NCBI RefSeq assembly: GCF_964355755.1
Contig: NC_092675.1
Coordinates: forward strand, 25,702,912-25,766,911
From: Antedon mediterranea
Lineage: Eukaryota > Animalia > Echinodermata
Direction of reading: 5' to 3'
DNA: 64,000 nt
Shown here: positions 1-64,000 of the stretch, piece after piece
Position numbering within the stretch: position 1 is the first letter of the stretch
How the letters are laid out: every line of letters starts with the position of its first letter
Program-made: the position numbers and the translations under genes
Notes under the pieces: generated by a model
Told to the model about the DNA's origin: nothing
Database searches by the model: none
What the model saw: only the letters and a program-made list of their open reading frames with translations

Positions 1-657
1 ACCATAGTCTAATCAACCTATATTATCGATGGGCAGTTAGTTATTATACTTTTAAACTATTTTCGACTATGCTGACTCAGCCTGGTATTTTGGTATAAGT
101 TCATTTCTCAAAAAATAAACTCCAGGTAACCTAAAATAAAAGTGTACGGTTTATTCTCGACATCGCCTCGATAGAAACAATTAAACGCGCGCAGTTGGTT
201 ATCTGAACATAAGTTAACTTGTTCAAGCCTTAAATTATACCTTAATGTTGATACCTCTCTAGCAAATAATTTTACAAAGATTTTCAAAGGAAATCAAACG
301 AACATTTTGTAATTCCTAATATCAAAGGGATAGCTTCGAAAACATTTTATTTATGAATAATCTTCCTTCAGATATTAAATAAGCATAAACGTGCTAATAA
401 AGATTCATCTTGGTAATGTTCATGACTACACTGAAAGTAATGAAAACTGTTAAATAATGCTGTAAATTGTTAATGTTATTGTAACTGTTAATTGTTAGTA
501 CAAACACCATTGGAAATAAGCTGTGTCAGCTTTATGGATGTTGTTTAGAGTACCGAAACAAACAAACTGAGTATATCATGTATTTGCATTTTGTGTTTTT
601 TTTTGCCTAACGCATGTTAATGTTACTGGTTATTAACCGTGTGTTGTTTGTTTTAAG

Positions 658-3600
658 CTGAGAGGTTAGCAGGAACAGAGGTTCGTGTTGGAAATAACAA
701 GGCTCCACCGTTTTCGGATAATGCACAATGTGCATTGACTATATCACGAATGGATGCAATCGCAATAAACCCTATAGAGATGTCATGCAACCCACCTATT
801 TCTGGGCGGTATGTCACTGTATATAAACAGATTAGAGGATATCTTACCTTATGTGAAGTAAAGGTTTACACAGGTGAGTACATATTAAATTTGGTAATAA
901 AGCCTTTACAGTTATTGTTCACCATCTATGGAATTTCGACATTGAATTCGTCTAAAAAATCATTAAAAACACATCTTTGTGCCAATTGTAGACCTATGCG
1001 TACAAAACACACCTTTAGAGCCATATGTGGAGGAAAAAAACTAAAATAATACCTACAATTAATTATCTATAGGCCTAATGTATGCTATTTTATTACATTT
1101 TATTACAAAAAAACAACCCGAAAATGTTGGAAAGAAGGAATCCTGCCATCAAACAGCTTTATTTACTAACTGTTAATAATATAACAAACTATAAGAACTA
1201 ACATTGGTTTTGTAGATATTGAAAAACCTGAAGTTGTGTGTCCAGATGATATAGAATTACATGTTGGGAATAATCATCGTTTACATCAAGTTGATTGGAA
1301 TCCTCCTGCAGTTTCTGATAATTTTCATACGGATCTTTCGGCAACCTGTTCTCCATCATCAGATTCTTTATTTCCAGTTGAATTCACCAAAGTTACTTGC
1401 TCAGCAACTGATGCAACTGGAAACAAAGGAAACTGTTCGTTTGTTGTAAATATTGCAGGTCAGGAAACTATTGCTAAAGCTTGGTTCCCACTAGGACGCA
1501 ACACAAGAACGCTTGTGATTGGTCAATTTGCTTACGTTGCGGTAATTACGTCATTGCGTTGCGTCCTAATGGGAACCAAGCTTAATAATGAAGAAAGAAC
1601 TATGATCGAATCTGTAGTTGGGCATAAAGGTACATCTATACAAGTTGTTTGTTTTTTCAGATGATAGGAAACCTGACCTCGTTTGTCCTGAGCATATCAC
1701 GGTGGGAAACAATACTGACCAGTACGAAGATCCAGTAACCTGGAGTGACCCAGCAGTGACCGACAATTTGCATACAAATATATCAGCAACGTGTACACAT
1801 GCATCGGGATCAATATTTGATGTTGGTTCAACTATTGTCACGTGTTCGGCAACAGACGGTACTGGAAATGTGGGAAGTTGTTCATTTGTTGTCCATGTCA
1901 TAGGTCAAACATTTATTTCTAGTAAGCAATACTTGAAACAACTTAACAGTCCTAACTTAGACAATTTCGTATTTATATGTAATGGTAGAAATATAATATT
2001 TAGGCCTATTGAAATACGCAATAGTTGCCACTGTAGACATAAAGTATTACATTATAAAGTTATTTTGTAATTAAATAGTTCGACACATCCCATAACTACG
2101 TCTTACTAAAAGCCAAATTATTACAAATGAAATGTTGACGGCGCAATTTTTGTAACGGTTCCAATCCATCCATGTCGTAACACTTTATATAACGGATCGA
2201 ACGTGATATCAGTCAACAACAGCCAAGCTTCTCAAGTGTCGCGCGCGTGGTTGCTAATACTGCTAAAAAGAACATCAACGTACAAAACTTTGGCATTATA
2301 ATGACATCGCACTCTCAATGGCGTAATAAGAGTGCACTAGAACATTGATTTAATATCATGTGACACACAACCTTTCATTAAAATGACAAAAATATAGGCG
2401 TTGTATAATATTGTTGAACTATATTAATTATATAATTAATTATTATAATGGACATTTGGTTGAATGTCATCATGTTTTATTATGTTGTGTTTAATTATGC
2501 TGTAGGCCTATGTATTGAATGGTAAATGGTCTGTTTGATATTAATATACAAATGAAAATATTTTAGATGATGTACGGCCTGTTCTCACTTGTCCTGGGCA
2601 CATTACCGTTAATGGTGATCAATCCAGGGATCCAATAACTTGGAGTAACCCCACATTGACATATAAAGGTACATTGTCAACGTGTACACCACCATCGGGA
2701 TATGTATTTGACGAGGGGTCAACCATTGTCACGTGCTCGGCTAGAGACAGCAATGGTGAAGTAATAAGATGTTCATTTGTAGTCCATGTTGAAGAGAGAA
2801 TTAATTCAGGTAAGTTATATTATTAATATCACATGACAACATAAATTATAAAAAATGTATTAAATTAAGGACATTCAAATTAAAAAGGTCTTAATAAAAC
2901 ACACATACCAATCACTACATTAGTGAAATATCTTTTTAAAATTTCAATTTTTCTACTTAGGCTTACGTTTAAAGTATAAACACATTTCATAATATTCCAT
3001 TTTAAAAATTAAAAACAAGTTTAAAAATTGGATTTATGTTTACGTTTAAGTTGTTTTTAATTTACAAAAAAAAAAAACGTTTTATTATTGGTAGATCTTG
3101 CTATCGGTATTGTGTGTCCAAGTGACATTACGTTTAATACGGATCAGCCTGTAGTTGTATGGAATGATCCCGAGTTGACAGACAACGTTGGTGGTACTGA
3201 CGTACAGCCAACTTGTAATCCACCATCTGGCGCTACGTTTGAAGTTGGATCAACCAGGGTTACTTGTTTCGCATTTTATCCTATTGTTAACATCAGCTGT
3301 TGGTTTAATGTTGGGAGTACAGAACGTTCTACGCCATTTGCAAGTTAGTAACAGTTAATTACAATTGATGCTTACTGCTAACTCAATTTTCATTAACATA
3401 AATATATCGGTGAGACGTGTCAAAATTTAAATAAAAATGTCAAGTTATCTGGGTCTTCAATAACCTAAATAGATACGATGATAATTATTGTTTGAATTAC
3501 TATTCTTAAAGATCATGCGCAAAGTGCCAGAGGATCAATGGATACCCATTCTCTGTTGTTAGCAGGACTCACGGTCATTATAACGCTTGGTCTTATCGCA

Positions 3601-4658
3601 TCACTTATAGGCCTAATAGTCAGGTAATACTATTTGTTATATTTATTGATAAATGTTGTTTATTTTGAAGACCAAATGCAAATTCTTTGGCATCAAAACC
3701 CCATCTTGGATACGTAGCCAATTCTTCTAACTATGGTTAGCAAGTAACAAATTAAGTATAAACGTTAAAAAGACTGATTTTAGGAACACATCAAAAATTA
3801 AATAAATTGATTAACATGGATATTAATATTAATATAGACGGTACAAAACTTGAAAAAGTAAATAACTGTAAACATTTAGGTGTCTTTATCGATGAAAATT
3901 AAAAATGCATAAACAAATAGATCAAGTGAAAAATAAAGTACTATCAGGTCTGTACTATCCAAAAAAATGCAGCAATATTTTCCCTCAAAATATTCAATCA
4001 TTAATGTACAAATCTATTATAGCCCACCATTTTGACTACTGCAATGTAGTATGGGGTCGTTGTAACCAAACCCTCAAATATAAACTCCAAGTAATCCAAA
4101 ATAGAGCGCCTAAAATAATTACACATAGCCTAAATCTAGGTATCACAGGCGCTCAAAGATTTAAATTGGCCTAATTTAGAAGAAAACCAATATTACAACG
4201 AAGCAGTCGCAATGTATAAAATAATGAATAACTTGACACGATCCTACTTAAGAAACAGGTTCTATGAACGCAAACAAACATATACTACTAGATCAAAAGA
4301 TATTCTAAGTTTACATAAGGCAAACACTGAGTATAAAAAGAAAAGTTTCTCGTATTCTGTGCAAAGCTATGGAATAGTTTAAATGCTATAAACTCAAATG
4401 CAATTACAGCTCCAAATATATATATAATATATTAAAAAAATTATAAATGACCAAAGATAAAATATACTTGAAACTCTATGTTTTTCATGAAATCATTTTT
4501 TTTTTCATAATGTACTGTAAATGATAACTTGTGTAATAGTATAAATAGTTTTGTAGTAAGTAAAGGCCTTGTGAAAAACACCAATATGGTGATTCAAGTG
4601 TCGCATCCGTTTTTAAATAAAGTTCTTCTTCTTCTTCTTATTATTATTATTATTGTTA

Positions 4659-4728
<70 letters not shown>

Positions 4729-4886
4729 GTTAGTATTAGTATTATTATTATTATTATTATAATCTATTTAATGTTAATGACTGATGACTGTTTTATTGTT
4801 TCAGATATCGTAAAAAAAAGAAGAATAAATTTGGAATTAATATGAAAGCAGATGAAGGAACAGTGACATGGGAGCTAATGGAATAA
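658..4886 (+). CDS. F-type lectin-HYRx4-TM receptor, copy 1 (5'-partial; signal and first two lectin exons lie upstream of the window)
   Basis: Exons 658-873 (xERLAGTEVRVGNN...CNPPISGRYVTV...LTLCEVKVY, F-lectin C-half), HYR exons 1216-1458, 1661-1921, 2567-2809, 3095-3343 (P.h.CP..I...V.W..P...DN....TC...SG..F.VG.T.VTC.A.D..GN...CSF.V.V), TM exon 3512-3623 (SLLLAGLTVIITLGLIASLIGLIVR), tail exon 4805-4886 (YRKKKKNKFGINMKADEGTVTWELME*). AG/GT boundaries, consistent frame. Confidence 0.85.
1477..1583. mobile_element. PIF/Harbinger-like MITE (relatives at ~18643-18837, ~33485-33606, ~38789-38915)
   Basis: Terminal inverted repeats AAGCTTGGTTCCCA(C)TAG / CTAATGGGAACCAAGCTT with shared internal CGCTTGTGATTGGTCAATT and TTGCGTTGCGT motifs. 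Confidence 0.72.
3780..4765 (+). mobile_element. Degraded CR1/L2-clade LINE 3' fragment with (TTA)n tail in the last intron of copy 1
   Basis: Disrupted RT C-terminal peptide (LMYKSII..HFDYCNVVWG...KLQVIQNRA..IIT) followed by a (CTT)n(ATT)n microsatellite at ~4622-4760. Confidence 0.8.
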
Positions 4887-4936
4887 TGTTTAATTCAATT
4901 TAAAAAAAATGTTTTTCTAATAGTCTTTTATTATAA

Positions 4937-5751
4937 TTGAATACGTATAATATTAATCATACAGCTGACAGTAATGATTTAAATATACAAATTGGAACCA
5001 GTAAATTAGAACAAGTTGATAGTATAAGGTATCTGGGAGTCGTAATCGATGAAATGTTAACTTGGAAACAAAATACTCAATGTATTAGTAAAAATATTGG
5101 ATATAAAATAACAATGCTAGGTAAAATGGCTAGTAGTTTAAGTAAACCGTTACTAGAAACTCTATATATAAGTACAATTCAGCCTTGTAGTGATTATGCT
5201 ATAACAGTCTGGGGAAATACGACAGAGTTAAACAAAAATATTTTAAAGCGACATCAAAAAAGAGCTGCTCGAATTGTAACTAACAACTTCGATTATATTA
5301 ATGTAAGGGGTGACAACATCATCCAGAACTTATCGTGGCAAACTCTTGAAGAGAAACGAGATTTCTCCCTAGCATGTCTAATGTATAAATGTGTTTACGG
5401 CCTTGCACCAATTAGATTAGTAAATGAAATTGAATTGATTCGCGATATTCACACCCACTTAACACGTGGAGTAGAACATTTGAATGTAACAATACCTAAA
5501 TACACCCTTAGTAAAATGAATTCGTCCTTTAAAGTTGCAGGCGTAAAAATATGGAACAATTTACCAATTAATATTAAATCGGCACCAACAATTACGTCCT
5601 TTAAGGCTAGATACAAATCTCATTTCTTTTCATAAAAAACTGACATGTATTATATTTAATTAAGTTTCTCTTTTGTATATTTTGATTAAGACAGGACCAC
5701 AATGTAAAACAGATACACTGTTATCTGATTGTTTTATCCTGTATAAATATA

Positions 5752-5783
<32 letters not shown>

Positions 5784-5785
5784 AA
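4937..5785 (+). mobile_element. CR1/L2-clade LINE 3' fragment directly after the copy 1 stop codon
   Basis: 232-aa ORF with YLGVVIDEMLTW, LYISTIQP.SDYAITVWG, QKRAARIV, G.KIWNNLP..IK; short 3'UTR and (TTA)n tail to ~5783. Confidence 0.88.
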
Positions 5786-6205
5786 TATTGTAAAACCAAG
5801 GAGATAATAACATTTGATGTACTAGTTTAATTTGCTTACACCAACATTTGAAAAGTAACATTATTGATGCAGATTGTAAAAATAGTTCTGACCAAAGCAG
5901 AAGCAGACAATAAATGATATGTAAATATATATTTGCAATATAATTTGTTGGTTTGGAATATAGATATTTAATTTAATCATCATTGTTCTGTCTTTTTTTG
6001 CTGCTTTGGTCAGAAATATTTGACAATTTTATATTAATTTTAAGTACTCGCATCGATACGCTATTTACATAAATAATAAGTGTTACTTATTATTTATAAT
6101 TTGAGAATATTTCAATGTGAAGAATCTCTCGACTGTTATTTCCATTAATTTACATTTTCATCAGGCGAAACCAATATAATATGATATAATAATATTAAGA
6201 GACGA

Positions 6206-6324
6206 GTTGAACCAAGGCAATCTAACAACCGGACACTGAGCTCGCCTTGTCAAGATCGCAGCCACAGATAAACCATTTGATATCAGGAGCGCAGCATACT
6301 GTTGTTAGATTTCCTTGGTTGAAC
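6206..6324. mobile_element. Short MITE
   Basis: ~24-bp imperfect terminal inverted repeats GTTGAACCAAGGCAATCTAACAAC / GTTGTTAGATTTCCTTGGTTGAAC. Confidence 0.65.
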
Positions 6325-6969
6325 AAATAGGCCTACGTTATATTATTTAAGTGAATCTCAGTTGTTGAAACATGCAGCTCTAAATATGCATTCCTATTAT
6401 AATTATCATTTCACACATGTTTTTTATTACAACTTTATTTAGCAGTTATAACACGAGTGGAAATACTTTAAAACCACTATTTCGCATAACCTTTGTTTAA
6501 AGTATGCTGTAGGACTAACTAATGTACTTGCATACTATGCATGCATAATTCAACAGCCTATGACAATAATTTTTACAGGCAAAGTTGATGGATTAATGTT
6601 TTCGATTAATTTTTGGTATTATGTGACATTAAACATATTCAACCAAATTATTGTAAACAAATATTTTGTATATAGGCCTATCTTTAACAGAAAAACTCAA
6701 ATGATGTTATAAACATGTCGAATATAGAAGATTGGGTCAACCACTTCCCGTTGTACAATCATTAACCGAAGAGTAAAGAGATCAACACTCTCAATAATAG
6801 TAGACCTATTCTTAGAAAACAGATTAACACACGTTCTCACATTCCATCCAATCCTGCATAGTATGTCAATGAAAACGTACGTAAGGACAAATTTCGCGCC
6901 TAATTTGAGATATTTTACTCAACGATAGAAAGTTAAATACATACTTTCTGTACTAATTTTTAACACTTT

Positions 6970-7790
6970 TTTTTTTCTCTTTTGTGGCGTGAACCACCAC
7001 CTTTATTCTTTCATATCATAATTAAATACATTACAAATAAATCAGTAATATCTGTCTTCATATGTTCTTTCTTTAATTATATTGTTTTCCGTTAATATTC
7101 TACATTTTTCTTTATCTTTTTCTGCTCAAAAAAAAAATATCAGTAATTTTTGTAAATTTTAGTTTTTCACATATTGTTTCCAATATTATCCTCCTGCTTT
7201 CATGGTTTGTTATTATTCACATTGTACACAGACAATATACATACCATTTATATACATCTTATAGACATTATATACAAAGATATAAAACAACGTTTAATAA
7301 ATTTATTAGGTACCGGTAACTCTTTTAACATTATATGAGCGTTAGTTTGTTCAGATCTTTAACAATAGACTTAAATACAATCCAAGAGTTTTTACACACT
7401 GGTTTGTTTAATTCAGTTAAAATCTTAATGTTATATATTGAGAAGACAGCAATTGAATATAAGTCATTTTTGTATTCACAATCAGACCCTAAAAGAAGTT
7501 CTCTAAAAGAGCTTCTGCCATTGTCAATATTTTTAAAAATGTTATCTATGTTTGTCCATAAAGTTTTATTTCGTATGCATTCAAAAAACATGTGTTTTTC
7601 GTCTTCAATTACCCCACATAAGTCACATACATTATTCATTTTCACATGCCACTTATGAAGCCTTTGATTAGTCGGAACAATTTTGTTCAACAGCTTGTAA
7701 TTTAGTTGTGCATATTTTTTGTTTTTTTCATTTTTCACTTTTTTTATCCAAACGTCACTCCAATTTATTTTCTGAATTTTTAACACTTAA
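6970..7790 (-). mobile_element. L1/Tx1-clade LINE 3' fragment (zf-RVT region)
   Basis: ORF 7331-7786 has YKLLNKIVPTNQRL.KW....VCDLCG..EDEKHMFFEC, the CCHC motif of L1/Tx1 ORF2; A-rich sequence follows on the minus strand. Confidence 0.75.
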
Positions 7791-8677
7791 TGAAAACCAG
7801 TATAATAATTAGGTTAAGTTAGAAAATTAATTATTGACGATTAAAACAAATAAAGGTTAAACGACTCAAACAGGGTATTTTTCAAGTGTGGACTGGTACA
7901 TACCGTTTGTTGACGCTGAAAATTATCTACAAACAATACGTAATATTACGAGGATTCTTCTCCGTTTACAGTAATTGTTTTTAATTGCTGAATCACGGTA
8001 CACAACTATACATGCATTACTATAATTATTATCAATTACAACGTTAGGCCTAAACTATTAAAAAAAGTTATAAAAATATATAATGTTTTTTTTATACATA
8101 CGTTACTTTTATACATAGTATACGTTTATACATTAATTGCTTGACGGCTATGAATTTGGTTTTTTTCCCGCGAAAACTTTTTGTTTGTTTACTGAAGCCA
8201 CAAAACGGTCTCCTTAAAATTAAGCCCGAACTTTTTTACAAATTACCATAGTACGACACCGATCGGAACTATTATTTCCAAATAAAAAATCGTTATTCTT
8301 CCTCTATGGTTCAATATATACATGTATAAATATTATTCTAGTATGTCATAGTTAGTTGTTTTAATTAGTGTTCCATGACTTTCTCGTCAAAATTAATGTC
8401 TCTCATTGTTGTGCTATGTCAACATAATGTCAATGACGGCGAAATGTCCCCAATAATGGGGATAGATATGCAAACAAGTAACAAGTAAGTAATAGAGAAG
8501 AATATGATTCGAAGAAAATTGTGCGGAGAGATTGAGAGGGGAAAGATCTATACATTCTTTAAAACATTAATTTACACTATTATTCAAACAAGTTACAATG
8601 ATCTTAAATCTATTCCCCCCACCCCACATTATATTATCTAATTTTATCCATAAACTTTTGTAGTAATTATAATCATA

Positions 8678-9837
8678 CTAGATGGTACGCTCGCTTCGCT
8701 CGCGTACCATCTAGGTCGTGCCCACAGATGGTTCTCGAATACACAGTAATTTCAGCGTAACAAAACTGGCGATTTCAAATGTACGTACCGCAGGACTATA
8801 ATACATTGTCGTTTACAGAATCGAATAAATAGACACGATGATTTATGTAGTCAACTAAAATTAGCACCCTGGGAATTACTTCCGAAGGAGAAACTTATCA
8901 CAAAATGAGTCCAAATTTTTGATTTGGACTCATTTAAAGAAACCCAATTTGTGTTTTGTATGTAACATTAGGGTTGAGGGATGGGAAAACGGATAGGTAC
9001 AAAGTGGAACAATTTTTAAATATATTCTTTATCCACTCAGTAACGAAATATTTTTTTCATGTTTTATAGGTCTATAAATAATATACCTCTAAATAAAGTA
9101 AAACATTAATACTTTGTTAAAACTGTCACTGTCATAATCGATTGAAATATCAAAGTACATGTCACGATACACCACTACGGCGTTTATCAGTAATAAAGTT
9201 TATTTGTATATATTTTTATATTACATCTAACAGTATGAACATTCACAGTAAGAAATGTTCGATTCAAATGACGACCAAAAATAGTTAATAGGTATTTACT
9301 GTATTGTCAAAGTATTGCAAGTTTATTCTCAAAGGGCCCATATATTTACCTCCGTATGTGTTAAACCAAGGGCTCATAAATTTACCTACTTGTGTTAAAC
9401 CATGGAGGTATATATTATACCTCCATGGTTAAACCAAACTCTGGGATGTTCCATTCATCGCAAATCAATACATTAATTTGTATAATCGTATATTAAATCT
9501 ATCAAAATAGTATTTTTTTTAGAAAATCGGCCTTTCTTCAACATTATGATGCTGTACTTTAGCTGTTCAACCAGTTTTCAGCTATTAAAAACAATTATCG
9601 TAGGAGGAGATAGGAAAATGCGAAAAACACCCCTATTTGGGGCAAATCGTTGAACCTAAATTCGTTTTAATCGTCAATAACTAATTACCTAACTCAATTT
9701 AATTAGTAAACAGGGTTATGTCAGATGGTTAAAATCAGTACCGAAAGTATGAACCAACTTTATATACCATCGAGGAAAAATTCTATAAATTAACCGAGAT
9801 TTATCGAATTTTGCCCTTACGTAAATTTATATATAGA
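8678..9837 (-). mobile_element. Non-autonomous Helitron
   Basis: Minus strand reads A|TCTATATATAAA at 9837 through CTAG|T at 8678, with the terminal hairpin CTAGATGGTACGC-N11-GCGTACCATCTAG (8678-8714). These are canonical TC/CTRR ends in an AT target. Confidence 0.8.
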
Positions 9838-10032
9838 TTATGATGATATTTGTAACGCTGACAAGATGAAATTTGATCAAATTGGAAAATTTTTGTTTAA
9901 CAGGTGTGTTTATTTTGGTTGAAATTTACACGTTACGTATTCCCTGATGAATACACATTCGCTTATTAAATTATGGAGCTATACATTCATGTTTAAAAGA
10001 ATGTCTTTCGCTGTTGCAAACATTCTTACACA

Positions 10033-13000
10033 ATGTTTGCGTTTGTATACACCATCGTCTGTTTTATGACATTTATGCATATATCGACATGTAGAGTCAT
10101 GTTAACATGCTTCGATACGTTCGAATTAGGTAAGTAATTTTTTTGTCTAACCTAATTTGTGTGCATATATACATAAATATTCGAGGAAATTGTGTAACTA
10201 AACAAAAAAAAATAAGTAATAATAAAATAAACTAGAGGGTACTCCGAGAGTACAAGGCTCCGCCTACTGTAAAATTCACCTACATAAAATGTCTCCGGAT
10301 ATATTTTTTTACAATTTGTTTATTAGCTCTAAATGTAAATAGGCTAACTGCACACTACAAAGTTGTGGATGAGAGTTTGGTATAATGGTTATGTACACAG
10401 CCTCTCACAGTTGAGATCGCTGGTTCAAGTCCGGACTGGACGAAGGGATGGAATTCCCAGACATCGGCGTTCCTATGGTGATTGTAATATCTGCCATTTT
10501 GGACGATATAGCAATATATCATCTCCTGTATGAGCTCAAGAAATGTTTACAATTGATGATATTTTAGGCTGTGTTTGTGGTGTATACCATCAAATAACCG
10601 TAATTTTAAACCTTAGTTTCTATTTTTAAAACTTTGTTTATAGTAGCATCTAGGCCTAATTTAATAATAATAGTGAATCTAATTATTAGTAGGCCGTATT
10701 GTCATAACCATCCCATCATACATTTCGTTTAATTTAAATGCAATTTTCTAGCAGCAATTATTCCACAAAATAATAAATAAATGAAAACAAAAAGCACCTT
10801 TAAAACGGTTGTCAAAATTGTTTAGTGTCAGAGTTGAAACCAGCTACACAAGTTTCAACAGCGTGGTCCGGTTCAGCCTCAAGGGCTGTGGACGGTGGAG
10901 ATTATTTCGGCAGCGGTTCATGCTCGCAAACGGGTAAGTCATATTGCGTATTGCATATTGTTGATGAATGTATTTTCTGTATGAAATAGGCTTAGAAATA
11001 CTTCTAACGTTGTTTTACCAGCATCCATTAAAATATTAACATATTCATATTTTTCAAACTTTTTAAAAATGAGTAAGCCTATATTTTTAAATTTTATAAT
11101 GAAAACTTTGGCTAAATATTTTTATAGGCCTAATCTTAGATTTTATAATCGTCCTTCTCGCCCCAGGTAAACTCTGCTTTCTTTACAACCCATGCAATAG
11201 TGTAAATACCATGCTTAGAAACGATGAGTCTTCAAATGACAATATTTTTCCATTGTCTACAATTCTTCTATTATCACGTTATTGCATGTAGGTTATTTTC
11301 TTTATTTTTCTTATTTTCGTTTGCCTATCTATTTCTTTTATTAAAGGTAGCCTATATACAACGTGGTGGTATGTTGACCTCGAAACGGAAATATTCATTT
11401 CGAAGATTGTTATATTTAACAGAGAAGATTGTTGTTGTAAGATTATATTAATAGTAATTTTAATGCAATTCTCTCTGGGCGGTTTCTTCCTTTTTAAATG
11501 AAATGAAATTAATTTTTCATCTTTTTCTCATTTTCAGATTGTTCAGCGGCGCTTAGAGGCACGCTATATTAAATTATGTTTAAAAGTAGGCCTATTCTAA
11601 GTATTGCATGTGTTTACTAGTCCACAATTGAGAGTGTTGAAAATCACTTAGACCACTGGGGCTTTCGTGGTATTGTTCAAATTCGATTTGATAGCGAGAC
11701 TCGACGTGGTACAGCAGAAGAGCTGAAATATGATTGTTAAGTCTTGTTTTGCATATTTTCAAATATTGCTAGTGCACCTTGGTATAGTAATATAATTGAG
11801 CTCTTTCTTATTTTTGTTTAAGTCGATTCGTTAGCCGGTCTTCGTGTTCTTGTTGGAAATAACAATGTTTCACCATTTTCCGGTAATTCGCAGTGTGGGC
11901 GGATGCTTTCACAATTTGATTCAATCGCAAGCAACCCTATATTAATAACATGCAGGCCACCTATTTCTGGGCGGTATGTTACTTTAATTAAATCAGGTCT
12001 ACGTGACCATCTTTCCTTATGTGAAGTAAAGGTTTACAAAGGTTTGTACATACTTGGTAATAGAACTTTTTTATTTTCTTTTTCGACATCATGAACTGCT
12101 TCATGGCACACATGTAAACTTAATTTGTCTAAAAAAAGCCATTAAAATCACATCTTTCCACCCAGTCAGAGAATCCTATTAATTTCTTAAAATAATAATA
12201 ATAATAGTCTGTTCTTATATAGCGCATATAAGCAGGCTCTCAATGCGCAAAAATAAAAGCAGGAAATATAATAATTGTGATAGTCTAAATTGCACCATGC
12301 AATTATTATTATTGTCATCAATATTGTTATAATAAAATAAACATGTGTATAAAAAATAATATATTTTCGAGAAAAAAAATATAATAAATATATATATTGT
12401 ATTTCTTTATAATAATCTTAATAAAACGAATGGTCGAACAAATGGATGTAAAGTTGTGTAACCAAAAAAATTGCATTAAATTACCGACTGTCGAACTTAA
12501 CAATATAAATAACATTGGTTTTGCAGATATCGGAAAACCTGAAGTTGTGTGTCCAGATGATATAGAAGTAAATGTTGAAAATAATCAGACTTTACATCAA
12601 GTTAATTGGAATCCTCCCGAAGTTTCTGATAATTTTCAGACGGATCTTTTGGCAACCTGTTTTCCATCATCAGGTTCTTTATTTCCAATCGGATTCACCC
12701 AAGTTACTTGTTCAGCAACTGACGCAACTGGCAACGAAGACTACTGTTCGTTTGTTGTAAATATTGCAGGTTGTAACAACATGGATAAAAAGTTTTTTTT
12801 TCAACCTTAATTACTCTCAGGACCCATGGGGAAGTCACATCCGAGCATTTACCTTCTTCAGATTTAAGTTTATTGTTCTGATTCTAATTGCTCATGTTAA
12901 TTGTTTAAGGGTTATTTTTAAAAGCAATTAAAGTTACATAAAACTCTTTGAGAACGTCAGCAACTCATGTTACAATTAGACACAACTGTTTCACTATTTT

Positions 13001-15945
13001 ACGCATGAAAGAAACTTGTACATCACAATTGCAATATATTTTTGTTCTATAGATAATAAAGAACCAGATCTAATTTGTCCTGAACATATCAAGGTAAACA
13101 ACCATACTGACCAGTACGAAAATCCAGTAACATGGAGTGACCCTACAGTGACCGATAATTTACATAAAAATATATCAGCAACTTGCACACCTGCCTCGGG
13201 GTCTATCTTTGACGTTGGATCAACTATTGTCACTTGTTCTGCAACAGATGGTACTGGAAATTTTGGAAGTTGTTCGTTCGTTGTCCATGTCGTAGGTGTA
13301 GTATTTATATCTGGTAAGCATAACCGTTGTAGGCCTACCTATGCTATCAGTACCTAGTTAAACGATCTGTTAAACTATAACTAGAGTGTTGCTTGTCTTA
13401 AAAAGGAAAAATGATAAACAGTTGGCATAACGTAATAAACATCTAATAAAGTAAAATCGAAACAAGTAAATGTTGCAATAGCTCTTACTGTTTTCCCCTG
13501 AACATTTTTTTTTAAACAAAAAATGTTGAATATGGCATTTTAATGTCGCTTAATGGTTATTCAATTTGACCAAACAGTGGATACACAAATAATAGTCAAT
13601 CGGAAGCCCATTTTGTCAGGCTGTAAAAAAGCTTTTATTTATAAGGCGCCTGTAAATAACATTATATTTATAGATGACGAACGGCCCGTTCTCATTTGCC
13701 CTGAGCACATTACGGTAAATAGTGATGATGAGACTAGAAAACCAGTTACTTGGAGTGACCCAATATTGACACTGGAAGGTATATCAGCAACGTGTACCCC
13801 TCCACCGGGGTCACTCTTTGACGATGGTTCAACCATTGTCACGTGTTCTGCTAGAGACAGCAATGGTGGCGTAATAAAATGTTCATTTGTTGTTAATGTT
13901 AAGGAGAGATTTATCTCAGGTAAGAGTGTTTAATATTGAACTAGCAATACAAAGAACAAAATAAACAGCTGGGCTAGTCAATAGAAATACTTCAAAAGAA
14001 TGACATATTTGCAGAGAACCAACAACTTAAACCTTAGCACCTGTTTGGTCTTTCCTTGCCTTATTGTTTTGTCTTCTTTGTATTTTGTATGGCAGAAAAT
14101 TGAATAAATAAATAAATAAATAAACCATTCTAAATAATTGAAAGTGGAAATATATGGTGTAAATTGTAGTACCAAAGTTTTAGAAGAATTTTAAAGTTTC
14201 CTTGAAATACTATGTTGTCTTTCAAAATCTGGGCTGCCATACGCCTACTAATTCTAAAAGTTTGGCAAATGTAAAACAAAAGGCAAGAGAAAGGTAGACG
14301 ATGTGGCTTTCAATTTGATTGTCCATTTGCAGTAGAATTTATATTTTTCTTGGAAGAATATTTAAGCTGTGGTGCTAATACAGAATTTTGGAACAAGTCA
14401 GAGTTAATATAGAATTGCTACCACTACAACAACTATTACCACAACAGATTACTATTACTATTAATACAGACAAAACTCACAATTACAACATTTTTTTTTC
14501 AGAATGTGTAGAATTGTTTTTGAATAATTAAAATTTGTTTATCAAATGTTCACGTTAAACATACATAATAATTAATATTGTGATCAACCTTTTTTTATTC
14601 AACAGATCATGATTGCTACTAATAACAAGTTGTAATAATAATAGTAGGCTACAGTAGCACATACACTTGATTACTTACAGTGTAAACATATGACAGTTCA
14701 GACCAAAACACAAATTGAATATTTTTAGTAATATTTTAAAATTATAAAATTGACTTTAAATGTACTGAATCAAAACAATTGTGTCAGTATTTGGTGAATC
14801 ACTCAACATAAACTACGTTTTATTTTTTGCATTGGTAGATCTTGTTATCGGTATTGTGTGTCCAAGAGACATTACGTTTAATACGGATCAGCCTGCAGTT
14901 GTATGGAATGATCCAGAGTTGACAGACAACGATGGTACTGACGTACAGCCAACTTGTAATCCACCATCTGGCTCTACGTTTGAAGTTGGATCAACCAGGG
15001 TTACTTGTTACGCAGTTTATCCTATTGTTAACATCAGCTGCTGGTTTAATGTTGAGAGTATAAAACGTTCTACGCCATTTGCAAGTTAGTACAGTCATTT
15101 TGGGGTTATTAAAATCTTGAAAATGTTCGGATAATAGCTATATCATTCACATTGACTTCATGAAAAAAAAAATTAAAAATTAATATTATTATCTCGAGTT
15201 AATAGGGCGCCCTCTGTCGGTGTGAAAGTATATTTTTCTGTTTCTATATTATATCTATTTCTATATAATTAAATCATGTATGCTATTAATATAAGTACTT
15301 AACATAATTATGTGTATATTATAATTGTTTTTAAACTGAAATTTAAAAAAAACCTGCATGATAAACATTAATTGTTAAGTTATTATTTTTGAAGATCATG
15401 CGCAAAGTGATATCGTGTCCAGTGACTCCGATAAGGGGTCCACCGACAACGGGTCTACTGACAGCGGGTATACATGCACAATTCCTTGGTTGATAGCAGG
15501 ACTCATGTTCTTCGTAGTGCTTGTACTTATTGCATCAGTAACAGTTGTGGTTGTCCGGTAATGTTTATATTATTTGTAATATTCCTAAATCTATGAATAT
15601 CATTGTTATATGTTATACAGTAGGAAGCCAAATATAATGTTTATTACGGAATTATGTGGAATTAATGACATACGAAAATATTGAAATTACAAAGGCAAAA
15701 TCACATTTATTAATACATTTTATCTCGAGTGTACATATTTGCTTTACCAAAACAATAGTTGAGTATATACATACAAACAAAGCAAGCACACGTTTTGGTT
15801 TTAATTTAATAGTCCTAGAAATAGAAAAATTGTTTTGTTGTCATGTTTCAGATATCGTAAATCAAAGCAGAGCACACTCGGAATCATTATGAAAACTGAA
15901 GAAGAATCAGTGTCCTGGGAAAAGGGAAATAATATAATATACTAA
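10033..15945 (+). CDS. F-type lectin-HYRx4-TM receptor, copy 2 (~588 aa, non-canonical sugar-binding motif)
   Basis: Exons 10033-10129 (MFAFVYTIVCFMTFMHISTC, signal-like), 10826-10933, 11347-11436 (WWYVDL...NREDCC), 11823-12041, 12527-12769, 13053-13313, 13674-13919, 14839-15084, 15395-15557 (TM WLIAGLMFFVVLVLIASVTVVVVR), 15852-15945. Total 1767 nt, open frame. Confidence 0.88.
10231..10500 (-). mobile_element. Partial Helentron/HINE-like element (same family as 31201-31750) in copy 2 intron 1
   Basis: ACTAGAGGGTACTCCGAGAGTACAA..CTCCGCCTACTGTAAAATTC..CTACATAAAAT shared with 31201; includes a tRNA-like segment. Confidence 0.7.
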
Positions 15946-17956
15946 TGTGAAATTAATGTTTCCTATTTAGTGTTTTAATCTACTAAAGACGAAAATATAC
16001 ATTTACTGTTGTTTAAATTACACACTAAAATTCGACTGACATCTCCAAATTAACAGTGTAAACTGGTACTATGACCAAATTAGAAACAAGAAATGATTAA
16101 AGTGATTGTCTTACATTCTAAAAAAAGAAAGAAGAAGATTATATTTCTTTGAAACCTGTATGGAACGGACCACTTGGCAACGATCTTACGCATTTACATA
16201 ATAATTGTTGCTTATTATTTAGAGAAAGTACCAGAACGTCATCTTAAATGTATTTAGTTATTCTGAGTTGAGAACCATGATCATTTGTAAAAACCTAGAT
16301 CTAAAGATGGACGACATAGTCTAATTAGGCCTACCACTTTGTATGGAAAATGCTTAAGAAAATTGGAATAAGAAACTATCTCACATAACCTATGTTTTAA
16401 AAATAATATGCTCTCAATATATACATTAAGCAATTTTAATTAATCATTTAGAGACAAGTGTCATGATTTATATATCCTGATTACATAGTTACAGTACATA
16501 GATAGTAATTAAGAATTAGGAAACACGGTCTTTAAATAAAAATGTTATTTTGAAGAAGAAACATGGTACTAAATAATCAGTTCTTTCCTCTTTAACATGG
16601 GTTTGCAATCTATATACCGTACAGAGTTCTTTCTTTCTTTTCATAAGCATTATTTCCTCATTTGAAGGAGGAAATTATACGGCAGCATCTATTTACGTAA
16701 GGAGGGCAAGGTTTAGTTTTATATACTGTTTGGTACTATATAACTTGATTCACGATTTTTTCTGACAGCAGGTAACTCCCAGGTTGGACATTTTATTTGA
16801 ATACATAAATTACCATCGTTGCAATGCAATATTCATAGTATTTCTTGTACATTATCGTATACCCTTGCGTACATTTTCACCAAAAAAAAAGATGTTTGCG
16901 CCGAAACTTCATTACGGTATTCCAAAAAATCTGTGGGTACTAACTATTGTGCAACAATTCTTTAATAATAATGTCACTGTCCTATAATCATATTATAAAT
17001 ATTTCCGGGTGGAATCCAAAGTACTCTCTTATATCATAATAACATAATAAAAACAACTATGAGAAGAGTTGAGGCTGCATCAGTATGTCGTATTCAAATT
17101 TAATCTATCTTGATCAACTTTGTCGAAGCCGGTAGTTGCAGATGCACTCCTTATTGTGCAATTACTATTTCAAACATAGTGTCACACTGTTAGTATTAAC
17201 CAAGACTGGAAATACCTTCAATTACAGACATGGTATTTCTATACGGTTCCATAAATAAACATGAAAATAAACTACTCATATTGTAATAACAAAAAAAACT
17301 TTCACCAACACTTAATGCAGATTTCTGATCTTTGCAACGAATGTTCTTATTTGCTGTTAGGCAACACACAAGACAGTATATATCTATCTACCAGAAACAC
17401 ACAGACAGTTGCCTAAACACAGAATGCAAACAGTGTCTGTAACTAATTAATATATAGGCTTGTGAACTTTACCCTTTTTCAGTATTTTCTGTTTTTTTCC
17501 CTCATTAATATCATAATTTTAGCCTTTAGTATCATACCATTAGTAAACATTATTTTTGTTAAATATATCCATTTATATTTCATTTAGCATTTTTGTTTTC
17601 TGAATTAAACTGAAACTCAACATTAATACAAAGTATTTACTTCTTAACATTCTTGTTTAGTCCAATTGTATACTAATCAAAATTACAAACTTGTTTATTC
17701 ATTTTACTGTACTTTTATTTTATATTTTACAATTATTATTTATAGGGCTTTATAGTGAATGATTGGGGTTAATAATTAAGATTTGGGTAGGACATTATAG
17801 GTTAGGCCATGTAGGTCTGGTAATAATGGATTAGAGATTTTTTTAACAGATGTAAACATTTTCGTTGCTATGAAAACGAGTATCCTGGTGAGAACCCGAT
17901 ACACACAGTAGGCCTATATTTCGCATATTAAATTTCTGTTTTGCCATTCTTGCAAA

Positions 17957-20900
17957 ATGTTTGCGTCAGTGTACACTCTCGTCTGTTTTATGACTTTTCT
18001 GCATATATCGACATCCAGAATCATTCAGTCATGCTACGATACGTTTGAATTAGGTAAGTTATACTCTATTTTTTCAATCATTTAATTATTTTAGCATACC
18101 GGTAACGAGTCTTTGAAACCCCATGTTTAACGAAATAGCACAAGAGTTACACTAGGTAAGTTATTCTGGAATTTATTATGTAATGTAAATATATAATTAC
18201 TTTTATTTCAACGGTCTATTTACTATATATTATGATAGATAAGTTTCAAAGTTAGTATTTGCCATTGGTACCCAGATTTTTCAATTAAATTCAACTTGGT
18301 TTTATTTTCCGCACAAGGAAAACCACAGGCCTATATAATATGGATGATTCATATTTTAAGATAGTTCTATAACGTAATGTATATAATACTGTCGATGATA
18401 ATAATACTAATAAAGGCGAATCATATAATAGAAATAAATAGATCAGAGACGCTTTTACAGCAAATTTGAACCAATTATTATTGTAGATTTTGAAAACGTA
18501 CAATGCGTCGATTTTCTTTCCGTCACAAAAGCCAATATTATACTTTACGGAACACGACGGTTAGTGGGGAGGACGACGAATATCCTGAGTTCGCTAGAGC
18601 GTAAAATCATATACAGTCAGCATAGCCATAGTTTTATTAGGCAAGCTTGGTTCCCACTAGAACGTATCGCAAGGACGTAAACGCAACGCAAGCGTTTTAA
18701 CCAATGACAAGCGAAGTTATAGACAGTTATCAATCACAGGCGAATAAGCCATCGCTTGTGATTGGTCAATTCACTTGCGTTGCGTTACGTCCTTGCGTTG
18801 CGTTACGTCCTTGCGTTGCTAGTGGGAACCACGCTTTACGCACTTTTAGAGCCTTTAGGCGAAGACGTCGACCGACAGTCTCTCCCTCCCCTGTCTCGTG
18901 GCGCAAGCCCTTCTGAATAGCTTGGCTATGGGGATACCGAATAGGCCTATTATAGTCTTCCTAGCTAGGGCCTCGCATTCAACCGCCGCTTTTAAGACAG
19001 CCATTTTAACCTAATAAAAATGTTATTTCATTAAACAATTAAATTAGAAGTTCAAATATTATTTAGAGTTTTGAAAATTTGAATTGAATATAAAAGGTTA
19101 TATATACATTATTTCTAGTTGTTCTCCGTAAACGGGAAAATGGCAACTTTATCGTCCTCAAAAAGTTAAGACGACGGAATTTCACTCTAAGCTCCGCCCA
19201 CTTTGTTCAAGTTCATGCATAAAATTATTCATGGCTGTGGCTTCCCGTCGTGTTTCGTAAAGTCCCTATTATTATGTTTACGTATCTTTTACAAAGTTTA
19301 GAACTTTATATATATTCCTGCTTTACCTCAGTCACATAAGGTTCTGGATTATAAAAATAGGCATACGTCTACATCTCCAAAATCATCAAAACTATGCTCG
19401 TTATAAATATATAACTTTTAAAACCACTCTTCATTTTCTTCAGTATCAGAGTTTAAACAAGCTAGACAAAGTTCAATGAATGCAAATGGTGTTGCTTCAT
19501 ATGCTGTTGACGGTGGATTAAGTGGGCAATACAACAGGCGAACTTGCTCTCATACCAGTAGGTATACGAGCCTGAAGTCTTTTAAATACTATTAAAATGG
19601 TTAATATGTTTATATGCTCTAATTCTTGCCCACCCGCAAGGGGACTGGAGTGTAACTAAATGTGTTTATACTATTAGTAGTGAATGGCAATCAGTTGAAC
19701 GAGGAAGAGAAGAAGAATTATTTTACGAATTGAAAGATTTAATGTTTAACGATTTGCCGAGTTAAATTATCCAATAACGCTGGTAACCAGGATGGAAGGG
19801 GCGGGTGAATGTTCCCCTTTTGTAGAAAAACAACATCCTTTGCAAAAATCCTGGCTCGTTCGTTTCATAAATAACAAGAAATATTTCTTACAAAAAACGC
19901 CGCTTGACATTTTAACATCAATCATTGTTCTTTTGATTAATTTAAAATTAATTATTAAAAAAATGTCATTTAATCGCAAAAATACATACAAATCACAGAT
20001 AGTTCTTTAATTATGAATCACATGCCCATTTTTTCACTAGTTAATTGTATACACAGCATTTGAAAGAAGACATGTGTATTATTTGCCAACAAACATTAAT
20101 CTACTAATTTAGAAATGGAATTTAAAAATGGTCAATCTTGAACTTCAATGTGCTGTAGTCTGTTTGTTGTGACCTCAACCTGTACTGAAGGCATGTAATT
20201 AAAAACCCTCTAGAAACAACGTGACTTCACGGTGGTACAAGTGACAAAATTCTTCCACAATCTGTTGATTCGCGTCAACCACCAATCAAAGGGCGAGAAT
20301 CCATAATCGTTACCGTAAACCGTGGGCCCTCATACTCTCTTTTTCCTGACGTATTTTGGGTCCAGCAGCTGGGACCTATAAATTATAGTCGAGTTTACAA
20401 ATTCGCAAAACTGTCAGCCTTAGATACTAAAGCTACCGCTATGAAACAGCTTATTAATGAATATGTTCTTCTGGACATAGCTGGCTAGAGCCGTGGCGCA
20501 AAAATATTCTGCAAACAGGGATTTTTTATTTTTTTATTTAAAGCTCAACAGAATCGACCGTGGTGGTATGTTGATCTCGGAACGGAAACAGTAATTTCGA
20601 AGATTGTTATATATAACAGAGAAGATTGTTGTGGTAAGAGTACATTAATCATTGATAAAAAAAATATTGGGGCGTTTTTTTAGGGCATATCAATTTTTAC
20701 CTCTGTTGCATGCGTGTATTGCTATCGCTGTAGACGGTTAAGCAAGTCACTATCCGTGTTTATTATATCTTTTTAAAATGTTTGGGTCCAACCCATGATA
20801 ACATACAATGACAGCATTCAGTAGTCTAATGGTAATGTCAATCAATATTTCTCAGTTTAGTACATATTTAAAATTTATCATCGTTTATTTATCGTGCATT

Positions 20901-23900
20901 GTGGTAACATTCAATAACTTTATTTTTTAAGCGGAGAGGTTGGCAGGTATGGAAGTTCGTGTCGGCAATAACAATGTTTCGCCTTTTTCGGGTAATGCAC
21001 AATGTGGATCGACTATTTCACGAATTACTGCAATCGCAATAAACCCGATAGAAATATCATGCAACCCACCTATTTCTGGGCGGTATGTTACTGTATCTAC
21101 ACCGATTTTAGGAATTATCACATTATGTGAAGTAAAGGTTTTCAAAGGTGTGTATAAACATCAATATACGATAAACATTTTTAAGGTCTATTATGTGTTA
21201 TTATCTATTATTGGCAGAACGCTTGCAAAGTTACTACGTATATTTGTTTTATGTAAGTTTTTACACAATACACAGCAAAAAGTTACCGTCGACATATTGC
21301 TATCAAAATCTCATGTATCTTCAATAGGCGCCCATATCAAATAAAACGCCCTCTGTCGTTTTTATGCATTTGCCGAGTATTTTTCGCTCAGAGTTTTTAC
21401 AATAAACAAATTTTATTTTTAAAACAATATACCGACATTTTATAAGTCAAAGACATACTACATTAGGTTTTATAGATATTATAGATATATGTTATAGATG
21501 ACAACTTTATTTACCAAATGTTTAATAATATAATCAACTAAGCACTAACATTGGTTTTGTAGATATTGGAAAACCTGAAGTTGTGTGTCCAGATGATATA
21601 GAAGTAAATGTTGATAATAACCAGACTTTGCACCAAGTTACTTGGAATCCTCCTGAAGTTTCTGATAATTTTCATACGGATCTTTCGGCAACCTGTTCTC
21701 CGTTATCAGGTTCTTTATTTCCCATTGGTTTCACCCAAGTTACTTGTTCAGCAACTGACGCAACTGGAAACGAAAGAAACTGTTCTTTTGTTGTAACTAT
21801 TGCAGGTCAGGAAACTAATGATACTATGAAAATTACAAAGTTTTATTTTAAATCTTTATGTTTTGATATAGGAGAATTAATTTTAAAAATTAAGTCACTA
21901 ATTGTATGGTTAAATGTATTATTGAAAGACAACTATTAGACCTCCTTCAAACCCCCCCACCCCAAGATATCTAATTTAAATATTACATTGTTCGTTAAGC
22001 TCTGTCTACACTATCAATGACATCATCAAGTCCATATGCATAATATATAGGCACATTACATAAAATGTGATACTGTAGACAGAACTTTATATAACGAATA
22101 AACATGCCTATTTCTTAAATTATAATTTATATAATCATAATTGAAACATTTTGAACATATTGAACCAATATACTCTTGAACTAAGGCTCTGTCTACACTA
22201 TAACACTTTATGTGCCCATATATGGCCATGGTGATGTGAGATCACTGCCATATTTGAGCATATCACTACCAATTGGGCAAATTACACTTTTTTGTCAACT
22301 AGTTTGATAGTGTAGACAGAGCTCAAGATCAAAATACTTATTATGTTATTTTTTAAATGTTTTTTAGATAATAAGGAACCAGACCTCGTGTGTCCTGAAC
22401 CCATTATTGTTAACAACAGCACCGACCAATACGAAGACCCAGTTACCTGGAGTGACCCAACCGTAACTGATAATTTGCATAATGATATTTCCGCAACTTG
22501 TTCACCTGAATCGGGATCAATATTTGGTGTTGGTTCAACTATTGTCACGTGTTCTGCAACGGATGATACTGGAAATGTGGGAAGTTGTTCATTCGTTGTC
22601 CATGTCACGGGTCAAAAATTTATTTCTGGTAAGCATAGGCCTAACTTCTACTATTTTTCTTTATTATCTAAAGAACAGACAAATATACATATACATAATA
22701 TACAGTATAATTGCAATTGTCTCAAGAGGGTAAACTTTTGTCTTTAAAATTAGTATTGCTATATCTCTTTTAGCTATTCATCGTGTCCGTGGGTGGTTAT
22801 GGGTGCAGAATAAATCTCTTTCTAATTCATCAAAATATATTTATGACAATTCTATTCTATAAAAGTTTTCATGTGCTGCCCTACGAAGAACAGAGCACCT
22901 AACAATAATAGTATTTTAATTAAAATGAAGAAGTTTTAAGTTGACGTTTTCGCTCCTCTCAAATCGACAGGCACCGCGTTCCAGATCCCCGGAGCGGTGA
23001 CAGAAGAGACATTGTCACCAGCTTTCCGATTAGATCGTGGAACGAAAAGTCGAGTGGGACAATTGGAGGAGCTGATCAAAATTGGAATGCAGTATTTTAT
23101 TGTGTTCCTTAATGCATTAGTTTTAATTTGCATAATGAATATAGCCATACAGAGTTATTTTAACGAACACATTTACGTTTGAATATGCAACAACATTTTC
23201 AAAATGGTGCTTTTACTGTTTAATATTTTATAATAAAACACTTAAAACTTAAATGTACAGGTGACCAACGACCTTTCCTCACTTGTCCTGGGCATATTAC
23301 CGTGAATAGTGATCAATCTAGGAACCCAGTTACTTGGACTGACCCCATATTGACGCCGGGAGGTATATCAGCAACGTGTACACCTGCGTCGGAGTCAGTC
23401 TTTGACGATGGTTCAACCATTGTTACATGTTCTGCTAGAGACAGCAATGGTGACGTAATAAGATGTTCATTTGTAGTTTATGTTAAAGAGATATTAAAAT
23501 CAGGTAAGATAATATTATATTAGTATCACTTGACAACATTGAATTTTAGTGTAGTCATTAATTCATGCAGTTAAGACAGAAAACGGACACCCTTAAAACA
23601 TTCTAAATAAAAAGGGAAACCACATTATGGAACCCGTAGTGTCCAAAGTCGGATAACGGTCTCTAGAAGTGTGCTGTATGTCATGTTTCTTAACGTCTGT
23701 GCTTACAATTACAAGGATAGTTTCTAGAAGAAGTTTATGATATAATGTTTACAATTTATATGTAGGTGCTTTTTGGAACAATTTGAAAGTGTTGGCAAAT
23801 TATATTTTATTGTAGTACCGGTATGAAATTGGATGTTCTGAAAAATTTGAGTCTACGTAACAGTATTGCCAATTTGAATTGTATGTGTCAATTAGAGTAG

Positions 23901-25274
23901 ATTCCATTTACATTTTTTGTGGAGAAATATTAATTAAAATTAACTATTATTTTGAAACACTAAATCTAGAATTTAGGGACAAGTAAGCCCTGAGAGTAAC
24001 TTTGCTTGCTGATACTACCACAATTGCTTCCAAACACAAATTCAACATTTCTTTATGTTCAAATTGTTTACAAATGTTGATACTGGATTGAAATTGTATA
24101 CTTTATAGGCCTACATTGTAGGAAATTCACTTAAAATCGATTTGTTTTAATATATTATGGGTAGATCTCACTATCGGTATCGGTTGTCCAAGTGACATTA
24201 CGTTTAATACGGATCAGCCTGTAGTTGTATGGAATAAACCCAAGTTGACAGACAACGTTGGTACTGACGTACAGCCAACTTGTAATCCATCATCTGGCTC
24301 TACGTTTGAAGTTGGATCAACCAGGGTTACTTGTTACGCAGTTTATCCTATTGTTAACATCAGCTGCTGGTTTAATGTTGGGAGTATAGAAAGTTCTACG
24401 CCATTTACAGGTCAGTCTACAACCTTTTAATGAAACACTAGTAATAATTGGTGATGATACTCTCGTCCGTTGAAGTTTGACCGCCTCAGACATAATTGTG
24501 TGGTTCACCCATTGTTCCTATTTAAAAACTGGAATTCAATCACGATATCAATCTTTGTTTAAATGATTATTTTTTCAGATCGAAGTGACAGTGGGTCCAC
24601 CAACAGTAGGTCCACCAACAACGCGTCCACCGACAGCGAGTCCACCGATGCACAGTCTTGGCTAATTGGAGGACTCGTTATCATCATAACGCTTGCTCTT
24701 ATAGCAGCGGTAACAGTTTTGGTTGTCAGGTAATGTTCATAAATTTTGTTTATTTTTAAGATAGCCAGACCAAATGAAAGATCTTTCTGCTCAAACTATG
24801 TTACAAACATAGATTCCATTTGATATTCATTTCTGGCTGACTGATGAAAGATAACGGGTTCCGTTTTCGATCGTAAAAATCATGGAAAAGTGATATTTAT
24901 TGTTCGGCCGATACAATGATTTTTACAACTTAAAATAAAAAAGAAAACAACTTTTTATTTCCTTTTTAATTTTCGCTAAAAAAAGAACAAAAATGTCATT
25001 CTTAAATAACCATCGCTTTGCCGAAACATTATTCCAATTTTTAGAAACATACCGTGCATATAGGTCGCGTACAGGAATCAAGCGAAGAGAATGCATACTT
25101 TAGCTAATTTTAATTCAGCTAATTTTAATTTAACATAATAAATTCAATAGATTCAATAATTCAGGTAAAATTAACTTTGTTTATTGTTTCAGATATCGTA
25201 AATCTAAGCAGAGTACACTTGGAATCAATATGGAAACAGAAAAAGACTCCGTGACCTTGGGAATTGTTAATTAA
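17957..25274 (+). CDS. F-type lectin-HYRx4-TM receptor, copy 3 (~580 aa, canonical HX26RXDX4R motif)
   Basis: Exons 17957-18053, 19444-19557 (AVDGG...CSHT), 20544-20633 (PWWYVDLG...NREDCC), 20932-21147 (AERL...LCEVKVF), 21563-21805, 22368-22628, 23261-23503, 24165-24410, 24579-24729 (TM), 25193-25274. Total 1743 nt, open frame. Confidence 0.9.
18540..19267. mobile_element. Non-autonomous DNA transposon with a nested MITE (18643-18837) in copy 3 intron 1
   Basis: Inverted ends ACTTTACGGAACACGACGG / CCGTCGTGTTTCGTAAAGT. Confidence 0.65.
21998..22324. mobile_element. Two adjacent short MITEs
   Basis: GCTCTGTCTACACTAT...TAGTGTAGACAGAGC inverted repeats at ~21999-22085 and ~22186-22323. Confidence 0.65.
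22860..23120 (-). mobile_element. L2/CR1 LINE 3'-end remnant
   Basis: RLFVPRSNRKAGD...SVTAPGIWNAVPVDLR is a typical L2/CR1 ORF2 C-terminus. Confidence 0.6.
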
Positions 25275-26071
25275 TGTTATTCCAAAATATGTTATACATG
25301 TATATAGGCCCTACGGCCTTAGGCCAAGAATATATATATTGTCTGTACTGTAGTTCAAATTGCTTGCACTAAGATTCGACATAGCTAGTATAATACCATT
25401 CACGATAAACATTGTATGGCCTACAATTGTAGCAGATTGTATACAGAATATGATACCTGACCTCAACTGACCTAGCTTGACTACTTTTTTATGAGACATT
25501 GTTCAATACATTTTCAAAGAAAAGTAGGTAGTATAAAACTGTAGATAATTGTTGATATACCATGAAGATAAAGATGTGTTGAAGAATTTGGTAAATGTTT
25601 TAATATATGCCTTTCTATTATTATTTGTATGCAAACGATTTTTATACTTCGTAATTTTAACTATCTCCCCAATGATCAGAAAGTGCTTATCTAAACGCCC
25701 TGCCCCCTCTCCTACAAATAAAACATAGGGAAAACGTCAACCGTATTAAATTAACAAGTTTGTGGTTCAGTACGTTGTACAGTCAAATTATATAACAAAT
25801 AAAATAGTATTCAATTAATTTACAAGTGTATCCAAACTATTAAAAATCTAACTGCACAAATTTAAGGTATTTTTCTGTTCCATATAGACGTGACACAGGC
25901 TTCTGTGGATCAGCAACTTATAATACGATAACCATTAGGCCCTATGTAGGAAATTGTGGTTGCTACAATTTCCTTAAACTACTACTGTGTACAATTCCAA
26001 GTAAATAAAGGAACTGAAAGAGTCTCGCTTTACATTAATTTCTCTATTCTCTGGTTGAACATTCTTACAAA

Positions 26072-29000
26072 ATGTTTGCTCCAGTATATATCATTGTCTC
26101 TTCTATGACATTTCTGCACTTTTCAAAATCTCAAAAAAATTCATGCTACAATACTTTCGAATTAGGTAAGTAACAACCCTTCAATTTATTGTAATTTATA
26201 AATATTTAGTTGATTAGTTGAGTTAATATGTGTATCTATATAAAATGCGCATTCTGAACTGTCAGTTACTATTTACCAATTCAAAAAACGTTTGTCAAAA
26301 TTATTTAGTTTCGGAGTTCAAAGAAGCTAAACAAATTTCAACACATTCGTCCAATGCAGTTGCGGCATGGGCTGTTGATAGTGGAACAGATGGAATATTT
26401 GCCAAACATACGTGCTCTCACACTCGTAAGTGACATTACATAATTATGTAAGTTTGGGAGTCTTTTCACTTCTATATGTTATTTATTGACAACATAATAA
26501 TTAACATGGTTCACATTATGAGAAGCGACACCCAGGAGTGGACGCAGAGAGTCATTATCAATGTATTCCTTCTCTGTGTTTCGATTTAGAGTGAATTACC
26601 TACTGTTCGGACCGATGATATCGGCTAACCAACTGTAGAATGAAGTCAACTAACCATAACAGGCCCTAAATTCAATTGATAACAGAATGCAATCCACTAC
26701 TTTAATCGGTCGTAAACAGTAAAAGCATAAACTTCTTCAAAAACACCTTTTAAAAAACATATAGTATTTATAAGGTAAGATGCCCCTTATGAGTTTTACT
26801 AAATACCCTTTTTACTTTATTGTGGTAAGAATTTCATGTTTTCATAATTTTGTTTTTTAAAAGATCTCGGACCGAATAATCCATGGTGGTATGTTAACCT
26901 CGGAACGGAAACAGTTATTTCAAAGATTATCATATATAACAGAATAGACTGTTGTGGTAAGACTATTAATATGATATTCAACGGTTCAATAGGCTTATTA
27001 GTATAACATTGTTTAGTATTGTTAATATAATATTATAATAAATAAATGTCTGATTTAGTATCTAAGCTTGGTATGATACTGCTAGATCATTACCATTAAA
27101 TTAAAACAATCTGTCTTTATGTGCTTAATAGCGCATTTACATTAAAAAAAACATTTTACATTTTTTTCACACTTAAGCAACTAGATTAGCAGGTGCGGTT
27201 GTTCGTATCGGCAATAGCAATGCTTCACCATTTTCAGAAAATTCACCATGTGGCGAGAGAATTTTAAGAACAGATGCATTGACCAAAAACCCAATAGAAA
27301 TGTCTTGCAACCCACCAGTTTCTGGGCAATATGTTACCATATCGCTACCAGGAAGTCAACCACTTACTCTGTGTGAAGTAAAGGTATACAAAGGTACTGT
27401 GTACAGATTATATCAACAAATGCACTTACATGCTTAGATCTGTGACTTATATTGTCATTACCTACGGCGTTATTATTTACTCATATGTTATTCACATTTA
27501 TTTCGAAAATTCCAAAGATAACAAAGATATTATGAACTAGTTCAGGAATCGAATTTTAAAGTAGAAGACTATGACATTCCCTCAACGGAAAACAAATTCT
27601 AGCAAAAGGAACTTCCAATTTTAGATAGTTTAACATTTTATGCATGACATGCTTACATTTACAACAAATTATTTTCAAATGTCCTTAAAATAAAATAAGA
27701 AAATTTAAGGGAAGACAATTAATTATTTTTCAGATATTGGAAATCCTGAAGTAGTGTGCCCAGATGATATAACAGTAAGTGCTGGAATTAAACAATCTAT
27801 AAATCCAGTTACTTGGAATCCTCCTGAAGTTTCTGATAATTTTCATACGGATCTTTCGGCAACCTGTTCTCCGTCATCAGGTTCTTTATTTCCAGTCGGA
27901 TTCACCAAAGTTACTTGTTCAGCAAGTGACGCAACTGGAAACGAAGGAAACTGTTCGTTTGTTGTAAATATTGCAGGTCAGAAAACATATCTTTCTTTAA
28001 CGAATAAGCCGAATCGCAGAAATTAAACTAGTATGGACTATTAAAAATGCAAGATATTGTTGTTCTTTAGATGATAAGGAACCAGACCTTGTGTGCCCTA
28101 AACATATCACGGTTAAAAACAATACCGATCAGTACCAAGATCCAGTAACCTGGAATGACATCACAGCATCCGACTTGGTTGGGGGAAGCGGGGAAGTTTG
28201 GCTTCATGGTAAGGGCATCTGTATGCATTGTGATACAATTTTCTCAAACATCCATTTACTTTAAAAATCAGAATTTGCCACTAGCACCAGAAGTGGCTGA
28301 ACTTGTCTGCTGGGTAAAAATCAGACGACAGATTACCACGCAAGCTTGACAAAAAAAACTTGGTAATTTGTTATCGGGCCTAAATTAAACTTCCACAGTA
28401 GGCCTACTCCCTAACTGACCTCAGTTTGTTTCTCCTACGTTAGATATATCATCAACTTGTACACCTGAATCAGGATCAATATTTGATGTTGGTTCAACTA
28501 TTGTCACGTGTTCTGCAAGAGATGCTACTGGAAATGTAGGAAGTTGTTCGTTTGTTGTCCATGTCATAGGTCAGACATTTGAATCCAGTAAGAATAAGTT
28601 TTATATTCTAAAACAGGTATCATCAACAAATTAAAACAAAATACAGGAGGCTACTAAAATGTAATGATAAAAAACGTCGACATTCTTTAAAACACCATCT
28701 CCATTTGTTGTGAAATTGACTATATATATTATTTAAATAATATATTGTCAGAAATATCGTGCAAATAATTGTGAAGTTTTAATTGCAAGAGCCAATCAGA
28801 AAGCCTAAAATGTTGGGTTTTTAGACACGTATATTTGTTTCTGGTAAGGATACGTAAGCAAGATAAGCACTCAACCTAAATCTTTGAATGAAAACGACAA
28901 AGAATTAAAAAAAAATTTTTTATTATGCTATATAATATATCATTAATGTCCCATACAAATACTTTACCTTAGATGACGTACGATCTGTTCTTACTTGTCC

Positions 29001-30690
29001 TGAGCATATTAGTGTGGACAGTGATCAATCAAGGACAATAACTTGGAGTGACCTTACATTGACATCTATGTCAGCAACGTGTACACCACCGTCGGGGTCA
29101 GTCTTTGACGATGGTTCAACGATTGTCACGTGTTCGGCTAATGACGTTAACGGTGACATAATAAAATGTTCATTTGTTGTTCATCTTAAAGCGAGATCTA
29201 GTTCAGGTAAGTGTATGTCACTTGGAGGCCCCTCACAAGGTAGGCCTACAGTTTTTGTCGCGAGTAGCGTCTGCATAAGCTTAGCAACAGGAGGTTGAAA
29301 AATATACAACAATAATATAAACAAGGCCATATACATAGCTGCAGTCGAGTGCGCAAATTTGAGTTAGTAATCACTTAAACAGTAAACATGTTTGATATCT
29401 TTTTAAAAGTCTTTAGAGCTAGATTTAAAAAAAAATATCATTACATAATTTTATTCCAAGATATATTAGTGTAAACATAGACTGTCAATGACAGAATAAG
29501 CACATTTACATGATATGGCATGTCTGTGTGAAACGACGTCCAATAGGAACATTGCCATTCAAAATAATAATCAAACAAATAACAAACACAAGAAAGATCC
29601 AAGTATTCAAAACTTTAGTTTGGGTATGGGACATGCACATTGGAAATAAATCATACTACATCGTAACCAAACTTGTGCTGGAAAATACACTATAAGAGCA
29701 GAACTGAAAGACTAATTAGAATTTACAGCCTAACTACTTATTTTGGTTTGATGGCACTGTGGAATAAAAAATTATCATATAATTTAGAATTAAATTAAAA
29801 ATTATGCTAAACCGGACTTTTAAATGTACTGAATAATGGTTATTATGTTTTAATTATTATTGGAAGATTTTAGTATTGGTATTGTATGTCCACGTGACAT
29901 TACGTTTAATACGGAACAGCCTGTAGTTGTATGGAATAATCCAGAGTTGACAGACAACGTTGGTACTGACGTACAGCCAACTTGTAATCCACCATCTGGC
30001 TCTACGTTTTTAGTTGGATCAACCAGAGTTACTTGTTACGCAGTTTATTCTATTGTTAACATCAGCTGCTGGTTTAATGTTGGGAGTCTGATAAATGCTA
30101 CACAGTTACCGGGTTAGTAGCCTACACCTGATATCAACTATATAACACACAATAAATAGTGCAATGTTCTGCTCGCGTGCATTTTAAATATTCTTTTATT
30201 CTGTATGCTTTTAAAATCTTTCTTTAAATCAAATTTGTGATTTTCTTTATAGTTCCAAACCTATAAAAATCGGAAAAATCAATAACATTCTTAAATCTTT
30301 ATTTTCAAAGGGTATTCTCATAGTGACAACGAGTCTAAAGACACACATCACTATTTTGTAATAGGAATAGGCTGTGTAATGGTTGTTCTTATTGCATCAG
30401 TCATAATTGTGGTTATCAGGTAATGTTCATATTATTATTTACGATTACGAACCAACTTAGAGTTTCAAAAACTGTTCGATAAGATCAATTTCTATATATT
30501 TGACTCATACTTACCTAGCATTCTCAAGAAAATGTCAAGACATTATGTTTATTATTTCCTTTTGAAAACAAACCTAACTTTACTGAAATTAATTTGTTTC
30601 AGATATTACAATGCAAAGCGTAAGCAGATTACATTTGAAATCAATATGAAAGCACAAGAAGAAACAGTGACTTGGGACATAATAAAATAA
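26072..30690 (+). CDS. F-type lectin-HYRx4-TM receptor, copy 4 (~573 aa if the extra HYR2 intron is spliced)
   Basis: Exons 26072-26165, 26309-26425, 26864-26956, 27178-27393, 27734-27976, 28071-28208 plus 28444-28587 (split HYR2), 28973-29206, 29867-30112, 30311-30419 (TM), 30603-30690 (YYNAKRKQITFEINMKAQEETVTWDIIK*). Total 1722 nt, open frame. Confidence 0.8.
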
Positions 30691-31200
30691 TCTTAATTAT
30701 TCTACACTATCTTAAAAAATTCCATTAGTTAGTAATAATGTAATGCGTATGCTATATTGTAAAACTAAGAATTATATAATGGTAAACAAGGAATGCAAAT
30801 GACAAATCAGAAAACGTTCAGGGGGAACCAATTCTGATCATCATTATTATATTCGTAATGTTGAATTATTTAGGCTAGCACCTAGCCTATCGACGTAAAA
30901 TGTTATAATATTTTATTGATATATTGATGCACCAACATGTAATACAAGTGACATTCACACATTTGGATTTAGAGGGTTATCCCGAATACATAATTGTTAA
31001 CGTAATTCATTTTTATAATACCACAAAAATTACGTATAATCATAAATAGAAGGCATTTTATTACATTCACAACATTATTTAAGCTTAGGCATGCTTCGAG
31101 AACCATTTCTCATCATCAGTACAATAATAAGAAGTTATATACCCTCTTAACCACTGTATGTACATGTGACAATTAATTAGCATGATAAAAAAAGGAAAAA

Positions 31201-31750
31201 ACTAGAGGGTACTCCGAGAGTACAAACCTCCGCCTACTGTAAAATTCCCCTACATAAAATTCCCAAGAAAAATGTTTTTTTTTTTTTACATTTTTGTTAT
31301 TAATTCTAAGTGTAAATAGGTTAACTGCACACTACAAAGTTGTGGATGAGAGTGTGGTGTAATGGTTATGTATCCAGCCTCTTACAGTTGAGATTGCTGG
31401 TTGAAGTCCCACTGAGGTTTTGTTTTTTAAATTTTTTTTTGTGGACCTTGATCTTTGACCCTGACCCTTCAAAATTTAACCACAATTATATGATGAGTCA
31501 TTGTGGCTATGTTTCGTGGGAATCGGATAAAAACTGTGGTCTGTAGGCAGTAAAATAGTTTTTTGTTAGTTGTGACCTACACCTATAACCCTTTCCCTTC
31601 AAATTCGAACTCGTCCGAGCTTTTTGGCCATAGATCATTATTGTGGGCAAATTTGGTGAGAAGAGGATAAAAACTGTGGCCTCCAGGCTGTTCACAGACA
31701 CACACACAAACATACAGGGGTGAAAACATAACCTCCTTGGCGGAGGTAAT
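31201..31750 (-). mobile_element. Helentron-associated non-autonomous element (HINE/DINE-like)
   Basis: Minus strand begins ATTACCTCCGCCAAGGAGGTTATGTTTTCACCC and ends GGCGGAGGTTTGTACTCTCGGAGTACCCTCTAGT (subterminal inverted repeat, hairpin, CTAGT); internal TGACCTTTGA-like motifs and (CA)n. Confidence 0.8.
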
Positions 31751-32848
31751 AACATAACAATGAAATAGGCAGCAGAGATGATTTCACACGTGAATTAAAG
31801 GGCGTCCTTAAGTTTGTATGCGGAATCTGCAGAATATAGAACCGTTAAGCATTGGGCATTAGCAAGGTCCTTTTACAGCCAATCTTAATCTTCGATCAAT
31901 TTTCTAATGCTAATACTAGGCATACATTGCATCTATTTTATTCGATGCAACGGATCTAAAATGGATAACAAAAGTGCATAAACATAACTTACTTTCCGGT
32001 AATTACGCCAAATTATTCTGTTGTTCCGCCAACGGCATTGGTTTTTGCCCACTTGAGTTGATCATTCCATTGCAAATACATCTTCAGCCCGCGCCATATT
32101 TACCAGCTCATAATAAGACTAACGTGATAATAATACTAGTTGGAATATATATCAAAAACAATACGTTAAGGCATAGGTGTCGTTTTGGATTGTTTTATTT
32201 GATGTAAAATAGAATTAGCTATGCCAGACAACTAATACATTTAACATATTTTTTATATTAAAGTACACCCTATAGGTGAAATTTATTATTGTCTAATTAA
32301 TCATATTAATATGAATAAATAAAAACTAAAATGTATTTTTATTGTCTCCGTTTGTTTATTATTATGTCAAGAAGATATGTATTCATCGTGAATATCGTAA
32401 TGTTTTTTCTTTTTTTTAGAAGTGAATAATTGAACCTTAGCAGCATTTAGTTGAACCAGACAGTTGTATATAGTAAAGTTCACTAATAGTCAAATGGTTG
32501 AACAGAATTAAGGACAAGACATCATGAGAAAATCCATTACTTGTATGTGTTATTATTATTTGGTACCGGTATGAAATACTTCAGAAATTAAAATGCGTTA
32601 TTTAATGATGGTGATTACGTAAGGCGGAAAATAAAAAGCTTTAATTGGATCGCTTCTATAAACTTTGTACGGAAGAATGAATGTCCGGAAGATGTATGTA
32701 TCCTGAAAGTTCAATAATTAATGTGTGTAAAAAGACAAAGTATATGTAAACATAACAGCTTGTGTAACCACATTTGTGCATTATTTGTGGATGAAGTATG
32801 ACCTCACCTCAAACTCAAATTCAGACTTAAACATACCTATAATGAAAC

Positions 32849-35800
32849 ATGTTTTCTAGAATATATATTCCTGTATCTTTATTGACGCTTGTTGAATCTT
32901 ATAATCCATTTGTCGCCGAACGTTATGGTAAGTTCTGCACTCCATTATTTAAGTATCACATAATAAAATAAATAAATCATGAGAAAGTAGCAGACTTGGT
33001 GTGATGTTTTCTAAAAAAACATAAACTGTCGTGTGTTTGACAGTTTCTCCATCATGTTGACCAAAAAAATCATCAATAAATTACTCCGCCGGCCATACTG
33101 TAGACATTAGAGATATGCTGAATGTATAACAAGCTACAAAAGTTTGTGTTTTGAACAGATCTGGTTTCACGGGGAAAAACTGCAAATCAGAGTTCAACGC
33201 ATGGACCTAGTGTGGCAAACCAGCAGTTGATGGCCGTAAGGATGGAAACTATTGGGCTCATTCTTGTACCCATACAGGTAAGTAGGCCTAATCATGTCTT
33301 AAACGTAAGGTAACAGTTTAGGGACTACGATAAGTATGCAATGTACTTTCAACATCGTTTCCTTAATATGTAAAGTAAGACATTTGTAAACAATATCCCA
33401 GTATAATCTCTTATATTATTACGACCTATTATGCATTCGCAAAAGACGGGTTAATACAAACAGAACATAAGTTTTCCATCTTTTAAGCTCGGTTTCCATT
33501 AGCTAGGACATAACACAGGGAAGTAAGGGCAACGCCAGTGATATTACCAATCGCAAGCTGTCATTGGTCATTTCACTTGCACTGCGTCTACGTGGGGACC
33601 AAGCTTTCAAACATTATTTTACGTACTAGTGTAAATACTAATTATTTAAAAGTTTCTTTCACATTCGTTTACTTTATCTGCAATCAATTTAAGCAGCACA
33701 CGAGACAAACCCTTGGTGGTATGTTGATCTCGGATCATCAAGACTTATTGCAAAGATCATCATATATAACAGAGTTGATTGTTGCGGTAAGAGTTTTATC
33801 AGTACATTATTTTGCTAATTCCTGTATTTATTTAAACAGGCAAAAAGATAATTATAATACTATGGAATCGTAAAAATCAATTGGAAACGTTTATGAAAAA
33901 AAAACACCTTTTACAGCGTTGCAACTAGTAGTAGGCCTAAGGCAAAACTAAAACTTCAACTCTTAACTAGTTGTTCTATTTTTTGTTTTAAGGAGAACGG
34001 TTAGATGGAGCTATTTTGGGTGTAGGAAACGACAAGGTATCGCCGTTTAGAGGAAATTCACATTGCGGGACATTAGTTATAGCCGATAATAGCCGGCGCA
34101 TACAACGACTGTGCTTTTTAGAAGGCCAGTACATTAGTGTTTATATACCAAAAAAGGAGGCTCAGTCTTTTTCTATTTGTGAACTAGAAGCATACGTAGG
34201 TATGTACAGTATAATCTGAAATAATTAAATTCACAGAAAAATAATAATTAATTAATATTTTGTCACCGACATGGTTAATTTATGATTTGATTTAATTTCT
34301 GGTATTCTTCATTCGATGAAATTTGAAAAATTATTGGTTGCTTTACCGCTTTCCTGTTTATTGTAATAATAAAGGTCTTTGTGAATAATACACCAATAAC
34401 GACATAGAAACATCATAAATATATAATATCTCTTTATATAATGTATTTAGAAATCCTTCCAAACAAAAAAAAAGCTAATTATTTTTTATTATGTTACAGA
34501 TACACAGAAACCTTTTGTTATTTGTCCAGATGACATTGAGATAAATTCTGATGCTAATCAGAATTTAAATCCTATTACATGGCGAGATGCGGTGGCATTT
34601 GACAACACTGGTCATAAAAAGAATAGGCTTAAGTTACGCTTCCATGGTCATAATAGACTAGTAGCCACTTGCTCAAAGCCATCTGGTTCATTATTTGAAA
34701 TTGGGTTCACCAAGATTTCTTGTTCTGCAACTGACCGAAGTGGAAATGAAGGCAATTGTTCGTTTGTTGTTCATGTCAAGGGTTAGACATTGCGTTTTTG
34801 TTTCATTGTTTAGGCCTAATATCTTAGGTTACTGGGAGTATTGTAGGTGTCACTACCAGATTCTTAGCATGTATTCCGCAGTAGGCCTATCATGGGAAAA
34901 TTACGGCATCTCACGTGGTGCTTGTATTATGTAAGGTTATTACGGTCTATGATAACTACACTAGGTAAAACAACATCATATTAATATAGGGTATATATCT
35001 ATTGTTTTCAAAGTCAAACTGAAGTAATCGTTATTTCCAATGAAACTTACTTAGCAAAATAATCATTTCTTTCATTTCTAAAACCAACTAAATTAGACAT
35101 CAAAGAGCACGCTTTCACTTGTCCCGAACACATTACTGTGAAAAATGACGTTGACCAGTCTGAAGATCCTGTAACTTGGAATAAACCCACAGCGATCAAC
35201 AAAGAACATAAACCTATACCAATCACATGTACGCATGCATCTGGATCAATCTTTGACGTTGGTTCAACTATTGTCACGTGTTCCTCAACAAGAGGTACTG
35301 ACAAAGAAAGAAGTTGCTCATTTGTTGTACATGTCATAGGTCAGATATTTCTTTCAGGTAAGTCTCGTTGTTTTATTTACTCATAAGTGGTGTCCATTTA
35401 TACGGCTGTAACTTGTGAAAAGTTAAATCACATTTCTTGTTCTTACAATACCTTTTTTTTTGTAGATGTCCCTATCGTGATGTGTCCTCAAAGCATCTCA
35501 TTGTTCTCTGATAAATCTTTGCAACCAGTGACATGGAACAAGCCAAAGGTGGTGGACGATTTTGATAGCGATTTAGTGGCAACCTGCATACCTTTCTCTG
35601 GTGATTTCTTTGCACGTGGATCAACACAGGTTACATGTTCAGTGACCAATTCATTCGGAAACAATGGCAACTGTTCTTTTGTTGTTGATGTCACGAGTCT
35701 CAAGTCACCACAAGGTGAGAATTATTCTTGTCACTGCCTTCAATTATCGTATAAGAATTCCCTCTAAATTATATTACACGTGTAGGACTACAGTATAACA

Positions 35801-36449
35801 ATATTGGAGAGTATATTATGTAGCGTGACTTTTTTTACAATTTAAATTTGTTAAAGCTTTATCTCAAGATGACGATGCGTCTGACATCGCACATGGGTAC
35901 TTGGCAGCAGCTGTTACCGTTCTTAGTGTGATGGTGTTAGTATTGGTGCTAATACTTACCATCATAGCCAGGTTTGAGTAGACATACATAAAATAAATGA
36001 GTATTTGTATCGGCGGTAACATAAAAATGAAAACAATCCAAACCGATAGCCTATGCTAAAACACGTTTTTAACACCATGTCTCTTGCCGTGGCCCTTTGT
36101 GGGAAGTTGCAAATTAACTTGAAAATATCGTAAAAAAAAGATCAACAACGTACCCATATAATATAAATCGAATACGCCATATAATACACATATGATCTTT
36201 TGAATGGAATCACTGAATGGAGATAGCATAAATGCTGACGATGAAGAAAAAGAATGTTTGCCTTGCAAATTAAAATGAGTGGATAAAAGAAAGACAAAAA
36301 GAAAGAAAGAAAAATAGAGCACCATCAAATTAAAAAAAACCAAAATAACAAACAAAATCTTGTTGTTTTGCAGATACCATACACGTAAGAATAAAGCTGG
36401 AGGAATTAAAACGGAGGATAACAACGCTTCTTGGATTGTGTTGGAGTAA
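32849..36449 (+). pseudogene. F-type lectin-HYRx3-TM receptor, copy 5 (single 1-nt frameshift: young pseudogene, null allele or assembly error)
   Basis: Exons 32849-32927, 33159-33277 (119 nt against 120 in copy 7; AAC C-A GCA GTT GAT near 33221), 33694-33786, 33993-34199, 34500-34781, 35097-35357, 35466-35714, 35857-35971 (TM), 36374-36449. Other exons are open. Confidence 0.7.
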
Positions 36450-37150
36450 CAAAACATCATGCGAAACATGTTACGTTTATTAGATCCCAATGCTTCGGAG
36501 AAATTAATTCGGATTAAAAAAAGATACGTTATTATATAGGCTTATTATATTGATAGAAAACACCTAGGAACACTATTTCTGTATTGTAACGTTTATTAAT
36601 AGGCCATAACTTTTACAAAACAATAACTAAAAACTACTTTATTGCAACCAACTTATAAATGCTTTGGTTTTAATCGAAAATAAACATTACCTTATAAAAT
36701 ATTATGTCTTATTACATTTGATGTGCAATCATTGAGCGTGTTAGATTGATTCGTGAAAATGAAAGTGTTTTTTCTTTCTTAGAAATGACTTTATTATTAC
36801 GTTATTTGACAGTACTTGAAACATTAGGCCTAGTGATGCGGCGTTTGCTAATATTTCCTAGTCGATCATATAGATCAAGGTAATATAAATTAATTAAATT
36901 GGTATTTCATTAACCATACCCAACCCAACAGTTCCAGCACCATTTATGATATTACGCTACTTATTATACCTGGATGACGTAAGACGGAAAAATGAAAGCT
37001 TCAATTGGTTGGCACGGAAGTAATATACGTTCATTGTTATCTTATTGAAAGTTCAGTACCAAAAATGTGTGTATAAAACAATAGGTAAGCCTGTAAATAA
37101 ACATTCCATATTGCTGAAACTATATTTGTTGATAATTACTTAATGAAATA

Positions 37151-40100
37151 ATGTTGTTAAGAATATATATTATCTTAACTTTATTGAAGCTTGTTGAATC
37201 GTTCGTCGACGAATAATTATTCTTATGGTAAGTTGTGCACTTGTGCTATTGATTTATTAATAAAACTAGGAACTCCCTCCCTGGTTCTCGGAATGAAGGT
37301 TTTAGAAGGACATTCTGGCCTGGACGTTTTCGGGCGGTTACCATTATTGAAATGCTTGATATTCATAAAACTAAACCTACTACTAACCTGTTTCACAGTG
37401 TCTTAGATGATTAATAGTATTTTAACGTATAGTGTTTATTGTTTGGTAGGGCCATTATAGGGTGGAGGTGGGGATGCGGAGTTAATTTGAGGAAGGTGCT
37501 TATTCGAGGGATACGTTTATTTTTTTAGTTTTAATAATATGGTAATATTTATAAATAAAAGCCTCTAGATATAAAAAGTGGTAAAAAAGAATAACAAATG
37601 CTTGGTAAATTGTAGACAACAGTCCGATGAAATATACTACAAATAGTATAATTGTGTTATAAATATTATACAATATTGTGTCTATAAATGTGGATGGGCG
37701 TTTATAATATTTATCGGCGATTCTTATTTTAAGTGACGTTTTATTGGCGAGGTGTTCCGGGCCTTTTTTCAAATAAATACCATCCTAATTGGTATAATTA
37801 ATACATTATTCCGCGACACAGTGGGCCGTTTTGGCCAAAGATGGAAGATGTTTTAGACGGCTTGCAACATGGGCAGAAGTATCCCAGGGTCCTAATGGGA
37901 CACAGATAGCGCACAGTATATGCATAAATCCTGGCAGCTTACTCACCAACTCGCCTATTGGAGTTTTACTCTATTTCAAACAAAAGCTCCTATCATCAGT
38001 TCTCCCAATGTAATTGTATTTGTGAGGGCGTGTGGCGCAGTGTTTTGGACGTTCGACTACTGATCGTGAGATCGAGGTTCGAATCCAATTCTCGCCGCAT
38101 TGCTTGAATCCTTAGGCAAGATACTTTACTTACGTTTGCCTCTCCACCCAGGTGTATAAATATGAACCCGGTTAGATCAAAAAGACACAACTTTGCGCTG
38201 ATTACTAGATGCATTATGACAGTATGTTTCCATACGTGTTTGATCCAAAAAATGACTGGGGTAATAATGTTCAGCGCTTAGAGGTTTCACAACATAAATC
38301 CAGGATATTATTATTATTATATACTTATTCCCCACAATATACTCCTATGCTTTATGAATATATTTACTTTGATCTTTATCAATGTACTCTACTGTACCGA
38401 AAATTAAAAAAAATAAATAAAATGGCTATCGCCACCAACGGCCAACTTAATTGAAACCAGGAAAGTTGCAAGGTGAACCCGAAAATTACTTACTACCGCT
38501 TAAAAATCTATGTTTAGCGGTATGTATCCAAGGCGAAGATTTGTCCTGAAACTTTTCCATTGTGCTCGCCTATGTCAGAATTAACCATAATTTATAATAT
38601 ATAAATATCAAATAAAAAAATTATGTGTTTACAGCGCTTTGACTGCTTCTTTTAGACGATATATTTCATTTCATTTATTTATTTCACTTTACAAATATAT
38701 AAATATAAAGTGGAAGAGCCTAAAAGAAAGCAAAGCTTGTGGTGAATAGGCTCCTCAAAATATATAAAAGAAATTGTTTTGTTACTAAAGACGCAACGCA
38801 AGGACGTAGACGCAACGCAAGCGAGTTGACCAATGGCAAGCGGCAGTTTAAATAATTCATCGCTTGTGATTGGGCAAATCACTTAAGTTTGGCTTACGTC
38901 ATTGCGTTGAGTCTTCAGAGGGATTTACATAACATCAATTCCATAATTATCAAAATAGCTGTCTCAACGACATGGCACTAAATATTTCGGTATAATAAGT
39001 AGAAAAAACTCAGTCTTCATTGTGTGGTGCTTGTGCCTCACAACCATTATTTGATTCAAGGTCCATTAAGCACACTTATGGATCCAATGTTAATGCCTGA
39101 TAATGTTGTACATTGACCAAAAGAAAAGATATTTTCACACAGAGCTGCTGGTTACAGGACTAAGAAATGCAACACAGAGTTCAACGCACGGACCAGGTGT
39201 TGCAAATCGAGCAGTTGATGGCGGCAAAAACGAAAACTATTTGCTCATTCCTGCTCCCATACAATTAAGTAGGCCTAATCATACCTTAAACTAAGTAAAA
39301 TTAGGTGATAATTATACAATGTAGGCCTACTTTCAAAATCATTCATTGAGACATACAGAAAGTAACAATACTGATGATAATAGGCCTAACACCTTTTAGC
39401 TTATTTGGATCCACTATATCAATGTACTCGTGTACGAAAAAGTATATTTCAAATGCGCTCAATGGCTGCACACCAAATGTACAATACGATACGATAGTAT
39501 TTATTGTCATTTATTACAAGAAGGTACAAATAAAATTTGGTTGGTTGATTTACATTTCATATAAATACAATAACAAAGAAATTACAGAACAAATGTAATA
39601 CGACATATTATTTTAAAACGATGTTTTAATTTTGGATTAAAACCAAAGGTTACATGATGTCTCTTTCAATTGCGTAAATATGCGACTTATGATTATTAAT
39701 GATTAAAAAGTTCAATCCATCTCTTTATTTGCATTTTTTTAGCACATGAGACAAACCCTTGGTGGTATGTTGATCTCGGATCATCAAGACTTATTGCAAA
39801 GATTGTCATATATAATAGGGATGATTGTTGTGGTAAAAGCTTTAGCATTTTATTTTACAAATGTAAATCCTGCACGCATTTCAGGTCGGCAGCTCAAATT
39901 TTAAAAAAAGGAGACGGGATCCACCCGATTCTCAGTACTGAGATAGATTTATTTTATTATACATATGAATTTAATACAACCCCACTAACTGTGTTTCACA
40001 TGTATATCCTAGTACCATACACCATAAACTAACATTTTATGATACAGTCACCGTGTGTGATACATATGCTGTATTACCAAAAATGATACAGGGCAAATAT

Positions 40101-41860
40101 TGTAGAATATACAGCATTGAGAATCCGATACAGGATCATATCAGCTTGGAATTTGTTATGATTTACAATTTACTATTCTGTCTTTTAGAAGGTCAGTACG
40201 TTAGTGTTTACATACCAAAAATGGAAGCTCAGTCTTTTACTATTTGCGAACTAGAAGCATACATAGGTATTTATATTTTTAGACAATTTAATATACAGCA
40301 CAGAAAAGTTCTTACTATAGGTCACTGACAATGTTAACCCGTAAAGCCGTCGATCCTATTAATATATAATTGCATAGAAGATGATGTGTAGGAAATTGTA
40401 AATAATTTTCTTGAAAAATAGTCATTAATCTCATATCGATAATTGGTTAACATCAAAATTCACTTATCAGATAAATTAAGGCAGTCTTTCAAAAATCCAT
40501 CTATCACATACAGATACAGGGAGCCCTTATGTTTTTTTGTCCAAACGACATTGAGGTGAGCTCTGAAGTGGACCAGAACGTGAATGCTGCTTCATGGTAT
40601 AGTCTTACGGTTATTGACAATTATTTCGTTGACAATCACATAGTAGCCACTTGCTCAAAGCCATCTGGTTCCATATTTGAAGTCGGGTTCACCAAGATTA
40701 ATTGTTTGGCAACTGACCAAAGTGGAAATGAAGGCAATTGTTCGTTTGTAGTTCATGTCAGAGGTTAGATTTTGAGTTTTCTTTATTGTTGATATTGGAA
40801 GATAGTAGACCCTGCGCATACAAAATGGTGGATTAATTTAAATTCTTGCTGTCATTTTATCTATATAAAACATACATATCATTATAATAAAGGTCGACCG
40901 GAATGTTTTCATTCAAATTCAGCATGTTAATACTAGCCAAGTACTACTAAACAAGTTAAAACAACAAAGTCGAATACGGTACTAGTATGTAAAACGTTGT
41001 TTTCTAAAATCAAACGTAAGTACACTACGTCTACGCATTATATCGACACTTGTTTGTTTATGGCGATGTTTTACACTAATTTAAATTTCTACAGTAAACT
41101 AAATTTAGATGACAAAGGGCCTACCCTCACTTGTCCCGAACACATTACCGTGAACAATGACGTTGACCAATCTGAAAATCCTGTAACTTGGAACGAACCC
41201 ACAGTAATCGAAAACGTACATAAAAATATATCAGCAACGTGTTCACATGCATCGGGATCAAATCTTTGACGTTGGTTCAACTAATTGTCACGTGTTCAGC
41301 AACAGACGGTACTGGAATGTAGGAAGTTGTTCGTTTGTTGTCCATGTCATAGGTCAGACATTCCGTTCAGGTAAACACTTAATTAAGATTGTTTAATTGA
41401 CTGAAGTGGTATTTCCATTTAGAACCGAAACAGTACTTCAATCTCCAAACTGTTTCTCAACCTACAATCAGAACGTTTGATGGCAAAATGTTATGGGAGA
41501 AACCTACTGGGGTCTACCTATATCTATTTTCTATTACTTATAATATACGGTGCCTAATATAACATAGTTACATACAGACTTAAGATATGTGTACCTTATA
41601 TTATTTTAAAATAAATGTTAGCAAGATCTTTTCTTCTGTAGATGTCCCTATCGTGATGTGTCCTCATAGCATCTCAACGTGCTCGGAAAAATCCTTGCAA
41701 CCAGTGACATGGAATGATCCAAAGGTGATGAACGATTTTATATCGATTTAGTAGCAACCTGCATACCTTCATCTGGTGATCTCTTTTCACGTGGATCAAC
41801 ATTCAACACAAGTCACATGTTCAGTAACCAATTCATTTGGAAACAAAGGCAACTGTTTCT
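37151..41860 (+). pseudogene. F-type lectin-HYRx3 receptor, copy 6, multiply disrupted and 3'-truncated
   Basis: Signal exon 37151-37227 has an in-frame TAA. Lectin exon ~39143-39264 has a 1-nt deletion and a GT>TT donor. Exon 39743-39832 is intact. Only the 3' half of the third lectin exon remains (~40180-40266). HYR1 40514-40763 is open. HYR2 41109-41370 and HYR3 41642-~41860 are frameshifted. No TM or tail exon. Confidence 0.88.
38024..38320 (+). mobile_element. tRNA-derived SINE in copy 6 intron 1
   Basis: A box TGGCGCAGTG, B box GGTTCGAATCC, body TCCTTAGGCAAGATACTTTAC...CCTCTCCACCCAGGTGTATAAAT, L2-like tail CAGCGCTTAGAG plus (TTA)n. Confidence 0.75.
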
Positions 41861-42116
41861 TTGAGCGAGCATAGTCAATGTTAATGAGTTCAACTACAAT
41901 TATGCCTAAGCCTATGTCAGGGAAGAGTAAGATTAACTCTTCCCTGATTATGTAAACAAGATATCATGCTAACTTGTAAATAATAATAAGGTAAAAAGCC
42001 AATAGAAAAAGGTCAATGTAATAAGACACAATTCATTGTTATTTGGCACCGGAATAAAATCTCCAAACTGTGCCAGTACCAAGTATGTAATGACGTTGTT
42101 TAATAGATATACCGGT

Positions 42117-42222
42117 GATGACGTAACGCGGAATCTCCAATTGGAATTCTTTTACCTTGGCACGGAAGTAATATATATCTGACCATCTTGAAAGTTAAAT
42201 ATCAAGAAATGTGTGTATAAAA
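42117..42222 (+). promoter_or_regulatory. Putative proximal promoter of copy 7 (bZIP, CCAAT, ETS, TATA), conserved upstream of copies 5 and 6
   Basis: TGACGTAA 42119, CCAATTGG, CACGGAAGT 42161, TGAAAGTT, TATAAAA 42216; same order at 36975-37078 and, with changes, at 32615-32734. Confidence 0.6.
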
Positions 42223-42319
42223 AATTGTGAGCCTATAAATAAGCATTAAATATATGCTGAAGACACATTGGTGGATAATTGTTACTTCACTTTACTTGCT
42301 TTTACTAAATTAATGAAAC

Positions 42320-45300
42320 ATGAAGTTTAGAATATATATTCTTGTAACTTTATTGTCTCTGGTTGAGTCTTTCTTATCCAGAAGCGGCACAAGTTCTTTC
42401 GGTAAGTTGTGCATCCGATTATTTAATAAAAATTGCTTGACTTAACTTTCTTAACGTTTTTTTAGTATCTGATACTTAAGGTCAAGGTGTCACATCCATG
42501 TTGATACAAATCCATCAAGCAAACGCGTAAATCCGCCTAGTGTAATATTAAGTATGATATTGTCAACTTGTATTGCCTTTCGATGTCTTTTCCATACAAA
42601 AAGACAACAACCCTACACAATTTGTTGGTTATCCGCTCTTGGCGGATAATTGGTTATCCGCTCTTGGCGGATAACCCCTTGTTATTGTCAGGATCTTTTT
42701 TTTTTTTTTTTTTTTTTTCGATATTCTTCTTTCTTTCCCCGAATTTTGTTCGCAGCGTATCTCTAATTCTTGCTGACATAACATTGCATAACTTTGTCAT
42801 AAGATTGACCTATAACTTTAGATGTGCAGCCAAGCTTTTCGGTGATTTAGGAGTTGCGCAGCGTAAGTTACGCGCGATTTTATGAATTTCAATGATTGAT
42901 CATAGATTAAAAACCAAAAGTCATTTTCTATTGAAACTTGGTAAAAATTTAAGTCATATTATGCGCAAACTTTCTATGGATTAAAAATGGCATGTTTTAC
43001 ATAAAGTTACGCGCGCACGCGCTTTCAAAATTTCAAAATGCGCAAAATTCATTTCTAATCATTTTTCTACGCGTTTCATGTCATTTTGAGCATTTCAAAA
43101 TTTCCCACGCGTGCGCAAATTTTGTACGCGCGCGTGCGCACGTGGCGCAAAAACATCCCTTTTTTGCTTGATTTTTGTTTTTTCAGCCTTTTCTAGTAAA
43201 TTTATCAATTTTCAATCAATTTCGACTTAAAATCACGTCACACGAGCTCGTAGAATTGGATAATTTGCGCGCGTTTTTGATGAAAAACTTCAAAAATTTG
43301 TCAAAATTAGACCTTTTTTTAAACAGTCATAAATTCTAAACTACATTGTGAACTTTTTTTAAATTACATATTCTGGAAGTAGATGAGTTTTATTTCTTGA
43401 ATCATGCATTGATATGGCTAACCGGACATTGTGACGTCATCGTATGGGCACCCGAATATAAAATATAGGATTTTTTTCTCTTTCGTCATAGCTCGTCGAA
43501 TTTATTAGAGCGCATCTCTACTTATCCGTCTTCAATTTCCCCCATTTCTTTATATTGTCTAAGTTCATCAATTATCTTTCACATGATTTGCCATTTGCAA
43601 AATTGTGATGACGTCATCATGTCCAAAAGCGTCAATTACTTTGGTCACTTATTTTCATCTATTCTGAACTGTATGTAGTAGGTATGTATAGTGTTATTTT
43701 GTATATACTTAGACGTGACACAAAATAGAGGGCACACTAACATTTTTTCAATGGCATAATCGTTTTTCTGCGCGCAATATTCTAACGTATGACGTGCACG
43801 TGGCTTTTGCGCTGCGGATAACCTAACTCGTCCATAGTGACGAGTTCAAGTCTAGTTTTTATTTAGAGCTGGTTTCACGATTTAAAAATGCAAATCAGAG
43901 TTCAACGCATGGACCGGGTGTTGCAAATCGAGCAGTTGATGGCGGTACAAATGGAAACTATTTTGCTCATTCTTGTTCTCATACATGTAAGTACTATAGT
44001 GAACATTAATTTATGAACAATTGTGTGATACCGACCGGGCTCAATCTCTTAAAAGAACACATATTGGACAAAAATCTATCAGTTTTACAGGAGTTAAGTT
44101 ATGGAACAGCTTATTAAAAATTCTTTAAATTTATACTCATTTAAAAATTACTATCAAATATTTATTTGACGAAATGCCTAAAAAGATTTTATATTTTTAG
44201 ATTACTTCCGATTTGTGTTCTTGTAATGCTAATCTTTCACTGTATTAGTCCTATTAATGTGCCTTTTAGTTTTGTAATTATAGTTAAGTTCCATTAGTAA
44301 ATTGATCAACTTCAAACTTCAAACTTATTTCACTATTTACCATCTTCTTTTAAAGTAAATTATTCTTGTTGTTGTTATTGATAACTTCTTATTACTTACT
44401 GTTTTTAAGGGTCTCGGCTTAAAACTTTGTTTATTTAAGTTCCCTTTCCATAACTTTTTGATGACATATTTGTTCATAGTTTTATGGAATACATTGATTT
44501 TAATTGATTTGATTGATTGATTAAATGCGACTTTTATAATAAAATAACTTTAAAATTGCGTATTTTTTCTATTATATCATTAAGTACATGGACGGAAAAA
44601 CCCGTGGTGGTATGTTGATCTCGGATCATCGACAACTATTTCAAAGATTGTCATATATAACAGAGATGACTGTTGTGGTAAGAGTTTTAGAATTTAGTTT
44701 TACTCATGTAATTATTTCTGTATTTATTTAAACGAAAACTAATTCAAAGATTGACATTATATTACAGATATTATATATTGTTTGAAGGTATGTATGGCGA
44801 AATCAAATGTTAATATAACGTTTGCGGTACACCACGTAGGCCTACATTTTAGAATTTAGTTTTTAATAACAAGACTAGTATAGTCAGTAGGCCTACATCA
44901 ATTAAAAAAATAAGATCAACTAAACAAGTTGATGTACATGTTTTACTTGTAGAGGCAAAGGTCAAATTTCAGGTTTACCTTTACAATTATAACAAAACAA
45001 TTGTTCGTTCAATTTTAAGGAGACCGGTTAGATGGAGCCGTTGTGAGTGTAGGCAATGACAATGTTTCACCTTTTAGAGGAAATTCCCAATGTGGATCCA
45101 CAATACGTAGCAGCTCATTGTACAGCCGTCGCATAGAACTACGGTGCCAATCAGAAGGCCAGTACGTTAGTGTGTATGTACCAGGAACGGATGCCCTGTC
45201 TCTTTGTGAACTAGAAGCATACACAGGTGTGTACTATATAAAAACAAACAATTGATTGACAACACGAAAATAGTATTACAAACACAAGATCACAGATCAA

Positions 45301-48300
45301 AAAGATATATTAAAGAAGCTATTTGGATAAAAAAAACCATGACAACAACAAAGAAAGAATAAGGCACATACAAATGATAAAATATTTAACATCTGATAGT
45401 CCCTGAATTAGACTATTGGAGGGCAAACACAACACCCTTAGCAACCAACAACAAATAACCTGTCATTGCCCCAGCGAAACGTAACAATACGTCAAAATTT
45501 CGGCTTACTCAATTACAAGTAATTGATACTTATCTAATAATATTGAACTATTAGTGACGTGATTAACGGAAACATTTTATAGTAACTCATACATCTTTGC
45601 AGACATACAGGCTCCTGAGGTCTTGTGTCCAAGTGATATTGAGATAAGTTCTGATGTCAATCAGAATGTGCATCCTGTTAGGTGGCAACCTCCTATTGTT
45701 ATTGACAACACCGCCCGTGTAGCCATTTGCTCAAAGCCATCTGGTTCCTTATTTGAAGTTGGGTTCACCAAGATTACTTGTTCTGCAACTGACCCAAGTG
45801 GAAATGAAGGCAATTGTTCGTTTGTAGTTAATGTCAAAGGTTAGTATTTAAGAATATTAGTCGCTTTACACAAGCACTGAAAGTTACCGGTAATCATTTC
45901 CTCTGTAAATGTGTAATTTCACTCCTTCCTGGTAAAACACTGCAATGACAACGATTTTCCACTAGACGAATTTGTTCTCGCGAATTGAAAGCGTCAGCTT
46001 ATACGCATGCGTAGAGATGGATTTGGTAGATGGAAAATATATAGGCGTAAGGTTTTATAATTTTCGCACGTCATTACAATATTGGATACTCGACTAGACT
46101 GTTTTTTTTTAAAATTCAGATAAATAGCATCTAATCCTCTGGAGTGTGATTGCTAAACAATTATAATTATTATTAATTATTTTAAGAATGGTACTAATTC
46201 AGCATGCATTTATGACTATTTGGTTTTTTATATCTATAGGCCTACAGACAATTTGTTTGTGGCAAAAATGAGAAATATTAATATACCGTAAAAAAAATAA
46301 ATTAGTAGATGCGTAGTAAAAACACTAAAAACCAACGTAAGTATGGTACTTGCACTTGCACTTGCTTGTGACGTTTTACAATATATTTTAAAACAATGTT
46401 TACAACATACTAAATTTAGATGTCAAAGAGCCTACTCTCACTTGTCCCGAACACATTACCGTGAACAATGACGTTGACCAGTCTGAAAATCCTGTAACTT
46501 GGAATAAACCCACAGTAATTGACAACGTACATAAAGATATATCAGCAACGACGTGTACACATGCATCGGGATCGATCTTTGATGTTGGTTCAACTATTGT
46601 CACGTGTTCAGCAACAGACCGTACTGGGAATGTAGGAAGTTGTTCATTTGTTGTCCATGTCATAGCTCAGATATTCCTGTCAGGTAAATTTTTAATAAAG
46701 GGTTTCCTTTACTCTACTACTATGGAGTGAGTGCAGAATCTGTTTGGGCTTTAGCCTATTCTCATTCCTGGTTATTTTTTTACATTGATGACTGAATAAA
46801 TATTATTATTATTACAGTATTATTATTGTTATTACTCTATTATCATTGGTGTTACTTTTTAGAACCGGAACTGCACTCCATTCTACAAACTGTTTTTTAA
46901 CCTACAATCAGATTGTTTTAACGTGATGGAAGACAACTGTGGAAGTTCCACTCTAAATTATCTTTTATAATACACTTAATTAAATCATACGTCCACTACC
47001 TGATATTTAAATCAAAAACTTCCTTTCTTTTGTAGATATACCTACCGTTATGTGTCCTCACAGCATCTCAGCGTGCTCGGATAAATCTTTGCAACCTGTG
47101 ACATGGAACAATCCAACGGTGGTGGACGCCGTTGATATCGATTTAGTCGCAACCTGCATACCTTCATCTGGCGATCTCTTTGCACGTGGGTCAACACAGG
47201 TGATATGTTCAGTGACCAATTCATTTGGAAACAAAGGCAACTGTTCATTTTTAGTTGATGTTACAAGTCCCAAAGCACCACAGGGTATGTATACATATTT
47301 CTACATAAGTCCTTCTACGTCTACATCTAACCAACAGTCCGCTCTAAATTATAATCATACAGGACGTGTACAACATTCTTTGAGTGTATATATTTCATTT
47401 CATTTTTATTAATTACACTCTGTATGATACAAACAAAAATTGATAACAGAAAACGTGCATGTTCTATTCACTGCAATTAATATGTTTTTTTATTTATTAT
47501 TAAGTTTAATAAAACATATAAGCTCACTGTAGTAATTCTCGTTGAGCATAGGGTTGTTTTGGTTTTTTCTAATAAACCAATCCTTCACTTTATACAGCCC
47601 GAAGCAAACTTACGATATATGAATTTTATCTTTTTCGTTGGCATTATACATCTTAACTTGTTTATAAACTTATCTTTAAAGCTTTAACACAAGATGATAA
47701 TGCGTCTGACGTCACACGTGGCTACCTGATAGCAGCCGTTGCCGTTCTTAGTGTCATGGTATTAATCTTGGTATTAACAAACATCATCATAGCAAGGTTT
47801 GAGAAGTGATTTTCTTTCATTTACCAGAAATAAAAATATAGAGATAAATGACATGTAGATGTCAAAATCAATTATTAAAAAAAAAAAAAATTACGCAACT
47901 GAACTTGCAAGTAAAGGTAAATTATTTTACAGGAAATAAATTGAATGTATTAGAAAAAAAGACATTATTAAAGTAGACGTATGTAACTAAAAAAGCTATA
48001 TGATGAACTAACTTACTACAATTTGAGTGGGAGTAGGCGATATACTATACAGCGATCTTGGCAGTAATTGTGGAACGAACATGGCACAGATGGAAAACAT
48101 AAGAATGTTTTTTCTTGCAATTTCTAATGAATAATAAGTATTATCAAATTGAGCTGATTAAGCGGTAAAAGATACTGTTTTTGGTTCAACAAAAAAGTAA
48201 AACATTTCTAGATTTTTAATCAATACGCCTAAATATTTTATTTCAGATACTATAAACGCAAGTGTGACAGCTTAGCTGGAGGAATTATAATGAAAATGGA

Positions 48301-48325
48301 GGATAACAACGCTTCTTTTAATTAA
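42320..48325 (+). CDS. F-type lectin-HYRx3-TM receptor, copy 7 (~481 aa)
   Basis: Exons 42320-42401 (MKFRIYILVTLLSLVES signal), 43867-43986 (QSST...ANRAVDGGTNGNYFAHSCSHT), 44585-44677 (PWWYVDLG...NRDDCC), 45020-45226 (GDRL...LCELEAY), 45603-45839, 46420-46683, 47036-47284, 47682-47796 (TM), 48247-48325. Total 1446 nt, open frame. Confidence 0.9.
42625..43856 (+). mobile_element. Helentron/HINE-like element in copy 7 intron 1
   Basis: Duplicated 5' palindrome TTGGTTATCCGCTCTTGGCGGATAA (42625-42674), 3' subterminal GCGGATAACC, hairpin ACTCGTC-CATAGT-GACGAGT, then CTAG-TTTTT; CpG-rich interior. Confidence 0.78.
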
Positions 48326-49037
48326 TAGAAGTACAAAAATACCACACATTTTACAAAACTATTATTTATGTAAACATTAAATAAAAAAGGTTATTTAGGC
48401 CTACTAACAGTAAGCCCAGAGGTATTCCAACTAGTTTTATGCCATTTTTTTCAAGGGAGGAATTTCAGACATTTAAAAGTTAAAATTACACTTTAGGAGG
48501 AGGTAAGCTCACTTGATAAACTACAGTGACAAAACAGAACCCCAACAATTCATGATCAACTTTAATTAAAAGATTAGAAAAAATGTTAAACATATATCAT
48601 TATTATTGATAGATAGATAGATAGATCGACTAATGTACATTTAAGATAAGTGAGACAGTACACAAATGTAAAAATGTGTTCGACTTTTCAATCCTGTTTA
48701 AATATAGTTGTGAACAATGCTTTTTAAAATGTTACTATTATATTGTATATATTAAATTTAGGTAAAACTATAAATACATTTCTAAACCCTAACTAAATTG
48801 TTTTATTTAAACTATACAAATATACAATTTTAAAAAGTGCCTAAATTTAACCTTATTTTAGAATTTTAACACATATTTTGGTCCTTTTGTGTAGGCTTCA
48901 CCGATCGGGATAGAATTGCTTCTTCTTATGTTTTAGAGAGTTTGGTTATTCTATTTGTATGTGTATTCTAAAAATAGATATTTTTCAACATCAGCAGCGT
49001 TATTTAAATTACATTATAAACATATATGAAACTATTC

Positions 49038-49416
49038 TTATTCTGTAGGACTACTTGTTGATACTCGAATGTTTCCCAGAAATCGGCCAGCTGATTCAAA
49101 TACGGGGTCAGCAAATGTCCTTACACAGTGTGACCAACTCTTGCCTACCCAGTCAAGAGAAACTACCCACATCTTAAGACAAGGCATTACATACCAAATG
49201 TGACAAAACGTTAAAAATGCAAATTGAATTCCTGTAAGAACAACCAACAACAACATTCTATTAAAATTAAACTGTGTTGATTAGACATTGCACCAACCCG
49301 ACGTTGGGCTGCCTTATACAAGCTTCGCTTTTTAGGAATCTTGCCCCTCTTATTTTAATCATTTTTACTGTTAATTTTTAATTTCTATGAAAGAAAAGAA
49401 GAGAAATAAATGTTAC

Positions 49417-49449
<33 letters not shown>

Positions 49450-50798
49450 CGTAATTCTACCGAATATTTATTTAAAGAATGTTAGAAAATGTGTGGAATA
49501 AATTCGCAAATTGGGCTCGAATCTACTATACTTCACTCATGAAGCAACAGGTTATGCACATACGAGATACTTTTTAGTTTAGTTGATTCAGGGGATTCAA
49601 TTTAATTATTCAATTTTAATTATTCAATATTTAATTAAATAATTTCCCCGATTTTAAGAATTCACAAGTTGTTTTAGTATGGGGCTTAAACCTACTTCCT
49701 CTCAAAACTTTTAATTTCAACCAGTACATTAATATTTAAATGATACAGTACTTTACTCACTACTCACCCCAACACAATGAAAACGGTAAACTGCATACGG
49801 CTGTTATTATCTTATAACACCAAAGTTTTGACGAGGAAAATGTCAAGAAACTATATTCCCACACAAAATCAAATGAGTGCATGCCATCTGGTTCGGCAAA
49901 TACGTCATCAAATCCCACCTAAAAGTTAATGAAAAATAATTTTTTATAGAAACAATAATCATTTGGTTGGTTAGCTATCATCAGTTCATATACGGAACTT
50001 GGTGTTGCTATATGTCCGTTAATGTATCACATCAGGCACAGAACATTGATTCTAAACCGCTCGGTGATATACTGAAATTTAATTAATTAATTTGAAACGA
50101 TAAAGATGAGGAAATCTGTGAGAACCGAGATGCGAACCCGGAACCTTCTGCTTAATATGCAGATTTACTAACTATTAGACCACTGGGTCTTTCCTGGTAT
50201 TGTTCAAACCCGATTGGATAGCGACTCTTCTGTGTGCTACGGCGGAACAGCACTTCTAGTCCCTCAATTGTACGCACGCGCATCAGAGATCAAATTGATA
50301 CGCCCTCATCTTTCAGTATTTTATTCATGAAGCTGGATCTCCGAAGAGATACTTTTATATATATAAACACATCAGGCGCAGAACATTAATTCTAAACCGC
50401 CCGGTGATATACTGACATTTAATTGATTAATTTGAAACGATAATGATGAGGAAATCTGTGAGAATAAGAAAAAGTATATATTTATATTTAAAGTACAAGT
50501 ACAAGTAAATATATAATTATATTTATTTACTTGTACTTGTATTTGAAATATTTCATGTAGGCCTTAACACGTCACGTCGAATAGCGATTTCCTCAAACTA
50601 AGTTGTGCCATAATAACCTGATAAAATAATACTTACTCGAACGTCGTCATTAACTTGATAGGGATCTCTCTCTGTCATGGTTGCCATCACGTTTTGGTTG
50701 TGCTTCTTTGGGCCCGTATCTTCCGTGTACGGAACAGTTAAGTCATGTTGTGATAGTCTTCGCCCAATTTCGGAATCAATCTTTTCACCGTTTGACAT
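49038..50798 (-). CDS. CAV1: Caveolin (caveolin-1/3-like, ~168 aa; exact orthology not resolvable)
   Basis: Exons 50798-50637 (MSNGEKIDSE...ERDPYQVNDDVR), 49918-49768 (VGFDDVFAEPDGMHSFDFVWEYSFLTFSSSKLWCYKI: caveolin signature FEDVIAEP and scaffolding domain), 49231-49038 (GIQFAFLTFCHIWYVMPC...FADPVFESAGRFLGNIRV). 507 nt in frame. Confidence 0.93.
50031..50463. repeat. ~93-bp direct repeats flanking a minus-strand tRNA-like segment in a caveolin intron
   Basis: ATCAGGC.CAGAACATT.ATTCTAAACCGC.CGGTGATATACTGA...GAGGAAATCTGTGAGAA at ~50031 and ~50371; part of the internal sequence recurs at ~11650-11725. Confidence 0.7.
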
Positions 50799-52724
50799 AA
50801 TTGTTGGCTTTTACAAAAATAATTAATTAAAAATTAATTAGTTAGTTATGACGCGTAACGTGTGTGATGTGACACCACATAGAATGAAAATCGTTTCTAG
50901 GACATACCCATTAGATGTGACGGATTCGAACTTCGTAATTGTGTTTGATCTGATATTCCCTTTTAATATTAAAACAAAAAAACAAAATAGCCGAAAGCTG
51001 TCCGCCCCAAATTATAGTAAGCTATCTGACTAAAATCCTCAGTTGGGTGAGTTAGCTGTTTTATTCTCATTGGTAAATTCTTTCAAGAAGTATTTCCCTG
51101 TGTTGGTTTGCCGAAGTCTTTAGATGTTCCAAGGAAAGGCGATAAACAACAAGTTGGAATTTGTTGCAAAGGAAGGAAATTATTTACGTTTGGTAGCATC
51201 TCTATTTCTAAATTATAAAACAGTATATAGTAAGACTATTAGACTCCTTAAAACCCCTTAGTACCGAATTCATAGAGAGAGAGCCATTTCCCCTATACCA
51301 TGTTCTTTTGTTCATCATACCATAATAATTTAATTCGAGTTCTCTATCCAAATGCTCATACTTATACGTGATACGTGTTTTTCAGTAGTAATTTCTAAAA
51401 CGCAAGAATGAAAATGGGAATACATTTTCTTGATCTCTTTTCATTATATAAAGTTACTATAAACCCTAGTGTTATTATATTCCATAAACTATAGGTTGAG
51501 TTGAATGATTCATCATTCAATAATTCTAAATTAGACTTTCCTTATTCTATTGTCACTTATCCTGTTACTCTTGCGTCAGGATTTATTCCTCAATTGGAAC
51601 TATTTATAATTGTACCTAATTAAGTTGTTATGATAATAATATCCTTACCTTTTTGCATTGTTCCCAAAAGTAATTAGACATATCCAAAATAATACATTTG
51701 TAAGCTATAACAACTTACACGAAACCTAAACATTTAAGCCTAACCTTGCAATGGCGGAACTGTATTATCCAATACTAAAACGACTTTGAATGTACATCTT
51801 GAACCCTGACCGTATGGTTATGGATATTCTTAGTAACATTTTTTTTGGTGCAACTAAAAAGAAACTTAATGAACCTCGTAATACCTCAGTGTAACTTCTG
51901 TAAGTACTTGCTGTATGCTTCATAATTTCGTTCAATTCACAAAACGCTGTTGAAATTATCCTATGCTGCGTTCGGTCGTATCTCCAGTCTACGCAGTTAA
52001 CGAGTATGAAATCCTCTTAAGCAGACTAATAAAGACATTTCTTAGCTTAGACTAGACATGTTTTCCGTTCAAAAGCACAACCAGTTTTTGCAAAACAATT
52101 TCTTGTAGGCCTACGTATGCATATTGTTAATTAGCCATGACAACAACATAGTCAAGTCAAATAAATGTACGTTATAAAAACTAAGAGAACCATATTGGTA
52201 TAGTTTGAAAATGTTAACAAGAAACGACACTTTTGGTCCAATTCCAGATTTAATTGATTCAGGAAATGAAACAATTGGCGGAAACGCACATATGCTAATG
52301 TTGATGGATTTTTAACTTTATTACATTTAGAAATATTTTTTTTAAAATTTACATTATTTAAAATTATTTATATTAAAATTATGTAATGATCTATGATTTA
52401 AGGTTGACCCTCATTTCTTCTAAACATCCTACTTCTCTTCTGAAATCGAAATTTTTCTTTCTAAAACCAAAATTGTCCTCTAAAATCGAAATTTTCTTCT
52501 AAAATCTAACCTTTAGGCCTAATCATCTATAATTAACCTAAGTTTCTTCTAATTGACAACATCTACATATTTTTATCGACCTATCCTGCTTTTTTTTTCT
52601 AAAATAGTCTTCATCTTCTTCAATCCGACATCATTCCTTCATTTCATTAATTTTAAATGAAGTTATAAAACTATTATTATGCCTATATTTATGTGTTTAA
52701 TTTGCATCTAAATTGTGTCCATAC

Positions 52725-52787
52725 CGTATTATAATGAAGACATGCTTGTTCGTAGATAGGTCCTTCCTCCGTACGTTTAAAATCCAT
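52725..52787 (-). CDS. Possible upstream coding exon of caveolin (long isoform)
   Basis: TGCAG acceptor with exon starting at 52792, ATG at 52787, MDFKRTEEGPIYEQACLHYNT, then GTATGG donor (phase 0). Joins in frame to an AG acceptor 9 nt upstream of the 50798 ATG. Confidence 0.4.
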
Positions 52788-55700
52788 AAAATCTGCAAAT
52801 ACAATTTAACATCATAATTTAAAAATGGTGTGATCATTATAATGTTTATAGGCCTAGTTCAAATAGTAGTTTGACATTGAGTGAATGTGCTATTTTAAGA
52901 TATAGATATATCGCTAGATTCTCACTTCCTGTAGAAACTCATACAAATTACAAAAAAAAAAATCCTATTAAATCAGTTTGTACTGCAGTATTCTAGCACA
53001 CAAGGTAGGCAATCACTGCAGTAAAAGTATCACTGCTAAATACATTGTAAGCAAGTAACATGTCCATTTTTATGTTCTCAGAAAGTTCATTAGGCTTAAT
53101 TGTTGACAGTTATATCCGCCAAGTTCACTCTGTTTGAAATTAGTCATAATTAGTTTAATTACAGAATGCGGACATGAAACGTGAAAAAGTGAACAACTTC
53201 AACGTTAAAATCATATTATTATCATTAAATTCTAAAGCTCAGAACATGGAAATAAATAGTAAAAGTAAATAAAATAAAATTATCAGTCTCCCACCAAAAC
53301 AAACTAGTCTAGCATGAAACCCGCCGTACATGCAGTCTGTATGACTATACTTAATTGAAATTAATTAATCGTTTTAAAAATTACATAGAAATACAGAACA
53401 ATAGAAAGTGAACTTTGAATTTCCTTTTTAATATTAATAAATATTTATATTATATCAATTTTAAATAATTAAAATAATAAAAATGTTGATTGACAGTTAA
53501 AACAAAAATTGGCAAAGAAAAATAAAACTTGAATTAGTAAATCAAACTTAAAGAAATTAATAAAGAAAGAAAAGGAGAATTTAGGCATAAGATTTTGATA
53601 ACGAAGGAAGAAGGAAGGCAATTCTAAAGTTTACAAATTCTAGATATAGATCTAGAGATTGGAAACAGTTCAAGCAATACACTTACATTCACAGGAAAGC
53701 ACACTCAGTCTATTCTGAGCCACACCATACACATTATGATTAAGTTTCCACAAAATACAAACTAATTTAGGCCTATAAATAGAATATGGCAAAACGAAAA
53801 TTCTAGTATATGTGCATTCCTATAACCCAATTTATGTCCTTTAAATCGACTTAAAACGCCTTACTTACCTACCTATATTCTAGGCCTATTTCTCCCAAAA
53901 AGTTAGATGCTGCAAGCTTTTCTGTGTATACATTATTAACTATGCATAAATCGTAAGGCTTGGCATTACACATATATATCCAATTTAAATACCTTGGCCC
54001 TCTAACAGCAAAGATCACTGTACTATTTGACGCACTGATGACACTTCCTGAAATTTTTGAAGTAACCGAAAAATATTAATTCAATGTTACGGTGCCAACA
54101 ATTATGCATGCTAACGCGTCAATATAGATAATATTTAAACATAAAAGATACTGCAATTTTATTAGTATTATTGGCTTTTGGAATGAGTATTTATCGTGAA
54201 TAAATTATCAGGAAATCTTTGTGTGTGGGGAATTGTGGTTCAGGACTATCAATTAATTTTATGAAGCTCTACTTCCAACAAATATTTAAAACAGGACGGA
54301 TCGAGAGTACACACGTAGTGGTGCGCTAGCTCCCTTCACCCCTCCCCCAAATGAAATTAAACACCTTTTTCATAATATGTCTAGAGTATAGCATATTATC
54401 TGTACGGAATGTACAAGTGAAAACGGCAAAGGAAGTCTTCTAATATATAGTTTCAAAAATCCTGGATTCCTCCTGGAAAATACATTGGAATCTGGTCTAA
54501 AGATGACAACACATATTTTCATTTACTCCTTATAATTGTTATGATTATGTCATAATGAGATGGAAGTAGTTCTGCAACTGACATTTGTTATCATAGTACT
54601 GTACTACATTCTGACTCCTATCCTTGCGTAATTCAATTAATTAATAGTTTTGTTTGAACTTGAAATTAAACTGCATTCAGAATTACTGTTTTATAATTCT
54701 CATGTCTTATAAACATTTCAATGACTAGGTCTATTCAATATAAGGTCAGTTGATAATTAAATATATAGCTGATAGGTCATGTATAAGAATTAATATTGTA
54801 GGAATAACAAACGGAAAGACATTTATTAAAAAAATACATTTTAAAATGCACGATAGGGATCATCTAAACAAATTATTTTACTGCAGTTAGGCCTACTACA
54901 TTAAAAAAAACATCTATAGCGTAAAATTTGCGTCGTTCAGCAGTCACTGCAATAAACAAATTGTATGATCCCTCCACCCCGCCAGCGATATTTCTTTTCG
55001 TACACAAGTTGGGGACCCCTCATGAAACGTCACAAACTACACATGAATATTCATTAGTCATATCCAAAGTTATGGCGTAAGAATTGAGCTAACTACATTT
55101 CGCAAATGCAAACGCTTTCTGTCTAGCCGTCTGTGTAGTCGAGTGGATAAGACTATGAACTTTAAATGGGTTCAATTTCCATGAGCAACTTCTTTATTTA
55201 GAGGGTAAGGTTTAGTTATATTTAGGAAGTAGTTCGGCTATCTTTCACATAAGAGGTCTGCAACTTATGTACGAGAAAAAAAATAGCATCCCGCCAAAAC
55301 ATTACGCATCCCACAATAAGCTTTCTAAATAATTTAAATGTACTTGCTGCAATGACTGCAGTACAATAAATGTTGACATTTCCCCTTTAACTGTTGATTA
55401 TTTTAACATTAAAAATAAAGGCACATACAGTAAACAAAACATGCAATGTACAGTAATATATTTTTAACGAATATTTTTTTATTTCTTTTAAAAAAAAATA
55501 CTTTTTCTGAAAAACAACAAAACATAGCTGGATAATAAAAATATAAGTTATTTCTACAAATTAACAGTACAGGTCACATAACATAACACAAATAAACCTG
55601 TTTTACTTAATTGCACTGACAAAACTGATTATTGCTCAGTTATACATTATACTGGACGAATATATCTGGATACAAAAATAGAAAAAAATGATTTAAAAAC

Positions 55701-56344
55701 ATAACAAAATATAAATATATTATAAGCAGAGGAAACGTATTACAAATACTTTGACATTAAATACTACAAGTTTACAATGAAAGGACCTTCAATGTTAGGT
55801 AACGACATAGTGAATATATAAACGATCCTTATAGGAAATCCTTGATATAAAATGCTGACAACTTAGATATAAACATTTGTATGCAAGATTTTTATCTTAC
55901 AAAGTAGTAATAAAGAGCTTTCGATTTGCGAAGACTGACGACCAAAGATACAACAAGATACAAAATCATGTTTTTATGTCATTCAAGTTTAAAGCATCCA
56001 GTACAATTACAGTGTTAAATACATCAATAAATACATTTGGGGGTAACAAAGTCGTTACAAATTATATTTTCTTAGTGGTTGTTTTAATCAAATTAGTAAG
56101 CAGCATGATTGTGGAAAAACATCCAGTAATAAATACATATAAATAACTGTCATTATGTATTACATGATTTTAGACTGGCCACATGGAAAATCCAGGTGTC
56201 ATTATTCTTATTACAATAATAATAACAATCATGATTGATTGAGATTGGTACAGAAGTAATTATATATTTTTATATATTCTATAATTAGAATATTTCATTT
56301 GGGTTTGTTTTGTGAATTTACTAGTACTAGAATTAGTATTTTTG

Positions 56345-59300
56345 TTATGAATGTGCTTTGATTTTCGAATCTTCTTTTATTTTCCAGAACATAAGCTGTA
56401 GACATGATTTAGCATCTTCTGTACTGTCATGTCCATCCACTGAAAAAAAAAAATATAAAAAAATAAACATAATAATACTAACACCCTGGGCTGGCATTTA
56501 TCAACCTCTTTGAGCCCGTTCGGACTTTACAATTTACATGTGTAATGGTCACTTGTGATGTAATTTTGAGATAAACCAGCTGCTTCAAAACCCCAACTCA
56601 TGAGGTGGATTTTTCCATTACTCTACCCCTTAAACTGCAAGCTGATTAACCACAAGATAAGGAGCAATTTTACTAGTGTAAAAAGATGCATGAAATATGA
56701 CCTTGCTGGGTAAACATCTTTGTTTTGTAGAGGTTACCAAGTATAATGAAAACATTTAATTGCAACTCTTGTATTGGTAGTGTCTGGTTTTAGAAAGTTG
56801 AAAGTTCCAAATGAGCTGTTTAAGCCACAAGGTGAAGACAAACTTTAAAATAAAAGCACTCAGAAACTGAGTGAAGTACTTGGCAACATATGGCGCAGTT
56901 AAAAGAATTCAGATTGTTTTTTTTAATTTGTGAAGTTATTAATGGACCGATTTTCTTGAATTTCAATAAGCATATTTTGGAAATATTCAGAATGATAAAT
57001 TGAAATTGTAGATGCTATCGTGCTAAGAAACAAAGCAAGAACTATTTAGCAATATTATTTACTGTATTTTTACAACCAAATGATTTTTCTGATCTTACCA
57101 TTGTTTTGTATTATTGTGTTTAAGCAATCTGCCATCAAGGTTCTCAGAGCTTTCTTAAATGGTGGACCTCTTCTATGTGGAAATACTATTGCTGTATCAA
57201 TCACTGTACTGTGTATGAGCTGTATAGAAAGCCATGAAATCAACATTATTCACTGATTTCAGAGTTATGATTTGTCATTCAAATAAGCATCATGTTTGAA
57301 TTTGAACATTTGATAAAGTAGATTTAGAAAAAAAATCAATACTTTATATAGGTAACTACATCATAATTTAGTCCTTTGAATAAAATATCAAGTCATTGGT
57401 GTCTTGTGCATGGTAAATCAGTGTACTGATAATGATATGAGGTGTAGGGGATCATGTTCTAGGTCATAGTAGGAGAGGGTAGAAAGAGTAGAGGATCGTT
57501 TTCTATGTGCTGATAATAGCATGGGAAAGTGTAGGGGTTCATTGTGCTTATAATAGTATGAGAAAGAGTAGGGGATCATTGTGCTTATAATAGTATGAGA
57601 AAGAGTAGGGGATCATTGTGCTTATAATAGTATAGCCCCTTTCTCACAGAGCTGTGTGCCAGGAATATTGCGGGAATATACCATTACCATGCCGGTATGG
57701 TTTTCTGTGTCTTGGCATCATGCCGGCATCGACATGACCTGCTTTAGACCTAGTAATATTCTAGGGATATTCCCCGCAATGCCAGACGGGCATTCTGTGA
57801 GAACGTAACGCTGTTATATTCCGGGGTTCCCCGTCGAGGCTTTGACACCTTGCACGGTCAGGCAGGAGAAAGAGTAAAGGTCTATTTGTGCTGATAATGG
57901 TAGAACAAAGAGAAAGGAATCGTCCCTTATTGTGCTGATATGGCATTGTTATTGGTGTGGGCCCAATTTTCAGTTGACTTGAGGCCTATTTACATTTTAG
58001 ATGAAAAGAAAGCATGTGGAAATGTATACCTTGAGAGCTAATAAATCACTTTCTAAGCTGTGTCCTAATAAAATTGTGTCAGCACTGAATAAACTGAGTA
58101 ATACTGCTTGAACATCTCGTATTGATGTAGTCACTGACTTCATATCATTCTCTGTTATGCCACTGAATCTAAAAATAAACACACAATAGGCAATTACACA
58201 AACATCTGTTGGCAAAATATGAGAAAGTGCATGTCTAGCTACAAACAAAGACCAATACATACAACAATTGAACACGCATAGCATTGTTTATAAAAAGTGA
58301 AACCCTTTTCACCAATTTTCATAAATATTTAATATAAAGTTATGGGCTATGCTGTAATAGTTTATTTTCAATATACTACACTATAATGCCCAGTTCTAAA
58401 TGTTGTGACCACAAAGACCTTGAACTGTGATTGAAAGAAAAGCTTTGCACATACATTTTGTTTACATCACATGTCTACTGAGCTGTTTGATTCGCATGAG
58501 TGCTCATGAACATGTGACAACTCATTTCCTGAGCTCTGATTAGTTGCATATTAAAACTATTCAACTACTATTTCAAAGAAGCAAATGCATATGCATATAA
58601 GCTGATGCTTTTGATTCATGCACAACTTCACCTAGTGAAAAACAGGCTTATACCATATACTGTAAAGGCCAACATTTTCGCAGCCCTAAATTTTCGCGAT
58701 TTTACATTTTTAATTATTTCGCAACCTTTTATTTTCCAGATTTGAGTTTCTTGTGTAATTTGTTGAACCAAATTGGTGAATGTATTTCGCCTCCTTGATG
58801 AACGTCAAACAATTGAATAGCGTTGAGTAACATTACAGAATACACGATTGTAAATTTAGGGATGTAAATAAATAATGGCTAACTACAGTAAGCCTAGGTT
58901 ATGCCTGATCGACTGTAAACAACATTGTTGGGAATTTCGCACGCCCTTAATTTCGCGATCGTTATTCAAGCATTACAATACCTTGTGTTGTGATCTACAA
59001 TTGGATTAGGTGGTTTCACTAGACTATCATAAACCTTTTCCATAGATTCTCCAATCACTGTTACTCTTGTCAACTCTAAACCCTTGTTAGTGTAGCACTA
59101 CAAACAGAATAAATGAAAATAATACTGGTTATTAATGAAGAAACAAGGTATAAAATATATTTTAACGAAATCTGTTTGATTTAAAAAAATGAAGATGGTT
59201 TTAGTAAAAAATTGCTATTTTGGATCATGGAAAAAGATATTTGTGGCAGTGACATATATAGAAGATAGACAACTTCATCTCATTTTATTTAATATAAAAA

Positions 59301-62300
59301 GAAGTTATTTTAATGTGCACGTACAAATCACAAGTAATGAAAGTGAAATCAAACATATCACACAGGAAAAATATATATATAAACAAAAATATAACAACTA
59401 AAAATGTATGATTTACCATTCAAACTAGGCAATCTTAATACTAAAAAGAGTAATTAAAGAATTACCATTTCACAGTCAAGTGCAAATACTCCGGGGCTTT
59501 TATTTGGTAAAGGTGATTTAGCAATAGTTTTCATAAATCCATCAAAATTTTCACATTTTTCATCAGTAACATGATACTAAAATAAAAAAAAAACAGGAGA
59601 AGCAAATAAGTTCAGAACCTCAATAATTTTATGCTTTATCAAATTATATTTAAACTATGTATAATTGTACCTTGCCCACACAACATCCTGTGGCTTCTGC
59701 ATCACCAGAGCAACATGTGTATCGTGACTCAAAACTGCCCGCAACTAAAAATAAAGTTACAGCAATTAAATATTTAACATTAATATTATTCATTCATTTA
59801 GCATTGTAATGTTCTAATCTGCTAAACACAAACATATTTATTTCAAAATAAAATAATTTTTGTCTAATCTAAAAGTAAAAATGTACCTTTTACATACTCA
59901 ATTACCATTTATATAAAACTTTCAAACTATAAAATTGTTTCTGAATTCAATGATATATCAATTTTACGAGTTAAATTATTCAATGGACACATCAACATAT
60001 GAAAATATTCTCCTCATTCTACGTTTATTCAATTAATACACTGCTCCCTGTTTGAATCAATAACGAAAGCTATGCCATTAAAAAAATATTCTCAAAATGC
60101 TTACAAAAGTCTAAACGAGCAGTAGAACAACAAATCAAACTTATACTGAACAGCATGTGATGCAAAATTAACCAATGAAATGACAAGGATACATTCATGT
60201 GCATTCTAACAAACAAGTATTACTGTACTTTCTGATGTGCACCATCTTTAGTGATGCACAAATATGTGTTTATTAGGTAGCTTCTGATTAGTGACAACCA
60301 ATGACCTGAGTTAGGTCATGTTAACTCATTGTTTGCATGTGGGGAAGTTGGGACACTGTATATTCCTCAACACAGTTTTGATGGGGTATACATGTTTACA
60401 TACAAGTGGACAGCAGATATTTCAGAACATATAAAACTACCTTTCCTTTTCCATAACTTTCCCCAATGATACACACATTCTTCTTTTGTTATATATCGTC
60501 CATCAGGTCTGCGTAAAAAGGCTTTGCTACACCGAGTGCATATGTTGTGATTGGCTGCAAGAAAATGTTTGTTTATTTCAGCAAAACAAAAATTATTAGT
60601 AAATGATTAAAATAAATAAGTTTGAAGATAAAGGCCAAAATAAGTTTAAAAACTTTAAGTCAAGGTCACTGATTAAAATTGAACTTAAAATTAAAGACCA
60701 GTAAAATAAATAATATCTTATTATCCTTTTGTAGTGGCAAGGTATTACCTATCAGATCTCTCAACCACCAAGCCACAGGGCTCATCAAAACTCCGGAGTT
60801 TACACACAAACAGGGTATATGATACAAGGTAAATATAATACAAGTTTAAAACTAAAGACTTTACAGTTGTATACAGTACTTACGATCAGATGATTTTACT
60901 TTTTTCTTGACTTGCACATAGACAATGGCCTTACCCGATGTGTTTGAATCAGGCCGTGGGTAACCATTATCATTTAGTTCTTGTTCTGTCATTAAATATT
61001 TCTGCAACATGTTGTATAAATTCAAGCCTGTATAAAAAATGTCAATTAAATAGATTTTTTTTTCAATCCCACGATATGTTTAGTACTAGTAGTGCAACAA
61101 GAAATTATGGATTATTCGAACTAATGCATCTATCTTCTTGCGTTGTGCCTTTAAGGATATTAGATTAGCCTGTGAGAGGGTTCAAGACCCGTCTGTGTCA
61201 TGCTTATAACCTGTAATGGCAAGATACATTGTACTTTAAATGGGGTGTATAGCCATTGGTTCTGTGTACTTGCAGTATATTACCCATGTACACAATAAAG
61301 AACTTCGTACTATGTTGCCTCTATGTGTGCTTGTCATAATCAGTTTGTTATTTATATATTCCTGTCAGTGAAACATAAAAAGGGAGCACTGAGAAGATAC
61401 AAGAGCTGTCAAAGACAACTACCAATTAAAACAGTAAGTAGCCAGTATAGAGTAGAAATAAATTAAGATTTACTTTTAGGAAATCTACTCTGAAACTAAC
61501 CTCTAAGTTTTGAAAAATCCATCCCAATCTTCTCTTGTATACTAAAACTTGTTTGAGCTGCACGCTTCCCTCCAATGTTTGCCAAATGAGAAACAGATTT
61601 TACTGGAGTTGATGTCTTTTTAGTATTTCTATTGTCCATGGATCGAATTCTTTTCACAGTGTTTATACAAACATTTAGATAAACATTTTTCGAAGAAGCT
61701 TTTTCACAAGCGAGCTTCTCTTCTCCTAATGCCTAAAAAGTAAAAGGTTTTGTCAAATTGTTTGTTTACTAGTATAAATGAATATTTAATGAGTTCACTA
61801 GAGTGCTTACCCACAGATAACAAGATGCAACCCAAATGACTATACCAACAAAGATGACAGTTATTGTCACAAAAACGTGTGGTAAGTGAGGTAATAATAA
61901 TATTCATTTGGTTAAAAAAAACTATAATTTACAAATCTATAAACAAAAACAATAATTTTTCATTTTCATGGCCAGGCATCCAAGAACACACTCTCATTGT
62001 ACCCACTTCGGACTTATATTCATTTCATATGGAAATGACTTTATCTTAGTTTTCAAAATGTACCTTTGACTTAAACGGTAACACCAACTTTATCTAAGAA
62101 GGAAAATCCAATTTGCAAAAGTCTAAATCAATTATGCACTAGCTATTATAAGTTACCGTATCAAATGCTGTTTGCTCCTCTAGGCCAACTTTTATCAGCT
62201 CATCAATAAACATTGTCAGGTAACGTTGTCGTACAACATTTGGTATATTCTTACCGTATCCAAGTGGTATAACAGGTCTCTTGCTGGCCTAAAAAATAAG

Positions 62301-64000
62301 TGTTCTTAAAACATTTTGAAACTTTTAAATGATAAACAGCTAAAGTAGTTTAGAGATAATTGTACAGTATACAAGGGAAGATGCATTAAAAGAAACATTA
62401 CCTTTGTTTTTGGTACATGGGCTACTCTTTTGACACCTTTGTCTGCCGTTCCGGCAATAGTGACCCAGTCTACAGATTCTCTTGGTGTGGGTTTCGGGCT
62501 TTGTAAAACTTTTTTGCTGGAGACTACCGATCTGTCAACCGACGTCCTTGATGTATTGGAAGGAGTTGTTGATCTGTCAATTGATTTCCTTGATGCACTA
62601 GAAGGAGTTGCTGCAATTGAGTTGAAAGAGTTGGTCTGGGAAGGAGTTGTTGATCTTTCAGCTGACTTCTGTGATGTTCTGGAAGGAGTTGCTGTAATAC
62701 TTTTATTCCCTTTTGGTGTACTTGTCTTTGGAACAACTTTAGGTAGATGTGCTAATCTTCGTTTATCAAGAGATGACTTTTCTTCAGCAGGAACATTTAT
62801 TCTTCTGGCAAGCATCTCTTGTATTTTAAGATATCGATTGTGACATATTTGAGCAGGGCTCTGGGCTGGAATACGACGTTGGACTGGACGTCTAACCTAT
62901 ATATAAATTATATGCCATCATTATAATGCAAAGTCTTTCCCAAATATCCAACAGAAACATAAATATATAAATTTTATATTTTTTTTCTTCACATCATTTG
63001 CCTAATATTAATAATTTTTTAATATGATATGAATGCAATGTGTCCTTTTGTGCCTACCTCTCCATGTTTGGATACATGTGCTTGTCTTTTTCGCCCTGGG
63101 TGATTTGTATCTACATATTCTTCTTCAATATTCTGGAAGAAAAAATATTATAAATACACAATTAGTTATTGTATAACAACATTCCAAAAATTCCATTATT
63201 ATCTTATTTTAAGTAACAGTTTAATAAAATAATTCCCTTTGGCATTTTTCTACCAATTTCACAGTTTTTTTCTATCCTTAAGTGCTGCTTACATTGTAAT
63301 ATAAGCTCCACATTTACAATTTCCCTTTTTTTTTTAGAGTAAAATTTTATATTAATCATAAAACTGACCATTTTAACATCAGGAACTTCCTCAATTTTGA
63401 CTTTAGTTTCTTCGTTGAAAATCTTTAAGCATTCTTCATATGTATCTGTTTCAAAGTCAGTAAGATCACTTGAAATGTCATTGTAGGAAACACTGTCATA
63501 ATCATCACTGGTTGTAAAACTTTTCTTTTTAACGATTTTGCTGGTTTTGTGTTTTTTAAACACCTTGTTAGATGGTTTTTCTTCTTCAGAAAGTGTTCTG
63601 CTGGCTTCCCTTAAGTTTTTAGTACATTGTTGTTTTTTCGATGATGACACAATTTTCATTTTCTTAAAAATATTTCCACCTTCTTCCTCAGAATCTTCAC
63701 CAAACAGTTCTATGCTTATTTTTCTTTTCTTTGTCTTTTTTATTTCTTCACTACTGGAGGATGATATAATATAAATTTCTTTTTTAGGAGCTTGGTTTTC
63801 TGACTTTTCTTTCTTTATTTCAAGATCTTCTGTTGAATCTATTTCCTCTATATTTTTCCCACTATGCATAGTTGAACAATTTTTCCGCTTATTTTCTTCA
63901 TGTAAAAAAGGAGATTTAGATTTTGAAATACTTCTTTTTGATTTTTCAATCTTTAACCTTTTTAATTCAACAGACTTTCGTAAGAGTTGTTTAGATTTTT
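56345..64000 (-). CDS. REXO1: RNA exonuclease 1 homolog (DEDDh 3'-5' exonuclease), 5'-partial
   Basis: Exons >64000-63369, 63132-63058, 62896-62402, 62288-62157 ([13 protein letters not shown]), 61732-61501, 61027-60884 ([10 protein letters not shown]), 60554-60441 (CTRC...CVYHWGK), 59744-59671, 59576-59466 (VFALDCEM, ExoI), 59097-58982 ([13 protein letters not shown]), 58168-58030 ([13 protein letters not shown], ExoII), 57219-57099, 56439-56345 ([11 protein letters not shown], ExoIII). Confidence 0.95.
57430..57940. repeat. ~37-bp minisatellite in a REXO1 intron, interrupted by a MITE-like insert (~57634-57806)
   Basis: CATTGTGCTTATAATAGTATGAGAAAGAGTAGGGGAT units; insert bounded by TTCTCACAGA / TCTGTGAGAA. 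Confidence 0.65.

Follow-up and report, generated by a model that had tools for sequence, protein, structure and literature searches.

What does a row of closely similar lectin-bearing membrane genes do for a crinoid, and does it work in the manner of the Siglec and KIR receptor clusters that its arrangement calls to mind? We addressed this question in the window, a 64-kb stretch of Antedon mediterranea DNA in which a first-pass annotation had described a tandem array of diversified lectin receptors.

Seven paralogs on one exon plan

Exon modelling placed seven head-to-tail paralogs on the + strand at 658-48325 (all features below lie on this strand), so the arrangement and shared exon plan claimed for the locus stand. 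The common plan comprises a signal, one F-type lectin domain, three or four HYR domains, a transmembrane (TM) segment and a tail of 25-31 aa. Exon ends in the array units are canonical AG/GT and the internal exons are all in phase 1, with the TM-to-tail junction as the sole exception. Copies 1-4 carry four HYR domains and copies 5-7 carry three, and HYR trees keep the two groups apart, in agreement with the subfamily division made earlier. The coexistence of intact and dead members was likewise borne out: copies 2, 3, 4 and 7 are intact, copies 5 (frameshifted) and 6 (dead) are broken, and copy 1 is cut by the window edge.

Copy 1 (658-4886) belongs to the 4-HYR type and has its 5' end beyond the window, as expected if the array runs off to the left; its visible part is open, with lectin exon 3 (658-873), four HYR exons (1216-1458, 1661-1921, 2567-2809 and 3095-3343), the TM exon (3512-3623) and the tail exon (4805-4886). 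None of the proteins retrieved matched it above 91%. Retroelement pieces flank this copy. Copy 2 (10033-15945; 588 aa, frame intact) consists of a signal exon (10033-10129), three lectin exons (10826-10933, 11347-11436 and 11823-12041), four HYR exons (12527-12769, 13053-13313, 13674-13919 and 14839-15084), a TM exon (15395-15557) and a tail exon (15852-15945). Copy 3 (17957-25274; 580 aa) is intact and has signal 17957-18053, lectin 19444-19557, 20544-20633 and 20932-21147, HYR 21563-21805, 22368-22628, 23261-23503 and 24165-24410, TM 24579-24729 and tail 25193-25274; its NCBI isoform P0001 skips lectin exons 2 and 3. Copy 4 (26072-30690; 573 aa), also intact, has signal 26072-26165, lectin 26309-26425, 26864-26956 and 27178-27393, HYR1 27734-27976, HYR2 28071-28208 plus 28444-28587, HYR3 28973-29206, HYR4 29867-30112, TM 30311-30419 and tail 30603-30690. 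The statement that every HYR domain is a single exon therefore holds for most copies and fails for HYR2 of copy 4, which alone is split by an intron (28209-28443), the joint being set by the NCBI model and frame logic. This HYR2 holds an insertion of ~270 bp that includes the intron and whose 5' part is exonised. We considered whether copy 4 might be a dead gene and rejected this, because the HYR2 intron is in-frame.

In the 3-HYR group, copy 5 (32849-36449) misses one base in lectin exon 1 (33159-33277, 119 nt), a frameshift read from the assembly sequence alone, and its other exons are open: signal 32849-32927, lectin 33694-33786 and 33993-34199, HYR 34500-34781, 35097-35357 and 35466-35714, TM 35857-35971 and tail 36374-36449. 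Copy 6 (37151-41864) is a pseudogene with frameshifts in lectin exon 1, HYR1, HYR2 and HYR3; the 5' part of lectin exon 3 is gone, and TM and tail exons were not found within the unit. Copy 7 (42320-48325; 481 aa), the right-hand end of the array in the window, is intact, with signal 42320-42401, lectin 43867-43986, 44585-44677 and 45020-45226, HYR 45603-45839, 46420-46683 and 47036-47284, TM 47682-47796 and tail 48247-48325. A tblastn search gave no further copy remnants at 4887-10000 or to the right of 48330.

The spliced copies 2, 3, 4 and 7 are identical to four distinct NCBI Antedon mediterranea protein models (P0002/XP_071954519.1, P0004/XP_071954520.1, P0003/XP_071954523.1 and P0177, respectively), so the concern that automated pipelines would merge the copies was unfounded for these four. 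When reads of run X1, a putative RNA sample, were placed on 9900-29800, contigs began or ended where exons of copies 2 and 3 do; a single contig beginning at the tail exon of copy 2 marks a likely 3' UTR at 15946-17441, and another marks that of copy 3 at 25275-25954. Exon-exon joints were not seen directly among the matches listed for this interval, which were crowded by repeats. On the separate models, the stops and the likely 3' UTRs we rejected the possibility that the copies form one long polypeptide.

Lectin heads and their variation

We tested 22 HYR exons, leaving copy 6 out, and 21 passed the cut-off of Pfam HYR (PF02494); the lone miss was HYR3 of copy 4, at 19.6 bits against a cut-off of 21.7. 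Both second lectin exons tested scored above the cut-off of PF22633, and the first (0/2) and third (0/6) lectin exons had no Pfam match when tested singly. In phmmer searches of the PDB, the heads of copies 3 and 7 matched striped bass FBP32 (3cqo; E 1e-38 and 3e-39) and eel agglutinin AAA (1k12; E 2e-20 and 2e-22). An AlphaFold model built from six sequences was weak (mean pLDDT 60.7, residues 35-67 under 50), and a fold search with it yielded nothing beyond generic chains of tandem beta-sandwiches (TM score about 0.2). By sequence, the heads belong to the F-type lectin family, whose domain of ~140 aa is homologous to AAA/FBP32. AAA and FBP32 share with the array the domain, the His-Arg-Asp-Arg motif, the vicinal cysteines and the calcium motif, but they are soluble proteins of single or tandem domains, whereas each array protein carries a single head above an HYR stalk and a TM segment.

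NCBI names the array copies hyalin-like, SVEP1-like (copy 7) or uncharacterized. In P0004 and P0006 Pfam recognised HYR and F5/8-type domains and no others, and the precomputed Pfam domains of P0177 are of these two types alone. SVEP1 comprises vWA, pentraxin, sushi and EGF domains, and hyalin is a secreted HYR-only chain. Identity of the array proteins with either was rejected because the domain lists differ and a TM segment is present; 'SVEP1-like' and 'hyalin-like' are similarity labels. Hyalin, EBR1-like proteins and SVEP1 do share HYR repeats with the array, and EBR1_5 couples seven of them to a TM segment, but none has the lectin-HYR-TM plan.

The fucose motif of F-type lectins is defined as H-x(about 26)-R-x-D-x4-R/K (PMC5712786). 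The full triad is present in four of the five complete heads in the window, namely those of copies 3, 4, 7 and, read through its break, 5; in copy 2 the His and the last Arg are replaced. Elsewhere in Antedon one of three other heads has the full triad, one more has Asp changed to Asn, and the head of P0016 has lost the triad His; both Anneissia heads keep the triad, one with Asp to Glu. The cation motif (hydrophobic pair, Asp, Gly), the Ser49 equivalent, the Cys-Glu and the vicinal Cys pair occur in all five complete heads, the exception being Gly to Ser in copy 4. Most heads are thus likely, as judged from the triad, to be fucose binders, but not all would bind fucose canonically, because copy 2 and P0016 lost the triad His.

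The proposal that the heads are diversified was supported by eight Antedon heads, in which hypervariable loops border the binding site: identity is 0.38 across their 39 columns, against 0.62 across 100 framework columns. Paralogs with variable loops and triad-less isoforms are also known in the F-type lectin family (PMC5712786). Purifying selection acts on the framework (pN 0.19, pS 0.35). In the loops pN (0.44) is about equal to pS (0.46); positive selection on them is therefore unsupported, and relaxed constraint accounts for the loop variation equally well as diversifying selection. Head dN/dS is 0.42-0.77. In all six pairs, synonymous change in HYR1 and HYR4 amounts to about one third of that in the remaining exons, and by this measure the two look homogenised. 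Two paralogs outside the window, P0006 and P0016, known from NCBI models alone, combine the head of one subfamily with the stalk of the other, and AU tests rejected a shared history of head and stalk (p 9e-5 and 5e-4). The broken copies 5 and 6 beside intact paralogs, together with this sequence exchange, fit the birth and death suggested for the array.

Membrane segments, tails and relatives

Siglec/KIR-type paired receptors carry ITIM or ITSM in their inhibitory tails and, for coupling to an activating adaptor, a charged residue in the TM segment. We found no match to the ITIM or ITSM consensus in the six in-window tails, three outside Antedon paralogs or two Anneissia proteins. YxxPhi and dileucine motifs were absent from the six in-window tails, and none of the 14 TM segments scanned, six of them in the window, has a charged residue. 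Immunoglobulin V/C2 domains were not detected by Pfam in P0004 or P0006. CD33-related Siglec and KIR clusters are tandem, place a distal recognition domain on beta-sandwich spacers and evolve by birth, death and gene conversion. The array resembles them in each of these respects, but differs in lacking Ig domains, ITIM and a charged TM residue, and in its ligand class. The Siglec/KIR comparison of the first-pass annotation thus stands for the tandem cluster, the pseudogenes and the sequence exchange, whereas a mechanism of that style is unsupported because the in-window tails lack ITIM and YxxPhi and the TM segments lack charge.

Relatives were taken from the best 150 of 23,816 representative matches, which multi-HYR proteins dominated, and 120 of 191 profile matches. 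Three more Antedon genes (P0005, P0006 and P0016) have the same plan, giving a family of about ten loci in this species, and two genes of Anneissia japonica (P0102 and P0178) have a lectin-3 HYR-TM plan; among the matches listed, the lectin-HYR-TM plan occurs in these two crinoids only. P0017 has an EGF domain, a degenerate lectin, six HYR domains, a TM segment and a 60-aa tail with two ITIM-pattern matches. The contig recorded for P0005, P0006, P0016 and P0017 is equal in length (31,698,884) to that of the genes in the window. In the hemichordate Ptychodera, P0152 has a lectin and six HYR domains followed by a GPS motif (adhesion-GPCR or PKD/REJ type), which replaces the TM and short tail of the array.

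Proposed function and its rivals

We read the array as single-pass membrane F-type lectins that tether cells to fucose-bearing glycans through proteins with short, non-signalling tails, and give this a probability of about 0.5; tethering lectins of the selectin/furrowed kind are the best reading of what these proteins resemble. F-type lectins serve innate immunity and the distinction of self from non-self (PMC5712786), and by analogy the heads would bind fucosylated microbial or self surfaces, most likely microbial ones. Contacts to the fucose 4-OH would come from the His-Arg-Arg triad, as they do in eel agglutinin, and the variable loops may adjust the preference for underlying sugars. The HYR stalk would serve as a spacer, clustering in the membrane would supply avidity, and the basic juxtamembrane tail might, instead of recruiting phosphatases, help in uptake or fix the protein to the cortex. 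Tandem duplication, gene conversion at the level of exons, exon skipping and the death of genes could together renew the repertoire, with heads probably swapped between stalks in the phase-1 intron that follows the lectin. About ten loci are a small immune repertoire, which counts against an immune role.

Adhesion to self glycans or gamete recognition, in which the heads would bind a fucosylated egg coat, sperm or epithelium like oyster bindin or the HYR-bearing urchin egg receptors, seems rather unlikely to us. Among F-type lectins, the oyster bindins have diversified through selection, intron recombination and splicing, and some of their isoforms are triad-less (PMC5712786); the array parallels the intron recombination, the alternative splicing and the triad-less variants. 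Positive selection acts on urchin EBR1_5, which spans the membrane and carries seven HYR domains (PMC5521101). Bindins, however, are acrosomal proteins with one to five tandem lectin domains, few genes and shown positive selection, whereas each array gene has a single head, a stalk and a TM segment, and the array's loop pN, not above pS, argues against gamete recognition. A role in feeding or attachment, with surface lectins of tube feet or mucus epithelium catching fucose-rich particles or substrate, is very unlikely. The non-signalling tails agree with it, as does the occurrence of the plan, among the matches listed, in two crinoids only, crinoids being suspension feeders; a literature search for echinoderm adhesive proteins with HYR gave nothing related.

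It is just as improbable that the turnover is largely neutral, one or two functional membrane lectins being accompanied by redundant duplicates drifting to loss. Two of the seven copies are broken, copy 2 has lost the triad, the loops change at the neutral rate, and the head dN/dS and the retroelement pieces around copy 1 also speak for this reading; yet the framework evolves under purifying selection, no fewer than seven intact genes have survived at dS values reaching about 1-2, and Anneissia retains two. We give equally little credence to a paired system in which a long-tailed inhibitory relative is matched by short-tailed copies that serve as its decoys or activating partners. Death, conversion and swapping in a tandem cluster would suit it, and P0017 could supply the inhibitory tail, but short ITIM patterns can match by chance, the in-window tails and TM segments bear no matching signal, and the P0017 head, which is triad-less and branches separately from the array heads, would share no fucose ligand with the array. 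A broader version is unlikely, if less so: a crinoid modular repertoire in which F-type lectin heads were reshuffled across HYR stalks and tails via phase-1 introns, the lectin-HYR module serving in short-tailed tethers, ITIM-tailed and GPS-cleaved receptors as a fucose-reading self/non-self system parallel to Siglecs and built of unrelated parts.

For tethering lectins, the layout is already known in kind, and the array represents a variant, apparently without a name, of established mosaic membrane F-type lectins. Our literature searches found no description of the F-lectin-HYR-TM architecture, in line with the first-pass annotation, and no paper that contains both 'F-type lectin' and 'hyalin'; neither of two F-type lectin reviews lists HYR as a partner domain, and the census of Bishnoi et al. 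2015 may list it. Among the papers listed, the one characterised crinoid lectin is reportedly a C1q-type protein (PMC6409975). Crinoid recognition molecules are barely described, and the array adds a membrane F-type lectin architecture unnamed in those two reviews, a receptor family hidden under hyalin-like and SVEP1-like database labels. Its roughly ten small expressible heads, with natural binding-loop variation that includes triad-less forms, make the diversification of invertebrate glycan recognition testable on glycan arrays; what is known of lectin mechanism is unaltered by the array unless paired signalling is shown.

The spliced copies have the selectin/furrowed layout of a distal lectin, repeat stalk, single TM and short tail. 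Selectins and Drosophila furrowed/CG9095 are type I membrane lectins with a repeat stalk, as in the array, the short tail being found in selectins. These proteins use C-type lectin and CCP domains, whereas the array stalk is HYR and the genes form an array that turns over; of the C-type lectin, EGF and CCP domains that define the selectin/furrowed group (PMC9954269), Pfam detected none in P0004 and P0006. Furrowed and CG9095 also combine an F-type lectin domain with a TM segment, and selectins share their layout with furrowed (PMC9954269). Homophilic adhesion by furrowed is mediated by its stalk (CCP) domain and not by the lectin (PMC9954269), so adhesion by the array proteins could likewise fall to the HYR stalk, a view with which the copy 3 isoform that lacks the lectin would agree.

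Structure of the array and its gene models

The window is AT-rich (GC 27-35%) and free of N. In self-BLAST, repeat blocks overlying exons span 651 to about 47,800, and once exon ends were snapped to AG/GT, seven head-to-tail units were resolved on the + strand (658-48325), bearing out the tandem array of at least seven paralogs described in the first-pass annotation. Internal exons are symmetric and of phase 1, so skipping or swapping any of them keeps the frame. The HYR profile PF02494 was matched above the Pfam cut-off by 21 of 22 submitted HYR exons and PF22633 by both submitted second lectin exons; neither the remaining eight submitted lectin exons nor the TM exon had a Pfam match when submitted singly. 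Judged by sequence profiles, domain matches across the array exons far exceed chance.

Spliced copies 2, 3, 4 and 7 are identical to the retrieved proteins P0002, P0004, P0003 and P0177, respectively. It had been feared that automated pipelines might merge the copies into one model, but the NCBI models are separate; in the feather star Antedon mediterranea, those of copies 2, 3, 4 and 7 are named uncharacterized, hyalin-like or SVEP1-like, and the lectin goes unmentioned in these labels. The visible part of copy 1 is open, and its best match among the retrieved proteins is not above 91%. Copy 5 is one base short in lectin exon 1 and otherwise open, and copy 6 carries several frameshifts, its TM and tail exons not being found. 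In copy 4, HYR2 is broken by a ~270 bp insertion (28174-28443) with no second copy within the window; splicing from the donor at 28208 to the acceptor at 28444, as in the NCBI model, preserves the frame, an apparent intron gain in which the insertion would have provided both sites. HYR1 of copy 5 (34500-34781) is lengthened by about 12-14 residues through an in-frame insertion.

Over 9900-29800, the part compared with reads, contigs of sequencing run X1, which is RNA by guess only, begin or end within 1-4 bases of exon edges (13051-13312, from 15851, to 18051, from 25189). The remainder of each X1 record maps elsewhere, and variants of equal depth sit in further exons of that copy; in runs X2-X4, coverage continues through introns. 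From X1 contigs, which do not display exon joints and cannot mark RNA ends, we infer that copies 2 and 3 are spliced, with transcripts running 0.7-1.5 kb beyond their own stops. One NCBI isoform model of copy 3 lacks lectin exons 2 and 3.

Only ~270 bp (17441-17710) lie between the end of the X1 contig of copy 2 and the start of that of copy 3. All seven X1 exonic differences checked (13253, 15434-15435, 21090, 21109, 21629, 24651) alter an amino acid, one lying in a copy 3 binding loop; they were drawn from 40 of 141 rows, with six copy 4 rows left out and paralog cross-mapping possible. Short repeats of very high copy occur in copy 3 introns at about 18640-18840 and 22000-22320, where depth in run X2 sums to more than 100,000.

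Lectin heads, HYR stalks and relatives

Both FBP32 and eel agglutinin are matched by the heads of copies 3 and 7, with E values from 1e-20 to 1e-38, and by this homology the heads belong to the F-type lectin family, in which membrane forms and domain shuffling are already documented. Copies 3, 4, 5 and 7 have the whole fucose motif His-Arg-Asp-Arg, scored as defined in a family review (PMC5712786), as does P0005, an Antedon protein from outside the window; the motif is changed in copy 2 and in two further such proteins, P0016 (His lost, as in copy 2) and P0006 (Asp to Asn). Five loops were mapped onto eel agglutinin with approximate bounds of our own choosing, and across eight Antedon heads mean identity was 0.38 in loops (39 columns) versus 0.62 in framework (100 columns; p 8e-6). 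In four within-subfamily pairs, which are not independent, pN and pS were 0.44 and 0.46 in loops and 0.19 and 0.35 in framework, and two independent pair sets were concordant. The head loops are thus free to vary, but with pN about equal to pS these values do not demonstrate selection for change.

Among copies 1-4, HYR1 and HYR4 had a pooled dS of 0.17 and 0.11, respectively, whereas the head, HYR2, HYR3 and TM-tail reached 0.48-0.76. Of the 125-140 codons compared in HYR1 and HYR4 together, 7-14 differ synonymously, as do 43-49 of the 152-179 codons from the other three exons; synonymous change was lower in HYR1 and HYR4 in 6/6 pairs (p 4e-7 to 2e-4), the grouping having been chosen after the dS values were seen and the pairs not being independent. 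Introns flanking HYR1 and HYR4 are mostly at background divergence. The similarity within HYR1 and HYR4 is likely to come from exon-limited gene conversion.

Three further Antedon genes (P0005, P0006/P0015 and P0016) and two Anneissia japonica proteins (P0102, P0178) share the gene plan. In P0006 and P0016, known from protein models, signal and head are nearer copies 2-4, whereas HYR1 and TM-tail show 80-82% identity with copy 7. In AU tests, with groups named from earlier trees and copies 1, 5 and 6 excluded, a grouping that joins the P0006 and P0016 heads to copy 7 was rejected (p 9e-5), as was one that joins the two stalks to copies 2-4 (p 5e-4). Because P0006 and P0016 pair up in both the head tree and the stalk tree, the data suggest a single real swap followed by duplication rather than two faulty models. 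The stalk tree splits seven Antedon from two Anneissia proteins (support 99/96), consistent with separate expansion.

Among the matches listed by our own profiles, lectin and HYR occur together in at least 16 of 279 retrieved proteins (11 Antedon records including isoforms, four Anneissia and one Ptychodera flava); this set came from the best 150 of 23,816 and 120 of 191, and the distribution may be broader. The Ptychodera flava protein P0152 has a lectin and six HYR in front of a GPS motif. Antedon P0017 has EGF, a degenerate F-lectin and six HYR, followed by TM and a tail in which the ITIM pattern matches twice. P0008, an isoform of P0017, stops short of the TM. In Anneissia, P0245 has an HYR stalk fronting a SEFIR domain (PF08357), and P0107 (3326 aa) combines HYR repeats and a single F-lectin with 14 C-type lectin matches.

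Proposed function and comparison with known systems

The anatomy and evolutionary pattern of the array proteins are matters of observation. We propose, at a probability of roughly 0.5 and with binding, ligand and tissue supposed, that these proteins are tethering lectins, in which the His-Arg-Arg triad would bind fucose, the loops would tune specificity, the stalk would serve as a spacer between head and membrane, and the tail would anchor without signalling. The tails are 25-31 aa long with a basic start, a pattern scan for ITIM, YxxPhi and dileucine found none in six tails, and the TM has no charged residue; paired signalling with P0017 is improbable. Self or gamete recognition is unlikely but the least so of the other roles, and a modular self/non-self system reading fucose is somewhat more doubtful. 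Feeding or attachment has a slim chance, and neutral turnover of the copies is equally hard to favor.

The layout resembles that of selectins and furrowed, although the array proteins are not members of either group, nor are they Siglecs/KIR or SVEP1/hyalin proteins. Invertebrates commonly carry tandem, lineage-specific arrays of surface lectins. A search of mainly open-access literature turned up no paper describing a lectin-HYR-TM family and none pairing 'F-type lectin' with 'hyalin'; 'hyalin' is absent from the accessible part of PMC5712786, as are 'hyalin', 'HYR' and 'echinoderm' from that of PMC12221842. The array represents a real crinoid family, apparently without a name.

Surroundings of the array

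A caveolin gene (49041-50800, - strand; PF01146, E 9e-18 on 49041-49280) lies tail-to-tail with copy 7 and forms the right boundary of the array. A REXO1/EloA-BP1-like gene (PF15870 at 60864-61079, E 6e-12) has exons within about 58000-64000 on the - strand and extends past the right edge. Retroelement-like fragments, recognized by eye and giving no Pfam match, lie at 3800-4400 and 4937-5632, in the last intron of copy 1 and past its stop; a (TTA)41 run spans 4638-4760 and a zf-RVT match 7334-7786. Copies 5-7 share a conserved block about 200 nt 5' of the ATG (~32610-32680, 36970-37030 and 42115-42180), containing what we take to be CRE-like, CCAAT-like and ETS-like words.

Follow-up and report, generated by a model that had tools for sequence, protein, structure and literature searches.

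The second of seven tandem F-type lectin genes in the crinoid Antedon mediterranea is an intact and spliced gene whose fucose-binding triad has two of its three residues replaced. We consider it somewhat probable (about 55%) that this gene, copy 2, encodes a surface receptor, as predicted from its sequence, whose likely ligand is not fucose. The window, by which we mean the whole stretch of 64,000 nucleotides analysed (contig NC_092675.1), consists of AT-rich animal DNA, and the seven lectin genes occupy its plus strand from 658 to about 48,330.

Copy 2 comprises ten plus-strand exons, all bounded by GT..AG and free of stops, and its translation is exactly the 588-residue A. mediterranea protein XP_071954519.1 (P0001). 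The product is a predicted membrane protein with a signal peptide, an F-type lectin domain, four HYR repeats and a membrane anchor. Exon 1 (10033..10129) holds the predicted signal peptide (hydropathy 1.6 over residues 1-19). The lectin domain (10826-12041) is divided over three phase-1 exons: exon a (10826..10933) contains the VDG calcium motif, a short loop, Cys65 and Gln67; exon b (11347..11436) the retained Arg94, Asp96 and Cys97-Cys98; and exon c (11823..12041) Ser101, Cys123, Cys142, Cys165 and Glu166. Exon b matches Pfam PF22633 at E 7e-5, which is under the curated cut-off because a single exon was scored. The HYR repeats follow at 12527..12769 (PF02494, E 1e-17), 13053..13313 (E 1e-14, donor fixed by an RNA joint), 13674..13919 (E 1e-6, RNA joints) and 14839..15084 (E 1e-6, RNA joint). 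All four exceed the Pfam cut-off, giving the layout of a type I membrane protein with HYR repeats. A Ser/Thr/Asp spacer and a predicted transmembrane helix (about residues 537-557, hydropathy 3.0; like the signal peptide called by hydropathy only) are encoded at 15395..15557, and an RNA joint connects them to the last exon (15852..15945) with a short basic tail and the stop. This tail is of the same short type as in the His/Arg/Arg neighbours, and neither an ITIM nor a YxxL-type motif is present in it. We discarded a possible alternative acceptor near 11538, since translation from it meets a stop and the spliced RNA continues at 11823.

The lectin exon junctions assumed in the preliminary description, which was made from the letters of the window, recur in spliced contigs of run X5, obtained from another sample and study. 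The joints lie at 10933/11347 and 11436/11823, are flanked by GT..AG, and join three exons with 0 differences to copy 2. Contigs from the DNA runs X1 and X3 also show 0 exon differences, and the substitutions are thus present in sequencing data, in the form of assembled contigs rather than raw reads. X5 is RNA by an automatic guess, backed by the GT..AG joints, and none of the runs listed as containing the sequence is recorded as RNA; since these joints indicate RNA, copy 2 is transcribed if X5 is indeed RNA, at a level that contig depth cannot rank. The same run also has a low-depth contig that retains an intron.

An orthologue of copy 2 is present in a related organism under a different label (organism B; runs X6 and X8 of one study), with two introns about 1.8% diverged (14 of 799 bases). 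No difference is listed there in the codons of Gln67, Arg94, Asp96 and Ser101. For the contig over Gln67, 18 of 20 differences are listed, and we infer that any difference in the Gln67 codon would have passed the listing filter. The lectin exons are separated by nine non-synonymous and four synonymous changes, and a whole codon is deleted. Of the nine amino-acid differences, five (Gly48, Tyr59, Gly61, Ser70 and Phe99) map to the pocket loops, and the set of nine falls at family-variable positions (p = 0.009). The pN/pS between both sequences is about 0.7, a value that does not separate selection from relaxation.

The intact copies of the array share one layout: a signal peptide is followed by a single F-type lectin domain, encoded by three exons, by three or four HYR repeats and by a membrane helix with a short tail. 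RefSeq proteins match copies 1, 2, 3, 4 and 7. Copy 1 (658..4887, XP_071954524.1), with its 3' part in the window, has His/Arg/Arg in the full protein. Copy 3 (17957..25275, XP_071954520.1 and XP_071954521.1) carries the exact motif and is predicted to bind fucose. Copy 4 (26072..30690, XP_071954523.1) and copy 7 (43867..48335 with a first exon near 42320-42401, XP_071954526.1) have His/Arg/Arg at a spacing of 27; the sister of copy 7 in the tree is Anneissia XP_033107303.1. Copies 5 (33159..36455) and 6 (39143..41900) are frameshifted in lectin exon a (33159-33277 and 39143-39268) as assembled, possibly through assembly error. His and Arg codons are readable in both, the full His/Arg/Arg set in copy 5, and most of lectin exon c is missing in copy 6. 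The array therefore does shed genes.

Several further observations concern the array and its surroundings. Between 19444 and 21805 the RefSeq isoform XP_071954521.1 of copy 3 splices lectin exon a to HYR1 and omits exons b and c; a headless receptor is allowed because the exons are all phase-1. Copies 1-3 diverge at synonymous sites by 0.04-0.07 in HYR4 (3095-3343, 14839-15084 and 24165-24410) against 0.42-0.55 in HYR2, a difference that suggests exon-wise gene conversion within the array. HYR2 of copy 4 (28071-28569) is broken by about 280 unrelated bases, which RefSeq spans with a short extra intron. Fragments of high-copy interspersed repeats, recognized by very high contig depth, are located at 10230-10430, 11648-11700, 31200-31410 and 50130-50230, one of them in intron 3 of copy 2. 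The regions 3850-4380 and 4980-5630 are degraded and by eye resemble retrotransposon ends, and exon-like pieces on the minus strand (50600-61020) belong to an unrelated gene past the array. Beyond the window, protein searches, which leave the family count incomplete, find the Antedon paralogues P0158 (XP_071954528.1), P0005, P0012 and P0004. Among the paralogues out there are a short form that lacks HYR repeats and is close to copy 1, and another in which His>Ala and Asp>Asn have occurred.

The central claim of the preliminary description, that copy 2 has exchanged His for Gln and the last Arg for Ser, is borne out by the codons and by the alignment to eel agglutinin (1K12). Gln67 (CAA, 10927-29) corresponds to His52, Arg94 (AGA, 11421-23) to Arg79 and Ser101 (TCG, 11828-30) to Arg86, with Asp96 at 11427-29; instead of the canonical His-Arg-Arg/Lys, copy 2 reads Gln67/Arg94/Ser101. 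The motif spacings given there hold as well: exactly 26 residues from Gln to Arg in copy 2, H-X26-R-X-D-X4-R in copy 3 and H-X27-R...R in copies 4 and 7. The X26 form fits the His52/Arg79 numbering; a review writes the motif as HX24RXDX4(R/K) (PMC5712786). An extra codon in the last loop (Arg159, His161) might relocate the lost residues, an idea left aside here; the stretch has the commonest family length (258 of 529 domains among the matches listed).

The reading frame is open and Cys65/165, Cys97/98 and Cys123/142 are all present, as had been noticed, so that the cysteines of the three disulfides are complete. By sequence the calcium site is present too: VDG at 54-56 with Ser64, Cys165 and Glu166 as equivalents of Ser49, Cys146 and Glu147. 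The last position of the h2DGx motif is Gly instead of N/D/S, but x is a backbone ligand. Kept calcium and clamp positions include Asp55, Ser64, Cys65, Asp79, Arg149, Cys165 and Glu166. Equivalents of the Asp64-Arg131 bridge are retained, as are Arg94, Asp96, Cys97-Cys98 and the equivalent of Phe45 (Phe60). The loop after DG is indeed shortened, by two residues compared to 1K12: it has 8 residues, against 10 in 427 of 529 non-redundant domains among the matches listed. Sequence searches match copy 2 to 1K12 (E 2e-13) and to striped bass FBP32 (3CQO, E 8e-27). The AlphaFold model of residues 31-170 has pLDDT 83-97 per 10-residue block, and its best Foldseek matches are solved F-type lectins, led by 1K12 (E 5e-11), although AlphaFold with a family alignment would yield this fold regardless. 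Both sequence and predicted fold thus place copy 2 among F-type lectins. For the HYR repeats the model cannot be relied on (pLDDT under 50, noisy alignment) and was left out of account.

When the triad columns are left out of the tree, copy 2 is nested within crinoid His/Arg/Arg domains (enclosing-node supports 84-87), and two Anneissia japonica relatives retain the triad. The loss in copy 2 is therefore derived. Its tip branch is the longest of the array (0.50, against 0.01-0.32). We analysed selection with a self-written codon model, for the lectin domain on copies 2, 3, 4 and 7 (144 columns); the results are to be read with the four sequences and the signs of gene conversion in mind. For the whole lectin domain dN/dS is 1.07 on the copy 2 branch against 0.25 in the background (p = 0.0016), and is indistinguishable from 1 (p = 0.89). 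The HYR stalk (three repeats, copies 1-4) shows a background-like 0.33 on the same branch, below 1 (p = 0.003). The acceleration thus affects the head but not the stalk.

Within the head, rates differ largely between positions. At 44 core positions conserved in the family (defined from 522 non-crinoid domains) dN/dS is 0.16 on the copy 2 branch and below 1 (p = 0.04), against 1.74 (p = 0.20) at the 100 non-core positions. Private changes of copy 2 affect 4 of 43 core positions compared to 27 of 69 others (p = 0.0005). For 36 binding-loop positions, whose borders are our approximation and were set after viewing the alignment, dN/dS amounts to 3.3 and is above 1 (p = 0.012, one of four tests against 1). 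Among 2000 matched sets of random sites, 1 attained this value, which drops to 1.5-2.2 under a longer synonymous branch. Background loops are faster too (0.45-0.47 against 0.2-0.3). Overall, the rates exclude a general decay of copy 2 and lean towards a remodelling of its binding face.

The preliminary description had implied that the pattern of copy 2 is rare; this is not supported, as many family members show it and triad loss has already been published. The family search returned 5,852 relatives, 150 of them listed; 161 proteins then gave 615 domains in 160 proteins, 529 of which remained below 90% identity and 503, free of gaps at the triad, were used. Among these 503 domains from the matches listed, 254 have a complete triad, 162 keep two residues, 70 keep one and 17 none, so that 87 have lost at least two. 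Loss of His and of the last Arg with retention of the first Arg, as in copy 2, is seen in 65 and Gln/Arg/non-basic in 27; for the latter, a weakly resolved tree requires 17 changes. His is most often replaced by Gln (57). Again for the matches listed, the losses of His and of the last Arg coincide (82 of 219 against 27 of 284). Where Gln replaces His, the last Arg is lost as well more often than with other replacements when redundancy is set at 90% (p = 0.0001), though not when it is set at 60% (p = 0.16); the query has Gln itself. These counts are not family-wide rates, because the sample favours multi-domain proteins that resemble a Gln-bearing query. Ten proteins were looked up: one is an intact paralogue from Antedon, and the other nine come from marsupials, frogs, a skate and a Paenibacillus. 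A brittle-star domain reads Gln/Arg/Trp. Many domains of the marsupial multi-domain F-type lectins (P0024, P0032, P0037, P0057) read Gln/Arg/(Gln, Glu, Leu) and apparently form a stable triad-less group, on which the searched literature holds nothing specific besides the review PMC5712786.

Comparison with known systems shows what copy 2 shares and where it departs. Eel agglutinin of Anguilla anguilla (1K12) and FBP32 (3CQO) agree with it in fold, disulfides and calcium positions, but copy 2 has Gln and Ser at the equivalents of His52 and Arg86 and a CDR2 loop two residues shorter, and is membrane-anchored via HYR repeats whereas both others are soluble. The same review notes that some F-type lectin domains depart from the motif (PMC5712786). 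One of these is Drosophila furrowed (CG9095), which like copy 2 has two triad residues replaced and for which sugar binding is inferred to be lost or changed (PMC5712786; PMC12221842). Its replacements are aliphatic and its other domains CTLD and CCP, in contrast to the Gln/Ser, HYR repeats and adjoining intact-motif siblings of copy 2. As in Antedon, the bindins of the Pacific oyster include both triad-keeping and triad-lacking variants within a single species: the triad is missing from 5 of 10 modelled isoforms, and positive selection around the pocket is reported (PMC5712786). Bindins are acrosomal repeat proteins diversified via recombination and splicing, whereas nothing links copy 2 to gametes here. 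Other crinoid proteins likewise have HYR repeats after a lectin domain. Anneissia XP_033107303.1 and XP_033105153.1 keep His/Arg/Arg, whereas at least one triad residue is gone from Anneissia XP_033111723.1 and Antedon XP_071961244.1 and XP_071953750.1; the pair that has degenerated furthest belongs to a lineage separate from copy 2. All five are without a functional name, and no description of the family was found in the literature searched, whose coverage misses most subscription journals.

We propose that after tandem duplication the His/Arg/Arg siblings may have retained a presumed fucose-binding role, and that copy 2 would thereby have been freed. It would have kept the barrel, the three disulfides and the calcium clamp, with five pocket loops remodelled. 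The resulting pocket is predicted to be less basic, with Arg94 alone, and to carry an aromatic ring of Trp46, Tyr59, Phe60, Tyr72 and Phe99. Such a pocket would be suited to a different glycan or to a protein partner, presented away from the cell by the HYR stalk, possibly in immune recognition or adhesion. The changed ligand specificity suggested at the outset thus receives indirect support, from splicing, retention of the orthologue, constrained fold and calcium positions, and change concentrated in the loops.

We favour a changed ligand over a silent head, although the latter is a possible, if less probable, explanation. Here the surface of a ligand-free head drifts, and the protein persists for a structural or adhesive function, for which a folded head and stalk suffice. 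This has been proposed for furrowed, for whose adhesion role there is no evidence of lectin-domain involvement (PMC12221842). A whole-domain dN/dS of about 1 would fit such drift, as would values of 0.55-1.0 at positions that are neither core nor loop and the 21 of 31 private changes that fall outside the loops. The family-profile score of copy 2 is also low: 131 bits, against 141-155 for copy 3 and six other full-length crinoid domains. Moreover, the coupled loss of His and last Arg across the family is expected once a site is already dead. A loop dN/dS above 1 and the constraint on core and calcium positions argue against it.

It seems improbable that copy 2 has retained some binding of fucose or of fucosylated glycans, be it with lower strength or in a changed pose in which Gln67 takes the place of His. 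Arg94, Asp96, Cys97-Cys98 and Phe60 are all in place and Gln is the commonest replacement in the family, but in the eel structure the axial 4-OH is held by all three basic residues, and isoforms without the triad are described, from models, as unable to bind fucose at this site (PMC5712786). The literature searched contains no triad mutagenesis data.

The non-binding decoy considered in the preliminary description is not supported, as a domain unable to bind a ligand presumably cannot compete for it. In a modified form, copy 2 would co-assemble with fucose-binding siblings as a dominant negative, or intercept a pathogen protein that targets them. F-type lectins can trimerise, as stated in the review (PMC5712786), and copy 3 has an isoform without most of its head. 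Nevertheless the tail is of the sibling type and carries neither an inhibitory nor an activating motif, and the head, which shares 51-58% identity with those of copies 3, 4 and 7 (52-58% with copies 3 and 4), would make a poor mimic; we regard this explanation as very unlikely. An early pseudogene or an assembly error is largely refuted: copies 5 and 6 are frameshifted, but the frame of copy 2 is unbroken, its splicing is maintained and it does not evolve neutrally along its whole length, its letters are identical in DNA and RNA contigs, the deletion in organism B keeps the frame, and HYR and core dN/dS are below 1.

Triad-less F-type lectin variants are already known, and the sequence pattern of copy 2 alone is not surprising. 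The reviews record such domains and only guess at their function (PMC5712786; PMC12221842). It might be argued that Gln/Arg/non-basic represents a second F-type binding chemistry with a shared non-fucose ligand, repeatedly reached in crinoid, brittle star, skate, frogs, marsupials and Paenibacillus, but we consider this doubtful. If true, copy 2 and copies 1 and 3 would form a natural matched pair for finding the shared ligand and for giving a name to a family of crinoid receptors that is subject to diversifying selection. Copy 2 is spliced, has a single lectin domain and lies beside close intact siblings, and an array experiment could tell a ligand switch from silence. Its value therefore lies chiefly in providing, together with these siblings, a clean test pair.

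Follow-up and report, generated by a model that had tools for sequence, protein, structure and literature searches.

The window analysed here, a 64,000-nucleotide stretch of the crinoid Antedon mediterranea, holds seven tandem lectin-HYR genes on the plus strand, with the encoded order signal peptide, F-type lectin, three to four HYR domains, predicted transmembrane (TM) helix and short tail. Four copies are intact, one is truncated by the window edge and two carry frameshifts; they form two subfamilies, copy 7, which has no HYR4, belonging to a different one from copies 1–4. Copy 1 (658..4886) has its 5' end beyond the window and a translation contained within RefSeq XP_071954524 (P0003), with lectin exon 3 at 658-873, HYR1 at 1216-1458, HYR2 at 1661-1921, HYR3 at 2567-2809, HYR4 at 3095-3343, TM at 3512-3623 and tail at 4805-4886. 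Copy 2 (10033..15945) is intact and its 588 residues are identical to XP_071954519 (P0002); its lectin exons lie at 10826-10933, 11347-11436 and 11823-12041, HYR1 at 12527-12769 and HYR4 at 14839-15084. Copy 4 (26072..30690) is intact at 573 residues given a two-part splicing of HYR2, and is then identical to XP_071954523 (P0007), with lectin exons at 26309-26425, 26864-26956 and 27178-27393 and HYR4 at 29867-30112. Copy 5 (32849..36449), of the three-HYR subfamily, has a single frameshift in lectin exon 1 and is likely a pseudogene. Copy 6 (37151..41865) is a pseudogene with a stop in the signal exon and several frameshifts, in which lectin exon 3 was recovered only in its 3' part and a TM exon was not found. 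Copy 7 (42320..48325) is intact, encodes 481 residues with three HYR domains, identical to XP_071954526 (P0016), and has lectin exons at 43867-43986, 44585-44677 and 45020-45226.

Copy 3 (17957..25274), the gene on which the earlier note centred, is intact, and its 580 residues are identical to XP_071954520 (P0124). The signal exon (17957-18053) is followed by three lectin exons that the note had located correctly: exon 1 (19444..19557), with the CDR1 and CDR2 equivalents, the calcium motif and the triad histidine, all mapped onto eel agglutinin 1K12 via copy 7; exon 2 (20544..20633), with the loop after the histidine, a WWYVDL strand, the RxD and the vicinal Cys-Cys; and exon 3 (20932..21147), with the second triad arginine, the inner disulfide and a variable loop before LCEV. 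The stalk comprises HYR1 (21563..21805) and HYR4 (24165..24410), the two low-dS exons, the latter of which we read as homogenised, together with HYR2 (22368-22628) and HYR3 (23261-23503), followed by TM (24579-24729) and tail (25193-25274).

Spliced transcripts are present for copies 2-4 in contigs of runs X5 and X9, which we take to be RNA solely because their contigs skip introns, no run being recorded as RNA. Exon edges coincide with start and stop points of X5 contigs in copy 2 and of X5 and X9 contigs in copy 3, and the splice joints of copy 4 are present in both runs. Copy 4 has a predicted extra phase-1 GT-AG intron in HYR2 (28209..28443) that is spliced in the RefSeq model, is absent from the other six copies, and is also found in the DNA of organism B. 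Among the X9 and X5 joints listed none crosses this insert; the 5' half of the copy 4 HYR2 has zero cover in these runs, which is no sign of its being skipped. In the codon models described below copy 6 was excluded and copy 5 was limited to six-copy runs and to one HYR2 tract analysis, while paralogs beyond the window were compared as proteins only, without dN/dS.

Copy 7 matches the eel agglutinin AAA (1K12) at E = 2e-22 and MsaFBP32 of striped bass (3CQO) at 3e-39, and the copy 3 AlphaFold model, a jelly-roll fold, aligns with 1K12 at E = 1e-7 and a TM score of 0.64 by target. The mean pLDDT of that model is 65.9, and because residues 37-65 fall below 50 its loops are effectively unmodelled; sites under possible selection were therefore placed by alignment to 1K12 instead. 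The loop partition uses limits for CDR3 and CDR5 that we assume to hold here. The fucose triad, His ... R-x-D-x4-(R/K), is present in copies 1, 3, 4 and 7, and is incomplete in copy 2, where Gln stands in place of His and Ser in place of the second Arg; across the family, two of 11 proteins are without the triad His. Copy 2, judged from its residues, is an F-type fold with a predicted non-canonical pocket. The His–Arg gap of 26-27 residues compares with 26 between His52 and Arg79 of AAA and with X24 in the formula given in the excerpted text of a review (PMC5712786). At the cation motif h2DGx (x = N, D or S), copies 1, 2, 3 and 7 read AVDG with x = Gly, and copy 4 reads AVDSG. Five of the six cysteines equivalent to Cys50-Cys146, Cys82-Cys83 and Cys108-Cys124 are invariant in all 11 rows, and the sixth is absent only in the truncated P0001. 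AAA, MsaFBP32 and the Japanese eel isoforms are matched by most copies in triad, vicinal cysteines and both disulfide pairs, but the eel and bass lectins are soluble and oligomeric, whereas the Antedon genes, clustered in tandem, encode a single lectin domain carried on three to four HYR domains and a predicted TM helix. The HYR domains score 123-160 bits with PF02494, against a gathering cut-off of 21.7, in three to four stretches of each of six proteins (6/6).

The earlier note proposed that variable lectin loops sit on nearly invariant, membrane-proximal HYR4 exons kept constant by purifying selection or gene conversion. The HYR4 exon starts it gave for copies 1–4 (3095, 14839, 24165 and 29867) are exact and these exons are indeed alike, but near-invariance is an overstatement: pairs share 87.2-95.1% of DNA positions over the whole exon (93.6-96.1% in the core) and 79-88% of residues. 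Nor is proximity to the membrane the relevant variable. HYR1, beside the lectin, is 87.5-90.8% identical at the DNA level, the intervening HYR2 and HYR3 reach only 76-83% and 78-84%, and protein identity is lowest in the TM (29-51%) and tail exons (39-65%); a membrane-proximal gradient is accordingly ruled out, HYR1 being equally alike and TM and tail the most divergent.

The likeness of HYR4 and HYR1 is due to low silent divergence. Tree dS is 0.25 for HYR4 and 0.43 for HYR1, compared with 1.25 for HYR2, 1.04 for HYR3 and 1.47 for lectin exon 3, and equality of dS over the four HYR exons is rejected at p about 1e-9 under all three topologies (3/3). Silent polymorphic codons number 6/56 in HYR4, 10/50 in HYR1, 27/52 in HYR2, 19/38 in HYR3 and 12/28 in lectin exon 3 (chi-square p = 3e-6 among the five exons; against HYR2 and HYR3 combined, p = 4e-7 for HYR4 and p = 3e-4 for HYR1). 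Recent duplication of whole genes does not account for the likeness of HYR4: in 42 paralogous intron pairs the top local score is 84, representing short patches only, and since introns are unalignable the copies are not recent. Purifying selection at the protein level, the first mechanism proposed for the stalk, finds some comfort in the tree dN of HYR4, which at 0.19 is the minimum among the compared exons. Yet its dN/dS of 0.76 (pairwise 0.59-1.53) exceeds that of the other three HYR exons, silent divergence is at its lowest there, and the TM and tail exons, nearer still to the membrane, diverge most; per-exon dN/dS largely refutes this explanation, which we consider very improbable. The low dS, the HYR4 dN/dS and the unalignable introns together fit regional conversion, the other proposed mechanism.

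We hypothesize that conversion between neighbours, which on these sequences is quite probably the cause of low dS in HYR4 and HYR1, would act in tracts confined to exons, the introns having lost their homology. Exact matches of 90 nt between copies 3 and 2 in HYR4 (24291 vs 14965) and of 68 nt between copies 3 and 4 in HYR1 (21636 vs 27807) are observed, and a tract of HYR2 shared across subfamilies by copies 1 and 7 has 5/31 silent differences vs 46/102 elsewhere (p = 0.003, the tract having been picked post hoc, after viewing). Pair-specific Sawyer-type run tests were significant for none of six pairs, either on silent codons or on all sites (0/6 each), a test with little power if all four copies have been homogenised. 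GC3 is not elevated in either low-dS exon (HYR4 0.31, HYR1 0.19), and the low GC3 of HYR1 may itself lower the dS of that exon. The negative run tests also suit an alternative in which constraint on DNA or RNA, or a low local mutation rate, keeps the two exons alike; it likewise predicts low dS with dN/dS near 1, and no listed difference separates organisms A and B over 105 nt of copy 4 HYR1. Such constraint would however be needed on two separate whole exons in four genes, the composition of HYR4 is ordinary (its GC3 and CpG density are on par with HYR2 and HYR3), and both the cross-subfamily HYR2 tract and the head/stalk chimeras described below are left unexplained; we regard this alternative as improbable. 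Under conversion, loops that had diverged and changed in length would withstand further exchange, and the contrast between head and stalk would therefore be self-reinforcing.

In the lectin head, the peptides that had been quoted from first lectin exons (4/4) and from the loops before LCEV (5/5) are all present in the copies named. With dS shared between partitions, dN/dS is 0.89-1.69 for the predicted pocket loops vs 0.25-0.31 for the core (p <= 5e-13), so the uniform dN/dS without loop excess that would have told against diversification is not what the exons display: loops evolve at 2–5x the rate of the core, with dN/dS near 1. The excess over the core thus stands, but the stronger proposition, diversifying selection with dN/dS above 1, is not robust. 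With their own dS the loops give 0.56-0.96, and pairwise whole-exon lectin values are all below 1. In 11 lectin runs p ranged over 0.001-0.11 for M8a/M8, 0.0009-0.19 for M7/M8 (the site test that had been suggested) and 0.013-0.37 for M1a/M2a, with significance depending on the alignment; p < 0.05 was obtained in 9/11 lectin runs and 0/2 HYR runs with M8a/M8, and in 3/11 lectin runs with M1a/M2a. No run yielded more than two sites with posterior >=0.95. One recurrent candidate corresponds by alignment to eel Tyr46 of the methyl pocket, and the top site follows the first inner-disulfide cysteine, outside the loops defined as CDRs. Since p varies with alignment and test, positive selection is suggested, not shown, and we lean only slightly towards a few pocket sites having been positively selected after duplication.

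A less probable but substantial alternative is that conversion acts on the stalk while surface loops, free of fold constraint, merely drift. Loop dN/dS in the four-, five- and six-copy sets is 0.89-0.93 with shared dS or 0.56-0.64 with own dS, a value of 1 is unrejected in 7/8 fits, and M8a/M8 weakens (p = 0.09-0.11 in four copies) once gap columns are removed; indels in CDRs are moreover normal among F-type lectins according to the excerpts of PMC5712786. Drift is harder to reconcile with the 9/11 M8a/M8 runs and with simulation, in which the unmasked statistic of 5.39 was reached by 0/22 single-tree and 0/22 converted-core null replicates, although the statistic falls to 4.18, a value exceeded by 2/22 converted-core nulls, once a single copy-3 codon for which four runs give a different reading is masked. 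Between organisms A and B the lectin excess in copy 4 is not significant among the differences listed (non-silent 7/304 vs 2/239, p = 0.31); these counts combine the differences listed with per-contig totals, from 40 of 85 differences for copy 4 and 40 of 594 for the other set, which is dominated by intronic repeats, and that for lectin exon 2 is a minimum. The organism B contigs are fragmented, and among the pieces listed none extends across an HYR4 core. Also at odds with drift, copy 7, which had been offered as an example of variability, has a first lectin exon 82% identical to Anneissia japonica XP_033107303, in which HYR1 is only 57% identical. This points to conservation of the predicted copy 7 loops across crinoid genera, and loops that are kept between genera therefore matter at least in copy 7.

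Taken together, the reading we favour, with moderate confidence, is of an old tandem crinoid family in which the likeness of HYR4 and HYR1 is likely maintained by conversion and the predicted pocket loops diverge. From the divergence of these loops each copy likely has its own glycan preference, and the four intact heads differ in their pockets, one being without the fucose triad and one conserved between genera. The stalk would serve as a spacer presenting the head. An ITAM/ITIM-like pattern, as we presume those motifs to be defined, is absent from the tails of roughly 25-30 residues, and the proteins would thus capture or adhere to glycans and not signal on their own. The leading candidates for ligands, at about an even chance, are glycans of microbes or particles met at the surface of an epithelium or a coelomocyte, and the array supplies candidates for surface recognition in crinoids. 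The same evolution could have served gamete recognition or larval or tissue adhesion, which we judge unlikely. The predicted stalk model resembles cadherin and Ig-like rods, HYR also occurs in hyalin and sea-star footprint proteins (excerpts of PMC9382459), and F-lectin repeats of oyster bindin diversify at the pocket, some without the triad (excerpts of PMC5712786). Bindin, however, is stored in the acrosome and its repeats are polymorphic, whereas Antedon has separate membrane-type paralogs; copy 4 orthologs of organisms A and B differ little among the differences listed, and conservation of the copy 7 pocket across genera fits species-specific gamete recognition poorly.

The evolutionary pattern is already known from other systems. 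In Pacific oyster bindin, too, variation is clustered at the pocket, some units have lost the triad and recombination generates variants, but there the variation is polymorphism within a species, in tandem repeats under strong site selection, whereas in Antedon it lies between paralogs with marginal selection; in Japanese eel isoforms variation is concentrated in CDR1 and CDR2 (both from the excerpts of PMC5712786). Clustered protocadherins of fugu and zebrafish are likewise tandem adhesion-type genes, divergent distally and homogenised proximally with low silent divergence, though with >99% identity in one continuous 3' block and raised GC3 (PMC1852091); the Antedon exons are 87-95% identical, patchily (HYR1 and HYR4, not HYR2/3, TM or tail), exon-confined and without a GC3 rise. 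Mammalian TLR1/TLR6 are also tandem recognition receptors in which the ligand-facing part diverges and another part is converted, there in nine species, with conversion that extends over the TM and TIR domain (PMC2077338), as opposed to one species with TM and tail most divergent. The caution that follows for such arrays is that conversion can mimic a 'variable head, constant stalk', the constant exons here having the weakest signature of protein constraint.

What appears to be added is the architecture, a lectin-HYR protein with a predicted membrane anchor in two crinoid genera, within the F-type lectin family. Of two reviews searched, HYR does not occur in one (PMC5712786), nor hyalin or crinoid in the other (PMC12221842), and no crinoid F-lectin/HYR receptor was found in the literature searched, although a domain-architecture census might list one. 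More speculatively, and in our view doubtfully, the family may be a modular glycan-receptor repertoire with selected pocket loops and exon-limited conversion, which would keep stalks compatible, and heads swapped at the phase-1 intron between lectin and HYR1; if true, F-type lectins would form a germline-diversified recognition system in the lineage that is sister to all other echinoderms. Counting also towards the reading we favour, two RefSeq models outside the window, XP_071953758 and XP_071953750, combine a head of the copy-1–4 type with a stalk of the copy-7 type. They group with copy 7 in the stalk tree (support 99/97); head sequences reject that clade (AU p = 2e-5), and stalk sequences reject the reverse one (p = 0.009).

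The window holds seven same-strand copies of one gene (658-48325), found by repeat and exon searches of the window, with exon edges placed at GT-AG sites and then translated. Every copy comprises three lectin exons between a signal exon and a set of HYR exons (four HYR domains in copies 1-4, three in copies 5-7), followed by a transmembrane (TM) exon and a tail exon, and the introns preceding the TM exon are all in phase 1. Copies 2, 3, 4 and 7 read openly from start to stop and match Antedon mediterranea RefSeq proteins letter for letter, and copy 1, truncated by the window edge, is contained in a fifth; one frameshift interrupts copy 5 and several interrupt copy 6. Pfam finds F5/8-type and HYR domains in all six proteins scanned, and the closest solved structures to the lectin domain are the F-type lectins 3CQO and 1K12. 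The domain is an F-type lectin, non-canonical in copy 2, which lacks the triad His, as does XP_071953750. Among the matches listed, contigs of X5 and X9, two runs treated as RNA, begin or end at exon edges of copies 2-4, and in copy 4 at least five introns have splice joints at the predicted sites in X9, at least two of them also in X5. More relatives of the same architecture occur in Anneissia japonica and elsewhere on this chromosome-sized contig. A more distant A. mediterranea protein on another contig (P0011, CUB-EGF-F-lectin-HYRn-TM) is, by its domains, part of a wider lectin/HYR receptor family in crinoids.

The earlier note described near-invariant membrane-proximal exons beneath variable lectin loops, and its nine quoted peptides and four HYR4 coordinates are all correct against translations of the window. 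The HYR4 exons are indeed alike, at 87-95% DNA identity rather than almost identical, and constancy does not track the membrane: HYR1, beside the head, is 88-91% alike, HYR2 and HYR3 76-84%, and divergence is greatest in the TM and tail exons. The pattern along the stalk is patchy, with no distal-to-proximal gradient. Under a codon model of our own (GY94, F3x4; not PAML), tree dS is 0.25 for HYR4, 0.43 for HYR1, 1.25 for HYR2, 1.04 for HYR3 and 1.47 for lectin exon 3 (dN/dS 0.76, 0.47, 0.22, 0.35 and 0.41, respectively), and equal dS over the HYR exons is rejected on all three topologies (p ~1e-9). A model-free count gives 6/56 variable silent-capable codons in HYR4 versus 46/90 in HYR2 and HYR3 together. 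Purifying selection on the protein, one of two causes proposed for the stalk, is incapable of lowering silent change, and it is the other, gene conversion, that the low dS points to. Recent duplication is ruled out because paralogous introns align only in short patches (none of 42 pairs aligns further), and similarity falls to background 10-20 nt beyond each exon. Copies 2 and 3 share an exact match of 90 nt in HYR4, copies 3 and 4 one of 68 nt in HYR1, and a HYR2 tract, chosen post hoc, is close even across subfamilies (silent differences 5/31 versus 46/102). Because pairwise run tests for conversion were significant in none of six pairs, and GC3, checked as a mark of conversion, is not elevated, conversion among the copies is something we infer, with good confidence, as the cause of the HYR4 and HYR1 likeness.

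For the head, loops were set by alignment to eel agglutinin (AAA, 1K12), with limits for CDR3 and CDR5 that we take to apply on AAA. Those of CDR1 and CDR2 follow PMC5712786. With dS shared across the lectin domain, loop dN/dS is 0.89-1.69 versus 0.25-0.31 in the core (p <= 5e-13); the loops' own dS is 1.5-1.9 times that of the core, and when it is used the values become 0.56-0.96 versus 0.28-0.35 (p 0.02-0.11). Site models were run 11 times (three copy sets, three gap treatments, two alignments), reaching p < 0.05 in nine runs for M8a/M8, seven for M7/M8, the comparison the earlier note had called for, and three for M1a/M2a, with sites placed by alignment to AAA; neither of two HYR control runs was significant. 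Sites recur at the second residue past the first inner-disulfide Cys (a position not within the loops as set), at two positions of the pre-LCEV loop, at the equivalent of Tyr46 and in the loop following the triad His. None of 22 single-tree and none of 22 converted-core null replicates reached the observed 5.39; one copy-3 site has Ser for Leu in the contigs of four runs, and masking it gives 4.18, exceeded by 2/22 converted-core null replicates. Of the proposal of diversifying selection on the head, the faster evolution of loops than core thus survives, but just one of eight fits puts loop dN/dS above 1 at p < 0.05 and the tests disagree, and we lean only slightly towards positive selection at a few lectin sites.

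At 21109 and 21629 the window base differs from contigs of organism A and of the related organism B (Leu versus Ser in copy-3 codons of the pre-LCEV loop and HYR1), which points to an assembly error or a private allele. Between organisms A and B the copy 4 lectin exons have at least nine base differences, at least seven of them non-silent (a three-base change in CDR1 among these) and at least two silent; divergence is at least 2.3% of lectin non-silent sites versus ~2.6% of non-coding sequence and 0.8% of the covered HYR parts, none of these contrasts being significant. The first lectin exon of copy 7 shares 82% identity with an Anneissia protein, and HYR1 of the same pair 57%; the copy 7 pocket is therefore conserved.

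Heads also appear to have moved between stalks. Protein trees, with 11 family members for the head and 10 for the stalk (P0001 has no stalk), group the stalks of XP_071953758 and XP_071953750 (P0012 and P0126, outside the window) with copy 7 (support 99/97; HYR1 82%, tail region 83-85% identity), but their heads with copies 1-4 (exon 3 55-73% identical to those versus 40-44% to copy 7). In AU tests, on groups named post hoc with the sequences already inspected, the head rejects the clade that the stalk supports (p = 2e-5) and the stalk rejects the one that the head supports (p = 0.009); for TM plus tail p = 0.07. These two RefSeq predictions are candidate domain-swap chimeras, a copy-1-4-type signal peptide and lectin on a copy-7-type stalk, TM and tail. 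XP_071954522 is 85% identical to copy 1 in lectin exon 3 and 61% in exon 1, so lectin exons too have been exchanged, or evolution has been very uneven.

We hypothesize that each gene encodes a surface protein that crosses the membrane once, with an HYR rod that would raise one lectin head. In this head a His-Arg-Arg triad would bind a fucose-like sugar, and the loops around it would read sub-terminal sugars, as has been shown for AAA. A birth-and-death repertoire would result from duplication, divergence of the loops, occasional swapping of heads and pseudogenisation (2/7 copies), with conversion overwriting exons still alike enough for pairing. Since the short, basic tails have no recognised tyrosine motif, capture or adhesion seems more likely than direct signalling. 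A role in microbe or particle recognition would be preferred over gamete or larval adhesion, mainly because LPS and bacteria are bound by an F-type lectin from a sea cucumber (PMC12221842). Isoform loop variation is already known from eel lectins and oyster bindin (PMC5712786), and divergent heads on converted bodies from fugu protocadherins (PMC1852091) and TLR1/6 (PMC2077338). The lectin-HYR-TM architecture and crinoid cluster had no match in the literature searched (a scope excluding subscription papers, a domain census and supplements) or, by term, in the accessible parts of PMC5712786 and PMC12221842.

Among the proteins listed (P0005, P0001, P0004), a RefSeq isoform of copy 3 (region 19444-21805) skips lectin exons 2 and 3, and short lectin-only products share 97% identity with copy 1 in lectin exons 1-2, possibly as secreted forms or from a broken near-duplicate upstream. 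In copy 4, an insertion in HYR2 (28160-28443) has a GTAAG donor, a CTAAC branch-like site, a pyrimidine tract and an AG, and appears to have turned into a new phase-1 intron whose removal leaves a loop seven residues longer. The RefSeq model splices it, organism B DNA has it with a further 21-nt insertion, and no RNA joint spans it among the matches listed. One X9 contig joins part of HYR1 (27845-27934) to the insert (28257-28344) and then to sequence resembling ~31995; the ends are non-canonical, and the joining may have arisen in assembly.

In and after copy 1 lie what we take to be decayed non-LTR retrotransposon fragments at 3896-4379 (+) and 4937-5632 (+), neither with a Pfam match, and another at 7334-7786 (-) matching zf-RVT. 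Downstream of the cluster are a caveolin gene (49041-50810, -; PF01146) and a REXO1-like RNA exonuclease gene (~58000-64000, -; EloA-BP1 match) with motifs presumably of DEDDh type. High-copy short interspersed repeats, at depths hundreds of times background, occupy introns at 18640-18850, 19900-20500, 21980-22330 and ~29230-29330, and repeats at 10226-10432 and 31196-31409 are 85% alike.

Follow-up and report, generated by a model that had tools for sequence, protein, structure and literature searches.

Probable intron gain through an insertion in one paralog of a hyalin-like gene array of the feather star Antedon mediterranea

The gene array and the split exon of copy 4

The stretch of DNA analysed here, called the window, comprises 64,000 nucleotides of the feather star Antedon mediterranea (contig NC_092675.1, positions 25,702,912 to 25,766,911) and holds seven tandem copies of one gene. 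The gene product combines a signal peptide and an F5/8C-like domain with three or four HYR domains and a membrane anchor. Copy 4, which is the subject of this work, has 11 coding exons and encodes 573 amino acids, with a signal peptide, an F5/8C-like domain of the galactose-binding type, four HYR domains, a transmembrane helix and a short tail. A search with the first half of its HYR2 exon found the hyalin-like RefSeq protein XP_071954523.1 (called P0001) of the same species, one protein among six candidates. Our own model of copy 4 matches it over all 573 residues, including the junction 28208/28444. Since this automatically predicted model has the same 11 exons and uses the same junction, the 235-nt intron discussed below is already part of the public gene model; the record itself gives no sign that the intron is a paralog-specific gain.

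In an alignment of the seven HYR2 exons, the exon is uninterrupted in copies 1, 2, 3, 5, 6 and 7 and is split in copy 4 only, by a foreign segment, which agrees with what an earlier note, made from the letters alone, had described. This is one of the 25 HYR exons across the window. The features of the locus are collected in Table 1.

Table 1. Features of copy 4, of the insert and of the antisense transcript, in window coordinates
Feature	Position	Strand	Basis
Copy 4 gene	26072..30690	+	own spliced model, identical to XP_071954523.1; domains by Pfam
Downstream antisense exon, antisense to the HYR1 coding exon	27845..27934	-	90-nt loose end of X9 contig; 29 of 30 displayed letters match; pyrimidine tract and CAG before
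HYR2 exon, 5' part, host-derived (exon 6a)	28071..28174	+	81-83% identical to copies 1-3 over 99-115 nt; unchanged in organism B
Foreign insert, ~267 nt, in place of ~11 host nt	28175..28441		seven-copy alignment; junction table; single bridging DNA contigs in X1 and X5
Exonised part of insert, 34 nt, 56% GC, 11 new residues in a loop	28175..28208	+	spliced model; alignment
Donor GTAAGG, insert-derived	28209..28214	+	8.8 bits, higher than 16 of the 33 other annotated donors; best in 28071-28587
New phase-1 GT-AG intron, 235 nt (~256 nt in organism B)	28209..28443	+	same junction in RefSeq protein
Antisense exon within the new intron	28257..28344	-	X9 contig; preceded by AG and followed by GTAAGT on the minus strand; organism B only
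In-frame stop TAA if the intron is retained	28262..28264	+	read-through translation
Overlapping branch-like motifs CTAAC and CTGAC, insert-derived	28411..28419	+	CTRAC at -45 to -12 in just 3 of 33 other introns
Acceptor AG, probably taken over from the Lys-Asp codons (AAA GAT) of the host	28442..28443	+	the AG is part of the exon in copy 7 and in a paralog outside the window
HYR2 exon, 3' part (exon 6b)	28444..28587	+	82-89% identical to paralogs; joined to exon 7 in X8 contig
Upstream antisense exon (3' end), between copies 4 and 5	31993..32022	-	X9 loose end; 30 of 30 letters identical, with GTAAGT next

A DNA tree of HYR1 and HYR2 separates copies 1-4 from copies 5-7 (100/100), and copy 4 sits within a 100/100 clade of otherwise intron-less copies. 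In the protein tree, P0001 is nested among proteins that lack the seven extra residues of copy 4, with two homologs from Anneissia japonica outside. These two also lack the seven residues, as judged from a comparison of proteins, in which intron positions are not visible. Because one gain is far simpler than many losses, we interpret the intron as a paralog-specific gain through an insertion, in line with what had been proposed from the letters and also consistent with the junction of the RefSeq model and with the location of the indels in the intron part (see below).

The array itself extends further than the seven copies: the paralogs P0003 and P0007 lie outside the window on the same 31.7-Mb contig, which makes at least two further members. 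In copy 6, the HYR2 and HYR3 exons are frameshifted (40500-41900), which marks either a decaying copy or assembly errors. For copy 3, a RefSeq isoform (P0005, 19557-21563) joins exon 2 directly to HYR1, and the two F5/8C-like exons that it skips exist as open sequence at about 20550 and 20940.

The insert and its splice sites

The left edge of the insert lies at 28175-28178 and the right edge at 28441-28444, an ambiguity that arises because the AG of the acceptor is common to the host sequence in paralogs. Lys-Asp stands at the acceptor position in copy 7, P0007 and P0003, and the codons are AAA GAT both in copy 7 and in a DNA contig matching P0003, from which it follows that an AG at this position predates the insert in both clades of the array. 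These alignments are most simply read as a loss of about 11 host bases and a conversion of the host AG into the acceptor, with the donor, the branch motif and the pyrimidine tract having arrived in the insert. The insert had been thought to carry its own splice sites, and this holds for the latter three elements, while the AG is probably host-derived.

The joints bear a deletion and no repeats. No target-site duplication is seen at the insert, the approximately 11 host nucleotides being lost rather than duplicated, and direct repeats at its ends do not go beyond shuffled sequences (p 0.10-0.995). The degenerate inverted repeats that had been suspected at the ends turn out to be no better than shuffles in nine of nine settings (p = 0.63 to 0.99), and the repeat listing contains no pair that joins the two ends. 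The predicted fold of the insert has z = -1.73, with 9 of 200 shuffles equally stable, and is not taken as structure. The best other match within the window (57364-57430) scores 45, compared to 37-44 for eight shuffles, and is thus at shuffle level. Intronization and tandem duplication were rejected as origins, since nothing in the host exon or in any other part of the window resembles the insert significantly.

The splice signals are of the spliceosomal U2 type, with GT-AG ends, a donor consensus, a branch motif and a pyrimidine tract, all located where the earlier note had put them, from CATG|GTAAGG at 28209 to the AG. To score the sites, matrices were built from the 33 other annotated introns in the window. 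The CTAAC lies at -33 of the new intron, and the acceptor scores 2.9, which is above 6 of the 33 other introns with a matrix trained on AT-rich introns; for comparison, the acceptor of exon 6a scores 10.8. The other listed acceptor in phase with the new donor (28399) runs into a stop. The GC content of the new intron, 0.40, is higher than in all 33 other introns (0.23-0.35). Removal of the 235 nt in phase 1 restores the reading frame with 11 residues gained and 4 lost, a net change of +7, and unspliced copy 4 meets the TAA given in Table 1; the restored frame, the net gain and the stop are as previously described. When random fragments of the window were put in place of the insert, 21 of 5000 gave an equally good in-frame pair of donor and acceptor. 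The quality of the pair is thus more than chance, and survival bias also favours inserts of this kind.

At the protein level, an AlphaFold2 model built from 10 sequences (mean pLDDT 64, pTM 0.33) places the new residues in a low-confidence loop between two strands, with pLDDT values below 50 for residues 291-300; elsewhere in HYR2 the block averages are 70-79, like those of HYR1. In copy 5, HYR1 has an in-frame basic extension of 14 residues (34586-34660) in approximately the same loop as the gain in HYR2 of copy 4. The new residues recall what we take to be a glycine-rich motif of SRCR domains, a resemblance that found no support in the searches.

Transcripts and DNA from other samples

The gene is present in nine sequencing runs from three studies, and five of these were examined, called X1, X5, X7, X8 and X9. 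X8 and X9 are taken as likely RNA from their behaviour, the kind of run not being on record.

In X8, contigs show GT-AG joints of copy 4 between exons 1-2, 6b-7, 7-8, 8-9 and 9-10, with 0-2 letters of difference from copy 4 in the pieces listed. Copy 4 is therefore transcribed and exon 6b is used. The 28208/28444 junction is uncovered by the contigs of both runs: X8 is empty over 28040-28488, as it is at the end of exon 4 and the start of exon 5, and X9 is empty over exon 6a and the junction. No joint of exon 5 to exon 6b or to exon 7 is found among the joints listed for X8. A joint of exons 5-6a in the same run, with a depth of 57, probably comes from a paralog and was not counted. Since the sites are canonical, the five other junctions of copy 4 are spliced in one run, and all of the placed indels are intronic (see below), we consider it highly probable that splicing at 28208/28444 takes place as annotated.

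The insert is bridged by DNA contigs in X1 (organism A, no differences) and in X5 (organism B, ca 3% diverged), and a DNA contig of X7 covers its left joint and 28175-28356. It is thus not an assembly artefact. An empty allele, which the earlier note had suggested looking for, was not seen in the DNA contigs of X1, X5 and X7. Two joints in X1 that skip the insert carry the letters of copy 1 and of the sequence matching P0003, respectively, and are paralogs rather than empty alleles.

The comparison with X5 gives a view of how the new intron has changed. It differs by 7 substitutions and 4 indels, with the donor, the branch motif and the AG unchanged. This amounts to 11 changes in 235 intron nucleotides, compared to 2, both substitutions, in 206 nucleotides of flanking exon (Fisher p = 0.024). 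The low divergence of the exon near the insert is not specific, since the short intron 5 is also unchanged over 94 nt in organism B. Five contigs allow every gap to be placed, and introns hold 12 of their 12 indels (P = 0.005), four of these in the new intron; two contigs with 23 and 14 gap letters, not fully placed, are left out of this count. Among the 40 of 183 differences considered, some of the later of which mix paralogs, 13 of 17 changed codons are non-synonymous and none is a stop, a ratio close to neutral. Exons 1-3, which are fully covered, have 7 non-synonymous and 2 synonymous codons relative to organism B. For both halves of HYR2, dN/dS against copies 1-3 is 0.11-0.32, similar to other pairs. 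From these sequence comparisons, the frame of copy 4 is protected while its residues change fast, through either relaxed or diversifying selection.

As a separate observation, exons 1-3 of copy 4 (26072-26956) have more differences per base than nearby introns, possibly a result of diversifying selection.

We now turn to the opposite strand. In X9 (organism B), one contig of 208 nt with a depth of 16.8 lies on 28257-28344 inside the new intron, and its loose ends match two further places (Table 1). Both joints of the contig have the form GTAAGT ... pyrimidines AG on the minus strand, and the DNA contigs of X5 and X7 are continuous across them. The donor of the internal antisense exon sits in 21 nt that are present in organism B and missing from the window, where a weaker GTAAAT is retained three bases away (score 2.1 compared to 5.8). 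No long reading frame was found in the part of the transcript that is seen. This single contig of one run is best read as a spliced natural antisense transcript that starts between copies 4 and 5. The acceptor of the third antisense exon is a cryptic one within a coding exon and points to an opportunistic use of splice-like sites. What is likely new in the present work is this use of the insert as an antisense exon in a relative, whereas the sense intron is already annotated and the route of its gain already known. The start of the antisense transcript may lie near 32100, diverging from copy 5.

Origin of the insert and comparison with known intron gains

Copy 4 carries a real and probably functional paralog-specific intron gain of a known kind. 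The explanation that we favour, and regard as likely, is that a single foreign insertion, probably during DNA break repair, is spliced as a new 235-nt intron and leaves 11 codons behind. A segment of ca 267 nt would have entered HYR2 of copy 4 once, supplying a donor, a branch motif and a pyrimidine tract and landing against a host AG that would thereby have become the acceptor. The first 34 nt would then stay in the mRNA and lengthen an insertion-tolerant loop by 11 codons, while transcripts that retain the intron would meet the stop and be subject to nonsense-mediated decay. The allele could have persisted in a gene with close paralogs, kept because the insert splices and adds its residues to a tolerant loop, and antisense transcription from between copies 4 and 5 would likely have recruited part of the insert as an exon secondarily.

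Break repair is suggested here by what is absent, namely by the fact that no source sequence was found. Searches for the source of the insert returned nothing in Rfam, in phage records or in metagenome contigs (with a 28-nt pattern), and searches with its peptide and frames returned nothing in PDB, Pfam, a protein atlas or short protein fragments, being weak for 11 residues. As to a filler source such as mitochondrial DNA, the six frames of the insert under code 9 contain nothing recognisable by eye.

As another option, the insert could be what is left of an old transposon or introner, with ends and sister copies now more than 10% diverged through decay. Introners can encode or co-opt splice sites and are reported in a sea urchin (PMC12130899), and a co-opted host AG would fit this. 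The insert is not an active introner: its inverted repeats do not reach significance, and the DNA contigs of X1, X5 and X7 contain no second copy at 90% identity or more (some records were filtered, and older copies would escape). An old relic could be hidden by this same threshold, but it shows no significant end repeats, inverted or direct, the host bases were lost and not duplicated, and the best other match in the window, 45 compared to 37-44 for shuffles, reveals no relative. In addition, X5 and X7 each have only one contig on the insert and X1 has single-contig depth there, unlike the true repeat at 29320-29368, which reaches a bin depth of 189,731. We therefore consider a decayed introner unlikely.

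That repeat belongs to a short element of very high copy number in intron 7 of copy 4 (29314-29368), with many loose ends in all four runs.

Slightly less likely is that a fragment of an unrelated gene, consisting of the end of an exon and a whole intron, was captured and joined at an AG|AT microhomology, that is, an intron transposition. The insert does finish just where a complete 3' splice signal with a textbook branch motif ends, its first 34 nt form an open, GC-rich stretch, only 21 of the 5000 random fragments perform as well, and the new residues presumably recall the glycine-rich SRCR motif mentioned above. However, the peptide searches of PDB, Pfam and the atlas, weak as they are for 11 residues, gave no donor gene, and selection alone enriches for inserts that splice. 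An extended version is similarly improbable: a captured gene fragment placed on a host AG would have made, in one step, a sense intron, 11 loop residues and an antisense exon that maybe tunes this paralog.

It is of the same low probability that the intron is not used as annotated, with exon 6a skipped, the insert retained and the transcript degraded, or copy 4 a young pseudogene. This would agree with the missing junction contig (X8 also misses constitutive exon ends), with the near-neutral ratio among the listed amino-acid changes, with the weak score of the acceptor, and with copy 6, which shows that members of the array decay. On the other hand, X8 has exon 6b spliced to exon 7 and lists no 5-6b or 5-7 joint, the frame is intact over 573 codons, the indels avoid exons, and the acceptor of exon 6a scores 10.8. 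Finally, it is very improbable that two events took place, one inserting a short coding piece and the other, separately, an intron, for although the last exonised codons (Leu-His) resemble a Leu-His of the host, three changes would be needed within 40 nt, or that an ancestral intron was lost in all other copies, which would require it to have disappeared from both clades of the array and from 24 other HYR exons.

The favoured single insertion can be compared with known cases, as far as the accessible parts of the cited papers describe them. Seven ways in which introns could be gained have been put forward, and repeats do not reliably mark gains by break repair (PMC3443670). Some of the insertion-derived introns of Drosophila contain stops and one is partly exonised, namely in Bap170, where 218 bp were gained and 206 are spliced out; of 307 gains, 267 are without effect on the protein, and the other 40 alter it, mostly by 1-3 residues, with three cases of 4-5 (PMC2809761). 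Copy 4 shares with these novel introns an insertion of unknown source, an in-frame stop and a part of the insert left in the exon, but it gains 11 residues and loses 4, and its donor is not weak. In Daphnia, gains are attributed to break repair and most sources are unknown (PMC4202315). The copy 4 insert is likewise a one-off with later internal indels (PMC4202315, PMC3443670), while it differs in having no flanking direct repeat, a deletion of host bases and no empty allele in three DNA runs. With introners, which are defined by similar copies and reported in a sea urchin (PMC12130899), it shares splice sites that are partly carried and partly co-opted from the host, and it lacks similar copies (at 90% identity or more in X1, X5 and X7, and in the window), terminal repeats and a target duplication. 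A literature search, as far as the texts were accessible, found no paper on this gene or intron.

It is important to note that this is one event in one gene, whose function is putative. In the accessible portions of PMC4202315 and PMC2809761, the source of most gained introns is unknown. Here, with six adjacent intron-less paralogs, joints defined at the level of bases and a close relative, a whole-genome search could name the source of the insert. The case also documents an imprecise gain with an unusually large change of the coding sequence (+11 and -4 residues) that survives in a tandem array. Should the antisense exon be confirmed, a single insertion has altered exon structure on both strands, and if the capture of a gene fragment were true and the donor gene found, this would be a traceable intron transposition in an animal, used on both strands.

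Elsewhere in the window, a dispersed repeat of ca 215 nt occurs between copies 4 and 5 (31196-31409) and in intron 1 of copy 2 (10226-10432), the two being 85% identical. The minus strand of 48400-64000 contains exon-like frames of another gene, presumably, to judge from their translations, a homolog of RNA exonuclease 1 (REXO1).
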